A stretch of DNA of 64,000 nt, taken from NCBI GenBank assembly GCA_002773095.1, contig PFCG01000018.1, positions 25,008 through 89,007 of the forward strand. The letters are read 5' to 3'. A program made the translations under genes and the position numbers. How positions within the stretch are numbered: the stretch's first letter is position 1; each line of letters starts with the position of its first letter. Source of the DNA: Candidatus Moranbacteria bacterium CG10_big_fil_rev_8_21_14_0_10_35_21. Lineage in GTDB: Bacteria; Patescibacteriota; Minisyncoccia; Moranbacterales; UBA2206. Below, piece after piece: positions 1-64,000 of the stretch. The notes beneath the pieces are model-generated. The model ran no database searches. It was not told where the DNA came from and saw only the letters and a list, made by a program, of their open reading frames with translations.

Positions 1-663
1 GCCACTAAAATATCTTTTATTAATGAAATTGCCAATTTTTGTGAAAAAGTCGGAGGGAATGTTAAGGAAATTTCCAAAGGAATGGGTCTGGATTCTCGCG
101 TAGGCAATCGCTTTCTTCAAGCCGGAATCGGCTATGGTGGTTCTTGTTTTCCTAAGGACATAAAGGCTCTGATTCACACCGGCAAACAAAATGACTATGT
201 CTTTGAAATTGTGACTGCCGTGGATAAAGTAAACCAAAAACAAAAATTAAAAGCTTTTGAAATTTTAAAAAAGCAACTAAGAACCTTGAGAGGTAAAAAT
301 ATTACTCTCTGGGGACTAAGTTTCAAACCACGTACTGATGATATCCGAGAAGCTCCAGCTTTAGATACGATTGAAAATATTTTAGCCTTAGGAGGAAATG
401 TTTTAGCCTTTGATCCGGTGGCGGAAGCCAATATGAAAAAGGTTTTTTCTTCTAAAAAAATAAAATACTACCCTAATCCATATAGCGCTTTAAAAAATTC
501 AGATGTATTAATTATAATGACCGAGTGGGACGAATTTCGCAATCCAGATTATCCGAAAATGACAAAATTAATGAGAGGGAAAATAATTATTGACGGACGA
601 AATATTTTGGATAAAACTGAATCGGAAAGTGAAGGATTTAGGTATTTTGGAATAGGAGTATAA
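1..663 (+). CDS. ugd: UDP-glucose 6-dehydrogenase, C-terminal part; the gene begins upstream of the window
   Basis: The frame is open from nucleotide 1 (ATKISFINEIANFCEKVGGNVKEISKGMGLDSR...). The catalytic-Cys motif GIGYGGSCFPKDIKAL of the UDP-glucose/GDP-mannose dehydrogenase family is present, as is the C-terminal UDP-binding domain. Confidence 0.8.
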   Translation, partial: ATKISFINEIANFCEKVGGNVKEISKGMGLDSRVGNRFLQAGIGYGGSCFPKDIKALIHTGKQNDYVFEIVTAVDKVNQKQKLKAFEILKKQLRTLRGKNITLWGLSFKPRTDDIREAPALDTIENILALGGNVLAFDPVAEANMKKVFSSKKIKYYPNPYSALKNSDVLIIMTEWDEFRNPDYPKMTKLMRGKIIIDGRNILDKTESESEGFRYFGIGV

Positions 664-723
664 CTCCATGAAACATAAAGCATATAGCATGTAACAAAAT
701 TAAAAATTGCATGCAAGTGTTAT

Positions 724-1905
724 ATGTTTCATGTTATATGTTACATGATTAGAATTTTATTCTTTAATTACGAGTATCCACCTTTAGGCGGGGGAGCGGG
801 CAATGCTACTGCCTATATTTTCAAAGAATTTGCTAAAATTCCCGATTTGGAAGTTGACTTAATAACTTCTTCCATCAATTCCGAATATCATTTGGAAAAA
901 ATCGGATCCAACATTACTATTCATCGCTTACCCATTGGTAAAGACAAAAACAATCTCCATTTCCAATCGCAAAAAGATCTTTTAATTTATTCTTGGAAAG
1001 CTTACCATTTTTCCCTCAAACTGGCGCGTCAAAATAAATACGATTTAACTCATGCTTTTTTTTCTATTCCTTGTGGCTATTTGGCTCAACGTCTAAGAAA
1101 AAGGTTTGAAATCCCCTATATAGTTTCCCTGAGGGGAGCGGACGTCCCTGGTTATTCAGAAAGATTTTCCTTGGTTTATAAACTTTTTACTCCTTTAATA
1201 AAAACTATTTGGAAGGATGCTTCCCGAATAGTTTCCAATAGTGAGGGTTTGAAAAAATTGGCTGAAAAAACCGAAAAAGTTAAATCTATCAGCGTAGTTT
1301 ATAATGGCATTGATACTCAAGAATTTTATCCTCTCAAAAATAATATTCGTAATGAAAATATTTTTAAAATTATTTGTGTTTCTCGCATTACACCTAGAAA
1401 AGGCATCCGTTATCTTATAGAAGCAGTAAAAATTTTAAGAGAAAAATACCCTCAAATTAGATTAGAAATAATCGGAGAGGGAAATGAAAAAGAAGAACTC
1501 ATTAAACTTTCCGCTCAATATAATCTTAGTGAACAAGTTGCTTTTCTGGGTTTAATTTCTCACAATCAACTGCCTCGCTACTACCAAAACGCCCATGTTT
1601 TTATTTTGCCATCCTTGAACGAAGGTATGAGCAACACTATGCTGGAAGCCATTGCCAGTGGCTTACCCATTATCGCTACCGATACCGGCGGAACCAAAGA
1701 ATTAGTTTCAGATGCAGAAAATGGCTTTATTATAAAAATGAAAGATCCAGATGATTTGGTCAAAAAACTAGAAATAATGATCAATAATCAAAAATTAAGA
1801 GAAACAATGTCAATTAAGAGTCGCCAACTATCGGAAAATTTTAGTTGGCAAAAAGTAACTCAAAAGTATTATAAAATTTATAACGATGTCATCGCCGACT
1901 TCTAA
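724..1905 (+). CDS. GT4-family glycosyltransferase (glycosyl transferase group 1)
   Basis: N-terminus YPPLGGGAGNA. C-terminal E-x7-E region EGMSNTMLEAIASGLPIIATDTGGTKELV. The start may instead be the ATG at 745. Confidence 0.8.
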   Translation: MFHVICYMIRILFFNYEYPPLGGGAGNATAYIFKEFAKIPDLEVDLITSSINSEYHLEKIGSNITIHRLPIGKDKNNLHFQSQKDLLIYSWKAYHFSLKLARQNKYDLTHAFFSIPCGYLAQRLRKRFEIPYIVSLRGADVPGYSERFSLVYKLFTPLIKTIWKDASRIVSNSEGLKKLAEKTEKVKSISVVYNGIDTQEFYPLKNNIRNENIFKIICVSRITPRKGIRYLIEAVKILREKYPQIRLEIIGEGNEKEELIKLSAQYNLSEQVAFLGLISHNQLPRYYQNAHVFILPSLNEGMSNTMLEAIASGLPIIATDTGGTKELVSDAENGFIIKMKDPDDLVKKLEIMINNQKLRETMSIKSRQLSENFSWQKVTQKYYKIYNDVIADF

Positions 1906-2827
1906 AAAATATTTAAAAATTTTTATTAAACTAATCATCAGCTTAGGATTTTTAATTTGGGTTTTTTTGGATGTTAATTGGAATGAAATTTTTTTCTATC
2001 TACAAAAAATAAGTCTAGGCGAAATAATGGTTTATTTTTCAATCATCTTGCTAGGTATGTTTATTTCATCCTACAAATGGCAGATTTTGGCCCAATTTAG
2101 AGGTATTCAAAGTTCTTATTGGAATTTCTTTAAACTTTATTTAACCGGAACATTAATTAATAATGTCATGCCCTCTTTTGTCGGAGGAGATACTTACCGT
2201 GCCTATCAAATCGGAAAGCCAGAACAAAAATATACCGAAGCCGCTTCAAGCGTAGTAATGGATCGCATTACCGGATTTGTGGGAGCTACTATTTTGTCTT
2301 TTGTTTTTGCTTTTTTTAATTACAAAAGCGTTTTAAAGCACGATATTCTTATTTTGGCCAATGTGTTACTTCTTTTGTCTTTTGGAATTGATATTGCCCT
2401 AGCTAAGATGAGAAGAATAAATTTATTCAAAGATCGCGCTAAGCAAATTTTACCCTTAAAGTTTATTGCTTTCTTAAGAGATTTATCTAGCTATAACGGA
2501 AATTCTCGTATTCTTATTCGCTCCATTTTATGGGGGAGTGTTTTTTCTTTTATTGGAGTAGCCGTTTCCAATGGAATCCTTTTTTGGGCCTTGGGCATTA
2601 AAATGAATATGTTGGACTATCTTTCGGCTATTTTTCTGGTCAGTATTATTTCAGCTATCCCTATTAGTATTAATAATATCGGGGTTAAAGAGTGGGCCTA
2701 CGTCACCTTTTTCGGCGTTTTTGGAATTAGTAGTTCTCTAATTATAACCGTGGCTTTATTAAGCCGATTTTTGCAAATGATTTTGAGTTTCTCGGCCTTA
2801 CCAATTTATCTAAAAAATAAAGATTAA
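1886..2827 (+). CDS. Flippase-like polytopic membrane protein (lysylphosphatidylglycerol-synthase TM region / UPF0104 family)
   Basis: About eight predicted TM helices. Motif PSFVGGDTYRAYQIGK is typical of the LPG_synthase_TM family that accompanies GT2 and GT4 genes. Overlaps the previous gene by 20 nt. Confidence 0.55.
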   Translation: MSSPTSKKYLKIFIKLIISLGFLIWVFLDVNWNEIFFYLQKISLGEIMVYFSIILLGMFISSYKWQILAQFRGIQSSYWNFFKLYLTGTLINNVMPSFVGGDTYRAYQIGKPEQKYTEAASSVVMDRITGFVGATILSFVFAFFNYKSVLKHDILILANVLLLLSFGIDIALAKMRRINLFKDRAKQILPLKFIAFLRDLSSYNGNSRILIRSILWGSVFSFIGVAVSNGILFWALGIKMNMLDYLSAIFLVSIISAIPISINNIGVKEWAYVTFFGVFGISSSLIITVALLSRFLQMILSFSALPIYLKNKD

Positions 2828-3092
2828 TCAGTTTTTTCTTCGGATTTTATTATTTTGACAAAATTATCTGGTCTCCCTCCGATATTAATCTTCCAAACTG
2901 ATGGAAGAGTATAATAGTCGAGACTGCCCTTTTTTACTAGTTCTGGATAGCGCCATTCGAATTTATGACGAATTTCTCCTCGTCGACTTATGACAAGATA
3001 ATCTGGAATAGTTTTTGAAAGATCTATTTTATAATCTCTGATGCACTTTCCCTTGATGAATTGGCAGATGGCACTTCTATCAGACCAGATGA

Positions 3093-4723
3093 TTATTTTT
3101 CTGGATTAGGAAGAGAATTTAAATATTGTGCCGCTTCATATTCTCCATAGCCCCAAGCATCAGTTACGACGTATTTTTTTGGTAAAAGAAAACTTTCATA
3201 ATTTAAATAAAAAGGTTTTATTTTCCAAAGAGAAAAAATTCCCGAAAAAATAATGATTATTAAAAACATCCAAATATTATTTCTTTGAAATAATATTTTT
3301 TTAATTTTAGTTAGATTACTGAATTCATAAATTCCTACCGCTGCTAAGAAAGCATAAAGAGGATAGAGGATAATACTGTATCTTGGATTAGCTAACACGC
3401 CGGAAAATAGGGTAGCCACAAAATATAATAAAGTAAAAAAGGTAATAATAAAAACCGGGAGTTGATATTGCTCTAACTTTCCAAATAGCATTTTTCCCCA
3501 GAGAAATAAGATAGCCATTATTATAATTGGGGTTAGAGAAAAAAGAAACGGCTGAATTTCAATAGCTACTTTGGTTATTAATTTTAAAATTGGATTATAG
3601 TCCGCCAACATTGGAAAGATAAGATCCTTATCAATAAAAGCTTCCTCTTTCACATCACTAAGGGGAACTATGGGATTTTTTAGATAAGGATTGATCAATA
3701 TAAATATAAAAAAACCCAATAAAACGAAAGCGGTTATTTTGAAAATAATCTGTTTATTTTTGCTAAAAAATTTAGCCATAGTTTCTATGACTCTGCTTTT
3801 TAATAAAAGCGCATCGGACAATAATATTCCTAAAAATGCGATTATTATGGAAAAGATTGATTCAAGAGCTGGCGAACCAATAGTTCCCCTATAAAGATAT
3901 TTAATTTTAATAAAGACCGCCGGCATAAACAGACTGAAAATAGCCACCGACGCAAGCGTAATTATCAAAAAATATTTTAACTGTTTCAATATATATTCTT
4001 TCACGCCCTGCTTATCTTTTATCGCCGAAAAATTAATCACTAAATCAGAAAAAAACATTAATATGAAGAGCGGAAAAAGAATATTAGCGGTGTATTTGGA
4101 GAGCAAACTAGCTCCCAAAAATAGGGCAGTTAATCTAATAAATTTACGCTCATCGGTTTTGAGAAGTGCAAAATAAGAAAAAATTGAAGCTGAAGAAAAA
4201 ACCCAAAAAAGAGCATCAGGGTTTATAATTTGTGACATACCCACTAAAATCGGGGAAAGCGCCATGAATACCATTGTTAATAACGCTAGCCAATCATTAT
4301 CTGTAATTTTTTTAATTATCCAAAAGAAAAAACTAAAAATAGAGCATTGAAAAGCAATATAGGAAAACGAAGAGAAAAATTTATTTTGTCTGTCTTATTT
4401 GAGTCATAAACCGTATAATTTTCATTTTCAGTAATTTTTGAATCGCGTATGCGATGTTCTTCTGGATTCGGCTCAGCCAATAGCCCTACACCCGAAATCA
4501 AGGCCACTGATACCCCCGGCTTATCATTAATATAGGTCTTTTTCCAATTTTGATTTTTTAGAGCTTCCCAATATTGTGGAACACGTTCACCTTTCCAAAA
4601 ATGTTCATCCACCGTTTCAAACTTCTCCAAATGATATAATCCAAAAACAAAAAATAAGATTGCTGACAAAAAAACAAACCCATAAATTACTACCTGCTGT
4701 TTTTTGGGATTTTTTAAAATCAC
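3093..4723 (-). pseudogene. PMT/ArnT-like GT-C glycosyltransferase paralog, split into two ORFs (4316..4723 and 3093..4274) by a frameshift in a poly-T tract
   Basis: The upstream ORF carries TM1 plus the loop-1 TVDEHFW (DE motif) and DKPGVSVALISGVGLL. The downstream ORF carries ALSPILVGMSQIINPDALFW. Both parts are collinear with the intact neighbour at 4736..7084. The frames meet at about 4322..4332 inside the coding-strand run TTTTTTCTTTT. Confidence 0.55.
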
Positions 4724-4735
4724 GGAATTTTATTA

Positions 4736-7084
4736 TTATTTTATATAACTAATATCAATATCTTCGGCTCTTATTATTTTAATATAATTACTTTTGCGAT
4801 TGCCTAAATTTATTTGATATTCCGGCTTTTCATAATCATAGAGCTTGTCAAAACGAACCAAATATTCTGCGTTATTATTTACTTTATTTAAAATATCACG
4901 AGTATTTTTAGCTCTTCTTCCCACTGAAACAACATAATAATCAAACTTTGTTTTATTGAGCATAAGTTTTTTGAAATCCATACTGACAGAGCAATTTCCT
5001 ATAAAAAATTCGCAAACCCCACTCTTGTCAGACCAGATGTTTAATTTATAGGCCTCAGGAATTTTATTGAGATATTCTGCCGCTTCATAGGATCCATCAC
5101 CCATATCCTTCAGGTTAAGCACATATTTTTCCGGAAGCAAAGAAATAGCGTAGCTAAAATATAAGGAATTTAATTTAAACAAAGAAACCAAGCTGACAAT
5201 TATAATTAGAGTTGCTAAAATAATTTCTTTTTTTGAATATTTTAGATATTTATTCATCCAAAGAAGAAAATTTTCTATTCCCATAGCAGACAAAATAAAA
5301 ATCAATGGATAAATAATGATTTGATAGCGAACAGTGGCGCCGACATGACTAACGGTGGAAGCAAAATAATAAAAAAGTGTAAAAGTAATTAAATAAATGG
5401 CTACCCTTAACTTTTCCGAAATCAGGTTATTTTTTTTGAGAATAAACATACCATAAAAAATCACCGAAGTTAAGACCAGCGGAGAAATTCCGAAGATCAA
5501 GGGATAAAAATTAGCTGAAAAAATCCCTAGAAAGCCATTTTTAGAATAGGCAGACTTTGGAGAGGCTAAAATTTCTTCAAAAGGAATAAAATGCATTCCG
5601 GAGTAAGTATTAAACAACGCCCAACCGATCCCCAACAAAAAAGAGAACGTGATTAAATAACCAAGTTCATACTTAATTTCTTCTAATTTATTAAAAGCCC
5701 ATTCAAAACCACGACTTTTAAAAATTATATAATCCGCTATAAGAAAAATAATAATACCCACGAAGATAGGCCAATTTTTTTCAAAGGCTTCACTATATAT
5801 CGTGGCAATTAATAATCTCTTCGGTTTCAACCAAACAGCCGGATAAAGAATATAGAAAAACGATAGCGCTATGAAAACAATGGAACCAAAATCAATTAAA
5901 GATTTTTTTATATAGGCTTGAATTTTTTCTGTATTATTTTTATTAAAAATATATTCTAAGAATATCATTCCGAGAAAAAAGGCTACTAAAATATTAGAAA
6001 CATATTTCGTCAAAAGAGACAACCCTAAAAACAATCCAGTTAGAAAAATATATAGTAGCTTACGATTTTTTAGAAAATTTAAGTGAGCCAGAAAAGATAA
6101 TGGTAAAAACAGCCAAAGTAAAGCGTCAGGATTTATCATACGTGACATTCCTAATAGAATAGGGGATAATCCTATAAATAGATATGAAAAGAGAGCTACC
6201 GTTTTTCCCAAAAGCCTTTCCGTCAAAAAATAAAATAATGGTAATGAGAAAACGATAAAAATAAAAAGTGGCACCCTCATGGCTCGATTAAGGTTCTCCA
6301 AATTTTTAGGATTTGAATAAATAAATCCTTGCCATTTTATAGATTTATATTCTTTGGGATTTTCCCAAAGAAGGCCAACACCAGAAAGATAGGCCACCGT
6401 TGTTCCGGGCTTATCACTCACACGAGTATTTAGCCAATCTTTTTCGGCTATATTTTTCCAAAATTTAGGAATACGTTTATAGAGCCAAAGTGGCTCATCG
6501 ACTAAAGCTTGTTTTTCTATATTATGAAATCCAAAGCTGAAAAAAATCGAGGTTATTATGGTCACCAAAAATAGATAAACCCACCCTTGCTGTTTAATCC
6601 ATTCCTTTATATTTATTTTCTTTTCGGAGCTTCGTATATTTTTAAAATAATATTTTCCCAAAATAAAAGCGCCTATTAAGATTATATAAACTCCTACTCC
6701 TAGGTGAATAAGATTGTTAAACTCTCCCTTGATTGAAATTCCCCATAAAAAAATTATTTCGGATGGTAGCCAAATAAGTATTACTGTGAAGATGTTATGT
6801 TTTATTTTACCCCATTTGGTATTGAAAAAAAGAAAAATTCCTATCCCTACGCAAAATAAGATAAAGAAAATTCCATAAATAACCTTATTGGAAATAATTG
6901 TCTCCGGTCCTAAAAAATGAGCTTTATTTTGAACATACATTATTGAGAGAACAGCCAAAAGGAAAGAAATTAAAAAATATAATTTTTTTTCTAAGATAAC
7001 TCCATATAGCTTATCGAGTAGTTTCATACAGATATATACAATATTACTTTTTTTTATTATAATATATATAAGCTCTATGTTCAA
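4736..7084 (-). CDS. PMT/ArnT-like GT-C fold membrane glycosyltransferase (GT39/GT83-like, PMT_2 type) with an extra N-terminal TM bundle
   Basis: Loop-1 ALVDEPLW (DE motif), DKPGTTVAYLSGVGLL, GLSPILLGMSRMINPDALLW, more than 12 TM helices and a C-terminal soluble domain. The start is more likely at 7027 (MKLLDKLY), which removes the overlap with the divergent gene. Confidence 0.7.
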   Translation of the reverse strand: MNIELIYIIIKKSNIVYICMKLLDKLYGVILEKKLYFLISFLLAVLSIMYVQNKAHFLGPETIISNKVIYGIFFILFCVGIGIFLFFNTKWGKIKHNIFTVILIWLPSEIIFLWGISIKGEFNNLIHLGVGVYIILIGAFILGKYYFKNIRSSEKKINIKEWIKQQGWVYLFLVTIITSIFFSFGFHNIEKQALVDEPLWLYKRIPKFWKNIAEKDWLNTRVSDKPGTTVAYLSGVGLLWENPKEYKSIKWQGFIYSNPKNLENLNRAMRVPLFIFIVFSLPLFYFLTERLLGKTVALFSYLFIGLSPILLGMSRMINPDALLWLFLPLSFLAHLNFLKNRKLLYIFLTGLFLGLSLLTKYVSNILVAFFLGMIFLEYIFNKNNTEKIQAYIKKSLIDFGSIVFIALSFFYILYPAVWLKPKRLLIATIYSEAFEKNWPIFVGIIIFLIADYIIFKSRGFEWAFNKLEEIKYELGYLITFSFLLGIGWALFNTYSGMHFIPFEEILASPKSAYSKNGFLGIFSANFYPLIFGISPLVLTSVIFYGMFILKKNNLISEKLRVAIYLITFTLFYYFASTVSHVGATVRYQIIIYPLIFILSAMGIENFLLWMNKYLKYSKKEIILATLIIIVSLVSLFKLNSLYFSYAISLLPEKYVLNLKDMGDGSYEAAEYLNKIPEAYKLNIWSDKSGVCEFFIGNCSVSMDFKKLMLNKTKFDYYVVSVGRRAKNTRDILNKVNNNAEYLVRFDKLYDYEKPEYQINLGNRKSNYIKIIRAEDIDISYIK

Positions 7085-8852
7085 CTTTATTGAAAAACTG
7101 ACCAGAAATAAAATATACCTAGTCGCCTTTGTTATTATTATTTTAATCGGCGCTTTTTTGCGTTCTTATCATTTCTCAGACTGGCTTCATTTTGAGATGG
7201 ATCAATCCCGAGACGCTAAAATTATATCTTTTGTAGTGGAAAATGGCATAGATAACCTTCCTTTATTAGGACCGCGAGCAGGAGGAACATTTTTACGACT
7301 AGGCCCAATTTTTTATTATATGGAATATGCTAGTGCGCTTGTTTTTGGAAACACGCCATCTGGCATGGCAGTTTTCAACCTAATTCTGGGAATAGCGGCT
7401 ATTCCAATTTTTTATTTTTTTTGCTTACGCTATTTCAGAAAAAAAATAGCTTTATCGCTAACATTGCTTTTTTCCGTTTCTCTTTTTATGGTACTGCATT
7501 CGCGCTTTGCTTGGAATCCTAATCCCTTAATGTTCTTTTCAATTTTAACTTTCTATGCGTTACTTCGCACAGTTGATCGTGAAGAAAAAAGAAAGGGCTT
7601 GTGGCTAGCCCTTAGTGTTCTTGCGTTAACAGTGAGTACTCAGCTTCATTTTTTAGCTTTTGTTTCTTATCCAATTATTTTTCTTATATTTCTACTTATC
7701 AAGCGTCCAAAAATTACGTGGAAATTTTGGATTATTTCTACCATAATAGTTTTATTTTTATATACGCCCTTTATTATAAATGAAATAAAAACAAAGGGAG
7801 CTAATTATGAAGAATTTATTGAAGCAGTTTCATGGAAATCATCCAAAAGCAAACGAACTTTTCCAGAAAAAATTCTCAGAGCCTATGAAGAAATTTCAGT
7901 GGGAAATTTTCTGATATTAAGTGGATCGGAAAATAATAATTTTTATCAAATTAAAAAGGTTAATCTTCCGGAAATCAAAGCTGGTTGCCCATCAAATTGT
8001 CGAAAGGCGATTTTATGGGGCATATTTCCTTTGTTTTTGTTTTTCGCATCCCTTATACTTTTTTTCAAAAGTCTAATTTCCGAAAAAGATCACAAAAGAA
8101 AAGACTTCTTGATCCTTGGGCTCTTTTGGTTTGGGCTGGTCTACTTAGTTCTTCTTTCACTGGCATTTGACATCTCGCCACGATTTTTTCTTCTAGCTGT
8201 ACCAGCGCCTTTTATTTTTTTGGGAATAGTTCTAGATTTTTTAGACAAAAAAATAAAATATGGAAAATGGGTTTGGATACTTTTAATTTTATTTTTAACT
8301 ATTAGTAACCTCAAATATACCAAGGAACGTTTTTGGCAATTGGAAAACACTCCTCGAGAATCTTTTAAGCCTACGTCCGACAGAATATTAAAAGAAAAAA
8401 ATAGAGTTACTCTGGAACAACAACTGATGATAATTGATTACGTCAAAGAAATTTATCAAAAAAATAAATACCCTGTGTATATCAATAGTGATGCCTATTA
8501 CAGAAGATCGTTTTTATATCATTTAGAGCAAATCAAAATACCAAGAGATGACTTTCGAGATGTTAAAATATATGAAAAAGGTAATTATTTTCTGATTTAT
8601 CCTACCCTTTCTAATTTTGATAAAGATATCGAAAAATATAATGTAGACTATAATCTTATTGAAAAAAAACAATTCGGAACGCTGCTAGTTTTACGTCTTA
8701 TTCCAAAACCAGAATCCATTCAGGCGATAATTCAGGAATTTAATGAAGAAAAAAATATCAGTACGGGCATTAATGTTCCCAAGCGCTATACCTGGGAAGA
8801 GCTATTTTCCGAAGAGACTGCGGGTGATAATGTTAATGAAGAAGATTTATAA
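7077..8852 (+). CDS. Polytopic membrane protein, probable GT-C-type glycosyltransferase (divergent PMT_2-like)
   Basis: TM1 is followed by an acidic loop HFEMDQSRDAKII. It has more than 10 TM helices and a C-terminal extracytoplasmic domain of about 200 aa, the same architecture as its neighbours. Confidence 0.45.
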   Translation: MFNFIEKLTRNKIYLVAFVIIILIGAFLRSYHFSDWLHFEMDQSRDAKIISFVVENGIDNLPLLGPRAGGTFLRLGPIFYYMEYASALVFGNTPSGMAVFNLILGIAAIPIFYFFCLRYFRKKIALSLTLLFSVSLFMVLHSRFAWNPNPLMFFSILTFYALLRTVDREEKRKGLWLALSVLALTVSTQLHFLAFVSYPIIFLIFLLIKRPKITWKFWIISTIIVLFLYTPFIINEIKTKGANYEEFIEAVSWKSSKSKRTFPEKILRAYEEISVGNFLILSGSENNNFYQIKKVNLPEIKAGCPSNCRKAILWGIFPLFLFFASLILFFKSLISEKDHKRKDFLILGLFWFGLVYLVLLSLAFDISPRFFLLAVPAPFIFLGIVLDFLDKKIKYGKWVWILLILFLTISNLKYTKERFWQLENTPRESFKPTSDRILKEKNRVTLEQQLMIIDYVKEIYQKNKYPVYINSDAYYRRSFLYHLEQIKIPRDDFRDVKIYEKGNYFLIYPTLSNFDKDIEKYNVDYNLIEKKQFGTLLVLRLIPKPESIQAIIQEFNEEKNISTGINVPKRYTWEELFSEETAGDNVNEEDL

Positions 8853-8872
8853 TTAGCTAATTTTTTAATTTT

Positions 8873-10453
8873 ATGGAATTTATCAAAAAAAATTTCTTAG
8901 TCATCTTTATCCTAATTTTACTTCTAGGCACGGCTTTGCGAGTGTATAATCTTTCTGGAACGTCTTTTTCGGCCGATGAATTTCTGGGCGTCAACACCGC
9001 CTACGGCTATGCTAAAACAGGCGAGTGGAGGCGCTGGGATTTTAATCTCAATAAATTATCCGAAGACCGATCTTATGCCTATACCATCTTTGACTTTGGA
9101 AACAAAAAAGACGCGGAAGAAGGTAACTATATCCGTGCTTGGATGTATAACGGTCAAATTGCAAAAGTTTTAAACTTTTTGCCAGCCTCCAAAGAATCAT
9201 CTTTTCGACTAGTCAGTGTCCTTTGGGGTATTGTTTCGCTCTTTTTATTGTATTTTATCGCAAAATTTTTCACCAAAAACAGAATTATTGGTCTTTTGAG
9301 CGCATTTTTGTTTGCCATTAGTATTTCAGGAATTATTTTTGACCGAAATATCAGAATGTATGCCATGCTTTTCCCATTCTATTTGATGTTTTCCTATTTA
9401 TTTTATCAATTCCTTGAGGGTGAGAAGAATTTTGGATACTCAATTATTGATAAATTGAAAAAAATAACTGGTCTTAATTTTGTTTACCTAATCCCTCTAG
9501 CGGTTATTGGATTGGTCAGTCTTCATCTGCATCTCCTTTCAGTTAATATTTTTCCGGTTGTTTTTGTTTATATCATAGCTAATGCGATTATTGAATTCAG
9601 AAAAACTGGAAAAAAGTTAAATCGCTATTCAAATTATATTATTCTTGCCGGTGCACTTTTTGTGATTTTCCTTCTGGCTTTTCCAAGACAATTTGCTCCA
9701 ATTTTAATGGGAATAGAATTTGAAAATCATTTCTCATATATTATTAGAGCCTTTTCGGATTATGCGAGCGCAATTCTAGCCTTTGGCACAATGATCTTAG
9801 GAATAATTTATCTCAATAAAAATCATAAAAAGGAATCACTGTTTTTGGTTTCATCACTTGTAGTGCCTTTTTTTCTCGCTATTTTTGTTTGGAATCGAAG
9901 TGTTGGTGATCAATACATATTTTTTATAAAATCCTTTTTAATTATTCTAATAGCTTCTGGAATTTATTTCTTGGCAGAATTTTTTGGAAAAACATTTTCT
10001 CAGAATAAACTAAAAATAGAACTAGCAACAATTATACTCGCCCTTATAATTATTCCCAACTATGCTTATTTTTTTCAGGAAAATAATACTTATCGTCAAA
10101 CTTCAAGCTCAGATAGCCCAAATTATAAAAAAGTTTTCGGATATTACTTAAAACATCAGCAAGATGGGGATGTTCTGGTGACTCGCTGGTTTAGAAATTA
10201 TTATTTTTCTGATGCTAATGCTAGGGTGGAAACTTTTGGTGGCGAAAGAGAGGATAAAGACATTAAAAAAATGACTGGGGAACGTTTGGCTGAAATTCAA
10301 AAAAACAACTCTTGCGGGTGGTTTATTTGGGCGGATAATGATGACGATTTTATCACGGCTGATGCTAAAGACTATGCTAGAAAGAATTTTGAGTTTATTA
10401 ATGACATCGCGGTGCGAGGCAAGATCACCGTTAATCATTGGTGTGATAAATAG
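8873..10453 (+). CDS. PMT/ArnT-like GT-C membrane glycosyltransferase
   Basis: TM1 is followed by the loop-1 FSADEFLGVNTAYGYAKTGEW (DE motif). It is polytopic and has a C-terminal soluble domain. Confidence 0.6.
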   Translation: MEFIKKNFLVIFILILLLGTALRVYNLSGTSFSADEFLGVNTAYGYAKTGEWRRWDFNLNKLSEDRSYAYTIFDFGNKKDAEEGNYIRAWMYNGQIAKVLNFLPASKESSFRLVSVLWGIVSLFLLYFIAKFFTKNRIIGLLSAFLFAISISGIIFDRNIRMYAMLFPFYLMFSYLFYQFLEGEKNFGYSIIDKLKKITGLNFVYLIPLAVIGLVSLHLHLLSVNIFPVVFVYIIANAIIEFRKTGKKLNRYSNYIILAGALFVIFLLAFPRQFAPILMGIEFENHFSYIIRAFSDYASAILAFGTMILGIIYLNKNHKKESLFLVSSLVVPFFLAIFVWNRSVGDQYIFFIKSFLIILIASGIYFLAEFFGKTFSQNKLKIELATIILALIIIPNYAYFFQENNTYRQTSSSDSPNYKKVFGYYLKHQQDGDVLVTRWFRNYYFSDANARVETFGGEREDKDIKKMTGERLAEIQKNNSCGWFIWADNDDDFITADAKDYARKNFEFINDIAVRGKITVNHWCDK

Positions 10454-10511
10454 TTACTAGCTAGCTAGTAGTTGGTAGTGAGTAGTTTGTAGTAAATTCA
10501 AATTATTTTTT

Positions 10512-12056
10512 CTAGGCTCCTGGTTCGTTTCCGGAAAGTTCTGCTTCCACTTCTTCTTTTTTTTGGCTCTTCAAGAGACCTCGGAAATATTCCAGGTCTT
10601 TTTTGGTGATGCCTTTCAAAAGATAAAGCACTCCCAGATAAATAACAAAAATAATAAACGAGTTAATTAAAAATAACCATCTTCCAGTTGGCAATTGGGT
10701 GGCAATTGCAAAACATAAGATTCCACCAAACCCGACTTTCAAAAATTCCCAAAAATTAATACCAGCGCCAAAGTCTCTTTTGATATAAAAAAGTGCAACG
10801 AGCATAATCAAAAAAGAAGTGATAGTAGTTGCCAATGCTGATCCGACAATCCCAAAACGCAAAATCAAGAAGTAATTTAAAATCACATTTACAATCACGC
10901 CGATGGTGGCAATTCCCATCGCTAGTTTGGTTTTTCCAGCACCGTTCAGAGCAAAACTTAAAACATAAAAAATAGTCAAAAAGCCAACGCCATATTCCAA
11001 GACTGACATCGCCATTGCGCCAGAGGCATAGTTTTTTCCATAAAGCAGAGTTAAAGTTTCGGTAGCATAAAAAGACATCAAAACAATCATCGGCATCAAA
11101 AGAATCAGCATCATTCGCAGAGCTTGCGCAATCAGCGGTCCAGCATTCTTGAAATTTCCGTTAGCACTAGCTTTGGAAACCATTGGCAACATAAAAATGG
11201 TCATGGCATAAAAAATATAATAAGGAATTCTTCCGGCAGTGAGTGCTGAATTATAAATTCCAGTCAATTCATCACTTCGAAGCAAGGCTTTCACTAAATA
11301 TAAATCAATACTGATAAGCAATTCATATGCCAAAAAGAAAATCACTACCTGCCAAGCATAGTTGACCAATTTTTGCCACGGAAACGACTTGTCGTCCCGA
11401 GCTTGCCCGAGGGATCTACCAGATTCTTCGGCTAATGCTTTTTGTTTAATCATTTTTCCAATCCAAAACCTATCAATCAAAACAGCAATAATAAAAGTCA
11501 TTAAAGGCGCTGCGAAATATCCTGAAATAGCTCCTTCCACACTCCAAAAATAAGCTAAAATAATAACTAGGATTATTCGAAAAATAGAGCGCACCGTCTT
11601 GAGGGTAGCTTGAGTATTAAATTGATGCAGACCAGTATAATAGGAGAAATAAAACGAAGCAGCCGCAAAGGCGGGAATAATAAGCGTAGAAAGGCGGAAA
11701 AGAGGGGTCAAAGTAGCATCATTGAGTAAATTAGCGATTAAAGGAGCGGATAGGTAAAAGAGAGCAGTAATTACCCCGATAATCAGGATTTGAAGCCTTA
11801 TAGACCGTTTTTTGATGTTCAAGACGGTCTTGGAACTGGACTCAAAAACCTCACTAATATACTTGGCCATAGCAGTCGGAATACCGTTCCCAATGAGGAT
11901 AATAATCATCGTAGTAAGAGTAATGACTAATCCATAACGTCCATAATCCGCCGGTCCCAGAACTCGCCCCAAAACAGCGTGGATAATAAATCCCGAGAGA
12001 TTAAAAACTATTTCAGAAATTGTAACCCAAAGGGCTGACTTGGCTATAGTTGACAT
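10512..12056 (-). CDS. MOP-superfamily flippase (Wzx / MurJ-like polysaccharide biosynthesis protein)
   Basis: N-terminus MSTIAKSALWVTISEIVFNLSGFIIHAVLGRVLGPADYGRYGLVITL and about 14 TM helices, characteristic of Wzx/RfbX/MurJ. Confidence 0.75.
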   Translation of the reverse strand: MSTIAKSALWVTISEIVFNLSGFIIHAVLGRVLGPADYGRYGLVITLTTMIIILIGNGIPTAMAKYISEVFESSSKTVLNIKKRSIRLQILIIGVITALFYLSAPLIANLLNDATLTPLFRLSTLIIPAFAAASFYFSYYTGLHQFNTQATLKTVRSIFRIILVIILAYFWSVEGAISGYFAAPLMTFIIAVLIDRFWIGKMIKQKALAEESGRSLGQARDDKSFPWQKLVNYAWQVVIFFLAYELLISIDLYLVKALLRSDELTGIYNSALTAGRIPYYIFYAMTIFMLPMVSKASANGNFKNAGPLIAQALRMMLILLMPMIVLMSFYATETLTLLYGKNYASGAMAMSVLEYGVGFLTIFYVLSFALNGAGKTKLAMGIATIGVIVNVILNYFLILRFGIVGSALATTITSFLIMLVALFYIKRDFGAGINFWEFLKVGFGGILCFAIATQLPTGRWLFLINSFIIFVIYLGVLYLLKGITKKDLEYFRGLLKSQKKEEVEAELSGNEPGA

Positions 12057-12628
12057 AAGTTTTTTATTTCCTCAAAAATTTCTTCTTTATTCCGATTACC
12101 ATCAATTATTTTCAATTCAACTTCTTGCGCAAATTTATCATATAAATCTTTTTTGGTTTTTAAATATTCCAAACCTTGATCTGGTTTTCTTTCTCTTTGC
12201 ATAATTTGCTCCGGATCAGTTTGCAAATAAAGTGCCACTTCCGGTTTCGGCACTATCCTTAAGCCCGGCTTAAGGATAGTAGGATTTTTTGTATAAGATA
12301 AGTATTCAATATTAATTATAGAATCATAAAAATAGCGATCGGAAATCAGATAATCATAGTTGTTACTTAACTTGTTCAGTAACATTTTAAATCTCCATAA
12401 ATCAATCTTAAGAAATATTTTTCGCAACCATATTTTGCCTGCACTCGCGATCACAACACTCGGAGCCGAACCAGAAGCTTTATGACCGATCAGTTTATTC
12501 GCCAAACTAAACTCAATCGCATGGAAATAGAAGGCTTTCTTTTCCTGCGACTCCAGATAATTTTTGAGCAATTGTATTTGGGTGGACTTTCCTGATCCAT
12601 CTAAACCAGAAATGGTTATTATTTGCAT
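12044..12628 (-). CDS. tmk: Thymidylate kinase-like P-loop nucleotide kinase
   Basis: P-loop ISGLDGSGKSTQ and the DRY motif LISDRYFYDS, both hallmarks of dTMP kinase. The 3' end overlaps the flippase gene by 13 nt. Confidence 0.55.
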   Translation of the reverse strand: MQIITISGLDGSGKSTQIQLLKNYLESQEKKAFYFHAIEFSLANKLIGHKASGSAPSVVIASAGKIWLRKIFLKIDLWRFKMLLNKLSNNYDYLISDRYFYDSIINIEYLSYTKNPTILKPGLRIVPKPEVALYLQTDPEQIMQRERKPDQGLEYLKTKKDLYDKFAQEVELKIIDGNRNKEEIFEEIKNLCQL

Positions 12629-12632
12629 ATTT

Positions 12633-14162
12633 TTAATACATTAAAACCGCAATGGGTTCCATTTTAGCTACGGCTTTGACGATTTTGTTTTCTTCCATAC
12701 CTTGAATTACTTCTTCCACGTCTTTATAATATCCACGGTCTTGCAGAACCACACCCTTTGATTTGGCATTAAAAAGCTTCACGTGACTAGCTTTCATTTT
12801 TTGCATCAGCGCTTCTTTATCTTGTACAGTATCTGTCAAAGGATCTTTTCTGCGACCGGTTCCATGGCTGGCTGAGAAAAAAGTAGATTCATTTTCATCA
12901 GTGCCGACGGCCAAATAGGCGGGGGTACTCATCGATGAAGGAATAAAAACCGGCTCACCTGTTTGCGAAAACAAAGGATGATCTGCCATTCTGGCTGGAC
13001 CATTGGCTCGCACGGTGCCGTTACGATGAACAAAAACATCACGGCCAAAATGATTTTCCTTGTGGATGAAAACATGAGGTTTATCATAAAGTAATTCGAA
13101 TTCTGGATTTTTCCAAAAAACTTTTTCAATCGTTTGGTCAATTTGATGAGTGAGAATGGAGCGATTGGCAAAACCTTGGTTCGCCGCCGCATTGTGTGAA
13201 GTCAGAAATAATTTTCCTTCAATACTATCCGCGTCATAAGCAAAATATTCTTTTTTGTCTTTGTAGCCCTCAATTTTTTTATATAACTCTTTGAATTCCT
13301 TTTTATATTCAGTGCCAAAAAACATTTTCCCCAATTCAAGAATAACTTTTTGGCTAAAATGTTCTTTTCTTTTTGGTGTGTAAAGATACGACGCATATTG
13401 TCCGAGCAATCCTGAACCAGTATGGAGCAAAAATATATATTGACCGACTTTAATCCCAAATTTTTCCGCCACAGCGTGATCTTTAATCTCCGTGATTTTC
13501 ATTAAATCCAAAAAATGGTTTCCAGCTGCACCTAAAATTCCGAGGCGATATTGGCCGATATGCAAAAATAATTTAGGGATGGCGTTGAGAATATCTTTTT
13601 CGATCGGAATTGTGTCGGTTCCGCCATAGGCGGATCCACCTTCGGTGGAGAAAAAATTTCCGCTTTGAAAAGTATTTTCAATTTCATTTTTAGTTCTAGT
13701 TTGAAAAAAATCTTTGACTGCTGCGCTACCTTTGCGACAAATATCCATCACTAAAGAATAGGGGATTTTGGTGCCAACATAGGTTTTAGTTGGAACGGCT
13801 TTGATTAATTCATTGAAAAGTAAATCAATTTTTTCCGGAGTCAAATCCGCGTCTGTCAGATTGGTTTTCAAAAACCGCATTCCACAGTTGGGAGAAGTGT
13901 CATTAATTTGGGGCAAAAGAAATTTTTCCGACGCTACCACGGTTCCGGTAGGATTTTTGCGTCCTTTTTTGCTGTGAACATCACTCAAGGCCACAACGTG
14001 GCGAAAAACATGCGGGTCCGAGGCTACACCTTCGATTTCCGCCAGGGTATCATCGTTAGGCATCAAATCATCAGAAACATGCAAAATAGCCGGCACTTTC
14101 ATAGTGTCGGTTTTCAATTCTTTTTTGTGAACGGATAAATTTTTTATATTATATTTGCTCAT
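12633..14162 (-). CDS. rtcB: RtcB-family RNA ligase (3'-phosphate/5'-hydroxyl RNA-splicing ligase)
   Basis: LSDVHSKKGRKNPTGTVVAS, GAAGNHFLDL (the GNHF metal site) and ASHGTGR (His-GMP site). Confidence 0.8.
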   Translation of the reverse strand: MSKYNIKNLSVHKKELKTDTMKVPAILHVSDDLMPNDDTLAEIEGVASDPHVFRHVVALSDVHSKKGRKNPTGTVVASEKFLLPQINDTSPNCGMRFLKTNLTDADLTPEKIDLLFNELIKAVPTKTYVGTKIPYSLVMDICRKGSAAVKDFFQTRTKNEIENTFQSGNFFSTEGGSAYGGTDTIPIEKDILNAIPKLFLHIGQYRLGILGAAGNHFLDLMKITEIKDHAVAEKFGIKVGQYIFLLHTGSGLLGQYASYLYTPKRKEHFSQKVILELGKMFFGTEYKKEFKELYKKIEGYKDKKEYFAYDADSIEGKLFLTSHNAAANQGFANRSILTHQIDQTIEKVFWKNPEFELLYDKPHVFIHKENHFGRDVFVHRNGTVRANGPARMADHPLFSQTGEPVFIPSSMSTPAYLAVGTDENESTFFSASHGTGRRKDPLTDTVQDKEALMQKMKASHVKLFNAKSKGVVLQDRGYYKDVEEVIQGMEENKIVKAVAKMEPIAVLMY

Positions 14163-15270
14163 AAATTTCTTGATATTTTTGGGCTATTTTATTAATATCA
14201 AAATTATCTTCCGTGAACTTTCTGGCTTTTTCGCCTAATTTTTCTCGCCCCTCTTTACTGTGATAGAGACCAAGAATGGCATCCATAAGCTGTTTTGGAT
14301 CATCCCTTTTTATAATAACCGAATTATCCGGATTGGCGAATTCGGAAAAAATAGACAAATCAGAAACCACTACCGGCTTTTGGCAAGCCATTGGCTCAAT
14401 AGCCGAAAGGGGAATATCAAATTTCCCTCTCATATCATTCACTGGAAAAATAATCACATCAGAAGAATTATATAAATCATTCATTTCAAATATGGTATCG
14501 GTAAAAACCGCCATCTCTAAAATTCCGGCTTGGTCCAGTTTATTTATTACTTCCTGTTTTTTCTTTTTATCTGCCTTATGCTTAATCCGACAAGCAAAAA
14601 TAATTTTTATTTTTTTCTCCTGAAGAATTTTAGAAAATTTCATCATCATTTCTAAAATTACGTCAATACCCTTCAGTCGAACATATTCTCCAGGATAAGT
14701 TATTACAAACTCATCCGGTTTTACACCCCAACGATTCAACAGATAGGTCTTTTTGGGAGCAGGGGAATAATATTCCAAATCAATACCTGGAAATATTTTT
14801 TCCACATTTTGAAATCCCATCCTATTTAGCCTTAATTTGGAATGTTCCGAATAAGTCACGATTAAATTGCCAAACATCATTTTTTTTATTTCATTTTCTG
14901 AATAAATATCTTCTCGTAAGGTGGCAATAGTTTGAATAGATTTGGTTTTTTCGTTTTGAATAAAATATTTAGCTAAAAAAGTGTTTAACTTAGTGGGAGT
15001 GAAAATATAATGCATTAACGGATATTTTTTCCGATTTAATATAAGATGTAGAAATAATTTAGTTTTTTGCAATAAACTAAAATGATTAGAAGAATAAATA
15101 GGAATTTGAGTAACATTCTCTGGAAGTTCCGGAATCGGACCATTGGTTAATAAATTAAAATTGAAACTGGCCAAATTTTTGGACAAATAAAAAGCGAAAT
15201 TTTTGGAAGCTTCATCCCAAGGGGGAGTAATTGGACGAGTGACTAAAAGAATTCTTTTATTATTTTCCAT
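14149..15270 (-). CDS. GT4-family glycosyltransferase
   Basis: C-terminal DIPLSAIEPMACQKPVVVSD (E-x7-E-like region) with Rossmann-like halves. Confidence 0.65.
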   Translation of the reverse strand: MENNKRILLVTRPITPPWDEASKNFAFYLSKNLASFNFNLLTNGPIPELPENVTQIPIYSSNHFSLLQKTKLFLHLILNRKKYPLMHYIFTPTKLNTFLAKYFIQNEKTKSIQTIATLREDIYSENEIKKMMFGNLIVTYSEHSKLRLNRMGFQNVEKIFPGIDLEYYSPAPKKTYLLNRWGVKPDEFVITYPGEYVRLKGIDVILEMMMKFSKILQEKKIKIIFACRIKHKADKKKKQEVINKLDQAGILEMAVFTDTIFEMNDLYNSSDVIIFPVNDMRGKFDIPLSAIEPMACQKPVVVSDLSIFSEFANPDNSVIIKRDDPKQLMDAILGLYHSKEGREKLGEKARKFTEDNFDINKIAQKYQEIYEQI

Positions 15271-15273
15271 TTT

Positions 15274-15630
15274 TTATTTTAAAATCTTATAAATTTCTTT
15301 CTTTTCAATACCATCAAAAACAACTACAGTTATTTTTTCTTTGGGTAAATTTATATTTTCTAAATTTATTGTTTTCTTTTCGCCTAATAAAACTTCAATT
15401 TCTCCTGATTCTATCTTACTCTCTCCAGCCAAAATTTCCCAATTAAAATTGTTTTGATTGCTGTGATTTTCAATTGCAAAACTTATTTCGGATTCCTTTG
15501 GATTTCCAAAATAAATTGACCACCAGCTAGATTGAAAATTTGGATTAAAATATTTTTTTTCTGCCCCAAAAAGCCAGAATGAGCTGACTACGAGGAGAAT
15601 AACTATTAATAAAATTATTTTTCTTTGCAT
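15274..15630 (-). CDS. Small secreted or membrane-anchored hypothetical protein
   Basis: N-terminal hydrophobic signal anchor MQRKIILLIVILLVVSSFWLF. Tightly packed between two other minus-strand genes. Confidence 0.35.
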   Translation of the reverse strand: MQRKIILLIVILLVVSSFWLFGAEKKYFNPNFQSSWWSIYFGNPKESEISFAIENHSNQNNFNWEILAGESKIESGEIEVLLGEKKTINLENINLPKEKITVVVFDGIEKKEIYKILK

Positions 15631-15638
15631 AAGTAAGA

Positions 15639-17513
15639 TTAATTGGTTTTATTAAAAATAGCTACTTCTGGGCTTAAATAAAGCAAATCAAAATTTCGAC
15701 TTCTTTTAAATTGGTCGCTATCAAAAGCCGGATTAACCGCCAAGAAATTAACGCCCGTCTCCTGAAAGCATTTTTGCCCTTTTTCTGATTCTGGGCTGGA
15801 AATCATCAATAATGTGCATTGTTCACGAGGATTAGTTGAATCTTCGTAGCGCTTAAAAAAACTGCGTGAAAGAGGATAACGATAACCGCGCATAAAAAAC
15901 AATTTCATCCACGCGTCGCCGGTTATATAATTATGATCTTTAAGCACATTATCGGTAGGAGTGGTATTCTTGGCTAAATATTCAGTAGCGTTAAAAGTTT
16001 GTATAAGTTCAGCGGTTTCCACCTTTCTTTTAAAAGCGGCGGCCGAATCATAAAGCCCTCCTACTAAAACAAAGGTTAAAATAATCACAAAAGTCAACTT
16101 GGCCAAAGTTCCGGAAACATAATTTTTAAATTGGGAAAAAATTATGAAAAAAGAATAGGCGCTTAAAATAGCCAGGGGATAGGAAAGATAATTACCAATT
16201 CGATTACTAGGCAAATCAAGAAGGAGCCATTGTGGCCTAGTAGCCATTAAAAATATAGCCAAAAACCAGGCCACTAAAATCGCATAACCAACATTTTTTT
16301 TCTTGAAATTAAGCACCATCAACAAAAGGGCAAATAATCCCAAGGCTAACCGAGGTTCGCCAACAGCCGATTTCAAGTTATTTAAACTTAATCCAGTTCT
16401 GGTTATTTTTTCTGGTGTGCCCACCGCCGTTTCAACGGAATTATTTTTTATATAATTAGGCGTAAAAACCAAAAGAAAAAAGATTAACCCAATGGCCAGA
16501 GCCGACAATACTGGAGGAGAAAAAACCAACTTCCTGATTTTAACAAATATTTCTTTTAGATTTTTGAGATTAACTGCCAAAAAAATCAGGATAGTAAAAA
16601 TAAAGACAAAAATGAAAATAAAAGCGGTCAAATGATGAGTATAGAATAATCCGAAGGTGATAAAAACTGCTAAAGCCAAAAATTTTCTAGCCAAGGAAAG
16701 GGTTAGGGATTCGTTTTGAAAAAAATCAAAGGCTCGAAAATAAAAATAAAGAGCCACTGGCATCAAAAAATTTCCAAAAATATTTCCAATTACTCCTCCA
16801 CTGACGAATTTTGACTGGGGAGAGGCAACCGCATAAAGAACACCCAAAAAAAGTAGTGACAGAATGGCAGTATTTTTATTTTTGAAAATTCGCAGCACCA
16901 AAAGAAAAACCGCTAAAATTCCCATCAAATTTATTAAGTGTAAGATAACCGTCGGAAAAGCAGAAAAAAAGCTCGCTCCACTAATGAGATTAACTATTCC
17001 AAAAACAATATGTTCGCCAATAATAAAATCTGGCATACCTTCATAGGTCGGTAGTTGTCCACTTTCAGCCATCCATTTGGCCCAATACATATGATGACCC
17101 ATATCGGTGGCGGTCGGCAAAATAGTTTGAGTAAGATAGGCTGTTTTTATAAAAAAAGTTAGAAAAAGCAGAACAGCTACCAACCAAAACTGGCGAGAAG
17201 AAAAATCAAAAATTTTCTCTTCTTTACTTTCAGAAAATTTGCGTAGCTTAAAAATAATCAAAAAAATAGCTGAAACCAAAACAATTCCGAAAATAGAAGA
17301 AGATCGAGTAATGGAAATTTGCAGTCGACTATAAACAAAAAAAATAAAATCAACCACCACTAAGCTCAAAGCAGGTGAGAGAATGAATTTTTCTATTTTT
17401 TCCAAACCGCCCTTTTTCCCAAAAATAGCCAACAGCAAAAAATACCCAGGCAAAAATAACACCAGAATTATGGCTAGATAGAATAATACTTGTGATTGAA
17501 TAAAAGTTAACAT
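15639..17513 (-). CDS. Large polytopic membrane protein of unknown function (possible GT-C-type glycosyltransferase or polymerase)
   Basis: About 14 TM helices and a conserved-looking loop TATDMGHHMYWAKW. It has a C-terminal soluble domain and is embedded in the glycosylation locus. Confidence 0.45.
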   Translation of the reverse strand: MLTFIQSQVLFYLAIILVLFLPGYFLLLAIFGKKGGLEKIEKFILSPALSLVVVDFIFFVYSRLQISITRSSSIFGIVLVSAIFLIIFKLRKFSESKEEKIFDFSSRQFWLVAVLLFLTFFIKTAYLTQTILPTATDMGHHMYWAKWMAESGQLPTYEGMPDFIIGEHIVFGIVNLISGASFFSAFPTVILHLINLMGILAVFLLVLRIFKNKNTAILSLLFLGVLYAVASPQSKFVSGGVIGNIFGNFLMPVALYFYFRAFDFFQNESLTLSLARKFLALAVFITFGLFYTHHLTAFIFIFVFIFTILIFLAVNLKNLKEIFVKIRKLVFSPPVLSALAIGLIFFLLVFTPNYIKNNSVETAVGTPEKITRTGLSLNNLKSAVGEPRLALGLFALLLMVLNFKKKNVGYAILVAWFLAIFLMATRPQWLLLDLPSNRIGNYLSYPLAILSAYSFFIIFSQFKNYVSGTLAKLTFVIILTFVLVGGLYDSAAAFKRKVETAELIQTFNATEYLAKNTTPTDNVLKDHNYITGDAWMKLFFMRGYRYPLSRSFFKRYEDSTNPREQCTLLMISSPESEKGQKCFQETGVNFLAVNPAFDSDQFKRSRNFDLLYLSPEVAIFNKTN

Positions 17514-17526
17514 AAAGTACTAATTT

Positions 17527-18642
17527 TTAATTAGAAATTGTCTTTTTTATTTCTTCCAAATATTTTTGGGAAATCTTATCCCAACTATAATTTTCGATAA
17601 TAAATTGCCGAGCCTTTTCTCCAAATTCTTTCCTCGAAAAATTATCTGACAAAGTTTCGTTAATTTTATTTATCCAGGCTTCGGCATTTTCCGATTCAAC
17701 CAAAAAACCATTTTGCCCATCTATTATAGCATCTTTTAGTCCTTCAAGATTGGAAGCTAGAACAACTTTTCCGCAAGCTCCGGCTTCAATGGCCGTAATT
17801 CCAAATCCTTCCATTGATCCTGCCACTTTTATGTTGGGGGAAACATAAAGGTCGCAAGTACTGAATAATATTTTCATGTCAGGACGCTGCAGATTAGTCA
17901 GCAAAATAACGCGCTTGGACAAATTCAAATCCTGAACTGCTTTCTCAATATTTTCATAATCATTAGTGTCTCCAGTTGTTTTTTTAGCTACCATTCCTCC
18001 GGCGACTACTAAAATATAATTTTCAGACAATCTAGGCATAACATTGCGCACAAACCAATCAACTCCTTTGTGTTTTACAAATCTCCCTCCTCGGAAAATT
18101 ATTTTTTTGCCTTCAAGATTTCTCCCTAGCAATTTTTCCAAATCAGGTCTGGAGTGATTTTCACAAACTTCATTCGCGTCCAATCCATTGGGAATAAAAA
18201 CGCACTTATCCTTCGGTATGCCAATTTTCACCGCTTCATTAATAGTCTCATTTCCCACCATTATTAATTTATCCATCTTTTTTTCAGAAGGAATATTCAC
18301 AAATTTATAAATTTTTCCAAAAAAAGAATTTTTTGAAGCATAAGTAATATCTAAACCATGAACGATACAAAAATATTTTTGCTTTCGATAAAAAAATTTC
18401 ATCACTGCGCCAATTGGAGACAGAACTCCGTCGCCGAAAACTATCGCATCATAGGACGGAATCAGAAAAAATAATTTCAATGTAAGCCACGGTAAAAAAA
18501 GAGGCAGAAATTTTTTGCCTTTTTTATTTGCGATTATTTTGGTTTCTGTTAGTTTTCCAAGAGCCTTGGCAATGCCATAATTTTGCATTTCAATTCCACC
18601 CACCACTGGAGGATAAGCCCGAGAAATGAAAAGTATTTTCAT
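17527..18642 (-). CDS. GT4-family glycosyltransferase
   Basis: MKILFISRAYPPVVGGIEMQ and SMEGFGITAIEAGACGKVVLASNLEGLKDAIIDGQNGFLVE (E-x7-E). Confidence 0.8.
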   Translation of the reverse strand: MKILFISRAYPPVVGGIEMQNYGIAKALGKLTETKIIANKKGKKFLPLFLPWLTLKLFFLIPSYDAIVFGDGVLSPIGAVMKFFYRKQKYFCIVHGLDITYASKNSFFGKIYKFVNIPSEKKMDKLIMVGNETINEAVKIGIPKDKCVFIPNGLDANEVCENHSRPDLEKLLGRNLEGKKIIFRGGRFVKHKGVDWFVRNVMPRLSENYILVVAGGMVAKKTTGDTNDYENIEKAVQDLNLSKRVILLTNLQRPDMKILFSTCDLYVSPNIKVAGSMEGFGITAIEAGACGKVVLASNLEGLKDAIIDGQNGFLVESENAEAWINKINETLSDNFSRKEFGEKARQFIIENYSWDKISQKYLEEIKKTISN

Positions 18643-18648
18643 AAAAAA

Positions 18649-19599
18649 TTATTTCTTGTATTTTTCCTTGCGCAGAAGATACATTTGGTCTTCCGATATT
18701 TTGCGATTGTTTTTAATCATATCCGCCATCAAAGCGAAAACTAAAAATTGCAGACCAACTAAAAGAAAAGTTATAGCCACTAAAAGAAAATTTTTATAGG
18801 GAGTGATTTTGAAATCCTGAAAATACATTAAAATAAAATAAATAAAGAAGCCCGCTGAAATCAAAATCATTATCAAAGAGGGGATACCGAAAAATTTCAT
18901 CGGACGCACATCACGCACCGCTTTTAAAATTATGCGAGCACTATTATTGACATAGTTGTAAACACTTTTTACCACTCGAGATTTTCTTCCGTCAAAATAA
19001 ATCACTTCTACCGGAACCCACTGAACTTTTAGATTTTTTCCAATGGCATCAATGATGGTTTCTTGGGTATAAGTAAAATTTCCCGGCAGGTTCAAGCGCA
19101 ATAAAGCCTCTTGGGAATAAGCGCGAAATCCGCAAGTCAAATCATTAATCTTATGATTCATAAACTTTCCGATAATCCATGCTGCCATGCGATTAAGATG
19201 ATATTTGGATCTGGGCATATTTTTTGCTTCATGATCTCCAAAGCGATCAGCGCTCACAATATCAGCCTTTCCCGCTAAAATCGGAGCTATTATTTTTTGA
19301 ATATCATTAGAATCAAATTGTCCATCCGCATCAATATTAACCATAATATCAGCCCCATTACGCAACGCCTTTCCAACCGAGGTTCTAAAAGTAATCCCGA
19401 TACCCCGATTAACCGGATGAGAAAAAACAAAATCAGCGCCAGCTTCGCGAGCTCTTTGAGCAGTTTGATCTTTTGATCCGTCATCAATAACCTGCATAAA
19501 AACCTCATTCACGCCTTCGATTTGCCGAGGAATTTTTTTAATGGTTTCGGCAATTTTATCCTCTTCATTAAACGCTGGAATATTAACAACTAATTTCAT
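18649..19599 (-). CDS. GT2 polyprenol-phosphate glycosyltransferase (DPM1 / GtrB / ArnC-like): donor-lipid synthase for the GT-C enzymes
   Basis: VVNIPAFNEEDKI...DDGSKDQTAQ, which is a GT2 DxD-type catalytic domain, followed by two C-terminal TM helices (LVAITFLLVGLQFLVFALMADMI). Confidence 0.8.
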   Translation of the reverse strand: MKLVVNIPAFNEEDKIAETIKKIPRQIEGVNEVFMQVIDDGSKDQTAQRAREAGADFVFSHPVNRGIGITFRTSVGKALRNGADIMVNIDADGQFDSNDIQKIIAPILAGKADIVSADRFGDHEAKNMPRSKYHLNRMAAWIIGKFMNHKINDLTCGFRAYSQEALLRLNLPGNFTYTQETIIDAIGKNLKVQWVPVEVIYFDGRKSRVVKSVYNYVNNSARIILKAVRDVRPMKFFGIPSLIMILISAGFFIYFILMYFQDFKITPYKNFLLVAITFLLVGLQFLVFALMADMIKNNRKISEDQMYLLRKEKYKK

Positions 19600-19666
19600 A
19601 TATTTTAGATCCTGAGACTCGTTTCGTCATTTAATAAAGACGAAATTGGCTCAGGATGACCAGAGG

Positions 19667-19897
19667 TCATTTTTTCTTAATGATTAATTTAGGATCCACA
19701 CAATTGATATCACACTGGGCATTCTTAGTTCCGTTCTCAATCAGATTTTGAGTGCAAATATCAAGATTGGTTTTGCATTTGGCTTTGCTCTGATTAAAAT
19801 AATCCATATTATATTCATAACCAAAATAATTCAAAACAAAAGCTGAAACCACAATCAGCCCAACAATCCAAACTATTAATTTAATTAATCTGAACAT
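19667..19897 (-). CDS. Small Cys-rich membrane-anchored hypothetical protein
   Basis: N-terminal TM (LIKLIVWIVGLIVVSAFVL) and six Cys residues in 40 aa (CKTNLDICTQN...CDINC). Confidence 0.3.
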   Translation of the reverse strand: MFRLIKLIVWIVGLIVVSAFVLNYFGYEYNMDYFNQSKAKCKTNLDICTQNLIENGTKNAQCDINCVDPKLIIKKK

Positions 19898-19964
19898 ATA
19901 ATTTTAATATTAATTTCAAAATCCAACATCCATACTTCGTAACTCATAATTCTTACTTCGTAAT

Positions 19965-21242
19965 TCATCTCCCTATCCCTTTATATATTATACCAAGTTT
20001 TCGGATTTTGTCCTTATCCAAACAATTCTTTCCATCTACAATAACTTTAATGCCAAACTTTTTAAAAATTTTTGGATTAATTTCCACAAATTCTTTATGA
20101 TCAGTCACTACCAAAACTGCGTCCGAATTTTCCAAAAGTTCTTCCAAAGATTTCACTGTGGATTTATTTTTAACATGCGGATCAAAAGAATTATATTTAG
20201 TTTTATATTCTTCCAATAATTTGATGATTTTAAAATAGGGGGATTCACGCATATCATCCACATTGGCCTTGTAGGAAATTCCCAACACTCCCACTCGCAC
20301 ATTTTTCATTGGCTTACCAGCCAAGTTTAATGCATCTTGTAACAATTCCACTGTATAGTTCGACATAGAATTATTGATTTTTCTAGCCAACTTTAAGAAA
20401 TCATGACTAAAACCAGAAAGTTTGGCTCGTTCAATTAGATAATATGGATCTACTGGGATGCAATGTCCACCTACTCCACAAGAGGGGAAATGAGCCATAA
20501 AGGCAAACGGTTTAGTGGCGGCACCTAGAATCACATCCTTCACATCAATATCCATTTTTTCAAACGATCTGGCCAACTCATTCACAAAAGCAATGTTAAT
20601 ATCTCGAAAAGAATTTTCCACAATTTTGACCGCTTCAGCTTCACGAATGGATTTCATCGGGCGAATAGCACCATCCACAATACTTTCATAAAATTCTTTG
20701 GCTATTTTTAATCCTTTAGCATCGAATGATCCAACCACGCGGGGGATATTAGTGACATTCCATTTTTTGTCACCGGGATTGATTCTTTCTGGACAGTGGG
20801 CCAGAAAAACATCTTTCCCAATTTCATATCCCGCTTTTTCAAATATTGGTTTAACCACTTCTTCTGAAACTCCCGGATTAACTGTTGATTCCAAAACCAC
20901 CAAAGCGCCTTTTTTTAAATTTCGTGCTACCGCTTCAGAAGCGCCAATAACTGGACTCAAATCTGGGTAAAATTTTTTGTCCACTGGGGTGGGAACGCAA
21001 ATCAAAACAATATCTGCTTCTTTAATTATTTTTTCGTCTGTTGAAGCCTTAACTTTAAATTTCGGCAAATTTTCTTCTAGAAATTTTTCTTCAATGGGAC
21101 TTTTTCCTTGATTAATCAAATCCACTTTCCGTTGATTCATTTCCAATCCTAGAATTTTATAGCCTTTTTCTGAACAACGCACTGCCAAAGGCAATCCCAC
21201 ATATCCCAAGCCAACAACGCAAACTGTTTTCTTTTGCTTCAT
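19965..21242 (-). CDS. Nucleotide-sugar dehydrogenase (UDP-GlcNAc / UDP-ManNAc 6-dehydrogenase, WecC/WbpA-like)
   Basis: NAD fold VCVVGLGYVGLPLAV. Catalytic Cys region CGVGGHCIPVDPYYL. C-terminal UDP-binding domain. Confidence 0.8.
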   Translation of the reverse strand: MKQKKTVCVVGLGYVGLPLAVRCSEKGYKILGLEMNQRKVDLINQGKSPIEEKFLEENLPKFKVKASTDEKIIKEADIVLICVPTPVDKKFYPDLSPVIGASEAVARNLKKGALVVLESTVNPGVSEEVVKPIFEKAGYEIGKDVFLAHCPERINPGDKKWNVTNIPRVVGSFDAKGLKIAKEFYESIVDGAIRPMKSIREAEAVKIVENSFRDINIAFVNELARSFEKMDIDVKDVILGAATKPFAFMAHFPSCGVGGHCIPVDPYYLIERAKLSGFSHDFLKLARKINNSMSNYTVELLQDALNLAGKPMKNVRVGVLGISYKANVDDMRESPYFKIIKLLEEYKTKYNSFDPHVKNKSTVKSLEELLENSDAVLVVTDHKEFVEINPKIFKKFGIKVIVDGKNCLDKDKIRKLGIIYKGIGR

Positions 21243-21378
21243 AAAAAATGGCCATTAATTATTATTTTATAATGTTTACAGTATATCAAAAAAACTTGTT
21301 CTAGTAAAATATCCTCCCTAAAGGAAATCCATATCCCTTGAAATTCGTTTTTCTAAAATTAAATCATTATTTCACCTG

Positions 21379-21422
21379 AAAATAGAGACTTCCATAGAGG
21401 CCTCTATGGAAGTCTCTATTTT
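21379..21422. repeat. Perfect 44-bp palindrome in a divergent intergenic region
   Basis: aaaatagagacttccatagagg|cctctatggaagtctctatttt is fully self-complementary with an A-run on one side and a T-run on the other. Confidence 0.9.
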
Positions 21423-21671
21423 AGTTGACATCTTCCTTTTGATGTGCTACTTTTCTCTATTAAAAAATAGCTGCTTTTTTATGGGAGAAACAGACAAACT
21501 AGAAATTGCCTTTCATCTATTTATTTTTTTGGCCGTAATCGTTACGACTGGAATTTTTGGATATTACGCCGTTTCTTTAGCCGTAATGTTTTTAGTATAA
21601 ATATTTCATTTCATTTAAGTCGCTTACTCTTGCAACTTTTTATTTTCCCAAAAATGATATAAAATAGAGTA

Positions 21672-22832
21672 ATGAAAATCGGAATTAACGCGTCGTTTGT
21701 GCGCAAGGAGAATACGGGAATTGGACAGGTAACGATTAATTTCCTCAGGAAATTAATCGTGCAACATGAAACATGCAACATGAAACATGAGTTTGTTTTG
21801 TATTTGGAAGAGGATTTTGATTTAGACTTACCAGAAAATATTACCAGGCGCGTATTTTTGCCAATATGGAAACGCGATGATTTGATCCGCAAAATTTGGT
21901 GGGAAAAATATTTATTGCCAAAAATTGTGAAAAAAGATGGATGTGATATTTTTATTAGTTTATACCAATGCACTACCATATTACCTAATAAGGTAAAGCA
22001 CTTGATGGTGGTTCAAGATATTATTCCGAAACTTTTTCCTGAATATCTCAATAATTCACGCAAGCGATATTATTGGAATTTAACAGAAAAAGCCATTGAT
22101 AAAGCAGATAAAATTGTAGCTATCTCTAAACGGACTGAAAAAGATTTGATTCAACACCTAGTTATTGAGGCAAAAAAAATAGCCACTAATTATCTGGATG
22201 TAGATGAAATTTACAAAAAAAAGGTTTCCATTGAAACCAACGCTCGGGTTTTAAAAAAATATAAATTAGCTCCCGGCTATATTTATCACGGTGGGGGATT
22301 GGATGTCAGAAAAAATACGGAAAGTGTTATTCGCGCCTACAAGATTCTTCGGGATAAATTTTCCAGAAGCTTCTATGGCCACTTTCCTAAATTGGTAATT
22401 TCTGGAAAGCTACGACCTGAAATGGCACCTTTGATCACTGACGTAAAAAAAATTTCCAGAGAGCTCAATTTAACCAAAGAAATAAAATTTATTGGTTTTG
22501 TTCCGCAAAAAAGTTTACCCGCTATTTATAAGAATGCTTCAATGTTTGTCTATCCTTCCAAATATGAAGGGTTTGGCCTACCAATTTTAGAAGCTATGAA
22601 TCAAGGCACTCCAGTTATTACAGCTAAAACTTCTTCCTTGCCAGAAGTAGGAGGCGACGCGGTGCTTTATTGCAATCCTGATGATATTTATGAGTTGGTA
22701 ATGATAATGAAAAATGTTTTGACGAATGAAGATTTGCGTCGAACTCTTTCCGAAAGAGGAAAAGAAAGAGCCAAAAATTTTTCTTGGAATAAATTTGTCA
22801 AAAAAGTTTTGAATATTGTGGAAAATTTATAA
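21672..22832 (+). CDS. GT4-family glycosyltransferase
   Basis: N-terminus MKIGINASFV...TGIGQVTINFLRKL and YEGFGLPILEAMNQGTPVITAKTSSLPEVGGDAVLY. Confidence 0.8.
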   Translation: MKIGINASFVRKENTGIGQVTINFLRKLIVQHETCNMKHEFVLYLEEDFDLDLPENITRRVFLPIWKRDDLIRKIWWEKYLLPKIVKKDGCDIFISLYQCTTILPNKVKHLMVVQDIIPKLFPEYLNNSRKRYYWNLTEKAIDKADKIVAISKRTEKDLIQHLVIEAKKIATNYLDVDEIYKKKVSIETNARVLKKYKLAPGYIYHGGGLDVRKNTESVIRAYKILRDKFSRSFYGHFPKLVISGKLRPEMAPLITDVKKISRELNLTKEIKFIGFVPQKSLPAIYKNASMFVYPSKYEGFGLPILEAMNQGTPVITAKTSSLPEVGGDAVLYCNPDDIYELVMIMKNVLTNEDLRRTLSERGKERAKNFSWNKFVKKVLNIVENL

Positions 22833-24435
22833 TATGTTTGAACGTTTAAAAAATATTAATAAAATTAAATTAGGGCTTCTGAACACCAATATTTTGTTGG
22901 TTTTCTTTTTGATTTTGCTTTCCAATCTGGGCGTTTTACCTTTCCAAAAAATGGGTGATTTTTTGTTTTTTGTTTTCCTAATTTTGGTTTTCGCTCTTTA
23001 CCGACCTGGTTGGGCCTTTTTATTCTTCATCGGGACCATCGCATTGGAAAATATCAATTTAGCTCCACGGGAAATTGGCATAATGATTCGGCCCTATCAA
23101 TTTTTTGGCACTCTTTCTATTTTGGCTATCGCAATCAGATTTTTGGCCAAGCGCCTTAATTTTCCATTGATTAAATTAAAATGGCCGGATTATTTAATTA
23201 TCCTTTTGGCTATTAGTAGTTTTATGAGTGCTTTCGCTTCACCAGATAAAATGGCTAGTTTAAAGCTGGCTGTTATTTTTCTTTCTTTTGTTTTTCTTTA
23301 TTTTTTGTCTCGGACTTTTATTCAAAATGCAGATGATTTGAAAAGAATTGTTCCTTTTTTCCTAAGTTCTTCCCTAATAATTATTTTTTATGGTATTTGG
23401 CAGAATATTCAATTTATTTTCGGCGGTAATGCCTTTGAAACTATGCCCGGAAGACCTAATGCCACGTTTTTTGAAGCCGATTGGCTGGGAATGTATTTGG
23501 TACTTTTATTAGCCACCCTATATTCTTTTATTTATTATTTCAATAAAAAATTATCGGCTATTTCTGGAATTATTAACGAAATTATAAATTATAAGCTACA
23601 AAAAATTATTTTATACACAATATATTTAGTACTCACGGCTTCATATATTTTATTAATTCTAACAGTTTCTCGAAGTGCTTGGTTGGGAGCGGCGACAGTT
23701 ACTTTAATTTTTTTGATAATAATTTTAACAAATTTAAAAAGTAACAATTGGAAGTGGAAGTTATTTACAAAAGTACTCCGAAATCTTGCTATAGCCGGAA
23801 TTTGTAGTATTGGGATTGTATATTTTTTCAATCTGACTAGTTTTCAGCTTTTTAATCGCGCACAAAGTACTGGAACAGGATTACAAAAAATTACTATCGC
23901 TTGCGAAAAACGGGTAGTCTTACCTGAAACGATTGCTGATATAGAGGAACTAAAGAAACATGATTGCAAACATATAAATTTAGAGGACATTGAATCAAAT
24001 AAAAGTGCTGGCAAAATAATTATGGAAGTTTACCGCCCGGATCCCAATGTGAATATTCGCCAAGAAATTTATCAAAAGTCCTTGGCAGAAATTAAGGATC
24101 ATCCAATTTTTGGAGTAGGATGGGGGAGCATCGGAAAAGTATTGGGAACTGACGAACGTGGAACAGACCTCAATTCCAGTAATATATTTCTGGAAATATA
24201 TTTAGGATCAGGCGTTGTAGGATTTTTAGCCTTTATTATTGTTTGGATTTATATTTTAGTATCCTCCATTAGAAATTTTTATTCCGCCAAAAATGAACTC
24301 TATAAAACTGTGGCAGCATTCATACTGTTAGGATTAATTGGATTGACTACTGCCAACTTGTTTAATGCCGGGATTCTGCTAGGCTTTATATGGGTCTTTT
24401 TGGCCCTTGGATTGATTAATAAGAAACCATCTTAA
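22816..24435 (+). CDS. O-antigen ligase / polymerase-like membrane protein (Wzy_C / WaaL family)
   Basis: LTVSRSAWLGAATVTL, a large periplasmic loop and HPIFGVGWGS, with about 12 TM helices. Confidence 0.65.
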   Translation: MWKIYNMFERLKNINKIKLGLLNTNILLVFFLILLSNLGVLPFQKMGDFLFFVFLILVFALYRPGWAFLFFIGTIALENINLAPREIGIMIRPYQFFGTLSILAIAIRFLAKRLNFPLIKLKWPDYLIILLAISSFMSAFASPDKMASLKLAVIFLSFVFLYFLSRTFIQNADDLKRIVPFFLSSSLIIIFYGIWQNIQFIFGGNAFETMPGRPNATFFEADWLGMYLVLLLATLYSFIYYFNKKLSAISGIINEIINYKLQKIILYTIYLVLTASYILLILTVSRSAWLGAATVTLIFLIIILTNLKSNNWKWKLFTKVLRNLAIAGICSIGIVYFFNLTSFQLFNRAQSTGTGLQKITIACEKRVVLPETIADIEELKKHDCKHINLEDIESNKSAGKIIMEVYRPDPNVNIRQEIYQKSLAEIKDHPIFGVGWGSIGKVLGTDERGTDLNSSNIFLEIYLGSGVVGFLAFIIVWIYILVSSIRNFYSAKNELYKTVAAFILLGLIGLTTANLFNAGILLGFIWVFLALGLINKKPS

Positions 24436-25580
24436 TGCACATAGGAATAGACATTAGAAATATAGGGAAAAAAAGAACCGGCGATGAGGTGGTGTTTTTT
24501 AATTTAGTAAAGCATTTGGCTTTAATTGACAGTATAAATGAATATTCACTTTTCACAGACATAACCGACACTACCATACTACATAGTATAGTAGTAAAAT
24601 TGGGAGTTGAGTTGAAAAATAATTTTAAAATTATTTCCTTGCCTTGTTCGAATAAATTTGTTTGGAATTTTTGGACATTACCGAAATATTTACGGCGTAA
24701 TCCGGTAGACATTTATCAGACGCAATACATTACTCCATTTTTTGTGCCAAAGAAAGTGAAAATAATCACCATTATTCATGATATTTCTTTTAACTTTTTT
24801 CCTCGATTAATCAAACTTCTTGATCTTATTTTTCTAAAAATTTTTATTCCTATCAGCCTCAAGCGAGCCGAAAAAATTCTGACCGTTTCTCAATTCACTC
24901 GTGATGAAATAATAAATTATTATCACATTCCGAATGAAAAAATAGATTTTTTTTATAATTCCATTTCTGACAATTTTTCCAAACTAGCCACTGATCAAGA
25001 AATGGCTTTGGCTGAGAAAAAATATAATTTACCGGAAAAATTTATTTTTTATATTGGAACTATGCAACTCAGAAAAAATTTATTTTTTTTAATTGAGGCT
25101 TTCGCTAAAATAAAAAATAGATTACCTGGAGTTAAATTGGTTTTAGCCGGAAATAAAGGCGCCCATAATTATGATTCTCAAATTGATATGGTAATAAAAA
25201 AGTATTCTCTGAAAAATGAGGTTATTTTTCCTGGCTTCATTGATGAACAAGATAAATCGGCTGTTTTTCGAAAAGCTCAACTTTTTTGCTTTCCCTCTTT
25301 ATATGAAGGTTTTGGCATTCCCCTTTTAGAGGCTATGAGTCAGGAAGTTCCAGTTCTAGCTTCAGATATTCCCAGCCTACGGGAAGTAGCGGAAAAAGGA
25401 GCTTTATTTTTTAATCCAAAACAGGTTGCTGATTTGTCAGAAAAAATATATAATATTTACAATGATGAAAATTTAAGAAATGCTCTTCGCCAGTCCGGTC
25501 GTGACCGGCTACGGTTTTTTTCTTGGGAAACTGCAGCCGAAAAAATTTTAAATATTTATAACAATTTAATTAAGAAATAA
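24435..25580 (+). CDS. GT4-family glycosyltransferase
   Basis: YEGFGIPLLEAMSQEVPVLASDIPSLREVAEKGALFFNP. Confidence 0.8.
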   Translation: MHIGIDIRNIGKKRTGDEVVFFNLVKHLALIDSINEYSLFTDITDTTILHSIVVKLGVELKNNFKIISLPCSNKFVWNFWTLPKYLRRNPVDIYQTQYITPFFVPKKVKIITIIHDISFNFFPRLIKLLDLIFLKIFIPISLKRAEKILTVSQFTRDEIINYYHIPNEKIDFFYNSISDNFSKLATDQEMALAEKKYNLPEKFIFYIGTMQLRKNLFFLIEAFAKIKNRLPGVKLVLAGNKGAHNYDSQIDMVIKKYSLKNEVIFPGFIDEQDKSAVFRKAQLFCFPSLYEGFGIPLLEAMSQEVPVLASDIPSLREVAEKGALFFNPKQVADLSEKIYNIYNDENLRNALRQSGRDRLRFFSWETAAEKILNIYNNLIKK

Positions 25581-25584
25581 AAAT

Positions 25585-26793
25585 ATGTATTTTACAGAAA
25601 AGTTTTCTGATTCCAATAAACCCGCCCAAGAAAAATTTTATAAAAAAAAGTGGTTTAAAATCGCCGGACCAATTATTCTTATTTTAATCATTGGGGGCTG
25701 TGCGATGGCTTTTAAGACTGGCCTAACTCTGAACAAAATAACTGGTGGAGGCCTTTTGCAGTCTGTCATTCACAATATTCCGGGAGTCAAAAACACTCTT
25801 AAAGGAGAAGAAGATGGTAGAATTAATATTTTACTTTTAGGTATGCGTGGAGAAAATGTCCCCGGAGGAGGACTTTTAGCCGACACTATTATGGTGGCTA
25901 GTATCCTGCCTCAAGAAAATAAGGTAGCTTTAATTTCTATTCCTCGTGATCTTTATGTAAACAATCCCGGTTGGGCCAATAAAAGTAAAATTAATGCTGT
26001 TTATGCGGCTGGGGAAGAAAAAGAGAGGAGTAAAGGATTAGCGGATATGAAGCAAGTGGTGGGTGATATTACTGGGTTGCCTATTTATTATGCTTCTAGC
26101 ATTAACTTTAAAGGTTTTTCTGATTTAGTGAATACTTTGGGCGGAATTGAAATAACTCTTAAGGAATCTTTTTCCGAGCCATTACAGTTTAATGAACCCC
26201 ACCCGTGTGATTCTAATGTTTTTACCAAGCCCACTGGAAAATATGAAACCAAAGAAGTGGTTACTAGCCGAAAGTTAGATGGAAGAAAAAGTTACAAAAC
26301 AGAAACTTTTTCTACTTGCACTAATCCGGATATAGAATGTGGTGGCAATTTTTCCCTTCCGGCCGGAACGCAAACTCTTGATGGAGAAACCGCACTCTGT
26401 TATGTTAGATCTCGTACTACTTCCAGTGATTTTGAAAGAGCTAAGCGCCAACAAATTGTAATTCAAAAAATTAGAGAAAAAGGTCTAAGCATTGGAACCC
26501 TGAGTGATTTTTCAAAGATTAGCGGAATGCTAAATAGCTTGGGAGACAACGTTAGAACAGATATGCAAATATGGGAAATTCAAAAACTTTTTGATATTTA
26601 TCGGGAAATGAATAATCCTCAAGTATTTCAACGGGTTTTGGAAAATAGTGGAGAGGAATTCCTTTATAGCCCCAAAGAAAGTAATGGAGCCGGTTATATC
26701 CTTTTGCCTATTGGTGATAACTACGACAAAATTCGTGAGATGGCTGAAAATATTTTCACTTTGCCGGCTCAATCGGATATTGAACCAAAATAA
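25585..26793 (+). CDS. LCP-family (LytR-CpsA-Psr) glycopolymer phosphotransferase with a C-terminal extension
   Basis: An N-terminal TM is followed by RINILLLGMRGENVPGGGLLADTIMVASILPQENKVALISIPRDLYV, the LCP signature. Confidence 0.8.
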   Translation: MYFTEKFSDSNKPAQEKFYKKKWFKIAGPIILILIIGGCAMAFKTGLTLNKITGGGLLQSVIHNIPGVKNTLKGEEDGRINILLLGMRGENVPGGGLLADTIMVASILPQENKVALISIPRDLYVNNPGWANKSKINAVYAAGEEKERSKGLADMKQVVGDITGLPIYYASSINFKGFSDLVNTLGGIEITLKESFSEPLQFNEPHPCDSNVFTKPTGKYETKEVVTSRKLDGRKSYKTETFSTCTNPDIECGGNFSLPAGTQTLDGETALCYVRSRTTSSDFERAKRQQIVIQKIREKGLSIGTLSDFSKISGMLNSLGDNVRTDMQIWEIQKLFDIYREMNNPQVFQRVLENSGEEFLYSPKESNGAGYILLPIGDNYDKIREMAENIFTLPAQSDIEPK

Positions 26794-26804
26794 ACTAAAA
26801 CCTA

Positions 26805-27620
26805 ATGAAGCTTTCCATTATCGTAACCAGTTATAAAAACCCGGGATTGCTTCGGCTTTGTCTTGATTCAATTAAAAATAATCTGACTTTGAGCGATTTT
26901 GAAATAATCGTAGCCGACAGTGAAACAGAAGAAGATACGGAAATCTTAATGAGAGAAAGTTATCCGGAAATAAAATTTTTGCCCAGCCAAAAGAATGTCG
27001 GCTTTCAATTTTTGGTTCGTCGCGGTTTTGAAACTAGTCAGGGAGATTATATTTTTATTCTAAATGGAGATATCATAGCCACTGAGCGATCAATTGAAAA
27101 ACTTCTAGAATATCTGGAAAATAATCCTTCCGTTGGACTAGTTGGACCGAAACTTTTAAATTTTAATGAAACTCTGCAATATTCCTGTTTCCGTTTCTAC
27201 AAACCTACCACCATTATCTACCGCCGAACTTTTTTGGGAAAATTCGGTTTTGCTCAAAAAACCCTTGATTATTTTTTAATGAAGGACTTTGATCGCCAAA
27301 ACACCCGCGAAGTAGATTGGATTATGGGTTCCGCTATTATGACTTCCAGAAAAGCCATAAAAAAAGTAGGTTTAATGGATCCGCGTTTTAAAATGTATTT
27401 AGAAGATACAGATTGGTGCCGACGTTTCTGGAAAAACAGCTACTCAGTAGTTTATTTCCCCAATTCCCAAATGTATCATTACCACGGACGAGGATCAGCT
27501 GGAAAAAATGCTATTCAGCTTCTACTTTCCAATCCTCTCACTTGGCTGCACATTTCTAGCGCCCTAAAATATTTTATTAAATACCTAGGTCAGCCATCTC
27601 CCCATAAAGAAAAACTCTAA
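26805..27620 (+). CDS. GT2-family glycosyltransferase
   Basis: KLSIIVTSYKNPGLLRLCLDSI and EDTDWCRRF, which are GT2 family A motifs. Confidence 0.75.
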   Translation: MKLSIIVTSYKNPGLLRLCLDSIKNNLTLSDFEIIVADSETEEDTEILMRESYPEIKFLPSQKNVGFQFLVRRGFETSQGDYIFILNGDIIATERSIEKLLEYLENNPSVGLVGPKLLNFNETLQYSCFRFYKPTTIIYRRTFLGKFGFAQKTLDYFLMKDFDRQNTREVDWIMGSAIMTSRKAIKKVGLMDPRFKMYLEDTDWCRRFWKNSYSVVYFPNSQMYHYHGRGSAGKNAIQLLLSNPLTWLHISSALKYFIKYLGQPSPHKEKL

Positions 27621-27630
27621 AAAAATACCT

Positions 27631-28896
27631 ATGGAAAATAACTTACCAGAATGCGGTTATAAAAAAACAGGAGAAAAATTTTTAAAAAAATATTTATCTT
27701 TATTTTTTACGCTTTTTTTAATTGTCGCTGGTTATGGTATTGGTTATGAAAAAGGAAAATCATCCATCGATGATTCTCCTAAGCCCATTATTTCTACTAA
27801 CATTGCCAATCAAAAGCCTACTCAAGAACAAAACCTTGATTTTTCCCTTTACTGGAAGGCTTGGGATTTAGTAAAAGAAAAATACGTTGGAAAAAATTCC
27901 ATAGACGCCCAAAAACTTTTGTATGGCTCTATTAATGGTATGCTAAAGGCCACCGGTGATCCTTATATGAATTTTTTTGATCCGGAAGAAACCAAAATTT
28001 TCAATCAAGATATGGAGGGCAGTTTTGAAGGTATTGGAGCAGAATTAGGTATAAAGGATGATATTCTCACCATTATTGCACCATTAGATGAATCTCCAGC
28101 TCAGAAAGCCGGCTTACGCGCAGGAGATAAAATACTAAAAATCGGAGAAAAATTAACTTCCGACACCTCTATTGATGAGGCGGTAGATTTAATTCGCGGG
28201 AAAAAAGGAACCGAAATAAAATTGACCGTTCTTCATCAGGGACAAGACGAAACTGAAGAAATTTCCATTATTCGTGATGTTATTTTAGTAGCCAGTGTCA
28301 AGCTGGAATTTAAGGAAGATAACTTAGCTTATTTAAAAATCAACAAATTTGGAGAAGACACCTTCAAAGAATTTTCCGAAGCAGTCAATAAAATATTATC
28401 TCATAATTCCCCAGGCCTAATTATTGATCTTCGAAACAATCCGGGAGGCTTTTTGGATCAGACAGTTAAAATTGCCGGATTACTTTTGCCCAGAAATTCT
28501 TCAGTGGTCATCGAAGAAGATTATGCTGGAAAAAAAGAAACATTAAAAACTTCCGGAGGAGACAAATTAAGTTCACTCCCAACCGTTATTTTAATTAATG
28601 AGGGCAGTGCCAGTGCCTCGGAAATTTTAGCTGGTGCTTTACACGATAATTTAGGCACTCAAATAATTGGCAAGAAATCTTTTGGTAAGGGAACAGTCCA
28701 AGAATTAATTAGTTTACCTACTAAAACTAGCATCAAAATAACTGTCGCTAAATGGCTAACACCCAAGGAAAATTATATCGATGAAAAAGGTATTAATCCT
28801 GATATAGAAATTGATTTAAGCCTAGATGATTTTAAAAATAATCGCGACCCACAGATGGAAAAAGCCCTAGAAATTCTTAAGGAGAAAATAAATTAG
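27631..28896 (+). CDS. ctpA: Carboxyl-terminal processing protease (S41 family, PDZ-containing)
   Basis: PDZ element GLRAGDKILKIG. S41 motifs TVILINEGSASASEILAGALHD and GKKSFGKGTVQ. Confidence 0.85.
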   Translation: MENNLPECGYKKTGEKFLKKYLSLFFTLFLIVAGYGIGYEKGKSSIDDSPKPIISTNIANQKPTQEQNLDFSLYWKAWDLVKEKYVGKNSIDAQKLLYGSINGMLKATGDPYMNFFDPEETKIFNQDMEGSFEGIGAELGIKDDILTIIAPLDESPAQKAGLRAGDKILKIGEKLTSDTSIDEAVDLIRGKKGTEIKLTVLHQGQDETEEISIIRDVILVASVKLEFKEDNLAYLKINKFGEDTFKEFSEAVNKILSHNSPGLIIDLRNNPGGFLDQTVKIAGLLLPRNSSVVIEEDYAGKKETLKTSGGDKLSSLPTVILINEGSASASEILAGALHDNLGTQIIGKKSFGKGTVQELISLPTKTSIKITVAKWLTPKENYIDEKGINPDIEIDLSLDDFKNNRDPQMEKALEILKEKIN

Positions 28897-28935
28897 CTTC
28901 TTGCCTGAAACTTTTTTTTCGGATATAATGAATAT

Positions 28936-29385
28936 ATGAAAGTTATCCTACTTCAAGACATAAAAAATATCGGTAAAAAATGGGAAGTTAAAGAGGTTTC
29001 TAACGGCTTTGCCATAAATTTTCTTTTGCCTAAAAAAATGGTGGCTATGGCTACTGATTCTGCTTTAAAAAAATCTGAAAAAGAAAAAACCAATATCGTT
29101 GAAAAGGAAAAGGATGATTTAGAGAAAAATCAGCTTCTAGCCGAAAATCTACAAGGCAAGGAGTTGTTAATTAAGGCCAAAGAAAAAGAAGGAAAACTTT
29201 TTGGATCTATCTCGGCTAAAAACATTGCCAAAGAGTTAGCTCGAGAAAATTTTCAAATCAAAGAGGAATCTATTATTTTATCAGAACCTATCAAAGAAAT
29301 AGGGGAGTATGATATTAAGATAGAGCTAGGCCATGGGTTGGAATCTTTTCTGAAATTGGTGATAGAAAGTGAAAACGAAAAATAA
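28936..29385 (+). CDS. rplI: Ribosomal protein L9
   Basis: MKVILLQDIKNIGKKWEVKEVSNGFAINFLLPKKMV. Confidence 0.85.
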   Translation: MKVILLQDIKNIGKKWEVKEVSNGFAINFLLPKKMVAMATDSALKKSEKEKTNIVEKEKDDLEKNQLLAENLQGKELLIKAKEKEGKLFGSISAKNIAKELARENFQIKEESIILSEPIKEIGEYDIKIELGHGLESFLKLVIESENEK

Positions 29386-29550
29386 ACCCCACACCCAAAA
29401 CATAAACACAAAAATTTTCAGTATAGAACATTATTCCCAATAAAAATATTTGGGTGTAGGGGTAAAGACATATTTTAATAACTAAATCGGCCAAAAAGAG
29501 TCGCAGGGGAAGCGACTTTTTATCGTAAAAATTAATTTTTTAATTCTAAT

Positions 29551-31182
29551 ATGAAAAACCGAAAATACATTTTTGTAGTCGGGGGAGTTATGAGCGGAGT
29601 AGGGAAGGGTATTACCACATCTTCCATTGGCACTATTTTAAAAGCTCGGGGGTTTAAAGTAACCGCCTTAAAAATTGATCCATACATCAATGTTGACGCT
29701 GGCACTATGAATCCCACTGAGCATGGAGAAGTTTTTGTTTTGGATGATGGAGATGAAACCGATCAGGATATGGGAAATTATGAAAGATTTTTAAATGTTT
29801 CTTTGACCCGAGATAACTATATGACTACTGGTCGAGTCTATGAAACAGTTATTCATAATGAAAGAAATTTAAAATATGGAGGTAAATGTGTAGAAGTAGT
29901 TCCGCATATTCCATTAGAAGTTATTCACCGCATTAAAAAAGCTTCCGAAAAAGCTAAATCCGATGTCACTATTATAGAGATTGGTGGCACCGTGGGAGAA
30001 TATCAAAACATTCTTTTTTTGGAAGCGGCTCGTATGATGAAAATAAAACACCAGGAAGATACTCTTTTTGTAATGGTTAGTTATTTGCCAGTGCCCTCCA
30101 AAGTCGGTGAAATGAAAACTAAACCAACTCAATATGCCGTTCGCACCCTCAATGGAACAGGGATTCAACCAGACATAATTATCGCTCGCAGTGAAAATTT
30201 TATTGATCAAAAAAGAAAAGAAAAGATTGCGATGTTTTGCAATATCCCAGAAAAATATGTCATCTCGGCTCCAGACATTGATAGTATTTATGAAGTGCCG
30301 TTAAATTTTGAACACGATGAATTAAGCAAATTAATTCTAAAAAAACTCAATTTAAAATACAAAAAAAGCAATTTAAATGAGTGGGGAAAGTTTGTGGAAA
30401 ATTTCAAAAGTTCACGCACCGAAGTTAAAATTGGAATTGTAGGAAAATATTTTGGAACCGGGGATTTCATTTTGTCCGATGCCTATATCAGTGTAATTGA
30501 GGCCATTAAGCACGCTGCTTACAAAAATGGCTCTCGACCAAAAATAGATTGGATTAACAGTGAAACTTTTGAAAAAAATCCAGAAAAATTAGAAGATTTA
30601 AAAAGTTATGATGGGATAGTCATTCCGGGCGGTTTTGGCGGCCGAGGCATTGAAGGAAAAATTAAAACTATCCAGTTCATTCGGGAAAATAAAATACCTT
30701 TCTTGGGCTTATGCTACGGTATGCAACTAGCTGTTATTGAATTTGCTAGAAATGTTTTAAATTTAAAAGATGCTCATACGACTGAAGTAGAAAGAGAAAC
30801 AAAAAATCCAGTTATTGATATCATGCCAGAACAAAAGAAAAATTTAGAGGATCAAAATTTTGGTTCCACTATGCGCTTAGGAGCTTACCCAGCTATTCTT
30901 ACTAAAGGAACCTTGGCCTTCCGAGCTTATGGAAAAAATAGAATTTCCGAAAGACATCGCCATCGCTGGGAAGTTAATCCGGAATACATCAAGAAATTAG
31001 AAAAAGGCGGAATAATTTTTTCTGGAAAATCTCCTAATCGAAAACTAATGGAGATAATAGAGCTACCTACCGAAACTCATCCTTTTTTTCTAGCCACTCA
31101 ATTTCATCCTGAATTTAAATCCCGTCCTATAAACGCTCATCCGCTTTTTGTTGAATTTATTCGAGCTAGTTTGCAAAAATAA
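29551..31182 (+). CDS. pyrG: CTP synthase
   Basis: KYIFVVGGVMSGVGKGITTSSIG, IDPYINVDAGTMNP and the glutaminase motif GLCYGMQLAVIEFARNVL. Confidence 0.95.
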   Translation: MKNRKYIFVVGGVMSGVGKGITTSSIGTILKARGFKVTALKIDPYINVDAGTMNPTEHGEVFVLDDGDETDQDMGNYERFLNVSLTRDNYMTTGRVYETVIHNERNLKYGGKCVEVVPHIPLEVIHRIKKASEKAKSDVTIIEIGGTVGEYQNILFLEAARMMKIKHQEDTLFVMVSYLPVPSKVGEMKTKPTQYAVRTLNGTGIQPDIIIARSENFIDQKRKEKIAMFCNIPEKYVISAPDIDSIYEVPLNFEHDELSKLILKKLNLKYKKSNLNEWGKFVENFKSSRTEVKIGIVGKYFGTGDFILSDAYISVIEAIKHAAYKNGSRPKIDWINSETFEKNPEKLEDLKSYDGIVIPGGFGGRGIEGKIKTIQFIRENKIPFLGLCYGMQLAVIEFARNVLNLKDAHTTEVERETKNPVIDIMPEQKKNLEDQNFGSTMRLGAYPAILTKGTLAFRAYGKNRISERHRHRWEVNPEYIKKLEKGGIIFSGKSPNRKLMEIIELPTETHPFFLATQFHPEFKSRPINAHPLFVEFIRASLQK

Positions 31183-31215
31183 AAAACCCCCTGACGTTCA
31201 GTCGGGGGATTTTTT
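31183..31215. terminator. Bidirectional intrinsic terminator shared by the convergent genes pyrG and rpmA
   Basis: aaaaaaccccctgacgttcagtcgggggatttttt is a GC stem with an A-tract and a T-tract on its two sides. Confidence 0.6.
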
Positions 31216-31230
31216 ATATCTTTTGAAAAA

Positions 31231-31512
31231 TTATTTAGTAGTCTCTACACTCACAAATCTGCGAGCCACTAACTTTCCAGTAAAACTTCTGACTTTCTTT
31301 AAACTAAATTTTACCAATCCTTCTTTTAAAGCAAAAAGAGTGTCGTCTTCTCCGCGCTTAACATTTTTTCCGGGATGATATTTTGTTCCTCTTTGGCGAA
31401 TAATAATTTGACCAGCCTTAACCGCCTGGTTACCAAAGATTTTTACCCCTAATCGCTTAGAAATAGAATCACGTCCTAATTGAGTTGATCCACCTGCTTT
31501 TCTATGAGCCAT
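31231..31512 (-). CDS. rpmA: Ribosomal protein L27
   Basis: [51 protein letters not shown]. Confidence 0.9.
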
Positions 31513-31580
31513 AAAATTGAAAATTTATATTTTTTTATAACAGGATTTATTGTAGCAAATCGTGCTATAATGTCAACCAT

Positions 31581-31997
31581 ATGCTGGAAAAAATAAAAGT
31601 TTTTTGGAAGAAAATACAAGAGCAAGAAAAGCCGATTATTCTTGTAATTGCTTTTATTTTAGTTTCAGCCATTTCCTTTGAAATAGGCTTATTACAAGGC
31701 CAGAAATGGGATAGGAGCCCACTCATTATAGAGAAGTCCGCTGTAGCTCAAAATCAAGCCCAGAGGCCAGCCACTTCAGCCAGCGCTTCTGAAGCTCAAA
31801 AATCCGCCCCAGAAGCCCAAATCGCACCCACCAGCACTTCAGACTGCGCTTTCGTCGGTAGCAAAAATTCCGACAAATATCACCTGCCCACCTGCCGTTG
31901 GGCCAAACAAATTAAACCAGAAAATATTGTTTGTTTTAAATCAGGAGAAGACGCTTCCATAAAAGGCTATCAACCAGATAAAAATTGCATCAAATAA
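31581..31997 (+). CDS. Membrane-anchored hypothetical protein with a C-terminal Cys4 Zn-ribbon-like (Ada_Zn_binding-like) domain
   Basis: TM anchor, an Ala/Ser/Gln-rich linker, then CAFVGSKNSDKYHLPTCRWAKQIKPENIVCF...GYQPDKNC. Confidence 0.4.
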   Translation: MLEKIKVFWKKIQEQEKPIILVIAFILVSAISFEIGLLQGQKWDRSPLIIEKSAVAQNQAQRPATSASASEAQKSAPEAQIAPTSTSDCAFVGSKNSDKYHLPTCRWAKQIKPENIVCFKSGEDASIKGYQPDKNCIK

Positions 31998-32018
31998 TAA
32001 TTTTTAATTAAATAAAAA

Positions 32019-32722
32019 ATGACTAAAAAAACTACCATCATATCGCTCGGAGGATCGTTAATTGTTCCAGAAGAAATTGATTGGAAATTTATTGGAAATT
32101 TATCAAAAAATTTAAAAAGACCATTGAAAAATATATTCAAAAAAAACATAAATTTATTATTATCACCGGTGGGGGAAGGATAGCCAGAAAATATGCCGAA
32201 GCTGCTAAAAAAATATACAAAATAGATGACGAGGATAAGGATTGGCTGGGCATTCACGCTACTCGAATGAACGCTCATTTCATCCGGACTATTTTCAAGA
32301 AAGAGGCTCACCCGCGAATTAATAAAAACCCTAACGACTTGGAAGATTTCTATAATTTCAAAGAAAATATTTTAGTAGCTGCTGGTTGGCGTCCGGGCTT
32401 TTCCACAGATTATGATGCCGTTCTTCTGGCCAAATATCTGGGCATAAAAAATATAGTTAATTTTTCTAACGTCAACTACGTCTACACTAAAGATCCCAAG
32501 AAATTTCCAAAGGCTAAAAAAATAAAATCCATCACCTGGAAGGATTTTAGGAAAATTGTCGGTACCAAATGGAAGCCTGGAATGAATATGCCTTTCGACC
32601 CCATTGATTCAAAACTAGCCGAAGAAGAGGATATCACCGTGGCGATTATGAATGGAAAAAATATGAATAATTTAGAAAATTATTTAGATGACAAGACTTT
32701 CAAGGGGACAATTATAAGCTAA
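32019..32722 (+). pseudogene. pyrH: UMP kinase-like (amino-acid-kinase family, archaeal-type PyrH-like) gene interrupted by an 11-bp tandem duplication
   Basis: N-terminus MTKKTTIISLGGSLIVPEEIDWKFI (ATG at 32019). The remainder begins at a TTG at 32081 in another frame (...FIIITGGGRIARKY...AGWRPGFSTDYDAVLLAKYLG). ttggaaattta is present twice in tandem at 32081..32102. Removing one copy restores a single 230-aa ORF. Confidence 0.6.
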
Positions 32723-32731
32723 CAAAAAAAA

Positions 32732-33856
32732 TTATTTTTTCTTCACAATCAGCGCTTTGGATTCTTTATTAACTACTTTGGCCTTTTCCACTTCTTTTTT
32801 TTGCGCGAAAGGAAGCGAATCTAAAATATTTTTAAGAGCAACGCCATCCACTTTTAAAACTTCTTCCCACTTATCCAAGGGCTCCAAAATTTCTCGGAGT
32901 TTTTTTTCGTCGTATTTATAGGTTTTTCTTAATGACCGAGCAATCACGCCTTTTTTTCCAAAAACCCTTTCTACCCCTTCTTGATCCATATATTGCATAA
33001 TGGCTTCCTGTAATTGCTTCAATCGGTCTTTGGTAATGGTAACCGCCGATCTAAGTTCTACGAATTCTTGAATGGCCTGATTAATTTCTTCCGTATCAAT
33101 ATGGCGCAATTCTTTGAATTTATGCTTCCACATCGGACAAAGATTTTGATAACCACACCAATCACAAAGAGGAGAGATGCTTGGTTCAAATTTTCCGGTT
33201 TCAATAATTTTTATCGTATCTAAAAATAATTGTTCGCTTTTATCCAGTTGCTCTTTGGTGCGTTTGGCAGAAAGTTTTACACCATGTTTTAAAAAATATA
33301 AACTTACGGTTATTTTGTCTAAATTATTTATTTCCTTGGGATAGCGCGAAAGAAAAGCCCTCAAATAAACCGACAACTGCAAATCATTATCCACCTTGTC
33401 TTGAGTAGGCATTTTTTTGGTAGTTTTGTAATCTATAATTTCATATCCTTCTTCGGTCTTATCAATCCGGTCAATAATGCCAGAAATAGTATGCGAATCT
33501 CCTTCCGGACCGATTTCAAACTGAAAGCGCGACTCCAAATCAACAATGTTGAAATCAGTTGGATTATTTTTCTTATAATATTCCTGAATTATTTTTATCC
33601 CTTGAGAAAAAGCACCTCGTTCTTCATCTGGATTTTCAAAAACCGCCGGATTCCAAGCATTGGCAAAATGTTCCATAGCTTGATCCAGAGTAGGGGAGAG
33701 GATGCTGGGAGTTTGAATAAATTTCATAGTATCGTGAATGACCGAACCAAAAACCGCCTCCTTAGATTTAGGAGTTTTGATTCTATCAATTACTTGAAAT
33801 TTATATTTCAGTGGACAGATTAAATAAGTGTCCAATGATGAATATGAAATACGCAT
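32732..33856 (-). CDS. PD-(D/E)XK nuclease superfamily protein (Cas4/RecB-like fold with C-terminal Fe-S Cys cluster)
   Basis: MRISYSSLDTYLICPLKYKF (N-terminal Cys), the catalytic core DRIDKTEEGYEIIDYKTTKK, and C-terminal CDWCGYQNLCPMWKH. Confidence 0.65.
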   Translation of the reverse strand: MRISYSSLDTYLICPLKYKFQVIDRIKTPKSKEAVFGSVIHDTMKFIQTPSILSPTLDQAMEHFANAWNPAVFENPDEERGAFSQGIKIIQEYYKKNNPTDFNIVDLESRFQFEIGPEGDSHTISGIIDRIDKTEEGYEIIDYKTTKKMPTQDKVDNDLQLSVYLRAFLSRYPKEINNLDKITVSLYFLKHGVKLSAKRTKEQLDKSEQLFLDTIKIIETGKFEPSISPLCDWCGYQNLCPMWKHKFKELRHIDTEEINQAIQEFVELRSAVTITKDRLKQLQEAIMQYMDQEGVERVFGKKGVIARSLRKTYKYDEKKLREILEPLDKWEEVLKVDGVALKNILDSLPFAQKKEVEKAKVVNKESKALIVKKK

Positions 33857-33978
33857 AGCTTAATCTTAGCAAATTTATAGAAAGAAACAAAATTATTCGC
33901 ACTTGACATGATTTCCATAATTTTCTATAATTCTAATGCATACTAAATTAGTATGAATAACAATTAAAATAATAAGTT

Positions 33979-34521
33979 ATGTCAAAACCTTCCCAAGTCC
34001 TAATGGATGAGCATGTTTATATTCTTAAAGTCATAGGGGCATTGAATCATGAGTGTCATGCTCTTTCTGCTAAAAAGCCTCTCAATAAAAAATTCTTTTC
34101 CGATTCCATTGATTTCATTCGTAATTTCGCAGATAAATTTCATCACGCTAAGGAAGAAAAAATTTTTTTCGTAGAATTTTATAATAATGCGCACAAGGCT
34201 CATTGTAATCCGGTGGATCAGATGTTAGTGGAGCATGATATGGGGAGGGGATACGTGAAAGGGTTAGCGGAAGCATTGGAAGCGGAAAACATGAGAGAGA
34301 TTATAGATAACTCTTTGCTTTATGCTAATTTACTAAAAGAACATATTTTTAAAGAAGATAGTATCCTTTACCCTATGGCAGACGAACTTTTTGATCAAAA
34401 AACACAGGATGAAATAGCAGAGAAATTTTCTAAGGTTGAGAAGGAGGAATTTGGAGAGGAATTTATAAATAAATACCTGGCTTTTGCTGAGGAAGCAGAA
34501 AAAAGAAAAAATAAAAATTAA
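33979..34521 (+). CDS. Hemerythrin-like (HHE cation-binding) domain protein
   Basis: Spaced His/Glu ligand pattern: HHAKEE, VEHDMGRGY and EHIFKEDSILYP. Confidence 0.6.
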   Translation: MSKPSQVLMDEHVYILKVIGALNHECHALSAKKPLNKKFFSDSIDFIRNFADKFHHAKEEKIFFVEFYNNAHKAHCNPVDQMLVEHDMGRGYVKGLAEALEAENMREIIDNSLLYANLLKEHIFKEDSILYPMADELFDQKTQDEIAEKFSKVEKEEFGEEFINKYLAFAEEAEKRKNKN

Positions 34522-34532
34522 TCAACAAAAAT

Positions 34533-34835
34533 ATGCATCAAGAACTCAAAAAATTAATAGAATATCCCTCCAGCGGAATCCTAAGTAAGGAAATCGATAA
34601 GAACGAAAAAGTAGAAATTTCCCTATTTTGTATGGCTAAGGGAACGGACCTTTCAGAACACACCTCTACTCGCGAAGGGCTTGTGGTAGTGTTGGATGGT
34701 GAAGGAGAATTTATTTTGGAAGGAAAAAATATTAAAATGACACCGGGAGTACTTATTCATATGCAGGCTAATGCTGTTCATTCCCTTAAGGCTCAAGAAA
34801 AAAATACAGCTTTTTTGCTTATATTATTCAACTAA
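34533..34835 (+). CDS. Cupin-domain protein
   Basis: GEGEFILEGKNIKMTPGVLIHMQANAVHSLKA is a cupin_2 beta-barrel signature. Confidence 0.6.
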   Translation: MHQELKKLIEYPSSGILSKEIDKNEKVEISLFCMAKGTDLSEHTSTREGLVVVLDGEGEFILEGKNIKMTPGVLIHMQANAVHSLKAQEKNTAFLLILFN

Positions 34836-34839
34836 AAAT

Positions 34840-35232
34840 ATGAAATTTTCTACCCGCGCTGAATATGGTTTAAAAGCGATGGCTAATTTGGCTGGATCTT
34901 TTCCGGAAAGAAAAAATTTAAAATCTATTTCGCTGGAAGAAAGACTTTCTATAAAATATCTGGAAGGATTAATTGGTAATCTTCGCCGACAAGGATTGGT
35001 CAAGAGTTTTAAGGGGAAAAAAGGTGGCTATGTTCTAAGTCGAGATCCCAAAAGTATTAGAGTAGGCGAGATAGTGGAAATTTTGGAGGGTCCTATCGCG
35101 CCTATGAAATGCTATGATAAGTTTTGTGCCATGAAAAACAATTGTTCTTCCAGTTTGGTTTGGGATAAATTGGGTACTCAAATCCGAAAAACTTTATATG
35201 CTATTAAACTAAATGAAATTATTAAGAAATAA
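34840..35232 (+). CDS. iscR: Rrf2-family transcriptional regulator (IscR-like)
   Basis: MKFSTRAEYGLKAMANLA is an Rrf2 winged HTH, and the three-Cys cluster KCYDKFCAMKNNCSSS is present. The start was reset from the ORF-track 34771 to the ATG at 34840. Confidence 0.8.
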   Translation: MKFSTRAEYGLKAMANLAGSFPERKNLKSISLEERLSIKYLEGLIGNLRRQGLVKSFKGKKGGYVLSRDPKSIRVGEIVEILEGPIAPMKCYDKFCAMKNNCSSSLVWDKLGTQIRKTLYAIKLNEIIKK

Positions 35233-35234
35233 TT

Positions 35235-36485
35235 ATGCCTAAGAAAAAAATATATTTAGATTACGCAGCCACTACCCCAGTATCCAAAGAAGTGTTGAAA
35301 GAAATGCTACCGTTTTTTTCTGAAAAATTCGGTAATGCGATGTCAGTTCATTCTTTCGGACAAGAAGCTTTGGAAGCAGTGGATTTGGCTCGCGAACGAG
35401 TAGCTAATTTTTTTGGCGCTCAAATAGGAGAGATTATCTTTGCTAGCGGAGCCACAGAGGCTAATAATTTAGCTATTAAGGGCTTAATAAAGTCTTATTA
35501 TGCCGATCCAAAGAATAAAATTAAACCTCATATTATTACCACAATTTTTGAACATCATTGTGTTCTAAATGCTTGCAAAGCAGTAGAAAAAGAAAATTTA
35601 GCTGAAATAACTTATCTGCCAATCGGAAAAGACGGAATAATCAATCCAACGCAATTGAAGAAGGCTATTAAGAAAAATACTATTTTGATTTCCGTAATGT
35701 ATGTCAATAATGAAATTGGCACAGTTCAACCAATTGAAACTATTGGAAAAATTATTCAAAAAATTCGCCAGTCCAAAACGGAAGGAAAAACTTTATACCC
35801 GCTATTCCACACCGATGCCGCTCAAGCGATAAATTATTTTGATTGTGATGTTAAAAAATTGGGAGTAGATTTACTTTCAATGTCAGCTCATAAAATTTAC
35901 GGACCCAAAGGCGTAGGAGTTTTATATATAAAGAAAGGCACTCCTATCAAACATATTCAGGATGGCGGAGATCAGGAATTTAAAATGCGCGCTGGAACAC
36001 ATAATGTGCCGGGTATCGTTGGGTTAGGAAAAGCGATTGAATTAATAAACTCGCAACTTGCAACCTTGCCTACCGGCAGGCAGGCTCGCAACTCGCAACG
36101 AATTTTAAAGTTAAGAAATTATTTAATTAAAAAAGTTTTAAAAGAAATTTCCAAAGCATATCTTAATGGATCTAAAATAAAAAGATCTCCCAACAACGCC
36201 AGCTTCCGATTTGATAATGTGGAAGGGGAGGGACTTTTACTTTCTTTGGACATTGAAGGTATCGCGGTGTCTACTGGATCGGCTTGTTCATCTGGAGCCC
36301 TGGAACCATCGCACGTTCTTTTGGCGCTTGGATTAAAACATGAACAAGCCCATGGTAGTCTACGCGTTACGCTCGGAAAAGAAACCACCAAAAAAGAAAT
36401 AGATTTTTTTATAAAAAAATTAAAAGAAATCATTCAGCGTTTGCGAAAAATTTCTGGGGGAGTTTTAAAGGATTTTAATTCATAA
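35235..36485 (+). CDS. iscS: Cysteine desulfurase (class I, NifS/IscS)
   Basis: IYLDYAATTPV. PLP-lysine region SAHKIYGPKGVGVLY. Active-site loop STGSACSSG. Confidence 0.9.
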   Translation: MPKKKIYLDYAATTPVSKEVLKEMLPFFSEKFGNAMSVHSFGQEALEAVDLARERVANFFGAQIGEIIFASGATEANNLAIKGLIKSYYADPKNKIKPHIITTIFEHHCVLNACKAVEKENLAEITYLPIGKDGIINPTQLKKAIKKNTILISVMYVNNEIGTVQPIETIGKIIQKIRQSKTEGKTLYPLFHTDAAQAINYFDCDVKKLGVDLLSMSAHKIYGPKGVGVLYIKKGTPIKHIQDGGDQEFKMRAGTHNVPGIVGLGKAIELINSQLATLPTGRQARNSQRILKLRNYLIKKVLKEISKAYLNGSKIKRSPNNASFRFDNVEGEGLLLSLDIEGIAVSTGSACSSGALEPSHVLLALGLKHEQAHGSLRVTLGKETTKKEIDFFIKKLKEIIQRLRKISGGVLKDFNS

Positions 36486-36509
36486 TTTTATAAATTTTTA
36501 TATACATAT

Positions 36510-36905
36510 ATGCCATTAAAATATTCAAAAAAAGTTCTAGAACATTTTACTCGACCTCATAATCAAGGTTCTATGAAAAAAGCGGACGCAACAGTCACCG
36601 TAGGTAATCCTAAATGCGGAGATTTAATGCGTTTCTATCTTAAAGTTGGAATCAATACTAAAGGTCAAGAAATCATAAAAGACCTCAAATTTGAGACTCT
36701 AGGGTGTGGAGCGGCCATTGCAACCTCATCTATGGCTACGGAATTAGCTAAAGGCAAGACATTAGATGAAGCGATGAAAATTTCTAAAGATCAAATTGCT
36801 AAAGAACTGGGCGGATTACCGAAAGTTAAAATGCATTGCAGTATGCTGGCAGATGAGGGACTAAGGAGGGCTATAGAAGAGTATCGAAAAGCAAAAAATA
36901 AATAA
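36510..36905 (+). CDS. iscU: Fe-S cluster scaffold protein IscU/NifU-like
   Basis: GNPKCGDLMRF, LGCGAAIATSS and KMHCSMLAD, giving three Cys plus a His ligand. Confidence 0.9.
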   Translation: MPLKYSKKVLEHFTRPHNQGSMKKADATVTVGNPKCGDLMRFYLKVGINTKGQEIIKDLKFETLGCGAAIATSSMATELAKGKTLDEAMKISKDQIAKELGGLPKVKMHCSMLADEGLRRAIEEYRKAKNK

Positions 36906-37234
36906 ATTAAAAAACACTTCTTTTTTAAATTCAGCAGGCTAGAGTAGAGTGGCTAAAAATAGGTGTTTTCTCTTGTTTGATGATGTCGCACAATATATCT
37001 TTCGCGACAGCGTCCATAGAATAAGAAATTACATCTGGGATTAACTTAAACAACTTTTATATTATTATATTATATACCATCATCCCCTTTTATATTTCTA
37101 TTAAATAAAAAACTCTGCCATCAACAGACTCTGTTATATAATTTAAATTTATTTTTTCTTTTTACTTTTTTATTTTTAACTTTCTACTTTTAACTTTTAA
37201 CTTTCCTATATCCCTCCCCCACCGATAGTCCTCA

Positions 37235-37298
37235 TCCCGCACTAACTTTTGGAATAATTTCGAACCGCATAGCGGTTCATCCAAAAGTTAGTACGGGG
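37235..37298 (-). terminator. Nested double hairpin immediately 3' of the M23 peptidase gene (candidate terminator or structured RNA)
   Basis: Outer stem ACTAACTTTTGGA / TCCAAAAGTTAGT of 13 bp encloses an inner hairpin GAACCGC-ATA-GCGGTTC. It starts 4 nt after the peptidase stop codon. Confidence 0.4.
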
Positions 37299-38603
37299 TT
37301 ATTTCAAATACCATCTCGGATTAACCGGATATCCAATGGGAATATAAAGACCGCTCACATATTTTGATTTGGCTACTTCAAAACTTTTGGCTGAAAAAAC
37401 GGAAAAATGAACATGTGGTCCGGTAGAATTTCCGGTATTTCCGGAAAGGGCAATTTTTTCTCCACCTTTTACGCTCTCACCTTTAGAAACTAATTGCTTG
37501 CTCAAATGGCCATACAAAGTCACTAAGCCATCTCCATGGTCAATGGCTATCCATTTTCCATAAGCATAGCGACCATTATTTCCCGATCCAATAATTTTGC
37601 CTGTGCGAGCGGCAAAAACATTACTCCCACTGCTAATACCAAAATCTATTCCGTTATGGGGGTTGCCTCCATAGGCACCTTTTTTAGCGTAGGAAGTCAT
37701 GCCATATTTTTGAGTGACCCTCACTGAAGCTACTGGATAATCCAGATATCCGTCTTTGGCCGGAGGTAAATTGGCATAATTAATCGTTTTTCCAGATTCC
37801 AAATCATAAATTTCGTCTTCAATCTTGTCTAGAAGATCTTCATATTTTTTTCTTTCCGATATGGTTTGCCCCAACAACTCTTGCTTTTTATTTTCCGTAT
37901 ATTGTAATTCATTTTTTTTAACCGCTAAATTACTTTTTATTCTCTCGTGCTCTTTCTTTTTTTCATCCAATTTATTTTTTTGGTTTTCTAATTCAGCTTT
38001 ATCATTTTTTATGGTTCCCAAAATATCTTTTAATTTTAAGCTAGACTGCTCTACATAGTCAGGATCGCTAAGAATTTCGGAAAAATCTTCATTGGCTAAA
38101 ACTATGCCCAGAATCCCACTTTGATCATATTCATAATAAGCCTGCATCATAATAGATAAAAAGGCCTTGCTTTTGACAATTTCTTTTTCCTGGACCGATA
38201 TTTTTTCGGTTAAATCTTGAATTTGATCATCTAGATTAAGCACTGTCCTTTGGGCTATTGTAAGCTCCGTTTGATTTCTCGCTTGTTCCTGATCTAATAC
38301 TACTAATTGTTTGTCTAGAGTTTTTTTTTGATTTATTTTAAGATCAATAATGTCTTCATAAGTTTTCTTTATTTCTTGTTTTAAACATAATTTTTTTTCT
38401 TCTTCATTTAATTTATTGCATTTAGAACTAGCTAATAAAATCTTTTCGTTAGTTATAAATGTTAAAAACATCAACAAAAAAACCAACCAAATCTTTTTCG
38501 TTAATTTTTTTCCTATTTTTTTATTTTTTTTCACAATAAAATGAATTAACTGCTGATAATCTCCCTGTGTTTTATTTAAACTATAAATCGTTATTTTTGT
38601 CAT
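37299..38603 (-). CDS. M23-family metallopeptidase (LytM/murein DD-endopeptidase-like) with an N-terminal signal anchor and a long coiled coil
   Basis: HNGIDFGISSGSNVFAARTGKII...WIAIDHGDGLVTLYGHLS, which carries the HxxxD and HxH motifs. The start was placed at MTKITIY (38603) rather than 38660. Confidence 0.8.
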   Translation of the reverse strand: MTKITIYSLNKTQGDYQQLIHFIVKKNKKIGKKLTKKIWLVFLLMFLTFITNEKILLASSKCNKLNEEEKKLCLKQEIKKTYEDIIDLKINQKKTLDKQLVVLDQEQARNQTELTIAQRTVLNLDDQIQDLTEKISVQEKEIVKSKAFLSIMMQAYYEYDQSGILGIVLANEDFSEILSDPDYVEQSSLKLKDILGTIKNDKAELENQKNKLDEKKKEHERIKSNLAVKKNELQYTENKKQELLGQTISERKKYEDLLDKIEDEIYDLESGKTINYANLPPAKDGYLDYPVASVRVTQKYGMTSYAKKGAYGGNPHNGIDFGISSGSNVFAARTGKIIGSGNNGRYAYGKWIAIDHGDGLVTLYGHLSKQLVSKGESVKGGEKIALSGNTGNSTGPHVHFSVFSAKSFEVAKSKYVSGLYIPIGYPVNPRWYLK

Positions 38604-38702
38604 CCCGAACTTGTTTCGGGATCTCAGATTATTTTCAGAATTGCCTAGATACTGAAACAAGTTCAGTATGAGACAATCTTCATTTAATTATAACACTACG
38701 AA

Positions 38703-40145
38703 CTAGAGCCGGCTAATGGCCGCCTCCAGTCTTTTTAGGCTTTCTTCTTTGCCTAAAACCCAGACCACTTCAAAGGGTGAGGGGGATTTTTTTTCTCCAG
38801 TAAGAGCCACCCGCAAAGGCCACAGCAACTCCCCTCTTTGGGCTCCCGCTTTTTCCATCATAATTTTTTCCAAACTATCTTTCCTCCATTCTAAACCGGA
38901 AACTTCTTCTAAAATTTTTTGCGCTTTTTCCAAAGAATTTTTAATCTCTTCTCCGCTCATATTTTTCCAAGCCAAAAGATTTTTATCATATTCCAAATCT
39001 TGAAAGAAAAATTGACTGCTCTCCCCTACTGAGAATAAATTTTCCAATCGATCTTGCTCAATTTGCAAAATCTTTTTAATATATTCTTCGGATTTTTTTT
39101 CAGTTGGCGCTTTTTGAAAAAATTCTTTCTGCTCCAAAAATTTTATCGCTTTCTGATAGAGCTCATCTATCGACAACTTTTTTATATATTGCGAATTAAT
39201 CCAATCCAATTTCTTGGGATCGAAAACCGCTCCAGCTTTATGAACTTTTTCCAATTCAAAATATTTAATCAGTTCTTGCAAGGAAAAAACTTCTTGGGTA
39301 CTACCTTGCCCTGGATTCCAACCAATCAAAGCCACAAAATTAAGTAAGGCTTCTTCCAAATAACCTTTAGCTAAATAATCTTCCACCGCCACATCACCTT
39401 GCCGTTTGGAAAGCTTGCTTTTGTCCGCATTAAGTAATAATGATAGATGCACGAATTTTGGTGATTCCCAATTTAAAGCTTCGTAAATCAAAACGTGTTT
39501 GGGCGTGCTGGGCAGCCATTCTTCTCCGCGAATAACATGAGTGATTTTCATTAAATAGTCATCCACCACATTGGCTAAATGATATGTAGGAAAGCCATCC
39601 GATTTCAAAAGCACCTGATCATCTATATTAGAACTTTCAATTCTTACTTTTCCCCGAATAACATCATCAAAAACAATCACTCTATTCTCTGGAACCTTGA
39701 GACGAATCGTATAGGGACAACGGTTTTCCATATTTTTTTTAATTTCTTCCGGCGTAGAGTTTCTGCGACAAAGCTGATCATACATCGGCGCTTTTTTCTC
39801 AGCGACTTGTTTTTTTCTTGATTCGTCCAATCTTTCTTGATCGCAAAAACAATAATAAGCGTCGCCACTGGCCACCATCTGCTCGGCGTATTTTTTATAC
39901 ACCTCCAGATGTTCTGATTGAATATACGGATCCTTGTCCCAATTTAAATTAAATTTTTTTAAAGTTTCCATTAAATATTTCACTCCTCCCGGAACATTTC
40001 GTTTTTGATCTGTGTCCTCAATGCGTAAAATAAAATCACCACCATTTTTTTTAGCGAATAAATAAGCATATAAAGCCGTTCGAAGCGATCCGATATGCAA
40101 AAGTCCGGTAGGAGACGGCGCAAATCTAGTGCGAATTTTATTCAT
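38703..40145 (-). CDS. gltX: Glutamyl-tRNA synthetase
   Basis: IRTRFAPSPTGLLHIGSLRTALYAYLFAKKNGGDFILRIEDTD (HIGH motif) and KLSKRQG (KMSKS motif). Confidence 0.9.
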   Translation of the reverse strand: MNKIRTRFAPSPTGLLHIGSLRTALYAYLFAKKNGGDFILRIEDTDQKRNVPGGVKYLMETLKKFNLNWDKDPYIQSEHLEVYKKYAEQMVASGDAYYCFCDQERLDESRKKQVAEKKAPMYDQLCRRNSTPEEIKKNMENRCPYTIRLKVPENRVIVFDDVIRGKVRIESSNIDDQVLLKSDGFPTYHLANVVDDYLMKITHVIRGEEWLPSTPKHVLIYEALNWESPKFVHLSLLLNADKSKLSKRQGDVAVEDYLAKGYLEEALLNFVALIGWNPGQGSTQEVFSLQELIKYFELEKVHKAGAVFDPKKLDWINSQYIKKLSIDELYQKAIKFLEQKEFFQKAPTEKKSEEYIKKILQIEQDRLENLFSVGESSQFFFQDLEYDKNLLAWKNMSGEEIKNSLEKAQKILEEVSGLEWRKDSLEKIMMEKAGAQRGELLWPLRVALTGEKKSPSPFEVVWVLGKEESLKRLEAAISRL

Positions 40146-40971
40146 TATTATATTCTTTATTTACTAAAATTATTTTTATCGGAAAAATTATTGTGGCGTT
40201 GAAAATGCGCTTTATCCGGCTTGGCTGTTGAATGAGACGATAAAGCCATTCTAATCCCATATTTCGCATAAAAATAGGCGCTCTTTTCCGCTTTTCGATC
40301 ATAAAATCAAAGCTTCCCCCTACTCCCATAGCTAATCTTATTTTACCCCCACACCTTTTACTAGGCAAGCTGTTGTTTTTAATTAAATTACCATTAATAT
40401 ATTCAGAATTATTACTTTGTATAATTTTATCAAAAAAAAGGTGTGGGGGTTTATCACTTTTTATATTTACTAGCGAGTGGATAAATTCTTCTTGAAAAGG
40501 AGCACCATAATTGCATAAAACGATCTCGCAACCCGCAACTCGCAACTCGCAACCGTAATTATTTTTATTTAGATCAGTCCCACTAATCTTAAGTTGCGGA
40601 TAAATTTTATTTATCGCTCGCGCGGTTTCTTCCCATAAACTCAACCCATCTTTATTAGCCGCCAAAAAAATACTTAAATTTTTTTCATCAGCCATTTTTA
40701 AAATTTCTTGCATCAAGTCCGCGCCAGCAAATCTATTTTTCAATTTTTTCCCTTTCCGCCAAAAAGCTAATTTAATTCCTATTCCATCCGCCACATTCAA
40801 ATCACAACTATTCAGAATGTTTTTGAATTTTTCATTTTTTTGCGCTTCCAAAACAAATTCCGGATTGATAGTCGCAATTTGATGAAATTTTTCCTCACTT
40901 AAAAAATCAGCGATTTTTTTTAATGCTTCTTCTCGGCTAAAATTATCAATTTTGACTCCTAAAATTTCCAT
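40138..40971 (-). CDS. WecB/TagA/CpsF-family (GT26) glycosyltransferase
   Basis: C-terminal MRNMGLEWLYRLIQQPSRIKR and GAPFQEEFI, which are GT26 signatures. Confidence 0.8.
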   Translation of the reverse strand: MEILGVKIDNFSREEALKKIADFLSEEKFHQIATINPEFVLEAQKNEKFKNILNSCDLNVADGIGIKLAFWRKGKKLKNRFAGADLMQEILKMADEKNLSIFLAANKDGLSLWEETARAINKIYPQLKISGTDLNKNNYGCELRVAGCEIVLCNYGAPFQEEFIHSLVNIKSDKPPHLFFDKIIQSNNSEYINGNLIKNNSLPSKRCGGKIRLAMGVGGSFDFMIEKRKRAPIFMRNMGLEWLYRLIQQPSRIKRIFNATIIFPIKIILVNKEYNNE

Positions 40972-41058
40972 AGTAAAAATGTTTCCTGCCTTTATTCTAG
41001 CAAAAATACGCTCTTTTTCAAACTTTCACAACTTTGCGTAAACTGCTAAAATTGGAAT

Positions 41059-43059
41059 ATGAAAAAAGCCGAAAAATTCATCATTGACGTTATTCCTCTC
41101 ACTCGGATTCCTATGACCAGAAATCATCATTTTTCCTATTTATCTAAGGAAAAAATTCCCTTTGGAACATTAGTTTCCATTCCTCTCTTCAAACGATCCA
41201 TCCGCGGCATCGTTATTCAATCTCGCTCCGATTTCCATCGTTTGGGCAATATAAAATTAAGAGAAATAACTTCTACCGATTTTACTAGCTTAATCACCGA
41301 GAATCAAATGAAAATTGCTGAATTTGTTTCTCAAAAATATTTTTGTTCTTTGGGGATCGTTCTAAAATCGATGGCACCAAAAATAATCAAAAAACCCAGA
41401 AAAGAAAAAACTATTGAAACTATCCATCCAGAGAAAAAAGAAATAATTTTAACTCCAGAACAAAATCAAGCTATTCAAAAAATATCCAAAACAACCAAGA
41501 AAGTTTCTTTGCTTTTCGGTCCATCTGGATCTGGCAAAACAGAAATTTATTTGGAACTGATCAAGAAAATAAAAAAAGACGGCCAAGCGTTAATCCTTCT
41601 ACCAGAATTAACTCTCACTCCCCAAGCGATTGAAGGATATGGCAGTCTATTTCCACCGGATAAAATTGCAGTTTTAAATAGTAAAATTTCCAAAGGCAAA
41701 TTTTATTCCGACTGGGAAAAAATCCGTTCTGGCGAAGCCCGTATTATTATTGGTTCGCGTATGGCAGTTTTTGCCCCTTTCAAAAATTTGGCTTTAATTG
41801 TGGTTGACGAAGAACAGGATATTTCTCATAAACAATGGGATATGGCTCCTCGCTATGACGCCCGAACTGTGGCCGAAGAACTGGCGAATATTTTCGGAGC
41901 TAAATTAGTTTTAGGTTCCGCTTCTCCTCGCTTAGAATCTTTTCATCTGGCCAACCAAAAGAAATATGCTTTAGCAGAATTACCCCCTTTAAAAATTTCC
42001 CCTCCTCTTTCCATAGAGTTGGAAGATATGAAAAAAGTTTATTGGAAAAAAAATAAGTTTCCTGGGGCATCTCCGATTTCTTTGATAATTTCGTCCAAAT
42101 TAAAATCGGAAATTATTTATGCCTTAAGAAATAATCTGCAAACTATTCTTTTCGTCAATCGGCAAGGTATGAGTAGTTTTTCCATTTGCACTGACTGCAA
42201 AGCTGTTCTGAAATGTCCCAAATGTGAACGCGCCCTCATCTATGCTCGTGATGGAACTTTCCATTGTCTCCACTGTACCTACAAAACATCCCCTACTCCC
42301 CGTTGTGAAAAATGCCAAGGATTAGCTTTTATTAATTTAGGAACTGGCACGCAAAAAGTAGAACGAGAAATTGAAAAATTATTTTCAAAAGCCAGAATTG
42401 CCCGAGTAGATCAAGCCACTATGCGAGTTCAAGGTGCTCAAGCGAAAATTTATGCTGAATTCTCCCAAGGCAAAATAGATATTTTAATCGGAACCCAAAT
42501 GATATCCAAAGGCTGGGATTTGCCAAGGGTAGCGCTTGTTGGTATTATTGATGCAGATAATCTATTGAGTTTGCCAGATTTTTGGGCTTATGAAAGGGCT
42601 TTTCAGAACATTATACAAGCTTCTGGCAGAGTGAGTCGACCAGGTGCTCGTTTCCCAGGAAAAGTAATCATTCAGACTTTTAATCCTGAAAGTAAGTTTT
42701 TTCAATCAGTTTCTCAAAGAGATTTTCTGGGTTTTTTTCAGAAAGAAATGGAAGAAAGAAAATGGCTGAAAATTCCTCCTTTTGGAAAAATAATCAAATT
42801 AGTTTTACAAAAAAATAATTTAGCCGAGGCTGATAAGGAAATTCGCCATATTTTTACGGAACTAGAAAAAAAATCAGATAAAAATACTATCATTTTTGAA
42901 CCCCAGGACGCCTTTATCGGAAAAATAAGAGGACGTTTCCGCAAACAAATAATTATCAAGATTCCTGCGAAGAAAAACTTAAATATCCCGTTGAAAAACT
43001 TTATTCAATCACTTTCTTCCGAATGGATAATAGACGTTGACCCAATTTCTATAATTTAA
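41059..43059 (+). CDS. priA: Primosomal protein N' (PriA helicase)
   Basis: Walker A GPSGSGKTEIY, Walker B LIVVDEEQD, and the Cys-rich Zn region CTDCKAVLKCPKCERALIYARDGTFHCLHCTYKTSPTPRCEKCQG. Confidence 0.85.
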   Translation: MKKAEKFIIDVIPLTRIPMTRNHHFSYLSKEKIPFGTLVSIPLFKRSIRGIVIQSRSDFHRLGNIKLREITSTDFTSLITENQMKIAEFVSQKYFCSLGIVLKSMAPKIIKKPRKEKTIETIHPEKKEIILTPEQNQAIQKISKTTKKVSLLFGPSGSGKTEIYLELIKKIKKDGQALILLPELTLTPQAIEGYGSLFPPDKIAVLNSKISKGKFYSDWEKIRSGEARIIIGSRMAVFAPFKNLALIVVDEEQDISHKQWDMAPRYDARTVAEELANIFGAKLVLGSASPRLESFHLANQKKYALAELPPLKISPPLSIELEDMKKVYWKKNKFPGASPISLIISSKLKSEIIYALRNNLQTILFVNRQGMSSFSICTDCKAVLKCPKCERALIYARDGTFHCLHCTYKTSPTPRCEKCQGLAFINLGTGTQKVEREIEKLFSKARIARVDQATMRVQGAQAKIYAEFSQGKIDILIGTQMISKGWDLPRVALVGIIDADNLLSLPDFWAYERAFQNIIQASGRVSRPGARFPGKVIIQTFNPESKFFQSVSQRDFLGFFQKEMEERKWLKIPPFGKIIKLVLQKNNLAEADKEIRHIFTELEKKSDKNTIIFEPQDAFIGKIRGRFRKQIIIKIPAKKNLNIPLKNFIQSLSSEWIIDVDPISII

Positions 43060-43063
43060 ACAA

Positions 43064-43516
43064 ATGCCAAAATTACCTATCATTACTTATCCCAACCAAA
43101 TTCTGGAAAAAAAATCCCAGAAAATAAAAGACGTTCAAGACCCTGCCATTCAGGAGTTAATTTTGAATATGTTGGACACGCTGGAGGAAAGCAATGGATT
43201 AGGGTTAGCCGCTCCTCAAGTAGGCAAATCACTGCGTCTTTGCATCGCCAAATTAGACGGCCAAACGCATATCTTAATTAATCCTAAAATTATTTCTAAG
43301 TCTTGGCGAAAATTTTATCCAGAAGAAGGCTGTTTATCCTTTCCTGGAAAATTTTTTATTACCAAAAGACACAAAAAAATTAAACTCACCGCCATCGATC
43401 GTCACGGAAAAAAGATATCCCTTTCAGCCGACGGATTACTCTCCCAGGCTTTTCAACATGAAATTGATCATCTAGATGGCGTTCTTTTTACCCAAAGAAA
43501 ATCCCGCAAAAAATAA
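43064..43516 (+). CDS. def: Peptide deformylase
   Basis: GLAAPQVG, EGCLSFPG and QHEIDHLDG. Confidence 0.9.
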   Translation: MPKLPIITYPNQILEKKSQKIKDVQDPAIQELILNMLDTLEESNGLGLAAPQVGKSLRLCIAKLDGQTHILINPKIISKSWRKFYPEEGCLSFPGKFFITKRHKKIKLTAIDRHGKKISLSADGLLSQAFQHEIDHLDGVLFTQRKSRKK

Positions 43517-43529
43517 AAATAAATTTACA

Positions 43530-44492
43530 ATGGAAACTGCTATTAAAAAAACTCGCTTACTTTTTGCCGGCACTTCTCCTTTTGCTGAAAAAATTTTATC
43601 CACTCTACTTGAGGAAAATTTTAATGTGGTTCTGGTTATTTTACGCCCAGAGAAAAAATCGGGACGCGAACAAAAAATAATCCAAAGTCCTCTGCGCCTC
43701 CTGGCGGAAAAAAATAATATTCCCTGCCTTGATCCAGAAAAAATAACCCCTGAAATTATAGCTGAAATAAAAAAATATCAACCGGATCTATCTATTGTAG
43801 CCGCTTATGGAAAGATATTGCCGGAAAGTTTTTTACAAATTCCGTCATTGGGCGCTCTCAATATTCATCCCTCTTTGCTCCCAAAATACCGAGGTCCATC
43901 CCCTATTCAAAGTGCTATCTTAGCCGGTGAACAAGAAACTGGGACAACGCTGATGTTAATGGATAAGGGTATGGATTCTGGAAATATAATTGCTCAAGAA
44001 AAAATCGCTATTCCTAAAGACGATCTTGGTTCAGAATTATCCAATCGCCTTTCAAAATTATCTTCTCACCTACTTCTGGAAACTTTACCACGGTGGATTA
44101 AAAAAGAAATTTCTTCTATAAAACAGGATGAGGCTTCGGCCACTCTTTGTTCGATGATTAAGAGTAGTGACGGAAAAATTTTTTGGAATAAAAAAGCCGA
44201 GGAGATTTATAATCGTTATCGCGCCTTCTCTCCTCGGCCGGGAATCTTTTCTTTCTGGCAAAAAGGAAAAGAATTAAAAAAGATTAATCTTAAAAAAATT
44301 AACCTTTCGGCTGAAATTTTGGGAAAAAATATTGCTCCTGGAACAATTGTGGAAAGAGACGGTCAAATATTAGTGGCTACCGGATTGGGAACAATTGAAA
44401 TTCAGGAAATTCAAATCGAAGGAAAAAAACCAGTGCCTATTAAAAATTTTATTAATGGCTATCCAAATTTTGTTGGAAGTGTGTTAAATTAA
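43530..44492 (+). CDS. fmt: Methionyl-tRNA formyltransferase
   Basis: LNIHPSLLPKYRGPSPIQSAIL. The start was placed at METAIKK (43530), which gives the classic def-fmt adjacency. Confidence 0.85.
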   Translation: METAIKKTRLLFAGTSPFAEKILSTLLEENFNVVLVILRPEKKSGREQKIIQSPLRLLAEKNNIPCLDPEKITPEIIAEIKKYQPDLSIVAAYGKILPESFLQIPSLGALNIHPSLLPKYRGPSPIQSAILAGEQETGTTLMLMDKGMDSGNIIAQEKIAIPKDDLGSELSNRLSKLSSHLLLETLPRWIKKEISSIKQDEASATLCSMIKSSDGKIFWNKKAEEIYNRYRAFSPRPGIFSFWQKGKELKKINLKKINLSAEILGKNIAPGTIVERDGQILVATGLGTIEIQEIQIEGKKPVPIKNFINGYPNFVGSVLN

Positions 44493-44496
44493 TCAT

Positions 44497-45315
44497 ATGC
44501 AACAAGAAAAAAACCAAAGTAGTTTACTCTTAACCATTGGAATATTTCTAATTCTTTTGGTAGCTGCTATCACGGTTTTTCGTTCTTTCAAAAATCCTCC
44601 CCCTTCCAATCAAACCACGTCATCTCAAAATAAAAGTTCTCAGACTGAATCCAAGAAAAGCATTTCCCCCGAAGAATTATCTAAAAAAATTCAAAATAGA
44701 GAACCGCTGTCAATTATTGATATTCGTTTCCCCGAAGAATTTCAGAAAGAACATCTAGTCGGAGCAAAGAATTACGATTTGGAAGCTATCGGGGAAAACC
44801 TAGATCAACTTTCAAAAAATCAAACCTTAGTCATCATTGATCAAGATGGCATATCCACCGCCAAAAATTTCGCTGAAATCATTCTGCCAGCTGGAGATTT
44901 GAACAATGCGGTTTATTTAACTGGTGGTTTTATTGCTTGGAAAAACCAATTTTACTCCACTATTTCCGATGGAGATCCTAACTCATTTGTTGATCAATCA
45001 AAAGTTTCCTATCTTTCCAGCGAGGCACTGAAAGAACTAATGACGAAAGAAACCAATTTGGTTTTTATAGATTTAAGAAATGAAAAAGATTTTCAGATTA
45101 GACATTTAACTGGCGCTCGCAATATCTTCTTGGAATCGTTGGAAGAAAAAAATAAAGAAATTCCCTTGGGCAAAAAAATTATCCTTTATGATAAGGATAG
45201 TTTTGGATCTTTCAAAGGAGCCGTGCGTCTTTTTGACTTAGGTATTTTTAATGTTTCCGCCCTTTCGGATGGATTTGAAACTTTAAAAGAAAAAGGATTT
45301 TCAATCGAACCTTAA
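44497..45315 (+). CDS. Membrane-anchored protein with two rhodanese-homology domains, both lacking the catalytic Cys
   Basis: TM anchor, an S/T/Q-rich linker, then LSIIDIRFPEEFQKEHLVGAKNYD...IIDQDG and LVFIDLRNEKDFQIRHLTGARNI...ILYDKDSFGS. Asp replaces the active-site Cys in both domains. Confidence 0.55.
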   Translation: MQQEKNQSSLLLTIGIFLILLVAAITVFRSFKNPPPSNQTTSSQNKSSQTESKKSISPEELSKKIQNREPLSIIDIRFPEEFQKEHLVGAKNYDLEAIGENLDQLSKNQTLVIIDQDGISTAKNFAEIILPAGDLNNAVYLTGGFIAWKNQFYSTISDGDPNSFVDQSKVSYLSSEALKELMTKETNLVFIDLRNEKDFQIRHLTGARNIFLESLEEKNKEIPLGKKIILYDKDSFGSFKGAVRLFDLGIFNVSALSDGFETLKEKGFSIEP

Positions 45316-46008
45316 CTAACCTTCTTTTTTATTATTCATATAAGCATAAATAAACAGTGCCTGCGAAGCTAGGGCCTTTATGATTCCCGTATTATTAGGA
45401 ACGCGTTCCTCTTTTTCGTCATAGCCTTTAACTAGCAAATAGCTTTTAATACCTTTGATTGTTTCCCGGGAGGTAATTATTAAAAAATCCTTCCGTTTGA
45501 AAGCATGAATCTCTTCGTCTAACTCAAAAAGTTCTGAATTTTTAAAATTACATCGACATTCATTTGCCTTGGATTCTTTTTCAATTCGATCGCTTTTGAT
45601 ATTGATAAATTTTAAGCAAGCACACTCGGCTTTCATAATAAAGCTGGCTGCATTGATAATAGCATTATAAATTTCTTTTTCTTTTCTTTTGTCCAAAACC
45701 GAACGATCCATTAACCCTAAAGAGATTTGAAGTAAAATATCCATTTTTCGATTAACCTCACCAATATAACTATAGGATTCAATTAAATCTTTGGAAGCTC
45801 TTTCTAGTTGCCGAAGACCTTTTTCTCTTTCCTCTTTTTGCACACTAGCCTGGCGCTCTTTAATTACGAACAAAATAAAACCAGTAATTCCCAACAGAAA
45901 GATGAAAATTTCCTCCACATTATTTTCAGAGAAAGAATAAGCACCCCGATGAACAATATCCGGAACCAGCACGGCTACTATAAAGATTACGAAATAAATC
46001 CAATACAT
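45316..46008 (-). CDS. Hypothetical two-TM membrane protein
   Basis: N-terminal hydrophobic helices, then a soluble domain with no motif I recognise. Tail-to-tail with the rhodanese gene with no spacer. Confidence 0.35.
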   Translation of the reverse strand: MYWIYFVIFIVAVLVPDIVHRGAYSFSENNVEEIFIFLLGITGFILFVIKERQASVQKEEREKGLRQLERASKDLIESYSYIGEVNRKMDILLQISLGLMDRSVLDKRKEKEIYNAIINAASFIMKAECACLKFINIKSDRIEKESKANECRCNFKNSELFELDEEIHAFKRKDFLIITSRETIKGIKSYLLVKGYDEKEERVPNNTGIIKALASQALFIYAYMNNKKEG

Positions 46009-46042
46009 ATTTTTTTAATATTCTATTACACTTTGGACTTCT

Positions 46043-47020
46043 TTATATTTCTTTTTTTAAAGCCTGCTTAATATTTGAACGCATTACCTTTTTTAGATTT
46101 TCTAAACTTTCAAAATCATGAATGGACGTGGCCACCACTTCAACGCCTAGTTTTTTTAGTTGATTTGTTTTTTCTTTTTTCTCTTTATCACTGATAATAT
46201 CGCTTTTGGTTAAAATAATAATTTCTGGTTTTTCTGTTAATTCAGGATTATATTTTTTTAATTCTTTTCTAACCGTTTGATAATCCGCTTTCAAGTTGGT
46301 TGATTCAGCCGATAAGCAATGAAAAAGAATTTTGGTGCGTTGGATGTGACGCAAAAATTTAATACCCAGTCCCCGTCCTTCAGAAGCCCCCTCAATCAAT
46401 CCTGGAATATCAGCAATGATCCAATCCTCAAAAGCACCTAGATTCGGTTCCAAGGTTGTAAAAGAATAATTACCCACCTTAACATCGGCCTTAGTCAGTT
46501 CATTTAATAAACTAGATTTTCCGGCATTTGGAAAACCAATCAATCCCAAATCGGCAATCAACCTTAATTCCACCAAAAAAGTAAAGCTTTCTCCAGACCG
46601 ACCTTTTTCTGATTCTAAGGGAGTGGTGTTAGAAGGAGAACGAAAGAAAAAATTTCCCTGCCCACCAACGCCTCCCTTAGCCGCCAAAATTTCTTCACCT
46701 ACTTTAGTAATCTCAAAAGATTTATTCGTATCCAAATTATTAATCACTGATCCAATTGGCACAGTCAAAAAAATATCCTCTCCGTTTTTCCCAGAGGATC
46801 GGTTACCCATTCCCTGGTTTCCATTCTGAGCCAGATATTTTCTCTTATTTCTATATTTATTCAAAGCCGTTAGGTTGGAAACACCTTGAAAAAAGACATT
46901 GCCACCATTGCCTCCCCGTCCGCCAGCCGGACCTAAGCTCATTTTATTTTTATCAAAAGACACTACTCCGTCTCCTCCTTTACCGGCCGAAGCGTTTATT
47001 TTAGCCTCATCTATCAACAT
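46043..47020 (-). CDS. obg: GTPase Obg/CgtA (short form without C-terminal OCT/TGS domain)
   Basis: Glycine-rich Obg fold (GKGGDGVVSF, GGRGGNGGN) and G-domain ADLGLIGFPNAGKSSLLNELT. Confidence 0.85.
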   Translation of the reverse strand: MLIDEAKINASAGKGGDGVVSFDKNKMSLGPAGGRGGNGGNVFFQGVSNLTALNKYRNKRKYLAQNGNQGMGNRSSGKNGEDIFLTVPIGSVINNLDTNKSFEITKVGEEILAAKGGVGGQGNFFFRSPSNTTPLESEKGRSGESFTFLVELRLIADLGLIGFPNAGKSSLLNELTKADVKVGNYSFTTLEPNLGAFEDWIIADIPGLIEGASEGRGLGIKFLRHIQRTKILFHCLSAESTNLKADYQTVRKELKKYNPELTEKPEIIILTKSDIISDKEKKEKTNQLKKLGVEVVATSIHDFESLENLKKVMRSNIKQALKKEI

Positions 47021-47151
47021 ACTACTTAAGTTATTCTTATATTTTAATCATAGCGACTAAAATCTAATTTAACAAGGTCTATTTGACAAAACACTAATTT
47101 TATGCTATAATTGAAGATAGTGCCTTCCTCTATTTTTTTTAAATAATATTA

Positions 47152-47192
47152 GAAAAGGACGTTGATAATAAATCTATCAACGTCCTTTTTAA
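47152..47192. terminator. Bidirectional hairpin terminator 3' of the PIN gene
   Basis: AAAGGACGTTGATA-ataaatc-TATCAACGTCCTTT is a perfect 14-bp stem with an A-tract 5' and a T-tract 3'. Confidence 0.55.
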
Positions 47193-47200
47193 GATTAAAT

Positions 47201-47734
47201 TTATGTCCGTGCACCTACTAGTGCGCGGAAGTCCTGCCGATGGGCACACCTTTTTTTCTTAATCGAACACTTATCCTTCTCTCTGGGTAAATAATCGCTT
47301 CCTACCCCAAAAGCAATAGCCTTAAGCGACAAGGCTCTGTCTAAAGTCGCTACACTTACCTTTCGATCTTCCAAATACTTTTGCGCTTCCCTATGAGCCG
47401 CTCTTATGATTTGGTCATCGACAGTTTCAGACAGTTCTTTTGGATTACCAGTATTTAGACAAAAGCAACATCCTGCTGGAAGTTTTTGTTCACCCTTGAA
47501 ATATTTTTCCAGAAAATTGATAACTTTTTTGGCCGTTCTTTTAACTCCATTTTTTGAGTATTTAGAAATACAATCCAGTTCGTCAATAACTCCTGTTGTA
47601 ATAACAATTATCTTTCTTCTCTTCAGGCCCCTGAGATATTTAGAAAATTTATGTAAAAATACATTCGTATCCCAGAATTCTACTTCCACATTTTTGTAAT
47701 CATATCTTCTGATTTGGCCGTTTGATTTACCCAA
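47201..47734 (-). CDS. PIN-domain protein (putative ribonuclease)
   Basis: Acidic residues in FWDTNVF and IIVITTGVIDELD match the PIN fold pattern. The C-terminal 40 aa are encoded by unusually GC-rich DNA. Confidence 0.45.
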   Translation of the reverse strand: MGKSNGQIRRYDYKNVEVEFWDTNVFLHKFSKYLRGLKRRKIIVITTGVIDELDCISKYSKNGVKRTAKKVINFLEKYFKGEQKLPAGCCFCLNTGNPKELSETVDDQIIRAAHREAQKYLEDRKVSVATLDRALSLKAIAFGVGSDYLPREKDKCSIKKKRCAHRQDFRALVGART

Positions 47735-48383
47735 AATTCTCTCCTTTCTGAATAATTAAAAAAGATGCCTCGGCGAAGACACTTTCAAAAAATTAAGGTA
47801 CTATCCTCCTTTCTTTTTATTTGTATTTTAATTATAGCATAACTTTAAAAATAAAAAAAACACCACATTCGACTATACAAAAATAAAACTTTCGCTCTAC
47901 TCTCTACACGCCAAATGTGGCTTGTCACCCCTCTCCTACTGGCCACACTTGCTTTATAGGAAAAAGGATTTAATTGTTTAAACTGTGGCCTGTTCTTGGA
48001 GCGATTATTGATAACCGTCCACTCTCTAATACAAAGAAAACACACAAATATTGCGGAAACTTTAAAAATGTTCCGGGACTAGGATTTTTACCCCATACCA
48101 ATTTGTTCCCAGACTAGGATTTTTACCCTGTCGGCTGACAGGGCGAACCCCAATAAACAGAACTCCGCCAAAGGCGGACAGGCGCCATCTGCTTTTATAT
48201 TTTGTTGACCACTCGGGTCTAGAACTTTATTTAATCAAGCCGTTGAAGGCTTTCTTGGATACTTTTGAGTATAGGCTCCGGAGGCCTCTAGGTCAAGGTA
48301 AATTCGGGCAAAACAAGACAAATGAGACACAGGACAGCCCATGTCTCATTTTAGCGAATAAGACAGTTCAATGTCTTATTGAG

Positions 48384-49898
48384 TTACCAGCCGCATCCCA
48401 ACCTCGGTGCCGGAGGCCCAGCTATCAAGACTCCCGGCGTTGCATGGCGGTTCTTTTCAATTGTTTTGAGGATCAGTATAGAGAATGAATCTGCTAGATC
48501 GTCATGCTTCTCTTTCCCGAAACCAACCAACTGTTCGATGAGCGCGTCTGCCCCCTGTCTTGGAAAAACAATTTGTCCCGACTGAATAAGGTTTGTTGTT
48601 AGATATAAACGCGACCGCTTGTCTGATCCGTGAGGCTTGAATCCTTCCGCCTTAATGCCCATAGCATCAAGTTGCTGGATAACCGAAGATTGGTATCCGA
48701 CCTCTTCAACATAAATACGGGAAGAAAATCCGCTGTTTACAAATGTTTCGTGAATGGATTTTATGCGATTTACTGTACCATGAAATTTAAGCTTCTCGTT
48801 AACAGGATTAGGTAAGATGTAAATTTTGATGTTTTCTCCTCTCCCATAAATGCAGGCCGAAACCATGGCGGTATAATCATGAGTAGCCCCTTGATAAACA
48901 GCCAAATCAACTGACGTTGCTACATACCTCAAATTTTCTTTCCACGGAGAGCCGTCATAATAAGATAGCATCTCGTGGAAAATCAGTTGATCGTCTTCCG
49001 GAACGATTCGGAGCATATATTCGCGTTGCCAGGCGTTCTCATTGGGGACAGTGAGTTTTAATTTATCTATATCCTCCATGCTTTTGAATTTCTCAGGCCA
49101 AAGAATCTCACCCTCTTCATTGACCAATGGATACTTCCGGTATATTCCGTTAAGTTTGCCATTTTCAATACACTCTTTGAGACGCATGAGCAAAGAGTCT
49201 TCGTGAAGCAAATTTCCAACAACGATAATCTTGGTGTTGTTGTCTCCGGTAGGAATGACCTCGCCAGTAAACCAATCATAAGTTTTATTGCGGCCTTCTC
49301 TTGTTTTTACAGAAGAAAGATCTTCCACATCATCGCAGATTATCAAATCAGGGCGGTAAGATCCATGACGAATACCCCGAATGCTCTGTTCGCTGGAAGC
49401 AACCGTAATTCTGGCATCGTGCTTCGGAATAACAATAGAAGTGGAACCCCATTCATTATTTTTTTCCTCAAAAGGGCCCATTTCTTGTTTGAGAAGATGA
49501 TTATTTTCAAGCTCCCGGCGAATATTGGCCAAGTGGAGTTTGGCCTGAGATTGAGTCTGGCTCAAAATCAAAACGAAATGCTTCTGTGGTTTTCCTACGA
49601 TCGCCCAAAGAGGATATGACAAAGTAACCAGCGTTGATTTAGCTGATCCTCGGAAAGCTTCAATTATCGCCATTCCTACATCATCATTTTCGGTAATCGC
49701 GAGTATATCTTTTTGAAACTCAGCTGTTCCATATTTGATATATGGAGCTAGATATACCGGGAAAAACCATTGATGACTCTGCCTTGTAACTGCGACTCGG
49801 ACACGCTTGTCTTTAACTAACTGTTGAAGAATCTGGCTCTGTGATTTTTTTACTGTCATCGTTGTGTTTCTGAACAGATGCAAGTCGCAGCGCCTCAC
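48384..49898 (-). CDS. terL: Phage terminase large subunit (ATPase plus nuclease)
   Basis: Walker A AFRGSAKSTLV, Walker B PDLIICDDVED, and a C-terminal acidic nuclease region (YVEEVGYQSS...DDLADSF). Confidence 0.75.
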   Translation of the reverse strand: MRRCDLHLFRNTTMTVKKSQSQILQQLVKDKRVRVAVTRQSHQWFFPVYLAPYIKYGTAEFQKDILAITENDDVGMAIIEAFRGSAKSTLVTLSYPLWAIVGKPQKHFVLILSQTQSQAKLHLANIRRELENNHLLKQEMGPFEEKNNEWGSTSIVIPKHDARITVASSEQSIRGIRHGSYRPDLIICDDVEDLSSVKTREGRNKTYDWFTGEVIPTGDNNTKIIVVGNLLHEDSLLMRLKECIENGKLNGIYRKYPLVNEEGEILWPEKFKSMEDIDKLKLTVPNENAWQREYMLRIVPEDDQLIFHEMLSYYDGSPWKENLRYVATSVDLAVYQGATHDYTAMVSACIYGRGENIKIYILPNPVNEKLKFHGTVNRIKSIHETFVNSGFSSRIYVEEVGYQSSVIQQLDAMGIKAEGFKPHGSDKRSRLYLTTNLIQSGQIVFPRQGADALIEQLVGFGKEKHDDLADSFSILILKTIEKNRHATPGVLIAGPPAPRLGCGW

Positions 49899-50274
49899 TA
49901 ATAACCTTTTTCTGTTCAGCTGTTAATTCCTGATTATCACTCCTATCTCTTTCCAAAACTTCAACTTTATTCGTATAGGCTTTATGGCGATTTTGGAGCC
50001 AGAACCGGACTGCTGAAAAGTTATTATTTTTGATAGCAGTAATAAGTTGTGATTCCGATAAATCATTGACCATCAGGACACCATCTGCAATTGCCTCATC
50101 AGCATCACTCACAAATTTTTTATCCTCGTTTCGCCAACGGTAATAGGTCGCCCGGCTTATGCCGGCTTTTTGACAGGCCACCTGGACAATAGGCAGTTTG
50201 GCTAACTGTTCCAATACTGCTTTCTTGTCTTCAGCTATCCGTTTTTTGGTTGTTGTGTTATTTCTCTTGCTCAT
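49813..50274 (-). CDS. terS: Terminase small subunit-like HTH DNA-binding protein
   Basis: HTH VACQKAGISRATYYRWRNE. It lies immediately 5' of terL and overlaps it. Confidence 0.5.
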   Translation of the reverse strand: MSKRNNTTTKKRIAEDKKAVLEQLAKLPIVQVACQKAGISRATYYRWRNEDKKFVSDADEAIADGVLMVNDLSESQLITAIKNNNFSAVRFWLQNRHKAYTNKVEVLERDRSDNQELTAEQKKVISEALRLASVQKHNDDSKKITEPDSSTVS

Positions 50275-51049
50275 CTTTTTGTGTATTAGTTTCTAATCTC
50301 TCGGCCTTCACTCCTGACATTTTTTCGAAACGATCAATAATTGTCTGACAATATTCCGGATCAAGCTCAACCATAAAACAGCTTCGCTTGGTCTGCTCGC
50401 ACGCCAAAAGCGTTTGACCCGATCCGCCGAATCCGTCAAAAACCACATCTCCGATTTTTGAACTATTGAGAATAATTCTGCGCAATAATCCAAGTGGCTT
50501 CATCGTAGGATGAGCTTTGCTTTTACTAGGTCGAGGGAAAATTAAAACGCTTTTATCCTTAGATCGCAAGAAATCGTGCTGACCAAACCAACCGTAGGCA
50601 ATCAGCTCATGTTGCGGTAAATAATCCATTCGACCGATGATGCTGTGGTTTTTGACCCAGATAATAAGCTGAGTGAATTTGAAGCCGGCTTTTTCCATTC
50701 CGATTTTCAGCGCGAATATCATCTTGTCTGAATTGAAAATGTAAACGGAATTTTTGCGCTCAAGAAATGGTTTAATGGCTTCCAGCGAATCAGCGGTGAA
50801 CTGGATATATTCCTCTTCGCTTTGCAGGTGATCATTGGCGATCGGTTTCCGTTTGGTTTTCGAAGAAGTAAAACCCTCCTTTCCTTCTACTACTGCAATT
50901 GCATAGGGCGGATCCTGACACAAAAGTTTAGCTTTTTCTTTTTCAAAGAGTCTGACTATCAGTTTTTTGTCTCGACAGTCTCCGCAGGCCAGGCGATGGT
51001 TTCCTAAGAGAAACACATCGCCAATTTGAATTGAATTTTCTTTAGTCAT
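50258..51049 (-). CDS. DNA methyltransferase (N6-adenine/N4-cytosine, beta class)
   Basis: Motif IV LCQDPPYAI comes before motif I VVFDGFGGSGQTLLACEQTKRSCFMVELDPEY. Confidence 0.8.
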   Translation of the reverse strand: MTKENSIQIGDVFLLGNHRLACGDCRDKKLIVRLFEKEKAKLLCQDPPYAIAVVEGKEGFTSSKTKRKPIANDHLQSEEEYIQFTADSLEAIKPFLERKNSVYIFNSDKMIFALKIGMEKAGFKFTQLIIWVKNHSIIGRMDYLPQHELIAYGWFGQHDFLRSKDKSVLIFPRPSKSKAHPTMKPLGLLRRIILNSSKIGDVVFDGFGGSGQTLLACEQTKRSCFMVELDPEYCQTIIDRFEKMSGVKAERLETNTQKDEQEK

Positions 51050-52334
51050 TATTTTTTATATTACTGATTAGTTTCGCGCTCTTTCCACTTAAACTCTCAT
51101 ACCTTTTGATAATCACCTCGCAAAAAACCGGGTCCAGTTCGGCCATAAAACAGCGTCTTTTCATCTGCTCGCAGGCGATGAGGACAGACCCCGATCCGCC
51201 GAACAAATCCAAAACGGTATCGCCTGGCTTGGTGCAGCGGCGGAGTGGCTTTTCACTTAATGTGACGGGTTTTTCGGTGGGATGGGTGTAGCTGGCGGTC
51301 GGCAATCTTTTGACTAACCAAATATCAATAATATCCAAAATGTCCTCCGACAATCTGTTGCCGCTCGTCGTTTCTTTGTTGAGAATCTCATTAAGATTGG
51401 TAACTCGCGAAGAAATGTAAGGTTTTCCGCGCGTAGCATAGACACAAGGTTCATATGCCTTATTAAACGCTATTTGCGGAGTGACATTTTGGTTATTTTT
51501 AATCCACAAGCAGACTCGCTTTGAATCCAGCCCGAGTTCGGCGTAAATACTTTGGAGCGTGCCAATGTATCGCTGATCGCACCAATAAAAAACATGGCAA
51601 TCATTTTCAGAGACCGCCAGCGCGTTTTCCATAGTGGCTTTCAAAAAGTTTCGGTATTCTGTTTCGGTTTTCTTGTCATTGGCCGTTCCTCCGTATTTTC
51701 CATTTTTTCCAAGTCCGGAATCGTAATCATATCCAATATTGTATACTGGATCGCAGGCGATCATATCAATCTTTTCTTTTCCGACAAGTTTTTTAACTGT
51801 TGCTGGATCGGTGGAGTCCCCGCAAATTAAGTGATGACTTCCAAGTTCGTAGAGATCGCCAAGTTTTACTTTTGGTTCCTTGATTTCAGCAACTGCTTTT
51901 TCAAGATCAAAATCATCTTGTTCTGTCTCTAAATTATCATCCCATATATTAGACAGATCACCGTCATCGAAGCCCACATTCAACAGCAAATCCAGATCGA
52001 ACTCTTTCAAAAGTTCATAGTCCCATTCGCCAGTATTGCGATTTAAGCGCAAATTGAGTTCCTTCTCCTTTTCTATGTTCGGTATGTTTACATAGACTAC
52101 CGGAACCTCCTTGAGTTTGAGTTTTCTGGCTGTAGCCAAACGGAAATTACCGCCGATCACGATATTTATTCTTTTGGGCGCACTATTAACGATAATTGGA
52201 TCGACCATCCCATACTCGTTTACGCTTTCCTCTAGATGTTGTGCGGCCGCTTCATCCCACTTCCGGGGATTGTATTCGGGCGCTTTTAAAGAATCGACTT
52301 TGACGAAAGTGATTCTTAATTTTTCCTTCTCCAT
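51042..52334 (-). CDS. ParB-like nuclease domain fused to a DNA methyltransferase
   Basis: N-terminal ParB/Srx fold (YNPRKWDEAAAQHLEESVNEYGMVDPIIVN). Then IACDPVYNIGYDY (DPPY-like) and VLDLFGGSGSVLIACEQMKRRCFMAELDPVFCEV. Confidence 0.8.
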   Translation of the reverse strand: MEKEKLRITFVKVDSLKAPEYNPRKWDEAAAQHLEESVNEYGMVDPIIVNSAPKRINIVIGGNFRLATARKLKLKEVPVVYVNIPNIEKEKELNLRLNRNTGEWDYELLKEFDLDLLLNVGFDDGDLSNIWDDNLETEQDDFDLEKAVAEIKEPKVKLGDLYELGSHHLICGDSTDPATVKKLVGKEKIDMIACDPVYNIGYDYDSGLGKNGKYGGTANDKKTETEYRNFLKATMENALAVSENDCHVFYWCDQRYIGTLQSIYAELGLDSKRVCLWIKNNQNVTPQIAFNKAYEPCVYATRGKPYISSRVTNLNEILNKETTSGNRLSEDILDIIDIWLVKRLPTASYTHPTEKPVTLSEKPLRRCTKPGDTVLDLFGGSGSVLIACEQMKRRCFMAELDPVFCEVIIKRYESLSGKSAKLISNIKNND

Positions 52335-52696
52335 TATTTTGGTCGGAGAAAAGAACTAAAGATTTTGAATTTCAGATTAAAGTAAAGAAGCTGTTTTATT
52401 CCCCAACAAAACAAAAAAGATCCCGCAGTAACCATTTAATCTTAAGCTCTTTCTCTCGAAAGATTAAAACTTAAGCTCTTGCCTTGTTATGGTTATTATA
52501 TGGATCTAATATGATGTAAATTTGATATTCTATTTTCTAATTTTTTCTGATATTTTTTCTATACCATTATTATGCTCTTTTTTAAGAATATGTCAAACTC
52601 GAGATTTTATGGGGCTTTCAAGGGCTTTTCAGGGGCTTAAGTTATCAACTGTTTGAGCCTGGACTAGTTTTGGGGGTTGCGTCATTCCTTAGATAT

Positions 52697-54059
52697 ATGG
52701 ATAACACAACAAACCAACAACTAAAAGAAACCGGCCAAGGCGTCCAAGTAGTTGCGGAACCGGCCAAAATTAAATACTGCTTATATGCCCGGAAAAGCAC
52801 AGAGTCTGAAGAACGGCAGGTGCTTTCCATAGACTCACAAATCAAAGAAATGCTTCAGATTGCCGAGCGGGATGGGCTGGATATCGTGGAAATGCGGCGC
52901 GAAAGTCATTCAGCCAAAAACTCCAACGAGCGTCCAGTCTTCAATAGTATTATCAAAGACATTCAAGGCGGAAAGTTCAATGGCATTATGACTTGGGCGC
53001 CGGATCGGTTGAGTCGCAATGCTGGCGACCTCGGAGCGCTGGTTGATCTCATGGATCAAAAACTGTTGATTAAAATCCGAACCTTCGGCCAACAATTCAC
53101 CAATTCACCCAATGAAAAATTTCTGCTGATGATTTTAGGATCGCAAGCCAAACTGGAAAATGACAACCGAAGCGTCAATGTGAAGCGTGGTCTTCGGACA
53201 AGAGTAGAAATGGGACTTTGGCCGGGAGTAGCGCCGACCGGATATCTTAATGAAAAAATGACGGATCGCAAATGCCAAGTGATTGTTGATCCAGATCCGC
53301 GCGCCAATCATTCGTCAGGTGTTTGAAAAAGTCGCCTACGAACAATGGAGCGGACGAAAGTTATATCACTGGCTAAAATTCGAAATCCACTTCACGACCA
53401 GATATGGAAAACCGTTGGCGCTGAGCAATATCTATCGAATGTTGCAAAGACCATTCTATCATGGCGTGTATGAATATCCGGAAGAAAGCGGACACTGGTA
53501 TACCGGGAAACATAAACCGATCATTACCAAAGAATTATTTGACAAAGTTCAGGAACAATTGAATCGCGATCAGATCGTGCGGGAAAATAGAGAATTCGCT
53601 TTCACTAAGATGATTACTTGTGGACTATGCGGATCAGGCGTGACCGCTCAGGAAAAATACAAGAAACAGAAAAATGGTAATGTCCACCGCTACATTTATT
53701 ATGGATGCACCTGGGCCAAGGATCTGAATTGCAAATGCGGATATCTTCGCGAGGACGCGCTGATTGAAAGTCTAATAAATCTGATTGATAAAATCGATCT
53801 AAATGAATTGGGGCTGAAAAATAAGTTTCATGATGAAGTGATGAGATATAACCGGTTTCAAAGAAATGTACTGAAAAGACCGGGCAATGAAAAATCGGAA
53901 AGCGATATTGATCTCAGAGTCTACGCCAAATATATTCTCAAGGAAGGAAGCATGGTGGAAAAGCGCGAACTGCTATCGTGCCTGCGAAGCCGATTGATAT
54001 TCAAGGATAAGGCACTAACACTGGAAAAAGCTGAAAATATCGACTCGAGGACTGCTTAA
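52697..54059 (+). pseudogene. Large serine recombinase (phage integrase type) split by a frameshift at about 53283..53326
   Basis: The catalytic domain has YARKSTESEERQ (the Ser nucleophile) and DRLSRNAGDL. The downstream frame carries the recombinase domain and Zn ribbon (TCGLCGSGVTAQEKY...YYGCTWAKDLNCKCG). The two ORFs are in different frames and overlap by 44 nt. Confidence 0.7.
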
Positions 54060-54137
54060 TGGTATTATAAGGATATAGAAAATAATCCAAATTAAATAAA
54101 CTTAGACATTCTGATTAATTTTTTTTAGCATTAGTTT

Positions 54138-54971
54138 ATGAGTAAAAAGATTTTAGTTTTTTCATTATCTTTCGCCGCTATCCTTTTGGTTTGGTATTTT
54201 TTATTTGATAAGGCTCCCCTACAAGGGGATTGGCAAGAGCAATTGGCAGTTATTTCTACAGCTGAGTTTAATGGTGATTTGGTGATGGTTAAAAATGTGC
54301 GAAACTTTCGCTATTATCCGACTGAAGCGGATATACATCCGGCCTATTATGACAAAACTTATGACCTTACCCAGATAAAAAAAGTCTGGTATGTGACTGA
54401 GCCTTTTAATGAAAATACAGTAGCGGCTCACACTTTCGTTTCTTTTGAATTCAATAACGGCGATTTCCTGTCGATTAGCATCGAAGCCCGCAAAACCAAG
54501 GGTCAAAAGTATAGCACTTGGAAAGGGATGCTTCACTCTTATCCGCTGGTTTATATTGCCGCGGATGAACGGGATGTTGTCTTGATGCGAGCCAATATGC
54601 GGAAAGACAAAGTATATGTTTATCCGGCGAAATTGGAAAAACCGGAAAACGCCCGATTGTTGTTTGTAGATATGCTCCAGCGAATGAATGAGTTAACTAC
54701 AATTGATCCGACTTGGTATAACACTCTTTTTGCCAACTGCACTTCCAGTATTGCTGATCATGTGAACAAACTCACCCCTGGACGCATCTCTATTTTTTCT
54801 TGGCAATTGTGGCTTACCGCTTCTGCAGATGAGTTGGCTTTACAACGGGGACTTTTAGATACCAATCTTCCTATTGAACAAGCTAGAGAAAGGTTTTCTA
54901 TTAATGAACTATCGGAAAAAATTGGAGACACTACTAACTATTCCAATGAAATTCGAAGAAAATCAAAGTGA
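54138..54971 (+). CDS. DUF4105-like (Lnb N-terminal domain-like) exported protein
   Basis: Signal anchor, then FRYYPTEADIHPAYYDKTYDL...SFEFNNGDFLSISIEARK. I recognise this as the DUF4105 family but with low certainty. Confidence 0.4.
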   Translation: MSKKILVFSLSFAAILLVWYFLFDKAPLQGDWQEQLAVISTAEFNGDLVMVKNVRNFRYYPTEADIHPAYYDKTYDLTQIKKVWYVTEPFNENTVAAHTFVSFEFNNGDFLSISIEARKTKGQKYSTWKGMLHSYPLVYIAADERDVVLMRANMRKDKVYVYPAKLEKPENARLLFVDMLQRMNELTTIDPTWYNTLFANCTSSIADHVNKLTPGRISIFSWQLWLTASADELALQRGLLDTNLPIEQARERFSINELSEKIGDTTNYSNEIRRKSK

Positions 54972-56158
54972 TGTCAACGAATGATACACTGCATATAATA
55001 ACCGGAGCTACAGGATTTTTAGGCAGAAGTCTAGTAAATAGATTATTAGATGACGGAGAAAAAATTTGCATTCTCATTAGAAATAATGGGGATGATTTTA
55101 AAACGAGGGCGGAAGTTATATTTCCCGGCTATGTTGTTAAATACGGCAATCGATTTAAAGTGATCAATGGTGATATAGTGAAAGAAAATCTAGGCATCAG
55201 CACCGAATTTTTGGAGGAGATCAAAAATGCAAAAATCAATCTCTGGCATCTTGCGGCAAATCTTTCTTTCAAGTGTGAACATAAAGAACAAATTTATCAG
55301 GACAATGTAAGAGGTGCTAAAAATGTTGTTAATCTTGTGAATACACTTAGCCCGGAATCGACTTTGTATTACACGAGCACTGCATATATATGTGGCTCAA
55401 AAAATAAGAAATGTAGCGAAGACGAAACAGATAGGGGGCAGATGCCGAGAAATTTGTATGAAAAGACAAAGCTTATCGCAGAAAAAATAATCAAAGATAA
55501 TTGCAAGAGAAAGCATATTGTTTTCCGTCCATCCATTATCATTGGGGATGCTTATGAGGGAAAAGCGGTAGGTTGCACGTTTGGATACTACAGGTTTACT
55601 TATGTATTTTATATTTTTAAGAAGTGGGCAATTGCCAAACTTCGTTATGGTGGCTTTTGGAAAAAGATACTGGAATTATTCGGAGCCGTCTATGAATCAA
55701 AAATAGACAAGCTTAAATTTAGCCGTTTAGCCCTTCCTTTTCCTAAAAATAGCCAGGTCAATCTAATACCGATTGATTTCGTGATAGATTCAATGGTAAA
55801 GATTTCCAAAGAGTGTCAAGGAAATAAAACTTTTCATATCGTGAACATTAATCCACCAAGCTTTATTTTTTTGTTCAGGGAGCTTCTGGATGATTTGGGA
55901 ATGAAAGGAATAAAATTAATCCCGGTTAATCCAGCTGTTTTTAATGGGATAATTAAGGTATGTTATTTTATCTTTGTTCCTCTTCGCAAATATTTTGAAT
56001 CAGCAATCAAATATAAACCATATATCACTATGAGATATGAGTTTAGCACTGACAATATGAGAACATTGGAATTAACCCCAACCGACATTTCAAGGGAGGA
56101 CATCAAAAGAATCAACAAATACGCTATCGATAGTATCTTCCCCAATATTAAGAGCTAG
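54968..56158 (+). CDS. SDR-family NAD(P)-dependent thioester/fatty-acyl reductase-like protein (NAD_binding_4 type)
   Basis: LHIITGATGFLGRSLV (TGxxGxxG), YTSTAYICG and YEKTKLIAE (YxxxK). Confidence 0.6.
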   Translation: MMSTNDTLHIITGATGFLGRSLVNRLLDDGEKICILIRNNGDDFKTRAEVIFPGYVVKYGNRFKVINGDIVKENLGISTEFLEEIKNAKINLWHLAANLSFKCEHKEQIYQDNVRGAKNVVNLVNTLSPESTLYYTSTAYICGSKNKKCSEDETDRGQMPRNLYEKTKLIAEKIIKDNCKRKHIVFRPSIIIGDAYEGKAVGCTFGYYRFTYVFYIFKKWAIAKLRYGGFWKKILELFGAVYESKIDKLKFSRLALPFPKNSQVNLIPIDFVIDSMVKISKECQGNKTFHIVNINPPSFIFLFRELLDDLGMKGIKLIPVNPAVFNGIIKVCYFIFVPLRKYFESAIKYKPYITMRYEFSTDNMRTLELTPTDISREDIKRINKYAIDSIFPNIKS

Positions 56159-56164
56159 AATCAT

Positions 56165-56737
56165 ATGGATTATATTTTGCAATGTTTATTGATTGCATCG
56201 CCCGTGCTTTTGGCGGGCATTGCTTTTATAATCTTTCTGAAGAAAGACTATTTTAGCTGGCTAAAAACTCCAGTGGATTTTGGAATGAAATTCAGGGGGA
56301 AGAGATTGCTCGGAGAAAACAAAACTTTGAGGGGCTTTGTCATCATGCCCCTGGCTACTTGGATTGCGGTGATTATGATCGGTTATTTAATGAAGTTTTT
56401 TAATTTTGAAAGTGGTAAGGCGTTATTTGATTATAGTTTGAGCGGTAGCTATAAAGCGCTAGCTTATGGAATGGCGTATCCGCTGGGAGAGCTGCCCAAT
56501 TCGTTTATCAAGAGGCAACTAAACATAAACCCGGGAGAAAGAGCTCACGGAGATTTGGCAAGAGTTTTTTTCAATTTTTTGGACAAGACAGACTCGCTAC
56601 TGATGTGCGGGATAGCAGTTTTCTTGCTTTACGGAATAAGTGCAAACTATATCCTTGGAGCAATTATTTTAGGCCTATTGTTTCATTATCTGACTGATTT
56701 TTTGATGTTAAAACAAGGCCTAAAGAAGGAAGTTTAA
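56165..56737 (+). CDS. Small CTP-transferase-family membrane protein (CDP-archaeol synthase CarS-like / CdsA-like cytidylyltransferase)
   Basis: 190 aa with five TM helices. FRGKRLLGENKTLRGF (GxxKTxxG motif) and KRQLNINPGERAHGDLAR (a relic of the C-terminal signature). The size fits CarS rather than the 270-aa bacterial CdsA. Confidence 0.5.
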   Translation: MDYILQCLLIASPVLLAGIAFIIFLKKDYFSWLKTPVDFGMKFRGKRLLGENKTLRGFVIMPLATWIAVIMIGYLMKFFNFESGKALFDYSLSGSYKALAYGMAYPLGELPNSFIKRQLNINPGERAHGDLARVFFNFLDKTDSLLMCGIAVFLLYGISANYILGAIILGLLFHYLTDFLMLKQGLKKEV

Positions 56738-57337
56738 AAGAAGGGCGGTAGAAACCGGAACGGTTAAGTTATCGGTTCCAAAATACGAATAATGTTCAAT
56801 GACAGAAACAACCATCGAAATGAGAATAATTTTAAACAAAGCTAGGGCGATCAGCTGATTATAAAAAATAGCATAGCTTGCAAGAACCGCAGTTGCTGTG
56901 ATAAGAAAAACTATAATACTTCCTTTCAGGGAGTTTTTATTATGCTTGAGATTGTAGAGTCCGGATATTCCATCTGCGAATCCCATTACGGCGATCGAGC
57001 TTATCATCACAAATGCATCTTCATAGAAGAAAGACGCAAGAATAATAAGGGAGAACGGATATAATATTTCTCCAATCGTTTTGCGTTTTTCCAGATGAAC
57101 AGATTTAAGAAAATTTGTCAGATATGAGATGATAAACAGGGCAGTAAAAAGAGAGGTTGCCAAAATAAACTCACTCTTAGACAGAAAGAAATAAAAAAAC
57201 ATTACAAGTATGGCACTTCCAATATGGGCAGTCTTGCGAGTGATTTCGCGCGAGATGCTTGTCTTTCTCTTTGTCCACTCTATGGCAAAATAGAAGCATG
57301 CGAATGACAGTATGGTAATTAAGGTTATTTGCGACAT
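56720..57337 (-). CDS. Polyprenol (dolichol/phytol) kinase-like CTP-dependent membrane protein
   Basis: Six TM helices. RKTAHIGSAIL and MGFADGISGLYN...SLKGS resemble the VTE5/dolichol-kinase/CdsA family. Confidence 0.4.
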   Translation of the reverse strand: MSQITLITILSFACFYFAIEWTKRKTSISREITRKTAHIGSAILVMFFYFFLSKSEFILATSLFTALFIISYLTNFLKSVHLEKRKTIGEILYPFSLIILASFFYEDAFVMISSIAVMGFADGISGLYNLKHNKNSLKGSIIVFLITATAVLASYAIFYNQLIALALFKIILISMVVSVIEHYSYFGTDNLTVPVSTALLLNFLL

Positions 57338-57855
57338 TCTTTTTTGAGGAGGATTAATTTTGAATTCTTTTTGTGTCTGAAAACTTCTTTTAGTCGGTGC
57401 AATTTAAAGCGTTGTTTTAGAAAGTTTATTTTTTCTCGGTAATTGAGGTAGCTTAAGCTAGTCTCTTTAAAACCATGAAGTTCTAGGATAGTTTTTATAT
57501 TCTCCAAAAAAGTAGCGGCAAAATAATTGTTCGCGGTATTTTTGGTGGCGTGTTCTATTAAAAGGGAGGATAAATTATTCTTCCTAAATTGGGGCTTAAC
57601 ATACAGTCCGTTAATTTCAATTATAGCATTACTTAACTTGTGGGAGATTAGGAATCCGGCCAGCGTGTTTTCTATAAACAAACAATTAATCATATCGTTT
57701 TCTAATAGTTTTTTAATTTCGTTCATTTTTCGAAAGGAGAGATTTTTTTCTCCCTTGATCAAATAATATATTTCGTTAGCAACAGAGACAATGCTGAGTC
57801 TATCAGTAAAGCTATTCTGAATGGTTATTTGTTTAAATTTATCACTGCTAAACAT
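57325..57855 (-). CDS. GNAT-family N-acetyltransferase
   Basis: INGLYVKPQFRKNNLSSLLIEHATK, which is an acetyl-CoA motif-A-like element. Start uncertain. Confidence 0.45.
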   Translation of the reverse strand: MFSSDKFKQITIQNSFTDRLSIVSVANEIYYLIKGEKNLSFRKMNEIKKLLENDMINCLFIENTLAGFLISHKLSNAIIEINGLYVKPQFRKNNLSSLLIEHATKNTANNYFAATFLENIKTILELHGFKETSLSYLNYREKINFLKQRFKLHRLKEVFRHKKNSKLILLKKECRK

Positions 57856-58445
57856 ATAATGAATAGTGTTAATATATACCAGAGCCAATAATTTTTAGGT
57901 TTTTTGAATTTAATATTTGATATCATCAAAAATGATGTCAGTATAATTATTAAAGGGGTAAAATAGATAATTTCAGGAAAAAGCAATGACGAGCTTATAA
58001 ACAATACGATTACTGATAATTGTGCAAATGGAACCGGTAGGCCGATGTAATATTGTTCGTTGTTATCTTTGACTAGGCCAGCGAGGTTGAATCTAGAAAG
58101 CCTTAGTATCCCGGCGGAAATCATAATAAAGACACTTACAATGGTAATCGCTTTGTTGAAGCTAAGGAAGTTGAGGGTAAAAATTGAAGTGAATGTTAAA
58201 TAATTTAGAGCATCAACGAATGAGTCCAGTTGTCGGCCAAACTCGCTTTCTATTTTTAACTTTCTGGCAACATAACCATCTAGGGTGTCCAGAAAGAAGG
58301 CAAAGGAAGCGGCAATAATGGCTTGGTTCGGCTTTCCGTCGAGGATAAAATAATAGCCTGTGACGGTAGGTAAAATAGCCGATAGAGAAATGATATCGGC
58401 AACACTTAGTTTTTTCAGAATAGATAGATGTTCTTTTATGCTCAT
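57825..58445 (-). CDS. CDP-alcohol phosphatidyltransferase (PgsA / phosphatidylserine- or archaetidyl-head-group synthase class)
   Basis: Signature DTLDGYVARKLKIESEFGRQLDSFVDALNY, which is D-x2-DG-x2-AR...G-x3-D-x3-D, with six TM helices. Confidence 0.8.
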   Translation of the reverse strand: MSIKEHLSILKKLSVADIISLSAILPTVTGYYFILDGKPNQAIIAASFAFFLDTLDGYVARKLKIESEFGRQLDSFVDALNYLTFTSIFTLNFLSFNKAITIVSVFIMISAGILRLSRFNLAGLVKDNNEQYYIGLPVPFAQLSVIVLFISSSLLFPEIIYFTPLIIILTSFLMISNIKFKKPKNYWLWYILTLFIICLAVINLNK

Positions 58446-61036
58446 TCTTTTATTACTTTTATTAGTCCTTTGTTGCCGTCAACTTCAATTAGCTCATTAT
58501 CTTTAATCCTATTAACAACATCTTCAACTCTAACAACAGATGGAATTCCTAATTCCCGGCTCAATATAGCAGCATGAGAAAGAGAGTTTCCTTTTTCCAG
58601 CACGATTCCTTTTATGAGCGGGAAAATTAATGACCATCCCGGATCAGTCTGATAAGTAATGACAATCTTATCTCTAACATCAATATTAGCATCGAATTTC
58701 TTAAGAATAACAGCCCTCCCCCTGACTATTCCCTGGGATGTGGGTAGTCCCCGGTATTCATTTTTGGCCAATAACACCTCAGTGTCATTAATAATTTGAG
58801 CAGTCTTTCCGATTCCTATTAGTTTAAGGCGTTGAGGCAGGTCTTCTTCCTGTTTGTATTGCGAAAAGGTTTCTTTCCGCTTTTTTATTATCTCTCTGTA
58901 GTCTGATTCAAAATTATTGGAGTTTGAAATGTCCATTATCTCATTAGTGGTAAGATAAAAAATATCTTCTTTCGCGTCTATTATTTTTGCCAAAACAAAC
59001 TTATCGGCTAAAACCAAGAAGCAGTCTCTGGCGATACCATAAACGATAGCGCGCTTAATTCTAAAGAGTTCTCTGAATCTGATTGAAAGCCGGGTGTAGT
59101 GGGCGATCCATTTGGCAAAAAGACTGTAAATATGTCCCCGAACCATCCCGTGTTTATTTTTTATGGCCTTTTCCAGTTCATTGATATTTTGATTCACCCT
59201 CTCTGGTTTTTTAATAGCAGTATTCGTTTTGGAATAATATTTTATTAGGGTTATCAGAATATCAGGATCATCGCTAATTCTTGGGCTTTCCAAAATCAAT
59301 TCGTCCGGCCTTCGGTCGCCAAATTTATCTATATATGCGTCCAACATAGCTTTAAATTTGGAAAGCTCAATATTATCTGAGTCCAGAAGGTGTGCATATA
59401 TTAATCGGGGATTTTGTTCCTGGAATAGTTTAGTAAGTTCTGTTTTTCTGTAAATATATTCAGAAAGCTTATTTAACTCGTGGATTATTTCCAGGTCATC
59501 GTGACCGGAAAAATTAGTGATCAGTTTGTTAAGGTATATTTGCGAATCCTCCTGGATATTTTGAAAAACAATTTTTTTAAGGACTCCATGAAAAATCATC
59601 AAGCGGAAATCATTTAGTATCGGAACCTTCCAGTCATCTAGGAATGATTCTTTCAGCTTAGCGTAATAATTACAAAGCTCTCTCGCATTCATTGACTGCA
59701 ATTCAGTTTTCTTGTGGTGTTTGTTTTTTCTTTCAAATTCTTTCAGGAATTTATGATTCAGTCTTTTATAAAAAACAAGCTTATGGGCAAACTTCAAAAT
59801 CAGAGGAAGGTTTCTTGCGAGGGATATTAGCTGGACACCTCCCTCTTGTTTTTTTATTTCTGTAATTTTCTTTTGCGGTACCAGCATTGACTCAAAAAAA
59901 TCCTTATTGTAGCCATAGCCGGGGAGAATTTTTATCATTTCGTACCAATTGGAAATTTTGTAATAGACCCGGCCTTTTATATATCCCAAAAGATTGTTCA
60001 ATTTTTCTTGCTTTGCATTTATCTTTTTGTTTTCAACTCCAACTAGTCGGAAAAAATTGGCATAGACTTTGGAATAAGCAAATTGAATGAAGGAGTAAGT
60101 GAGAGGAGAGATGACTGAAGGATAGCTTTCGGAGATGTTGGTACAATCGAATATTTCTTCTTGAGTATCAGTAAATATATTTTGGGTAATATTTCTCGTT
60201 TGCAAAATAGCGACATCTTTTTCTGAAATTGACCATTCGATATCCTGCCCGACGCCCTTGAGGTAAGCTATTTTTTGGATTTGAGAAAGCATTTTCTGAA
60301 AAGGTGCTTCCAGATGGTTCTGTTTTATGATTAGTGGTGTTTCCAATTTATTTTTATCTGTAACTTCAATTTCATGGGCATTGCTTCCGTCCACTATATT
60401 TTTACCTATACCATGATTAAAAACAATTTTTGCGTTAAGTGGATATCGGACAAAAGCAACTCCTGAAAATTTGGCTGGAAACATTTCCTGAACAATGACG
60501 GAAAAGTTCAGGGCATCTAGCTTTATGTCGTTTGATCTAATATATTGGAAGACCCTTGGGGAAAAAATGCTACGGAAACACTTTTCGAGATAAGTTCGGA
60601 AATTTTCTTCAGTGAAGGTAATGTCCAGATATGTCTCATAAAGTCCGGCAAAGGAATAATCGGCTAAATCCTCAAGGGAGGCCGACGTTCTGAAGCTAAT
60701 TGATTTTGGAAACAAAGATTGCAATCTTAAAAAATCATTACTAAGCTTCCCTGCATCCCATTTCAATCCAGAAAATAGATCGTCTATATTTTTCTGATTG
60801 CCTTCTCTAAATTCTTTTATGAGCGACCGTGCGACATCGGTATAATTTACAAAGTAATCGCTTAGCAGAACAATCTTAAAACTGGGCGTTGGAAGTCCAT
60901 TTTTTTCAAGCCATATTAAATTATCGGATTTGTTTCCGATAATATTTTCTTCAATATCAATCTTTGACTTATCTAAAATCATAACAAGTAAAAGTTGAGA
61001 ATAATTAATCCATACATCCCAAGCGCGATGCTCCAT
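58442..61036 (-). CDS. PEP-synthase-like swivelling phospho-His kinase (PPDK_N ATP-grasp plus PEP-utilizer mobile domain, no TIM-barrel PEP domain; rifampicin-phosphotransferase-like architecture)
   Basis: N-terminus GNKSDNLIWLEKNGLPTPSF and SFRTSASLEDLADYSFAGLYETYLDI. C-terminus GNSLSHAAILSRELGIPSVV (phospho-His). Length 864 aa. Confidence 0.7.
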   Translation of the reverse strand: MEHRAWDVWINYSQLLLVMILDKSKIDIEENIIGNKSDNLIWLEKNGLPTPSFKIVLLSDYFVNYTDVARSLIKEFREGNQKNIDDLFSGLKWDAGKLSNDFLRLQSLFPKSISFRTSASLEDLADYSFAGLYETYLDITFTEENFRTYLEKCFRSIFSPRVFQYIRSNDIKLDALNFSVIVQEMFPAKFSGVAFVRYPLNAKIVFNHGIGKNIVDGSNAHEIEVTDKNKLETPLIIKQNHLEAPFQKMLSQIQKIAYLKGVGQDIEWSISEKDVAILQTRNITQNIFTDTQEEIFDCTNISESYPSVISPLTYSFIQFAYSKVYANFFRLVGVENKKINAKQEKLNNLLGYIKGRVYYKISNWYEMIKILPGYGYNKDFFESMLVPQKKITEIKKQEGGVQLISLARNLPLILKFAHKLVFYKRLNHKFLKEFERKNKHHKKTELQSMNARELCNYYAKLKESFLDDWKVPILNDFRLMIFHGVLKKIVFQNIQEDSQIYLNKLITNFSGHDDLEIIHELNKLSEYIYRKTELTKLFQEQNPRLIYAHLLDSDNIELSKFKAMLDAYIDKFGDRRPDELILESPRISDDPDILITLIKYYSKTNTAIKKPERVNQNINELEKAIKNKHGMVRGHIYSLFAKWIAHYTRLSIRFRELFRIKRAIVYGIARDCFLVLADKFVLAKIIDAKEDIFYLTTNEIMDISNSNNFESDYREIIKKRKETFSQYKQEEDLPQRLKLIGIGKTAQIINDTEVLLAKNEYRGLPTSQGIVRGRAVILKKFDANIDVRDKIVITYQTDPGWSLIFPLIKGIVLEKGNSLSHAAILSRELGIPSVVRVEDVVNRIKDNELIEVDGNKGLIKVIKE

Positions 61037-61842
61037 TTATCAGAAGTATCAATAATCATTTTTCTTTTGATGAAATAAAGGATGGCAATTATTACTATTG
61101 CGAGCATTTGCAGAATGACAAGAAAATCAAGTCTATGTATAACAAGGGATATGGATAATGCCTGAAGGCAATAAAGAAATAACAAAAAAGCATATGACCG
61201 CTTTTCTCCCCAGCGGTAAATATAGGTATCGTTAGTCGCGTAGCCTTTTGGGGAAATCCTGTGTTTTACCTTCCTTCCAACTTCATAGATGAGCGTGGGA
61301 AGAAACAGGGCAAGAATGATCCAGATATCTTGCGAAGATTTAGGGATAAAAAAGTAACTCGATCCTACTGATAGCGTATAAAGTATGTAAATGATGAAAA
61401 TTATCTGATGCGAGAAGAGAAAAAGAACAAAGCTTTTATTCTCTAAGTCTTTTATGTAGAAATTTTTAAACATTAAAAACGAATATGCTACGGCCAGTAA
61501 GAATAATGGAAGAGTTTGGAAGGGTAGAAATAATTGCATGGATATTTCGACAAAAAGGATGACAAGGGCGACTCTTTTAATTATCGAGAGGGATAAAATT
61601 CCTTTTTGAACCGGTCTTGACTCGTGATGTTTTGAATCATACTGGAAATCTTTGAGTTCGTCCCAAAGGCGAATCCTTAGCAAAAACAAAAACATCATTA
61701 AAGAGACAATCAATATCTTGCCGAAATTATTGCTGTCTTCGTTGGCGTAGGCTATTCCCGCAAAGCCAAAGAGAAACGAGAGCAGCAGGGCGGGAATAAC
61801 TGGAAATCGTTCTTTCGTGTAAGTCAGAATGTTTTTAATCAT
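60979..61842 (-). CDS. UbiA-superfamily prenyltransferase
   Basis: Eight to nine TM helices. First Asp-rich motif LWDELKDFQYDSKHHESRPVQKG, which is D-x3-D...RP-x3-G. Confidence 0.5.
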   Translation of the reverse strand: MIKNILTYTKERFPVIPALLLSFLFGFAGIAYANEDSNNFGKILIVSLMMFLFLLRIRLWDELKDFQYDSKHHESRPVQKGILSLSIIKRVALVILFVEISMQLFLPFQTLPLFLLAVAYSFLMFKNFYIKDLENKSFVLFLFSHQIIFIIYILYTLSVGSSYFFIPKSSQDIWIILALFLPTLIYEVGRKVKHRISPKGYATNDTYIYRWGEKRSYAFLLFLYCLQALSISLVIHRLDFLVILQMLAIVIIAILYFIKRKMIIDTSDKWSIALGMYGLIILNFYLL

Positions 61843-61945
61843 TTCGTTATTTTTCCTTTTTTATGGTATATTTTATAAGTCGGCAGGGCTTTAATAATTC
61901 CCCAAGGGGATATACTGATGTTATCATAAAAAGCCTTATTTAGAA

Positions 61946-62725
61946 ATGAAGATAAATCTAAAAAAATTATCCTACATTATTACGGCTGTTGTTTTAATAA
62001 TAGTCATTTTTGGGGTTGGATTGTATTTTTGGGCAGAAAAGAATCGTCAGCAATTTTGTTTTTATAGGCATCTGTCGGACGCGGTCAAGATCAACAATGA
62101 AAGGAAGTCATACTATTCTAAAATCACCGCGGGGATATCTGAAGGTACTTCCAATAATTTGATCAGAAACGAGAGAATGCTGATGCCCGTGGCTTTATGG
62201 CTAGACATCCGAGCTCAGAAATTTATAAAAAAGGGTGTGCCAATCGTTTGTAATGATTTTGTTGAAATGAACGGTATAGAGAGCAAAGAAGGAAAGCCAT
62301 TTTATGCCAATATTGCCAATGAGTCAGTTTTTGAAAGGTTAAATTCAGATTTTGAAAATACAAAAACAGAAATGCGGAAATACAATCAGCAAAATGATTT
62401 TAAAAAAGTTAGCGAAATGGCGTATAGCTTGTTACTGAAAGTTGAGAACATTGAAAAAGAAACAAAAAGCAATTTTTGCATGGCTAGGCATGTAATTGAT
62501 TCTCTTGGGTTAGCAGCTGTTCATGCTGGCGGATATTCAAAGAATAGTCGTGGAGAAATAGATTCTTTCGCTCAGTCTTTTGTTGGGACGCAAATATCTG
62601 GACTTTCCAATTCTATCCTTGATATCGATAGAGGTGCCCAAAAAGCTCATCAATTGGGTGTTGGGATCGTTTGCAATGATGTGCCAAAGATTCCCTTTAA
62701 GGAAGAACACGAAAATAATTTATAA
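61946..62725 (+). CDS. Hypothetical signal-anchored protein
   Basis: N-terminal TM (LSYIITAVVLIIVIFGVGLYFW). It contains CNDxxxxxxE-like duplicated segments (VPIVCNDFVE and VGIVCNDVPK). Confidence 0.35.
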   Translation: MKINLKKLSYIITAVVLIIVIFGVGLYFWAEKNRQQFCFYRHLSDAVKINNERKSYYSKITAGISEGTSNNLIRNERMLMPVALWLDIRAQKFIKKGVPIVCNDFVEMNGIESKEGKPFYANIANESVFERLNSDFENTKTEMRKYNQQNDFKKVSEMAYSLLLKVENIEKETKSNFCMARHVIDSLGLAAVHAGGYSKNSRGEIDSFAQSFVGTQISGLSNSILDIDRGAQKAHQLGVGIVCNDVPKIPFKEEHENNL

Positions 62726-62730
62726 TTTTT

Positions 62731-63897
62731 TTGATTAATATGAATAGTAAAGTTTTGAAAAACATCCGATTATTTTGGGCAACCATGATTAAGTCACCTG
62801 GCTATTTTGGTCAATTTACCAATCAGATATATCAGGTCTATCTCAATCATCACAAAATAGTTCATTTTAGAGATGGTTACCCGGTTTATTCGCTTTCTAC
62901 TCCCGCGCTCTATAGTAAGCCAGCAGCTAATTTTTTTGCTCGCTCGCTATATAGAATCATTCAAAACAGGAACCTGCCAAACCTGATGAGCTTTGCTGTT
63001 TCTAAAACCTGCAATGCGGATTGCAAGCACTGCAGTTTTTTCGATAGTGAGAGTAAAAGGGAAGGAAAAATGCTGACGTTGGAGCAGTGCAAAAAAGTAA
63101 TTAAAGACGCACAGGAATTGGGCGTTTCAATTATCAATCTTTTGGGCGGAGAACCATTGATGAGGGAGGACATATTGGATGTCATTAAAAGCATCAATAA
63201 GGATTTGTCCACCGTTATACTGTTTACGAATGGCTGGTATCTCGCCGGAAAAGCAATGGAGCTGAAAAAATCTGGCCTTGATGGTGTTTATGTTAGTATT
63301 GATTCCGCTGATAAAGAAGAGCACGATAAAATTAGGGGTAAGCAAGGGATGTTCGATAGAGGAATGGAAGGTTTAAGAAATGCCAAAAAAGCAGGTCTAA
63401 CAGTTGGAATCTCCTGTTGCATCACAAAAGAAGATTATCAAAACGGAAAACTAAAAAGAATAATTGAGCTTGGGAAAAAGGTTGGTGTTCATGAGGTGCT
63501 TGTCTTTGATGCTATTCCCACAGGCAGAATGAGTGGTTGTGGAAATTTGGTTGATGATAATGGCTGGATCAATGAGATGATAAAATTCACTGAAAAATAC
63601 AATAAAGATGATAGTTACCCGGGGATATTGGTCTATGCATATGCTACCAGCTATCGAAGCACTGGGTGCTCCGGCGGGACGAGCTATTTTTATGTCTCTC
63701 CTTATGGCGATATTTCTCCATGTGATTTCAATCATGCAACTTTCGGCAATGTCCTGGAAGAGCCTTTGTATGAAATTTGGGGCAGGATGTCGTCATTGGA
63801 TTTGTATGAGCAAGCCACCTGGGGCGGATGCAAGATGAAAAGCTCAAAATATAGGGATAATGAACATGTGTCAGCCGAAGGATATAAAAGAGGATAA
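62731..63897 (+). CDS. Radical SAM enzyme with C-terminal SPASM/twitch-like Cys cluster
   Basis: CNADCKHCS (CX3CX2C). Glycine-rich SAM motif INLLGGEPLM. C-terminal CSGGTSYFYVSPYGDISPCDFNHA...GGCKM. Confidence 0.7.
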   Translation: MINMNSKVLKNIRLFWATMIKSPGYFGQFTNQIYQVYLNHHKIVHFRDGYPVYSLSTPALYSKPAANFFARSLYRIIQNRNLPNLMSFAVSKTCNADCKHCSFFDSESKREGKMLTLEQCKKVIKDAQELGVSIINLLGGEPLMREDILDVIKSINKDLSTVILFTNGWYLAGKAMELKKSGLDGVYVSIDSADKEEHDKIRGKQGMFDRGMEGLRNAKKAGLTVGISCCITKEDYQNGKLKRIIELGKKVGVHEVLVFDAIPTGRMSGCGNLVDDNGWINEMIKFTEKYNKDDSYPGILVYAYATSYRSTGCSGGTSYFYVSPYGDISPCDFNHATFGNVLEEPLYEIWGRMSSLDLYEQATWGGCKMKSSKYRDNEHVSAEGYKRG

Positions 63898-64000
63898 CTT
63901 TTCGTATAGCATCTTGCGGGCTGGTGGCAGATGTGCTATATTCTAAGTGTCAGTAGTAAGTGCTGGCAATATAAAAATAAAGATAATAAAAACAGATGAA

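What the first reader, a model, noticed from the sequence alone, without database searches (positions are those of the whole stretch)
3093..19599. Expanded array of PMT/ArnT-like GT-C glycosyltransferases with their own DPM1-like donor-lipid synthase
Within 16 kb there are three clear PMT_2-type GT-C paralogs, all with a loop-1 DE motif (3093..4723 frameshifted, 4736..7084, 8873..10453). Two further polytopic membrane proteins share that architecture (7077..8852, 15639..17513). A GT2 with two C-terminal TM helices of the Dol-P-Man synthase / GtrB / ArnC type (18649..19599) sits in the same region. Two flippase types (1886..2827 LPG-synthase-TM-like, 10512..12056 Wzx/MurJ-like) and several GT4 genes complete the set. 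By established knowledge this combination is the machinery for lipid-phosphate-sugar-dependent extracytoplasmic glycosylation of proteins or lipids. The number of GT-C paralogs in one locus is unusual. It suggests an elaborate protein O-glycosylation or surface-glycan system in a small-genome bacterium.
Basis: partly seen in the sequence, partly recalled or inferred. Interest (0 to 1): 0.75.

Follow-up and report, generated by a model that had tools for sequence, protein, structure and literature searches.

The report
Conserved GT-C glycosyltransferase envelope locus
This is a cell-surface sugar-building gene cluster shared by a whole group of tiny uncultured bacteria (Moranbacteria); it holds five membrane glycosyltransferases that work outside the cell and the enzymes that make their lipid-linked sugar donors. 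It is a real and tidy example of a known kind of machinery, not an oddity of this genome.

Summary
The region encodes five GT-C-fold membrane glycosyltransferases: 2824-4723 (broken), 4736-7027, 7077-8852, 8873-10453 and 15639-17513. It also encodes a DPMS/GtrB/ArnC-type polyprenyl-phosphate GT2 with two C-terminal TM helices (18649-19599), a Wzx/MOP flippase, a UPF0104/LPG_synthase_TM flippase-like protein and five GT4 genes.

Corrections:
- The five GT-Cs belong to four anciently diverged families; only one pair are sequence paralogs. They are not a recent expansion.
- The broken gene has two homopolymer indels that differ among near-identical assemblies.

The array is not unusual for its clade. 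The order GT2-LCP-GT4-Wzy_C-GT4 | UGDH-GT2-GT4-DUF6541-small-GT4-RtcB-Tmk-Wzx | PMT_2 array recurs in about 80 Moranbacteria genomes. A second GtrB-like GT2 lies just upstream of the window.

The context (LCP ligase, Wzy_C, UDP-ManNAc-dehydrogenase-like enzyme, TagA-like GT) favours a wall-linked glycopolymer or lipoglycan decorated outside the membrane. [quoted passage not shown] Protein glycosylation is not excluded. Interest is moderate.

The parts
724..1905 (+). GT4 glycosyltransferase 'a'. It overlaps the next gene by 20 nt.
   Evidence: Glycos_transf_1 5e-47, Glyco_transf_4. NCBIfam hits are non-specific.
1886..2827 (+). UPF0104 / LPG_synthase_TM flippase-like membrane protein 'b'
   Evidence: PF03706 120.6 bits. 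TIGR00374 flippase-like domain 64.7 bits against a cutoff of 43.2. Seven or more TM helices. The family is a predicted lipid or lipid-linked-sugar flippase (PMC5898192, PMC12713373).
2824..4723 (-). PMT_2-type GT-C 'c', disrupted by two homopolymer frameshifts in this window. It is intact (617-625 aa) in relatives.
   Evidence: Indel polymorphism among same-organism assemblies: site 1 is A6 versus A7 at 4321-4326; site 2 is T5 versus T6 at about 3091-3095.
4736..7027 (-). PMT_2-type GT-C 'd', 763 aa, with a four-TM N-terminal extension. VDE (D177-E178) is invariant in the first outside loop of the core.
   Evidence: PMT_2 1.2e-12. Homologs are named GT39/ArnT family in Moranbacteria. Invariant residues; TM map.
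7077..8852 (+). PMT/PMT_2-type GT-C 'e', with loop-1 motif D42-Q43..D46
   Evidence: PMT 35.9 bits and PMT_2 34.3 bits, both above GA. Motif conserved in 34 of 37 family members.
8873..10453 (+). GT-C 'f', a divergent ArnT/PMT-like fold. D35-E36 are invariant after TM1.
10512..12056 (-). Wzx/MOP-family flippase 'g'
   Evidence: Polysacc_synt 6e-26, MurJ, MatE. About 11 or more TM helices.
12044..14162 (-). Tmk-like kinase 'h' (12044-12628) and RtcB 'i' (12633-14162), co-operonic and syntenic. Their role in the system is unknown.
   Evidence: Syntenic in 56 and 66 of 82 loci.
14149..15270 (-). GT4 'j'
   Evidence: Glycos_transf_1 7e-18.
15274..15630 (-). 118-aa single-pass membrane protein 'k' with an extracytoplasmic domain of about 95 aa. 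It always follows the DUF6541 gene.
   Evidence: No family hit. One N-terminal TM helix. Present in 70 of 82 loci.
15639..17513 (-). DUF6541/DUF1616 protein 'l': a GT-C-fold enzyme with OST-like overall architecture (about 13 TM helices plus a C-terminal alpha/beta domain). Invariant residues are D137-x-G-H-H, E167 and T-H-H 292-294. It has no WWDYG motif.
17527..18642 (-). GT4 'm'
   Evidence: Glycos_transf_1 1.7e-34.
18649..19599 (-). Polyprenyl-phosphate glycosyltransferase 'n' (GT2, DPMS/GtrB/ArnC/AglJ type), with a DAD motif and two C-terminal TM helices
19965..21242 (-). Nucleotide-sugar 6-dehydrogenase 'o'. Its best match is UDP-ManNAc dehydrogenase.
   Evidence: TIGR03026 423 bits. UDP-ManNAc dehydrogenase models 311 and 249 bits, below the equivalog cutoffs.
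21672..27620 (+). Divergent operon: GT4 'p', Wzy_C (O-antigen polymerase/ligase-like) 'q', GT4 'r', LCP ligase 's', soluble GT2 't'
   Evidence: Syntenic in 27-51 of 82 loci; many loci are cut short by contig ends.

Best explanation
The region is the core of a cell-envelope glycan locus of about 31 kb that is conserved across Candidatus Moranbacteria (CPR/Patescibacteria).

**Proposed mechanism, with each step marked as shown or inferred:**
1. Membrane-anchored GT2 enzymes of the DPMS/GtrB type load a monosaccharide from a nucleotide sugar onto polyprenyl phosphate at the cytoplasmic face. These are 18649-19599 and a second one just upstream of the window. The family and architecture are shown; the sugar is unknown.
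2. The lipid-linked sugar is flipped by the UPF0104/LPG_synthase_TM protein (1886-2827) and/or the Wzx/MOP protein (10512-12056). This step is inferred.
3. Four to five GT-C-fold enzymes of four distinct families each transfer that sugar to a different position or linkage on an acceptor outside the membrane. Each has a conserved acidic residue in the first outside loop. The fold and motifs are shown; activity and acceptor are inferred.
4. The acceptor is most likely a wall-linked acidic glycopolymer, or a lipoglycan. It would be built by the five GT4 genes and a soluble GT2 using HexNAc-uronic acid from the dehydrogenases, exported by Wzx, polymerised or ligated by the Wzy_C protein, and attached to peptidoglycan by the LCP enzyme. 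All of these are encoded in the same conserved locus. This step is inferred from context.

One GT-C gene (2824-4723) is inactivated here by homopolymer indels that vary within the population. This is either a decaying pseudogene or an on/off switch.
For: **Family and fold:**

**Topology and motifs:** the DE, DQ and D-x-GHH motifs lie just after a TM helix, on the side opposite the K/R-rich loops.

**Organism:** Moranbacteria.

**Synteny:** gene order t-s-r-q-p | o-n-m-l-k-j-i-h-g | f-e-d-c-b-a recurs in 82 loci, down to 39% identity of the DUF6541 protein.

**Operon structure:** the minus-strand operon 10512-21242 is tightly packed, with overlaps and gaps from -14 to +67 nt.

**Second donor synthase:** a GtrB-like GT2 with a DGDLQNDP motif and two TM helices lies upstream.

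**Wall-polymer context:** TagU-like LCP, Wzy_C, a UDP-ManNAc-dehydrogenase-like enzyme, and a TarA/TagA-like GT at 40138-40971.

**Published frameworks:**
- GT-A C55-P glycosyltransferase plus GtrA or Wzx flippase plus a GT-C that is often PMT_2, decorating LTA, WTA and secondary cell-wall polysaccharides (PMC8035078).
- An AglD-like GT2 plus UPF0104 plus a PMT/STT3-like neighbourhood in archaea (PMC5898192).

**Indel polymorphism:**
Against: - There is no biochemical evidence for any step, and no CPR glycan structure is known.
- No initiating phosphoglycosyl transferase (WecA/TagO or Bac_transf type) is found anywhere in the 64-kb window. The undecaprenyl-PP-linked polymer arm is therefore incomplete here.
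- No GtrA-type flippase is present.
- LCP and Wzy_C families can also serve protein glycosylation (own knowledge: Actinomyces LcpA, PglL/PilO), so the context does not exclude protein acceptors.
- GT-C genes outnumber donor synthases (5 to 2), unlike the 1:1 gene pairs of characterised Gram-positive systems (PMC8035078, Table 1).
Confidence: 0.6

Rival explanations
1. This is dedicated protein O-glycosylation (Pmt-like). The PMT/PMT_2 enzymes would transfer hexose from polyprenyl-P-hexose to Ser/Thr of secreted proteins, pilins or S-layer proteins. This is what actinobacterial Pmt/Ppm1 and the Caldicellulosiruptor GT39 do.
For: - PF02366 (PMT) hits above threshold for 7077-8852 and for many homologs of 4736-7027.
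- DE motif in loop 1.
- NCBI names the homologs GT39.
- A GT39 enzyme is required for protein glycosylation in a Firmicute (PMC6151902, title and abstract).
Against: - No PMT_4TMC or MIR domain is detected.
- The profile of the 4736 family hits a solved PMT only at E 1.4.
- Characterised Gram-positive PMT_2 enzymes act on LTA, WTA and secondary cell-wall polysaccharides (PMC8035078, Table 2).
- The locus co-conserves LCP, Wzy_C, GT4 genes and uronic-acid enzymes, which are typical of wall polymers.
- Four to five distinct GT-C families are more than a single O-mannosylation step needs.
Confidence: 0.2
2. This is extracytoplasmic assembly of a lipoglycan, as in mycobacteria. GT4 'a' plus the UPF0104 flippase 'b' would make and flip a glycolipid anchor. 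The GT-C array would then polymerise and branch a homoglycan on it from one or two polyprenyl-P-sugar donors. The analogy is PimE/MptA/MptB/MptC for lipomannan, or AftA-D/Emb for arabinan.
For: - The genes for 'a' and 'b' overlap by 20 nt and are syntenic with the PMT_2 array.
- GT4 plus UPF0104 operons make and are proposed to flip glycolipids (gpgSDF, PMC12713373).
- The ratio of GT-C genes to donor synthases is high.
Against: - Similarity to the Aft, Emb and PimE enzymes is lower than to ArnT, OST and PMT.
- Nothing identifies the anchor.
- The GT4 has no specific glycolipid-synthase assignment; all hits fall below the equivalog cutoffs.
Confidence: 0.15
3. The genes are unrelated permeases or generic membrane proteins clustered by chance, so the GT-C reading is a false positive from hydrophobic sequence.
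For: - Two of the five proteins lack a Pfam GT-C hit above threshold.
- Profile searches against PDB sequences find nothing significant.
Against: - Acidic loop motifs are invariant.
- Synteny with the glycan genes is strict in about 80 genomes.
Confidence: 0.02

Closest known systems
Multi-component (three-component) transmembrane glycosylation systems of Gram-positive bacteria: CsbB/GtcA/YfhO, GtlA/GtlB, CsdAB/CD/EF, GacI/GacK/GacL (PMC8035078)
   Same: - A membrane-linked GT-A that makes C55-P-sugar.
- A flippase, which can be Wzx-type.
- A polytopic GT-C, often PMT_2, with an acidic motif in an outside loop.
- The acceptor is a wall or lipid-anchored glycopolymer.
- Several systems can coexist in one organism.
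   Different: - Here there are 4-5 GT-C genes of four families with only two donor GT2 genes, in a single conserved locus, rather than separate 1:1 pairs.
- There is no GtrA-family flippase; a UPF0104 protein is present instead.
- One GT-C belongs to the uncharacterised DUF6541 family.
- The organism is a CPR bacterium whose envelope polymers are unknown.
[not shown]
   Same: Several GT-C enzymes of different families cluster with the synthase of their shared polyprenyl-P-sugar donor and build a wall glycan outside the membrane.
   Different: - The donor synthase there is a UbiA-type phosphoribosyltransferase, not a GT2.
- Emb and Aft enzymes carry large carbohydrate-binding domains.
Archaeal Agl N-glycosylation clusters (AglJ, AglM, AglR, AglD-UPF0104, AglS/Agl23-like GT-C, AglB) and the archaeal GT2 + UPF0104 + PMT/STT3-like neighbourhood (PMC5898192)
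   Same: - The best NCBIfam hit of the GT2 is AglJ.
- The set includes a nucleotide-sugar dehydrogenase, a Wzx-type flippase and a UPF0104 protein.
- The PMT_2 proteins hit the Agl23 model weakly.
- The DUF6541 protein is closest in fold to STT3 and AglB, including the C-terminal domain.
   Different: - All equivalog scores are far below their cutoffs.
- The DUF6541 family lacks WWDYG in 62 of 62 members and has no STT3 Pfam hit.
- An LCP ligase and a TagA-like GT indicate a bacterial wall-polymer context.
ArnC/ArnT lipid A aminoarabinose system
   Different: - No ArnT or ArnC equivalog model reaches threshold.
- No ArnA, ArnB, ArnD, ArnE or ArnF is found.
- CPR genomes lack lipid A synthesis (PMC5220378), so that acceptor is absent.

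Membership tests
GT-C superfamily (GT-C_A fold) | A polytopic membrane fold superposable on solved GT-C enzymes | tested here: met
   [not shown]
GT-C superfamily (GT-C_A fold) | A conserved acidic residue at the start of the first extracytoplasmic loop of the core | tested here: met
   - D177-E178 (4736 family).
- D35-E36 (8873 family).
- D42 (7077 family).
- D137 (DUF6541 family).

The outside location is inferred from hydropathy and the positive-inside rule only.
Polyprenyl-phosphate glycosyltransferase (DPMS/GtrB/ArnC/AglJ-type GT2) | A GT-A catalytic domain with a DXD motif, followed by C-terminal TM helices, and similar to solved DPMS and ArnC | tested here: met
   Glycos_transf_2 5.5e-17. 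Best NCBIfam hits AglJ 1.7e-34 and PpgS 1.8e-28; weaker hits ArnC and PgfS. PDB hits 5mlz 4.2e-13 and 9hwj 1.2e-9. TM helices at 242-260 and 272-290. 'NIDADGQ' motif present.
Polyprenyl-phosphate glycosyltransferase (DPMS/GtrB/ArnC/AglJ-type GT2) | Membership of a specific equivalog, which would identify the sugar | tested here: not met
   All NCBIfam equivalog scores fall far below their cutoffs, for example AglJ 119.6 against 325. The sugar is undetermined.
Protein O-mannosyltransferase (GT39, Pmt) | The PMT N-terminal domain (PF02366) with a loop-1 DE motif | tested here: inconclusive
   PF02366 is above GA only for 7077-8852, which has DQ rather than DE. The DE motif is present in the 4736, 2824-4723 and 8873 proteins, which score only on PMT_2.
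Protein O-mannosyltransferase (GT39, Pmt) | The C-terminal PMT_4TMC domain (and a MIR domain in eukaryotes) | tested here: not met
   No PF16192 or MIR hit at E <= 0.01 for any of the proteins.
Oligosaccharyltransferase (STT3/AglB/PglB) | The WWDYG motif in the C-terminal domain and an STT3 Pfam match | tested here: not met
   [not shown]
ArnT (GT83) lipid A Ara4N transferase | The ArnT equivalog model, an arn operon context and a lipid A acceptor | tested here: not met
   No ArnT model hit at E <= 0.01. No arnA, arnB or arnD genes in the window. CPR bacteria lack lipid A genes (PMC5220378).
Multi-component transmembrane glycosylation system | A GT-A C55-P glycosyltransferase, a flippase and a GT-C encoded together | tested here: met
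   All three component classes lie in one conserved locus. The flippase candidates are Wzx-type and UPF0104, not GtrA.
Multi-component transmembrane glycosylation system | Demonstrated transfer of a sugar from C55-P-sugar to a wall polymer | not testable with these tools
   This requires biochemistry or genetics.
LCP-dependent wall glycopolymer pathway | An LCP ligase, a polymer export or polymerisation gene and a linkage-unit GT | tested here: inconclusive
   An LCP enzyme (TIGR00350, 91.7 bits against a cutoff of 62.3), Wzx, Wzy_C and a TagA/TarA-like GT at 40138 are present. No TagO/WecA-type initiating enzyme is found in the window.

The most novel reading that the evidence does not exclude
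The DUF6541/DUF1616 protein (15639-17513) would be a divergent, WWDYG-less oligosaccharyltransferase with STT3/AglB architecture. The pathway would run as follows:
1. The AglJ-like GT2 starts a glycan on polyprenyl monophosphate.
2. The flanking GT4 enzymes extend it.
3. Wzx flips it.
4. The DUF6541 enzyme, with its conserved 118-aa partner, transfers it en bloc to surface proteins or to the wall.
5. The PMT_2 array then adds further sugars from polyprenyl-P-sugar, as AglS does in Haloferax.

This would be an archaeal-style Agl pathway that is core to a CPR phylum. It would fit the absence of a phosphoglycosyl transferase in the locus, and fold searches rank OSTs first.
Probability: 0.12. Interest if true: 0.8.

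Novelty: new member of a known kind. Interest (0 to 1): 0.4.

Why it matters
The composition and assembly of the CPR/Patescibacteria cell envelope remain unknown (stated in PMC5220378). These bacteria live attached to other cells, so surface glycans are likely central to their biology. This locus gives a defined gene set, conserved across the phylum, for that envelope:
- two lipid-sugar donor synthases;
- two flippase candidates;
- four GT-C families;
- an LCP ligase.

These can be tested by heterologous expression. The work also assigns a GT-C fold and candidate catalytic residues to two proteins that the public records found here name 'hypothetical' or 'DUF1616 domain-containing' (8873-10453, and the DUF6541/DUF1616 protein). 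Finally, it shows population-level on/off indels in one GT-C gene, which hints at surface-glycan variation.

Tried and rejected
1. **Sequence searches against the PDB.** Single-sequence and profile searches for the four membrane proteins found nothing significant. Fold comparison was needed.
2. **Profile-profile comparison.** hhalign between the 4736, 8873 and DUF6541 families gave probability below 2%. They cannot be called sequence paralogs, and no phylogeny of all five was attempted.
3. **Exact look-up of the 8873 ORF.** The first look-up failed. It succeeded later via P0241.
4. **AFDB Foldseek library.** It was unavailable.
5. **RNA searches.** Rfam and tRNA scans of the window found nothing.
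6. **Programmed -1 frameshift at site 1.** Considered and rejected by eye: the T-run does not lie in X_XXY_YYZ register in frame 0. In addition, an assembly with one extra base restores the frame.
7. **Literature.**
   - No paper was found on GT-C arrays in Patescibacteria or Moranbacteria.
   - DUF1616 appears only as a glycosylated substrate in Haloferax.
8. **Initiating phosphoglycosyl transferase.** A search of every ORF of 100 aa or more in the window found none.
9. **ArnT/lipid A reading.** Rejected: no arn genes, and no lipid A in CPR bacteria.
Full report
**What is there**

The first 28 kb of the window is a dense block of glycan genes in five transcription blocks.

- **Plus strand, 82-2827:** the 3' part of a nucleotide-sugar dehydrogenase, GT4 'a', and the UPF0104/LPG_synthase_TM protein 'b' (PF03706, 120.6 bits).
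- **Minus strand, 2824-7027:** two PMT_2 proteins, 'c' and 'd'.
- **Plus strand, 7077-10453:** two more polytopic proteins, 'e' and 'f'.
- **Minus strand, 10512-21242:** a tightly packed operon with intergenic distances from -14 to +67 nt. In order: Wzx 'g', Tmk-like 'h', RtcB 'i', GT4 'j', a 118-aa single-pass protein 'k', DUF6541/DUF1616 'l', GT4 'm', GT2 'n', a 76-aa single-pass protein, and dehydrogenase 'o'.
- **Plus strand, 21672-27620:** GT4 'p', Wzy_C 'q', GT4 'r', LCP 's', GT2 't'.

**Checking the observation**

- **'d'** scores 48.8 bits on PMT_2 (GA 26.1).
- **'e'** scores above GA on both PMT (35.9 bits) and PMT_2 (34.3 bits).
- **'f'** scores only 22.8 bits on PMT_2, below GA, and **'l'** has no PMT hit at all. 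Sequence and profile searches against PDB chains were empty for all four.

I therefore built family alignments and AlphaFold2 models.

- **'l'** has pLDDT 82.8 and pTM 0.87.
  - Foldseek also ranks AfAglB first, at E 8.8e-7.

All five are therefore GT-C.

Each family has an invariant acidic residue just after a TM helix, on the side opposite the K/R-rich loops:
- VD177E178 in 'd';
- D35-E36 in 'f';
- D42-Q43..D46 in 'e';
- D137-x-G-H140-H141 plus E167 in 'l'.

Both 'd' and 'l' carry extra N-terminal TM helices, four and three respectively, ahead of the GT-C core.

GT2 'n' has a GT-A domain with a DAD motif and two C-terminal TM helices. It matches AglJ (1.7e-34), PpgS, ArnC and PgfS models, and the solved PfDPMS (4.2e-13) and ArnC (1.2e-9). 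This is the polyprenyl-phosphate transferase type, but no equivalog cutoff is reached, so the sugar is unknown.

**The broken gene**

One frameshift lies at an A6 run (plus strand, 4321-4326). A second lies at a T5 run near 3091-3095, after which the C-terminal 90 residues continue in another frame.

Ten near-identical public assemblies of the same organism were recovered. They differ from the window by at most four substitutions and indels per roughly 12 kb aligned. Between them they show three haplotypes:
- the window: both sites out of frame;
- L083, L084 and L091: site 2 in frame, giving a 483-aa C-terminal part;
- L092: site 1 in frame, giving a 543-aa ORF with PMT/PMT_2 hits.

No assembly has both sites in frame. 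Apart from these two indels, only five SNPs occur in 12.1 kb. In relatives the ortholog is intact at 617-625 aa.

This is either recent pseudogenisation or slipped-strand on/off switching. Consensus assemblies cannot tell these apart.

**Where it comes from and how common it is**

Homologs identify the organism as Candidatus Moranbacteria, from Crystal-Geyser-type CG metagenomes. The 100%-identical proteins carry locus tags COU40_01990 and CO139_00825 and are named 'hypothetical protein'.

Using the DUF6541 family as an anchor, 251 species-level genomes encode a relative, and the best 80 were fetched. tblastn of all window proteins against 82 loci shows the same gene order and strands down to 39% identity. 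Counts out of 82 loci:
- GT4 m: 74
- GT4 j: 73
- k: 70
- GT2 n: 68
- RtcB: 66
- Tmk: 56
- Wzx: 54
- UGDH: 51
- GT4 p: 51
- Wzy_C: 47
- GT4 r: 42
- LCP: 27

Many loci are truncated by contig ends or by the 10-kb flank.

Beyond Wzx, the loci carry variable sets of PMT_2-type genes (e-e, f-e, e-e-e, f-f-f). Fully visible relatives have f-e-d-c-b-a, like the window.

'c' and 'd' are ancient paralogs. Orthologs are 40-46% identical, while c versus d is 31-35%. 'e', 'f' and 'l' are not detectably related to them by profile comparison.

In the same genome, 2.4 kb upstream of the window start, lies a second GT2 of 312 aa. It has a DGDLQNDP motif and two C-terminal TM helices, and sits next to an epimerase.

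The array is therefore a phylum-level core feature, not an expansion in this genome, and it is served by at least two donor synthases.

The DUF6541-type family itself is small. Among 1.84 billion cluster representatives, 114 score at E <= 1e-30 and 947 at E <= 1e-3.

**Mechanism**

The component set matches the multi-component transmembrane glycosylation systems reviewed in PMC8035078. These have:
- a membrane-linked GT-A that makes C55-P-sugar;
- a flippase, either GtrA-type or, as in GacK, Wzx-type;
- a GT-C, often PMT_2, with an acidic motif in an outside loop.

The UPF0104 family was predicted to flip lipid-linked sugars, because it is fused to AglD and neighbours PMT/STT3-like genes in archaea (PMC5898192). 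It is also the proposed flippase of a GT4-made glycolipid in Pseudomonas (PMC12713373).

The co-conserved context suggests that the acceptor is a wall-attached acidic glycopolymer:
- a TagU-like LCP;
- Wzy_C and Wzx;
- five GT4 genes;
- a dehydrogenase whose best match is UDP-ManNAc dehydrogenase;
- a TarA/TagA-like GT at 40138-40971.

A lipoglycan built on a glycolipid from a+b is a close alternative. Protein O-glycosylation remains possible; a GT39 enzyme does this in Caldicellulosiruptor (PMC6151902).

No initiating phosphoglycosyl transferase is encoded in the window.

**OST-like reading**

'l' is closest in fold to STT3 and AglB, and sits between an AglJ-like GT2, GT4 genes and Wzx. However, WWDYG is absent in 62 of 62 family members, and there is no STT3 Pfam hit. 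It is therefore not a canonical OST. That it nevertheless transfers an oligosaccharide en bloc is the most novel reading left open, at about 12%.

**Verdict**

The finding is a new, well-defined member of a known kind of system in a poorly understood phylum. No literature on such arrays in Patescibacteria was found in the library searched. The CPR envelope is acknowledged as unresolved (PMC5220378).

Interest: 0.4.

Noticed in passing
window 12044-14162 (-): RtcB RNA ligase (Pfam 3.6e-66) and a divergent Tmk-like P-loop kinase are translationally coupled inside the glycan operon. The kinase scores 46.6 bits on dTMP kinase, below the cutoff of 83. The pair keeps this position in 66 and 56 of 82 Moranbacteria loci. 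There is no obvious link to glycan synthesis.
   Followed up: partly
window 4321-4326 and ~3091-3095: Two homopolymer length polymorphisms (A6/A7 and T5/T6) lie in one GT-C gene, among assemblies that otherwise differ from the window by at most four substitutions and indels per roughly 12 kb aligned. They give three different frame states and none fully in frame. This may be phase variation or a decaying pseudogene.
   Followed up: yes
window 15274-15630 (-) and 19667-19897 (-): Two small single-pass membrane proteins have no family match. The 118-aa protein always follows the DUF6541 GT-C (70 of 82 loci) and may be an accessory subunit. The 76-aa protein is Cys-rich.
   Followed up: partly
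window ~47200-54060: This block has GC 0.42 against about 0.34 elsewhere. It encodes:
- a PIN protein;
- a terminase large subunit;
- an HTH_Tnp protein;
- two N6/N4 DNA methylases, one with ParB_N;
- a large serine recombinase split into two overlapping ORFs (52670-53326 and 53283-54059).

It is probably a degraded integrated phage or mobile element.
   Followed up: partly
window 54138-63897: A lipid-like cluster:
- an Lnb_N protein;
- a NAD_binding_4 reductase;
- a CarS-like (CDP-archaeol synthase family) protein at 56165-56737;
- a GNAT;
- a CDP-alcohol phosphatidyltransferase at 57825-58445;
- an 864-aa PPDK_N/PEP-utilizer protein;
- a UbiA prenyltransferase at 60979-61842;
- a radical SAM/SPASM protein.

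These are archaeal-flavoured lipid genes in a CPR bacterium. Separately, the UbiA gene could be a polyprenyl-phosphoribose-type donor synthase.
   Followed up: no
window 40138-40971 (-): A WecG/TagA/TarA-family glycosyltransferase (115.7 bits) lies 13 kb from the locus. It implies a GlcNAc-ManNAc(A)-type linkage unit for a wall polymer.
   Followed up: partly
L091/L092 6111-8571 (same genome, upstream of window start): An NAD-dependent sugar epimerase, a second GtrB-like GT2 (312 aa, DGDLQNDP motif, two TM helices) and a bAvd-like 125-aa gene (an accessory protein of diversity-generating retroelements) precede the dehydrogenase whose 3' end opens the window. AbiEii toxin genes further upstream mark the locus boundary.
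   Followed up: partly
L004, L006, L007 and other genome contigs records: Many public MAGs carrying this Moranbacteria-type locus are titled 'uncultured Bdellovibrionales bacterium'. This is probably a taxonomic mislabel in the records.
   Followed up: no

Follow-up and report, generated by a model that had tools for sequence, protein, structure and literature searches.

Reversible tandem duplications within open reading frames are known from the pneumococcal capsule genes cap3A, cap8E and tts (Waite et al., 2001, 2003, as relayed in PMC4243769). According to that account, the ON and OFF forms of these genes are both seen, they interconvert at a measured high frequency, and the character that is affected is a surface structure. 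Genes written in two frames are also known from programmed -1 frameshifting, as in dnaX, IS transposases and phage tail chaperones, where the 0 and -1 frames overlap at an X_XXY_YYZ heptamer. In host-dependent, genome-reduced bacteria, pseudogene formation proceeds through small indels that split otherwise intact genes. UMP kinase, the product of pyrH, has proved essential in those bacteria in which it has been studied. In our literature search, we found no report of a pyrH gene with a frameshift or a tandem duplication, and none on the UMP or uridylate kinase of the CPR/Patescibacteria.

Here we analyzed a pyrH gene interrupted by an 11-bp tandem duplication in an uncultured groundwater member of the Moranbacteria (Parcubacteria, candidate phyla radiation), contained in a stretch of 64,000 nucleotides that we call the window. 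The gene follows the configuration of the cap3A type insofar as this is relayed in PMC4243769, namely a perfect duplication inside the ORF that gives a frameshift null, revertible in principle by loss of one copy, and it shares with the pneumococcal loci of that account the presence of more than one duplication variant at the site. In contrast to the capsule genes, only OFF alleles of pyrH were found among the assembled contigs, and what is hit is an enzyme of core metabolism. With programmed -1 frameshifting it has in common the heptamer within the 0/-1 overlap; however, no stimulatory structure, no Shine-Dalgarno-like element and no conserved arrangement accompany it and the mutation is a fresh one, such that we rejected programmed -1 frameshifting as a candidate. 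As in pseudogene formation, a small indel splits an otherwise intact gene; unlike the usual case, pyrH is normally indispensable and the lesion exists here in two alleles. The lesion is a fresh instance of an already known kind of mutation, and we consider it probable that it represents a genuine loss-of-function allele of pyrH, originated by strand slippage and tolerated in a near-clonal population of this organism.

Frames of the pyrH gene and identity of its product

As written in the window, the gene is divided into a head ORF and a body ORF that occupy different frames (Table 1). The first 25 residues of the head are true UMP kinase, comprising strand beta1 and the SLGGS beta1-alphaA loop, and its last 29 residues are out of frame; the body amounts to the entire enzyme from residue 18 on, devoid of beta1 and of the phosphate-binding beta1-alphaA loop. 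When one of the two 11-bp units is deleted, a 693-nt ORF of 230 aa is obtained. An earlier sequence-only reading of this DNA had proposed that head and body lie in different frames and that removal of one copy leaves a seamless 230-aa protein of the amino-acid-kinase family. The ORF table bears out the former, and the latter was confirmed with the precision that the protein is specifically an archaeal-type UMP kinase. The same reading had placed the gene next to pyrG; pyrG, which also belongs to the pyrimidine pathway, is indeed nearby, but direct adjacency was wrong, as two genes, rpmA and an Ada-Zn-like gene, intervene.

Because the body frame is closed upstream by a TGA and the head ends at a TAG (Table 1), any shift of frame able to rescue the enzyme would be confined to 32081..32180. 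Most starts in the window are ATG codons that follow an A/T-rich leader, without Shine-Dalgarno sequence, and the TTG at 32081 is neither an ATG nor preceded by such a leader. A scan for promoters and terminators around pyrH gave nothing above shuffle expectation. Explanations based on a non-coding RNA were rejected, since no Rfam family and no tRNA was found in the whole window.

Table 1. Features of the pyrH locus and other split genes, with positions in the 64,000-nucleotide window.
Feature	Position	Strand	Remarks
pyrG (CTP synthase), intact	29551..31182	+	543 aa; PF06418 and PF00117
rpmA	31231..31512	-	between pyrG and pyrH; ORF table
Ada-Zn-like gene	31581..31997		138 aa; between pyrG and pyrH
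Frameshifted archaeal-type UMP kinase gene (pyrH)	32019..32722	+	704 nt as written
Head ORF	32019..32183	+	frame 0, 54 aa; ATG start at 32019, begins MTKKTTIISLGGSLIVPEEIDWKFI...
Older quasi-unit GAAATTGATTG	32073..32083	+	from the Tandem Repeats Finder array
TGA closing the body frame upstream	32078..32080	+	sequence and ORF table
Period-11 exact tandem duplication	32080..32103	+	ATTGGAAATTT x2 plus AT; 24 nt, the maximal exact tract
Body ORF	32081..32722	+	-1 frame relative to the head, 213 aa from TTG; ORF table
Polymorphic base T/G	32090	+	sole position distinguishing repeat unit 1 from unit 2
A_AAT_TTA	32096..32102	+	formal X_XXY_YYZ -1 slippery heptamer, frame 0; sequence
A8 run in the frame overlap	32139..32146	+	sole conceivable site of transcriptional slippage (+1 A); putative role in rescue
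Head ORF stop TAG	32181..32183	+	ORF table
GT-C/PMT_2-like glycosyltransferase, split	4316..4723 / 3093..4274	-	frames meet at a T-rich run
Large serine recombinase, split	52670..53326 / 53283..54059		Resolvase domain / Recombinase and zinc ribbon

The reconstructed 230-aa protein scored 208.2 bits on the NCBIfam model TIGR02076 pyrH_arch, whose curated cut-off is 158.05, with a match that covers positions 2-221 of the 222 in the profile. On the bacterial pyrH model it reached 64.6 bits, against a cut-off of 243.9, and it fell far under the cut-off of the isopentenyl-phosphate kinase model; its score on PF00696 (Pfam AA_kinase) was 101 bits. The best solved relatives are the UMP kinases of P. 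furiosus, A. fulgidus-type and S. solfataricus, and the alignment with the P. furiosus enzyme 2bmu (E=6e-31) runs without a gap across the junction. Residues S9 L10 G11 G12 S13 and G47 G48 G49 correspond to invariant columns common to 27 homologues. Judged by these profile and structural matches, the reconstructed gene is an archaeal-type UMP kinase (PyrH). In fact, once one unit is removed it keeps the full length, the SLGGS loop and the TGGG motif of the described members (TIGR02076; 2bmu/2bri, 2j4j), together with every one of the 81 columns invariant across 28 Parcubacteria sequences. An enzyme of this type needs one uninterrupted frame, however, and the gene in the window is broken after residue 25, as it is in all of the public copies (13/13).

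The closest full-length relatives are 72-80% identical and 229-235 aa long; they are labelled UMP or uridylate kinase and derive from MAGs of Moranbacteria, Parcubacteria or Patescibacteria. Residues 15 to 40 are free of indels in all 119 homologues, and an intact single-copy ORF is found at the junction in each of the 34 related species-representative genomes in which the junction was read, which together indicate that the single-copy state is ancestral and the duplication specific to this lineage. In the relatives L027, L044, L046 and L047 the same GAAATTGATTGGAAATTT is present in a single copy. The GTDB representative genomes held no exact match from the same species, the closest relatives there being at most 77% identical. 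At the columns conserved in at least 95% of sequences, the reconstructed protein deviates at three, the mean among the homologues being 1.4 (sd 1.4), and three or more such deviations occur also in 26 of the 119. This comparison detected no decay in the body ORF, and so either the lesion is recent or selection still acts on the frame.

The 11-bp repeat in public assemblies and its two alleles

The region 32070..32108 of the window reads ...GAAGAAATTGATTGGAAATTTATTGGAAATTTATCAAAA..., in which TTGGAAATTTA is present at 32081..32091 and exactly repeated at 32092..32102, as the sequence-only reading had stated. The array delimited by Tandem Repeats Finder (32073..32103, 2.8 copies, 95% match) is longer than the exact tract because the older quasi-unit GAAATTGATTG lies immediately upstream. 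Runs of 13 or more matches at lag 11 did not appear in any of 200 first-order Markov simulations of the window, and exact tandem duplications with a period of 10-30 had a mean of 0.34 per simulated window. No DNA hairpin was supported at the repeat (z=+0.40). The window contains another long exact tandem repeat, of 14 bp x2, at 21760..21789; we rejected it as a second lesion of this kind, for it is in frame within an intact GT4 glycosyltransferase gene.

The 213-aa product of the body ORF can exist only with the duplication, such that each record of this product marks the presence of the duplication. We fetched 13 contigs carrying it, seven of them from JGI metagenomes (3300004106, 3300004209, 3300004210, 3300008007, 3300025129, 3300025850 and contig Ga0210019_1128478), four from ENA assemblies (ERZ27293342, ERZ27293367, ERZ27293414 and ERZ17912254) and two from Logan runs (SRR6051181 and SRR5487654). 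Their names (k141_, NODE_ and Logan) correspond to at least three assembly types, and identity to the window is 99.98-100% at all 13 loci, in alignments of up to 20.6 kb. The junction was read directly in 11 of the 13. The remaining two, L004 and L011, begin just downstream of the anchor used in the junction search; these also span the repeat, since they match the window at 100% identity, L004 from 32050 and L011 from 32056 onward. The exact 54-aa head product is likewise recorded in JGI, Logan and ENA. IMG 3300025129 is listed as a groundwater geyser in Utah (PMC10159854). The Crystal Geyser aquifer, Utah, is the source of at least one sample, and the consecutive accession series suggests that many samples come from the same site. 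As a single site is possible, the records are independent across libraries and assemblies, not necessarily across locations, and "fixed" would then mean fixed in one population.

The single-copy allele was found in none of the 13 public contigs, such that assembled sequence shows the opposite of what would have refuted the sequence-only reading, and the exact 230-aa intact protein was absent from about 15 billion public proteins. A pattern scan with exact flanks and 0-22 inserted bases returned only the 11-base form from the JGI contigs, and the same scan of the GTDB representatives gave no match. Among 5.8 billion protein clusters, the next best match after the frameshift cluster was 79% identical. 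Coexistence of ON and OFF alleles, which characterizes the pneumococcal genes, was thus seen neither in the 13 contigs, nor in the JGI pattern scan, nor in the proteins.

The base at 32090 defines two alleles. Allele A, with T at this position, has the structure GAAATTGATTG-GAAATTTATTG-GAAATTTATC and is present in the window and in nine directly read loci; allele B, with G, has the structure GAAATTGATTG-GAAATTGATTG-GAAATTTATC and is present in L006 and L007. The perfect period-11 tract measures 24 nt in allele A and 28 nt in allele B. Position 32090 is the only difference between L007 (8.9 kb) and the window; in L006 (20.6 kb) one further site differs as well. All loci taken together contain five polymorphic sites in 20.6 kb, which describes a near-clonal population, and the chance that a random SNP would fall on 32090 with that base is about 5 x 1/20642 x 1/3 = 8e-5; on this probability we rejected the idea that the A/B difference arose as a random SNP. 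Since nothing but the base that tells the units apart differs between the alleles, the site has changed at least twice, apparently by events templated by the repeat.

Each allele can be read as a perfect 11-bp tandem duplication, in a different register, of the putative ancestor GAAGAAATTGATTGGAAATTTATC. In such an ancestor, the quasi-unit GAAATTGATTG and the following GAAATTTAT would form a 9-nt direct quasi-repeat with a spacing of 11 nt, identical at 8 of 9 positions and with an exact core, GAAATT, of 6 nt; this quasi-repeat was probably the microhomology that templated slippage at pyrH. The ancestral codons for E-I-D-W-K-F would be GAAATTGATTGGAAATTTAT, holding two GAAATT(G/T)AT quasi-repeats 11 nt apart, and during replication the nascent strand would slip back one register and recopy 11 nt. 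Allele B could be generated by slippage on the exact 6-nt repeat GAAATT, and allele A by slippage after 9 nt (GAAATTTAT on GAAATTGAT), with the mismatch carried into the new unit. The history of A and B would involve either two independent slippages or one event followed by repeat-templated conversion, and conversion between the alleles could pass through a one-copy or a three-copy intermediate.

Explanations for the disrupted UMP kinase gene

The insertion puts residues 26-230 in the -1 frame, and therefore standard decoding yields only the 54-aa head peptide. If TTG 32081 served as a start, the resulting 213-aa body would lack beta1 and the SLGGS loop. This loop touches the phosphate that is transferred in UMP kinases of solved structure. 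In the T. thermophilus enzyme, the beta-phosphate of UDP is bound by two conserved residues of the beta1-alphaA loop, Lys9 and Ser11 (PMC12404492). With a truncated head, a body devoid of beta1 and the SLGGS loop and an unsuitable TTG, pyrH as written is most likely null, a loss-of-function (OFF) allele. One of the options in the sequence-only reading, a recent inactivating duplication, is therefore supported, the remainder of the gene being undecayed; all public assemblies of this population that we examined have the lesion as their consensus, and yet it is most likely young. The perfect repeat so created would be unstable, and the precise loss of one unit would restore pyrH.

The loss would presumably be tolerated by these host-dependent, genome-reduced bacteria through nucleotide scavenging or another route to UDP. 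Against a null allele, the window encodes many UDP-sugar enzymes and has an intact pyrG, which implies that the cell needs UTP. Pfam scans of 40 other ORF translations revealed no second UMP, CMP or amino-acid-kinase gene in the 64-kb window, and gave only a weak thymidylate-kinase-family match at 12044..12628. Population-wide fixation of a null would be unexpected unless it were compensated, recoded, or accompanied by a minority ON allele hidden from the assemblies. A truly fixed null would leave the population without the one UMP kinase that can be recognised in it. Its genome would then show directly that UDP/UTP, or some activity in its place, comes from outside or from an unrecognised enzyme, and erosion would here have reached, in nature, a gene that free-living bacteria cannot do without.

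We then asked how the other explanations stand beside a tolerated loss of function. That the true genome has a single copy and the duplication is an artefact of assembly or sequencing, another option of the sequence-only reading, is extremely improbable: nothing was found in its favor beyond the prior that a MAG consensus can contain indels, the identical lesion recurs on 13 contigs that stem from separate libraries and were built by several assemblers, which for practical purposes excludes an artefact, and the second allele, with G at 32090, is itself present in two independent records. To our knowledge, an 11-bp insertion is not among the error types of short reads, which also counts against an artefact. 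The frameshift in this MAG is biological and should be left uncorrected in curation. We give hardly any credence either to a split enzyme, in which the 54-aa head and the 213-aa body initiated at TTG 32081 would assemble non-covalently into an active kinase. Although the two ORFs jointly hold every conserved residue, the TTG has neither the ATG identity nor the usual A/T-rich leader of a start, the head is burdened by its out-of-frame residues, the EIDWKFI segment, or a variant of it, is duplicated in both fragments, and no relative examined has a split gene.

The main rivals of a tolerated loss are a reversible switch, which was the remaining option of the sequence-only reading, and recoding, the latter as unprogrammed, low-level slippage. 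A selected contingency switch, with one copy as ON and two as OFF in a mixed population whose assemblies show the OFF majority, seems to us unlikely. The perfect tract of either allele is a good substrate for precise deletion, the difference between A and B at just the diagnostic base points to slippage or conversion that recurred, perhaps by way of a single-copy intermediate, pyrH is otherwise pristine, and reversible duplications inside ORFs have precedent in the pneumococcal work as relayed (Waite et al., 2001, 2003, via PMC4243769). Nevertheless, no ON allele appeared among the contigs or the public proteins, there are only two to three units with a microhomology of 6-9 nt, such that the forward rate should be low, turning off a core nucleotide kinase brings no obvious benefit, and length variation at the site was seen in no relative examined. 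Recoded expression, either by -1 slippage at A_AAT_TTA or by an extra A added by RNA polymerase in the A8 run, is to be regarded as similarly doubtful. A slip at the heptamer would give a protein of 234 aa, ...DWKFIGNL-IKKFKK..., longer by 4 residues than the ancestor, the addition lying where helix alphaA begins. The heptamer is formally perfect, is in frame 0 inside the stretch 32081..32180 where both frames are open, and is present in both alleles; the downstream ORF is wholly intact; recoding would reconcile an essential function with fixation in the whole population; and a small amount of UMP kinase might suffice for a slow-growing symbiont. However, no stem-loop or pseudoknot follows (folding 32103..32200 gave an MFE of -6.6 kcal/mol, weaker than the mean of its shuffles, -9.65; z=+1.23), no Shine-Dalgarno-like stimulator precedes it, the nearest GGAGG being about 41 nt upstream, and the genome appears not to use Shine-Dalgarno sequences. 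Slippery heptamers are expected by chance in such A/T-rich DNA, and this one is a by-product of the duplication rather than a conserved design, the two-frame arrangement being present in none of the 119 proteins and none of the 34 genomes examined. Efficient transcriptional slippage is known for runs of nine or more, and the A8 run is shorter.

There is thus a small chance that the UMP kinase of this CPR episymbiont is phase-variable, with the T/G alleles as footprints of cycling, or read through at A_AAT_TTA. If the repeat cycled or were decoded by slippage, central metabolism would gain a rare example of phase variation or recoding, and the organism would then tune, or dispense with, its own UDP supply according to uptake from the host.

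Other split genes in the window

In addition to pyrH, the large serine recombinase gene and the GT-C/PMT_2-like glycosyltransferase gene are split (Table 1), and both splits are reproduced in other assemblies. With three split genes in 64 kb, real frameshift lesions are not rare in this genome. The further splits fit ongoing erosion under weak selection in a small, bottlenecked, host-dependent population. The split serine recombinase sits in a prophage-like region.

Split genes and a tandem repeat outside pyrH

The large serine recombinase gene, on the forward strand at 52670..54059, is divided by a frameshift into two ORFs, whose frames join near GATCCAGATCCGCGCGCC (about 53290..53310), and the same split was found in three other public assemblies (ENA ERZ27293386, ENA ERZ27293412 and Logan SRR6240784). 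The gene belongs to a prophage-like or mobile region spanning 47200..54100, together with terminase and methylase genes (see table).

The reverse-strand stretch 3093..4723 is probably the third frameshifted gene of the window. Its two ORFs are inscribed in different frames with mutual read-through at a T-rich run (about 4320..4345), and this two-ORF layout recurs in the assemblies Logan SRR6240789 and JGI 3300004106.

We also considered an exact 14-bp tandem repeat, TGCAACATGAAACA x2, at 21760..21789 (+), the unit of which is itself made of 7-bp ACATG(A/C)A units. This candidate was rejected as a frameshift: the GT4 glycosyltransferase gene (21672..22832) that carries it near the 5' end is intact, and the repeat is in-frame there.

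Features in the window
Feature	Position	Strand	Context
UDP-glucose/GDP-mannose dehydrogenases, two	within 1..28900		glycosylation region
GT4/GT2 glycosyltransferases, at least 7	within 1..28900		glycosylation region
PMT_2-type GT-C proteins, three	within 1..28900		glycosylation region
Wzy-like polymerase, flippase, LytR-CpsA-Psr	within 1..28900		glycosylation region
393-aa PMT_2-like ORF	3093..4274	-	probable split gene
135-aa ORF, membrane N-terminus	4316..4723	-	probable split gene
138-aa protein	31581..31997	+	between rpmA and pyrH
PIN-domain protein	47201..47734		prophage-like region
Terminase large subunit	48384..49898		prophage-like region
Small-terminase-like HTH	49813..50274		prophage-like region
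N6/N4 DNA methylases, two; one fused to ParB_N	50258..52334		prophage-like region
Broken serine recombinase	52670..54059	+	prophage-like region
Resolvase domain	52670..53326	+	5' ORF of recombinase
Recombinase and Zn_ribbon_recom domains	53283..54059	+	ORF overlapping 52670..53326
CDP-archaeol-synthase-like protein	56165..56737		archaeal-flavoured cluster
CDP-alcohol phosphatidyltransferase	57825..58445		archaeal-flavoured cluster
PEP-utilising/PPDK-like protein, 864 aa	58442..61036		archaeal-flavoured cluster
UbiA-family prenyltransferase	60979..61842		archaeal-flavoured cluster

Envelope glycosylation and UDP-sugar demand

A very large region for cell-envelope glycosylation occupies 1..28900. 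The genes there imply that this organism, with its broken UMP kinase gene (pyrH), needs large amounts of UDP-sugars.

Translation starts and other neighbouring genes

Gene starts across the window are mostly ATG codons that follow an A/T-rich leader (for example, 29526..29553 and 31994..32021). At most of them there is no Shine-Dalgarno motif, such that translation initiation in this Moranbacteria organism appears to be independent of Shine-Dalgarno pairing.

The 138-aa protein encoded just before pyrH carries a hydrophobic N-terminal segment followed by a low-complexity Ala/Ser/Pro/Gln linker, and its C-terminus resembles an Ada-type zinc-binding domain (PF02805, 22 bits, slightly under the cut-off). 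Further downstream, 56165..61842 holds a gene cluster of archaeal flavour in what is a bacterium.

Follow-up and report, generated by a model that had tools for sequence, protein, structure and literature searches.

Several kinds of phage satellite resemble the element described here. PICIs and SaPIs are small islands that integrate into the chromosome. An integrase occupies one of their ends, they bring their own TerS and accessory or defence cargo, and genes for structure and lysis are lacking; SaPI-like satellites redirect packaging by means of their own TerS. TerS and TerL together are found, to our knowledge, in a single kind of described satellite, the capsid-forming cf-PICIs, which further supply their own portal, protease, major capsid and head-tail connector proteins and need a helper for tails alone. 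With a length of about 18 kb, PLEs replicate themselves and have no terminase. The PLEs of Vibrio cholerae integrate via a large serine recombinase (PMC9618062). PICMIs and VEIMEs, at about 6 kb, have no replication module and depend fully on the helper, and some marine VEIMEs carry serine recombinases and TerS, TerL being treated as a helper-phage function (PMC9618062).

The stretch of DNA analysed here, 64,000 nucleotides long and called the window throughout, contains an island of about 6 kb. We are highly confident that this island belongs to a family of small integrative elements that is widespread, mainly among genomes with the label Patescibacteria (CPR), and of which it is one copy. 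We found no published description of the element, which most likely represents an undescribed kind of phage hitch-hiker. As a whole, the data are best explained by a satellite-like element family with a degenerate copy here, an explanation that we hold at about an even chance.

The initial annotation had described a GC-richer region, and this is borne out at two scales. In 1-kb windows from 48001 to 54000 the GC content of the island is 0.396-0.437, the DNA on either side measuring 0.336-0.372 (44-48 kb) and 0.351-0.382 (54-57 kb), and in 100-bp windows the step up falls near 47,850-47,900, which puts the proposed start at 47,760 about 100 bp too far to the left. Housekeeping genes flank the island. 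The DNA that it has in common with its relatives is 48204-54037; a GC-rich non-coding stretch (47880..48203, GC 0.41-0.50) lies inside the compositional island and outside this shared DNA, and is possibly a cargo or att remnant. Protein and DNA similarity searches with this stretch gave no match, and blastx of the edge (47735-48400) against the ORFs of related genome loci (L007-L089) detected no phage-gene remnant. The composition is unlike that of the host and the relatives lie at other locations, as befits a horizontally acquired island. In particular, a 95-100% identical segment adjoins dnaX and tRNA-Gln in another organism (L165), which confirms that the region is foreign and mobile.

Imperfect direct repeats and two small GC hairpins had been reported at one edge, and both are present. 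The repeats are 25 nt long: TGTTCCGGGACTAGGATTTTTACCC at 48069..48093 (plus strand) and a second copy at 48104..48128 (plus strand), with two mismatches to the first (23/25 identical) and a 3′ end that overlaps the hairpin at 48126-48143. The other hairpin, TCCGCC-AAA-GGCGGA (48164..48178), is terminator-like on the minus strand. Neither repeat falls within the portion of the island that relatives have in common (48204-54037), and the 25-nt sequence is absent from all related loci at up to six mismatches and from IMG/VR. The recurring core that had been proposed fares less well: GGACTAG alone is not above chance, with three occurrences in the window for 2.0 expected and 36 of 100 shuffles equalling or exceeding that number. 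CCNGGACTAG with at most one mismatch occurs seven times for 3.2 expected, a count reached by 5 of 100 shuffles. The core is therefore weak evidence on its own. Nor should the complete att duplication that had been suggested for the other boundary be expected, because integration by large serine recombinases creates hardly any direct repeat; a search of the relatives yielded none either.

The end of the element on this side is marked by a conserved block (48204..48352). It carries GTTGACCACTCGGGTCTAGAAC at 48204-48225, an outward promoter-like TTGACC-17-TATACT on the minus strand (48296-48268, promoter scan) and, at 48316-48351, AGACAAATGAGACA with the inverted TGTCTCATTTT, identified by the terminator scan as a terminator hairpin after TerL. 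Homology with L163/L166 begins at 48204 (88.5% identity over 48204-48377), and 107 of 115 positions of the block are identical in L147; the contigs L147 and L148 both stop at 48272. With at most one mismatch allowed, a 14-mer from the block recurs in 18 further loci, in each case upstream of the module and with unchanged strand, for a chance expectation that we estimate at about 0.7 hits.

Profile matches confirm the identities given initially to the operon genes, namely terS-terL, a beta-class methyltransferase and a ParB-methyltransferase fusion, all encoded on the minus strand. TerL, the terminase large subunit, is intact (48384..49859; PHROG 38 at 2.7e-74, Terminase_6C at 6e-6). It combines an N-terminal ASCE ATPase with Walker A and B motifs and the acidic residues of a C-terminal RNaseH-like nuclease, and these residues are invariant across 31 homologues (K74/S75/T76, D176/D177/E179, D318, D413 and D453/D454); with solved TerL structures it gives weak sequence matches only. 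The small HTH protein at 49813..50274 is probably the terminase small subunit TerS, as its profile matches suggest (HTH_Tnp_1_2 at 6.5e-8, PHROG terS families at 1e-7 to 4e-4). It is coupled to TerL, the 3′ end of its gene overlapping the start of terL by 47 nt, and in all 82 loci it immediately precedes TerL. Next comes a beta-class N6A/N4C DNA methyltransferase (50258..51049; PF01555, N6_N4_Mtase, at 5.5e-30) which has no restriction partner, and the first gene of the operon encodes the ParB_N-methyltransferase fusion (51042..52334; ParB_N at 1.3e-9 and PF01555 at 7.5e-28). The beta class is supported by the motif order, DPPY (motif IV) preceding FxGxG (motif I) in both enzymes: QDPPY before DGFGGSG in the methyltransferase and CDPVY before DLFGGSG in the ParB fusion. 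Their nearest solved structures are M.RsrI, CcrM, DpnA and M.PvuII. In PADLOC, the methyltransferases are the island's only matches of a restriction-modification kind, those of the 50258..51049 enzyme being to generic methyltransferase models only; TerL, TerS and the recombinase parts gave no nuclease or defence match except a marginal one of TerS to DrmC (E = 7e-4). The four operon genes are under purifying selection, with dN/dS values of 0.05-0.13 (TerL 0.09 against L147, TerS 0.13, the second methyltransferase 0.05 and the ParB-methyltransferase 0.06).

A promoter-like site, TTGACA-16-CATAAT (52569..52596, minus strand, 11/12 consensus matches), precedes the ParB-methyltransferase to TerL operon, and a TTGACA-type site stands at the equivalent place in L007, L008, L011 and L013. 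Between this promoter and the ParB-methyltransferase gene lies a leader (52413..52507, minus strand) whose sequence predicts an intrinsic-terminator-like attenuator, with nested stems AGAUCC...GGGAUC and then a U-run. The hairpin is kept in seven relatives, and 3 of its 27 predicted pairs show compensatory changes. Leader identity reaches 180/182 nt with L147 and 320/320 with L165, while the neighbouring genes differ by 8-25%. Such high identity may reflect recent recombination rather than function, since the stretch of 100% identity with L165 (52377-52932) continues into the recombinase coding region; from there on to 54037 identity is about 92%.

Just upstream of the recombinase start, the motif GTTATCAAC..CCTGGACTAG..GCGTCATTCC (52640..52696, plus strand), conserved in L007, L008, L011 and L013, is a candidate for either a regulatory or a recombination site; contigs of two other assemblies (L003 and L005) end exactly at 52669. 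The large serine recombinase (LSR) named in the initial annotation has its three domains, but they no longer form a single intact polypeptide. The N-terminal part with the Resolvase domain (52697..53326, plus strand; PF00239 at 3.5e-22) loses its frame at 53297, and the C-terminal part with the Recombinase and Zn-ribbon (Zn_ribbon_recom) domains (~53298..54059, plus strand; PF07508 and PF13408) is read in the +1 frame. An extra C at 53297 splits the gene. It is the sole indel relative to the 95% identical L165 and is identical in every assembly covering the site (at least 10 assemblies); in L007 and L008 the homologue is intact, at 449-451 aa. Judged by its reading frame, the LSR of the window is a pseudogene. 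Homology to L165 ends at 54037, and L165 continues beyond this breakpoint with a LOOT RNA, cargo and tRNA-Gln. Therefore the last seven codons and the stop of the window's LSR are not element sequence, and this copy lacks LOOT, cargo and the outer end. In relatives, the window's clade included, the LOOT RNA motif (Rfam RF03000) often lies immediately 3′ of the LSR gene and scores 56-81 bits; the covariance model finds nothing in the window, since the element breaks off at 54037. LOOT is not discussed in the main text of Weinberg 2017. The window copy is degenerate, with a frameshifted LSR, no cargo and the LSR-side end (LOOT, cargo and outer att) gone, and it is very probably immobile; its four-gene operon is still intact. 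Lesions are found in other copies: the LSR of L165 is also dead, via an independent TGA nonsense codon, and in L163/L166 the ParB-methyltransferase and TerL are frameshifted. 'Decay' fits the window copy, not the element family.

The core of the family is a tightly coupled operon of ParB-methyltransferase, an optional second methyltransferase, TerS and TerL, accompanied by an LSR. We count this module in no fewer than 580 species-level genomes, most of them with a Patescibacteria label, and of 49 IMG/VR hits, reaching down to 40% TerL identity, 47 have it too; 25 of 80 genome loci bear non-CPR labels, as deposited. The ParB-methyltransferase occurs in 74 of 82 loci and the second methyltransferase in 34. 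The LSR lies downstream on the same strand in 55 of the 82 (28 adjacent, 27 after 0.9-9.4 kb of cargo), and is upstream and divergent in five, which form the window's clade. Genomic contexts differ between genomes, and in many loci tRNA genes adjoin the LSR end: L042 and L052, for instance, have a common 6.25-kb element, 92% identical, beside tRNA-Ser genes with different anticodons. Two copies per genome are possible (L072 and L083). Beyond the module, no gene family recurs in more than 25 of the 82 loci; the commonest extras (82 loci) are an S24 repressor (25 loci), Sie-like proteins and a Cro-like HTH protein, and some members have a LexA/CI-type repressor gene. The cargo varies and is made up of superinfection-exclusion, R-M, CBASS, RT and KAP genes; none of the families listed is structural. 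Neither the 82 loci nor the window hold a recurrent morphogenesis or replication gene (primase/helicase, Rep).

The absence of capsid, tail and lysis genes, noted initially, was confirmed by profile searches of the island and its housekeeping flanks. The only TerL relatives followed by portal/MuF, protease, MCP, adaptor and tail genes are L145 and L146 (37-38% identity), the nearest true phage found, and the portal, protease, MCP and adaptor of this phage have no relative in the window or in about 130 related loci, checked to 10 kb from each module. A complete or simply decayed Caudoviricetes prophage was rejected, since neither portal, major capsid, tail and lysis genes nor traces of them turned up beside the terminase, and so were a gene transfer agent, for want of structural genes, and a restriction-modification system, for want of a cognate endonuclease.

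Among the three candidates of the initial annotation, a phage-satellite-like element hijacking helper capsids fits best, as an inference about the family, the window copy itself being decayed. We consider, at a little under an even chance, that family members act like phage satellites and package themselves into helper capsids with their own terminase. The elements would integrate via the LSR, often beside tRNA genes. On a trigger, either the late phase of a helper phage or, in members with the S24 repressor, SOS induction, transcription would pass the terminator-like leader hairpin into the operon. The two methyltransferases would then modify the element DNA and protect it from restriction in the next host, much as phage-borne orphan methyltransferases protect packaged DNA, and the element's own TerS-TerL would recognise and cut this DNA and pump it into helper procapsids. 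The element would spread in borrowed virions, and its defence and exclusion cargo would benefit the host. The window copy would be unable to excise; if its operon is still expressed, it could do no more than package DNA in situ, as in lateral transduction, or interfere with phage packaging. This reading is supported by the identity of TerS and TerL, the invariant TerL residues, recurrence, mobility, purifying selection, and the promoter and conserved leader. No circular or excised form was seen among short contigs, and neither a helper phage nor an encapsidated form came to light.

Some observations sit less easily with a satellite mechanism. Terminases normally act on concatemers, but the family has no replication module that we could recognise. 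Terminase docking is portal-specific, and a TerL at least 50% identical across many CPR classes would be odd if helpers are diverse. Finally, copies decay, in the LSR here and in L165 and in the operon of L163/L166, so that the operon of the window may owe its intactness to youth rather than to maintenance.

Two further readings are contradicted by the data. One is that it is the remnant of a single complete temperate phage whose early, structural and lysis genes were deleted in this lineage. The genes are indeed phage-derived and the window copy has deletions and a frameshift, but no fewer than 580 genomes and 47 IMG/VR contigs have the same genes, again without structural ones, in intact ORFs with low dN/dS, and close relatives that carry cargo lack structural genes too. 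Random phage decay would not yield the same minimal set, intact, in hundreds of genomes and varied contexts; a decayed prophage in the ordinary sense, another of the initial candidates, is therefore unsupported, and we regard the one-off remnant as very improbable. The other, to which we give almost no credence, is an ancient fixed chromosomal locus of the lineage that is not mobile. It would account for the presence of the island at the identical site, with the identical frameshift, in all sampled assemblies of the population. However, the composition is unlike the host's, a near-identical segment lies in another genome (L165), and the relatives stand in unrelated contexts with differing flanks; across relatives the module is conserved and its location is not, contrary to the general synteny by which the initial annotation would have recognised such a locus.

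The third initial candidate, a stand-alone packaging and modification module, is retained as a rival, recast as a defence or domesticated module, which we judge unlikely. The operon would serve the cell, or serve the element as an immunity cassette: TerS-TerL would cut or mis-package infecting phage DNA while the two methyltransferases mark self. This could amount to packaging interference, or to an R-M-like system whose restriction arm is TerL, a nuclease-translocase. Two methyltransferases without a restriction enzyme, the translocase and nuclease combined in TerL, the other defence cargo that accompanies the module, and an operon intact despite a dead integrase and a truncated end would all fit. 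Yet TerL and TerS match no PADLOC defence family, and the operon has been lost in other copies (L163/L166). The order methyltransferase, TerS, TerL is, moreover, the ordinary start of a phage late operon. In the nearest phage (L145/L146) TerL is preceded by a small unannotated ORF and followed by portal, protease and MCP. More doubtful still is a terminase working independently of capsids, in DNA processing or export via vesicles, competence or pilus machinery or the epibiont-host interface, or else a chromosomal pac site that mainly drives lateral transduction of neighbouring host genes; we take this pair together to be quite improbable. The lack of any known helper phage or replication gene for the family, a TerL unusually uniform across CPR lineages and the outward-facing promoter-like site of the end block speak for it. 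Against it, we know of no terminase that works without a portal-containing procapsid, as in Caudoviricetes packaging, and no other export machine adjoins the module in our data.

The satellite-like element family that we favour can be set beside known systems as follows. Its operon genes are homologous to those at the start of the temperate Caudoviricetes late operon (methyltransferase, TerS, TerL, portal onward), and Firmicutes phages have the same methyltransferase-TerS-TerL order; the phages continue past TerL, whereas the family's operon stops there and is followed by cargo or the LSR. With PLEs it has in common integration by a large serine recombinase, and differs from them in encoding a terminase and in its core of about 6 kb. 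The PICMIs of marine vibrios and the VEIMEs, compared by description, are likewise very small and devoid of a replication module, but no TerL gene is reported there and the gene content differs. Unlike cf-PICIs, the family encodes TerS and TerL only, without portal, protease, major capsid or connectors, here and in relatives. As in PICIs and SaPIs, an integrase, here of the serine type, lies at the end and structural and lysis genes are lacking, and in some members the repressor is divergent from the operon, as in the PICI regulatory module. An own replication module (primase/helicase or Rep with ori) was found neither in the window nor in the 82 loci, nor does the family have capsid-size remodelling genes. 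In place of the tyrosine integrase of PICIs it has a large serine recombinase, and it is further set apart from PICIs and SaPIs by a complete TerS+TerL holoenzyme, the ParB-methyltransferase and methyltransferase genes, the roughly 6-kb core and its Patescibacteria hosts.

The island singled out in the initial annotation is indeed compositionally distinct: its GC fraction in 1-kb windows is 0.396-0.437 (48001-54000), against 0.336-0.372 on the left and 0.351-0.382 on the right, and 100-bp windows place the step near 47,850-47,900. Family searches identified all of the proposed functions. On the minus strand lie TerL (48384-49859; PHROG 38, 2.7e-74), its upstream neighbour, a 153-aa HTH protein in the TerS position (49813-50274), an N6_N4 methyltransferase (50258-51049) and a ParB_N-methyltransferase fusion (51042-52334). 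The plus strand carries the Resolvase, Recombinase and Zn-ribbon domains of the large serine recombinase (LSR, 52697-~54059), but this gene is not intact, its ORF being split in two. Overlaps of 8-47 nt link all four minus-strand genes, which thus form a tight operon. Since both methyltransferases have motif IV (DPPY or DPVY) ahead of motif I (FGGSG), and since their closest solved structures are M.RsrI, CcrM, DpnA and M.PvuII, the label "beta-class" is correct. Capsid, tail and lysis genes are absent, as had been claimed, and the other genes of the window have housekeeping or envelope functions, with no phage structural gene among them.

The direct repeats described at one edge are real, with two 25-nt copies (48069-48093 and 48104-48128), and so are the two GC hairpins (48126-48143 and 48164-48178). 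The supposed recurring core GGACTAG, with three copies in the window for 2.0 expected, shows no excess over chance; the 10-mer CCNGGACTAG is mildly enriched there. The 25-nt repeat is absent from the viral sequence collection IMG/VR and from all related loci fetched, the island edge matched neither the cargo proteins (blastx/blastn) nor the phage collection, and permissive Rfam searches of both edges (47700-48450 and 52300-52720) returned nothing credible. Downstream of an outward promoter-like site, the minus-strand segment 48040-48262 spans the two GC hairpins as well as the first 25-nt repeat and has a more stable fold than its shuffles (z = -2.5); it matches nothing in Rfam and may be a small transcript. 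The PIN-domain host gene adjoining the island (47201-47734, minus strand) is weakly similar to PhoH-like phage proteins. It has a promoter-like site of the extended -10 type (TGCTATAAT, ~47838), with a plus-strand counterpart, oppositely oriented, at ~47103 in the Obg-PIN intergenic region.

We are confident that this island represents one copy of an element family that is widespread. Database searches gave more than 3,600 relatives of TerL, the best 120 of them 52-88% identical, some on contigs larger than 1 Mb; the homologues with a named source come from Moranbacteria and other Patescibacteria. With one genome scanned per species, at least 580 genomes contain a TerL relative. Two related loci, L007 and L008, share all five genes and their arrangement with the window, and their LSR is intact, at 449-451 aa. 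When these two and 80 retained genome loci were searched by tblastn with the window proteins, TerS was found in 82/82, the ParB-methyltransferase in 74 and the second methyltransferase in 34. The LSR lies downstream on the same strand in 55 loci (at most 200 bp from TerL in 28, after 0.9-9.4 kb in 27), and upstream and divergent, as in the window, in five; the remaining loci, without a placed LSR, are mostly on truncated contigs. For 25 of these 80 loci the records give Gammaproteobacteria, Bdellovibrionales or Bacillota as the source, labels that should be read with caution; almost all of them belong to a single MAG series. The same module occurs in 47 of 49 IMG/VR TerL relatives, at identities down to 40%, several of them with a second TerL in tandem. 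Among these 49 matches, real phages are represented only by L145 and L146 (TerL 37-38% identical), in which a portal/MuF fusion, a protease, the major capsid protein, an adaptor and tail genes come after TerL; neither the window nor any module locus encodes a relative of these proteins.

The full set of 1,588 ORFs from these loci was clustered and yielded no other widely shared family. The next commonest is a divergently transcribed LexA/CI-type S24 repressor (25 loci), followed by Sie-like tRNA_anti-like proteins (16 loci) and a Cro-like HTH protein (14 loci), and various uncharacterised proteins of 130-290 aa lie directly upstream of the ParB-methyltransferase. Within 10 kb of the module, morphogenesis and replication genes are absent family-wide. 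In eight loci (L034, L079, L107, L113, L116, L117, L121 and L144) a tandem pair of diverged TerL genes, which share about 50% identity with the window TerL, lies between TerS and the recombinase.

The copy in the window is a decaying, immobilised member of this family. It can be compared with L165, a locus found by a metagenome scan with a 29-mer of the leader, the hairpin-bearing stretch ahead of the ParB-methyltransferase; the identity of the two is 100% at 52377-52932 and about 92% onwards, as far as 54037. In a direct alignment the two LSR genes differ by one indel only: the window has an additional C at 53297, so that the lesion is not the loss of a CG unit. Programmed frameshifting is also unlikely, as the break is absent from homologues and L165 has a different lesion: its LSR (7548-8918, minus strand) is in the correct frame and contains a TGA nonsense codon. 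The integrase was thus lost independently in two close copies. Most of the 90 substitutions between the two LSR genes are spaced at multiples of three, indicating that selection on the gene ceased only recently.

Homology with L165 ends at 54037, eight bases short of its stop codon; beyond, L165 continues into an RNA motif, LOOT, and cargo, and the window into AT-rich DNA and then an Lnb_N gene, so that the window element lacks its LSR-side end. On the left, homology with L163/L166, a related copy, starts at 48204. The element proper is therefore 48204-54037, and by these limits the GC-rich stretch 47880-48203, with the 25-nt repeats, is placed outside it. In L163/L166 the ParB-methyltransferase and TerL are frameshifted and the LSR is missing, so that family copies do decay; together with the TGA of L165, this suggests that copies seem to decay quickly once inserted. 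The same island (99.8-100% identical) occurs in several independent assemblies, including the NCBI MAG GCA_002790575.1. It is present on every contig that encodes an exact copy of the neighbouring PIN-domain protein or of the neighbouring Lnb_N protein, with the same frame break wherever the recombinase is covered, and none of these contigs has an empty insertion site. Contig ends from independent assemblies coincide at 52669 (L003, L005), 48272 (L147 and L148, from two separate samples) and 47076 (L002, L006), which suggests junctions or population variants; the first two fall within conserved non-coding motifs of the element.

The family is mobile. In L165 the shared segment lies beside dnaX and tRNA-Gln, with the LOOT RNA and then Zn-ribbon and RadC genes after the LSR, and near-identity in such a different context is direct evidence that the element moved between genomes recently. 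Two further loci, L042 and L052, share a 6.25-kb element, 92% identical, which runs from the ParB-methyltransferase through the LSR to LOOT and ends at the 3′ end of a tRNA-Ser gene; their flanks and tRNA-Ser anticodons differ. Genes for tRNA, often tRNA-Ser, lie just past the LSR 3′ end in many loci; the window itself has none. One MAG carries two copies (L072 and L083), as does one IMG/VR contig. The core genes are under purifying selection: relative to L147, which is 83% identical, dN/dS is 0.06 for the ParB-methyltransferase, 0.05 for the methyltransferase, 0.13 for TerS and 0.09 for TerL, and 31 TerL homologues show no variation at the lysine of Walker A, the acidic residues of Walker B or the aspartates of the nuclease.

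An att duplication, which had been anticipated at the two boundaries, was not found: no direct repeat longer than 13 nt joins the ends of the window element or of 13 relatives with defined ends. Long direct repeats at the ends are not expected of serine recombinases, and this is thus the expected outcome. Circular or excised forms were not seen either, terminal overlaps being absent from all short related contigs. What is conserved is an end block after TerL (48204-48352), whose AGACAAATGAGACA...TGTCTCATTTT part is the TerL terminator hairpin. With at most one mismatch, a 14-mer of this block is found again in 18 further loci, in each case upstream of the module and on the same strand; by our own estimate, chance would give about 0.7 matches in 2.1 Mb. 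Motifs similar to its outer part, ACTCGGGTCTAGAAC, which loosely resembles the 25-nt repeats and CCTGGACTAG upstream of the recombinase, lie at both ends of other family members and may be recombinase sites. Three candidate LSR sites can be named: GTTGACCACTCGGGTCTAGAAC in the end block, the motif just ahead of the recombinase, and the LOOT-proximal end.

Upstream of the ParB-methyltransferase, a promoter-like TTGACA-16-CATAAT (52596-52569, minus strand) precedes an attenuator-like leader, with a nested hairpin and U-run (52507-52413, minus strand) and AT-rich AGAAAA repeats. The evidence for its structure consists entirely of its conservation, in seven relatives, and of a few compensatory pairs; it has no Rfam match and an unremarkable fold z-score. 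Promoter and leader (52335-52596, minus strand) are identical to L147 at 180/182 nt and to L165 at 320/320, whereas the adjacent genes differ by 8-25% and are far less conserved. Such identity could mean either that the region is under strong constraint, as an attenuator, pac or ori, or that it is a hot spot of recombination; some recombination, at least, is favoured by the tract identical to L165, which extends into the coding part of the recombinase gene.

The family also has a cargo slot. In one of the two loci L007 and L008, TerL is directly followed by an SNF2 helicase with a type IIG restriction-modification (R-M) enzyme; in the other, by a type I R-M system. Among the 81 proteins encoded between TerL and the LSR are superinfection-exclusion proteins, Ltp lipoproteins, R-M enzymes, a reverse transcriptase, a KAP NTPase, regulators, transporters and one second TerL; no capsid or tail family is among the most frequent families listed. 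In the window's clade the slot holds whole defence systems (L149:10762-13169, L007:11513-20950, L008:11587-19692): CBASS CD-NTase with Cap15, type I R-M with AAA/DUF4435, and SNF2 with type IIG R-M and a cytosine methyltransferase, CBASS being carried by a relative other than L007 and L008. A small excisionase-like HTH_17 gene lies directly 3′ of TerL in L007, L010 and L012.

LOOT (Rfam RF03000) is a regular component of the family. In many relatives, those of the window's clade among them, it follows the LSR stop codon at ~40-70 nt and shares the strand of the LSR; some loci have it on the other strand, ahead of the recombinase. The window has none. Matches are at L042:12916-13054, L061:12901-13027, L072:12908-13036, L083:12914-13041, L086:8006-8122, L089:12967-13093, L162:10987-11117 and L165:7361-7495 (minus strand), with further ones by nhmmer in L008, L010, L012, L013 and others. 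A group I intron match (L072:14523-14763, minus strand; 78.7 bits) lies ~1.5 kb past the element.

How might such an element work? The LSR would excise and integrate it, and a constitutive promoter would read into the terminator-like leader ahead of the operon. A helper phage's late antiterminator may override this leader, by analogy with lambda PR′-tR′; SOS induction of the operon may take the place of this step in members that carry an S24 repressor. The methyltransferases would protect DNA, and TerS-TerL would package element DNA into helper procapsids. We consider this satellite mechanism possible at slightly less than an even chance: no helper, replication module or circular form was found, and TerL is oddly uniform across lineages, all of which count against it. 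The terminase could alternatively serve an anti-phage or R-M-like use, for which PADLOC gave no support, or a capsid-independent or lateral-transduction role.

Two other accounts are contradicted. An ordinary prophage remnant does not explain why the same module recurs without morphogenesis genes in so many genomes and IMG/VR contigs, and a fixed ancient locus is at odds with the differing flanks of the relatives and with the L165 segment beside dnaX and tRNA-Gln. Tentatively, and with confidence a little short of balanced, we place the island in a phylum-wide, so far undescribed class of Patescibacteria elements, integrative, without capsid or replication genes, and equipped with a complete terminase holoenzyme, orphan methyltransferases, an LSR and orphan LOOT. 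It would be either a new satellite class, whose own motor steals whole procapsids, or a terminase-based DNA-transfer or anti-phage device without capsid genes of its own.

For the window by itself the result is modest. Patescibacteria (CPR) are ultra-small, mostly uncultured epibionts whose phages and mobile elements are scarcely known, and a 6-kb element in hundreds of genomes offers a handle on these phages via the portals co-occurring with TerL. Furthermore, the orphan LOOT RNA gains a genomic setting and a testable role, the cargo slot marks where Patescibacteria gather defence systems, and the serine integrases with their sites and the packaging signal are possible tools for the few genetically tractable Saccharibacteria.

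We rate the family as a type of phage satellite or integrative element for which we found no published description. Full-text searches of a limited literature collection gave no account of the module in Patescibacteria or of the genomic setting of LOOT, a result that does not prove novelty, and the main text of Weinberg 2017 does not discuss LOOT. The island lifestyle and the TerS trick are common to the present family and to PICIs/SaPIs. The latter integrate by tyrosine integrases, carry replication modules and are not known to encode TerL; cf-PICIs carry TerS and TerL, plus a full capsid module, and PLEs have an LSR in common with the family but are otherwise different. Known satellites use TerS for packaging. 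PICMIs and marine VEIMEs are minimal like the present family, and some use serine recombinases or carry TerS. In the VEIME study TerL is treated as a function of the helper (PMC9618062). Whereas known satellites bring TerS, the present family brings the whole TerS-TerL holoenzyme; a satellite supplying the entire terminase and nothing else would, if true, represent a new hijacking strategy.
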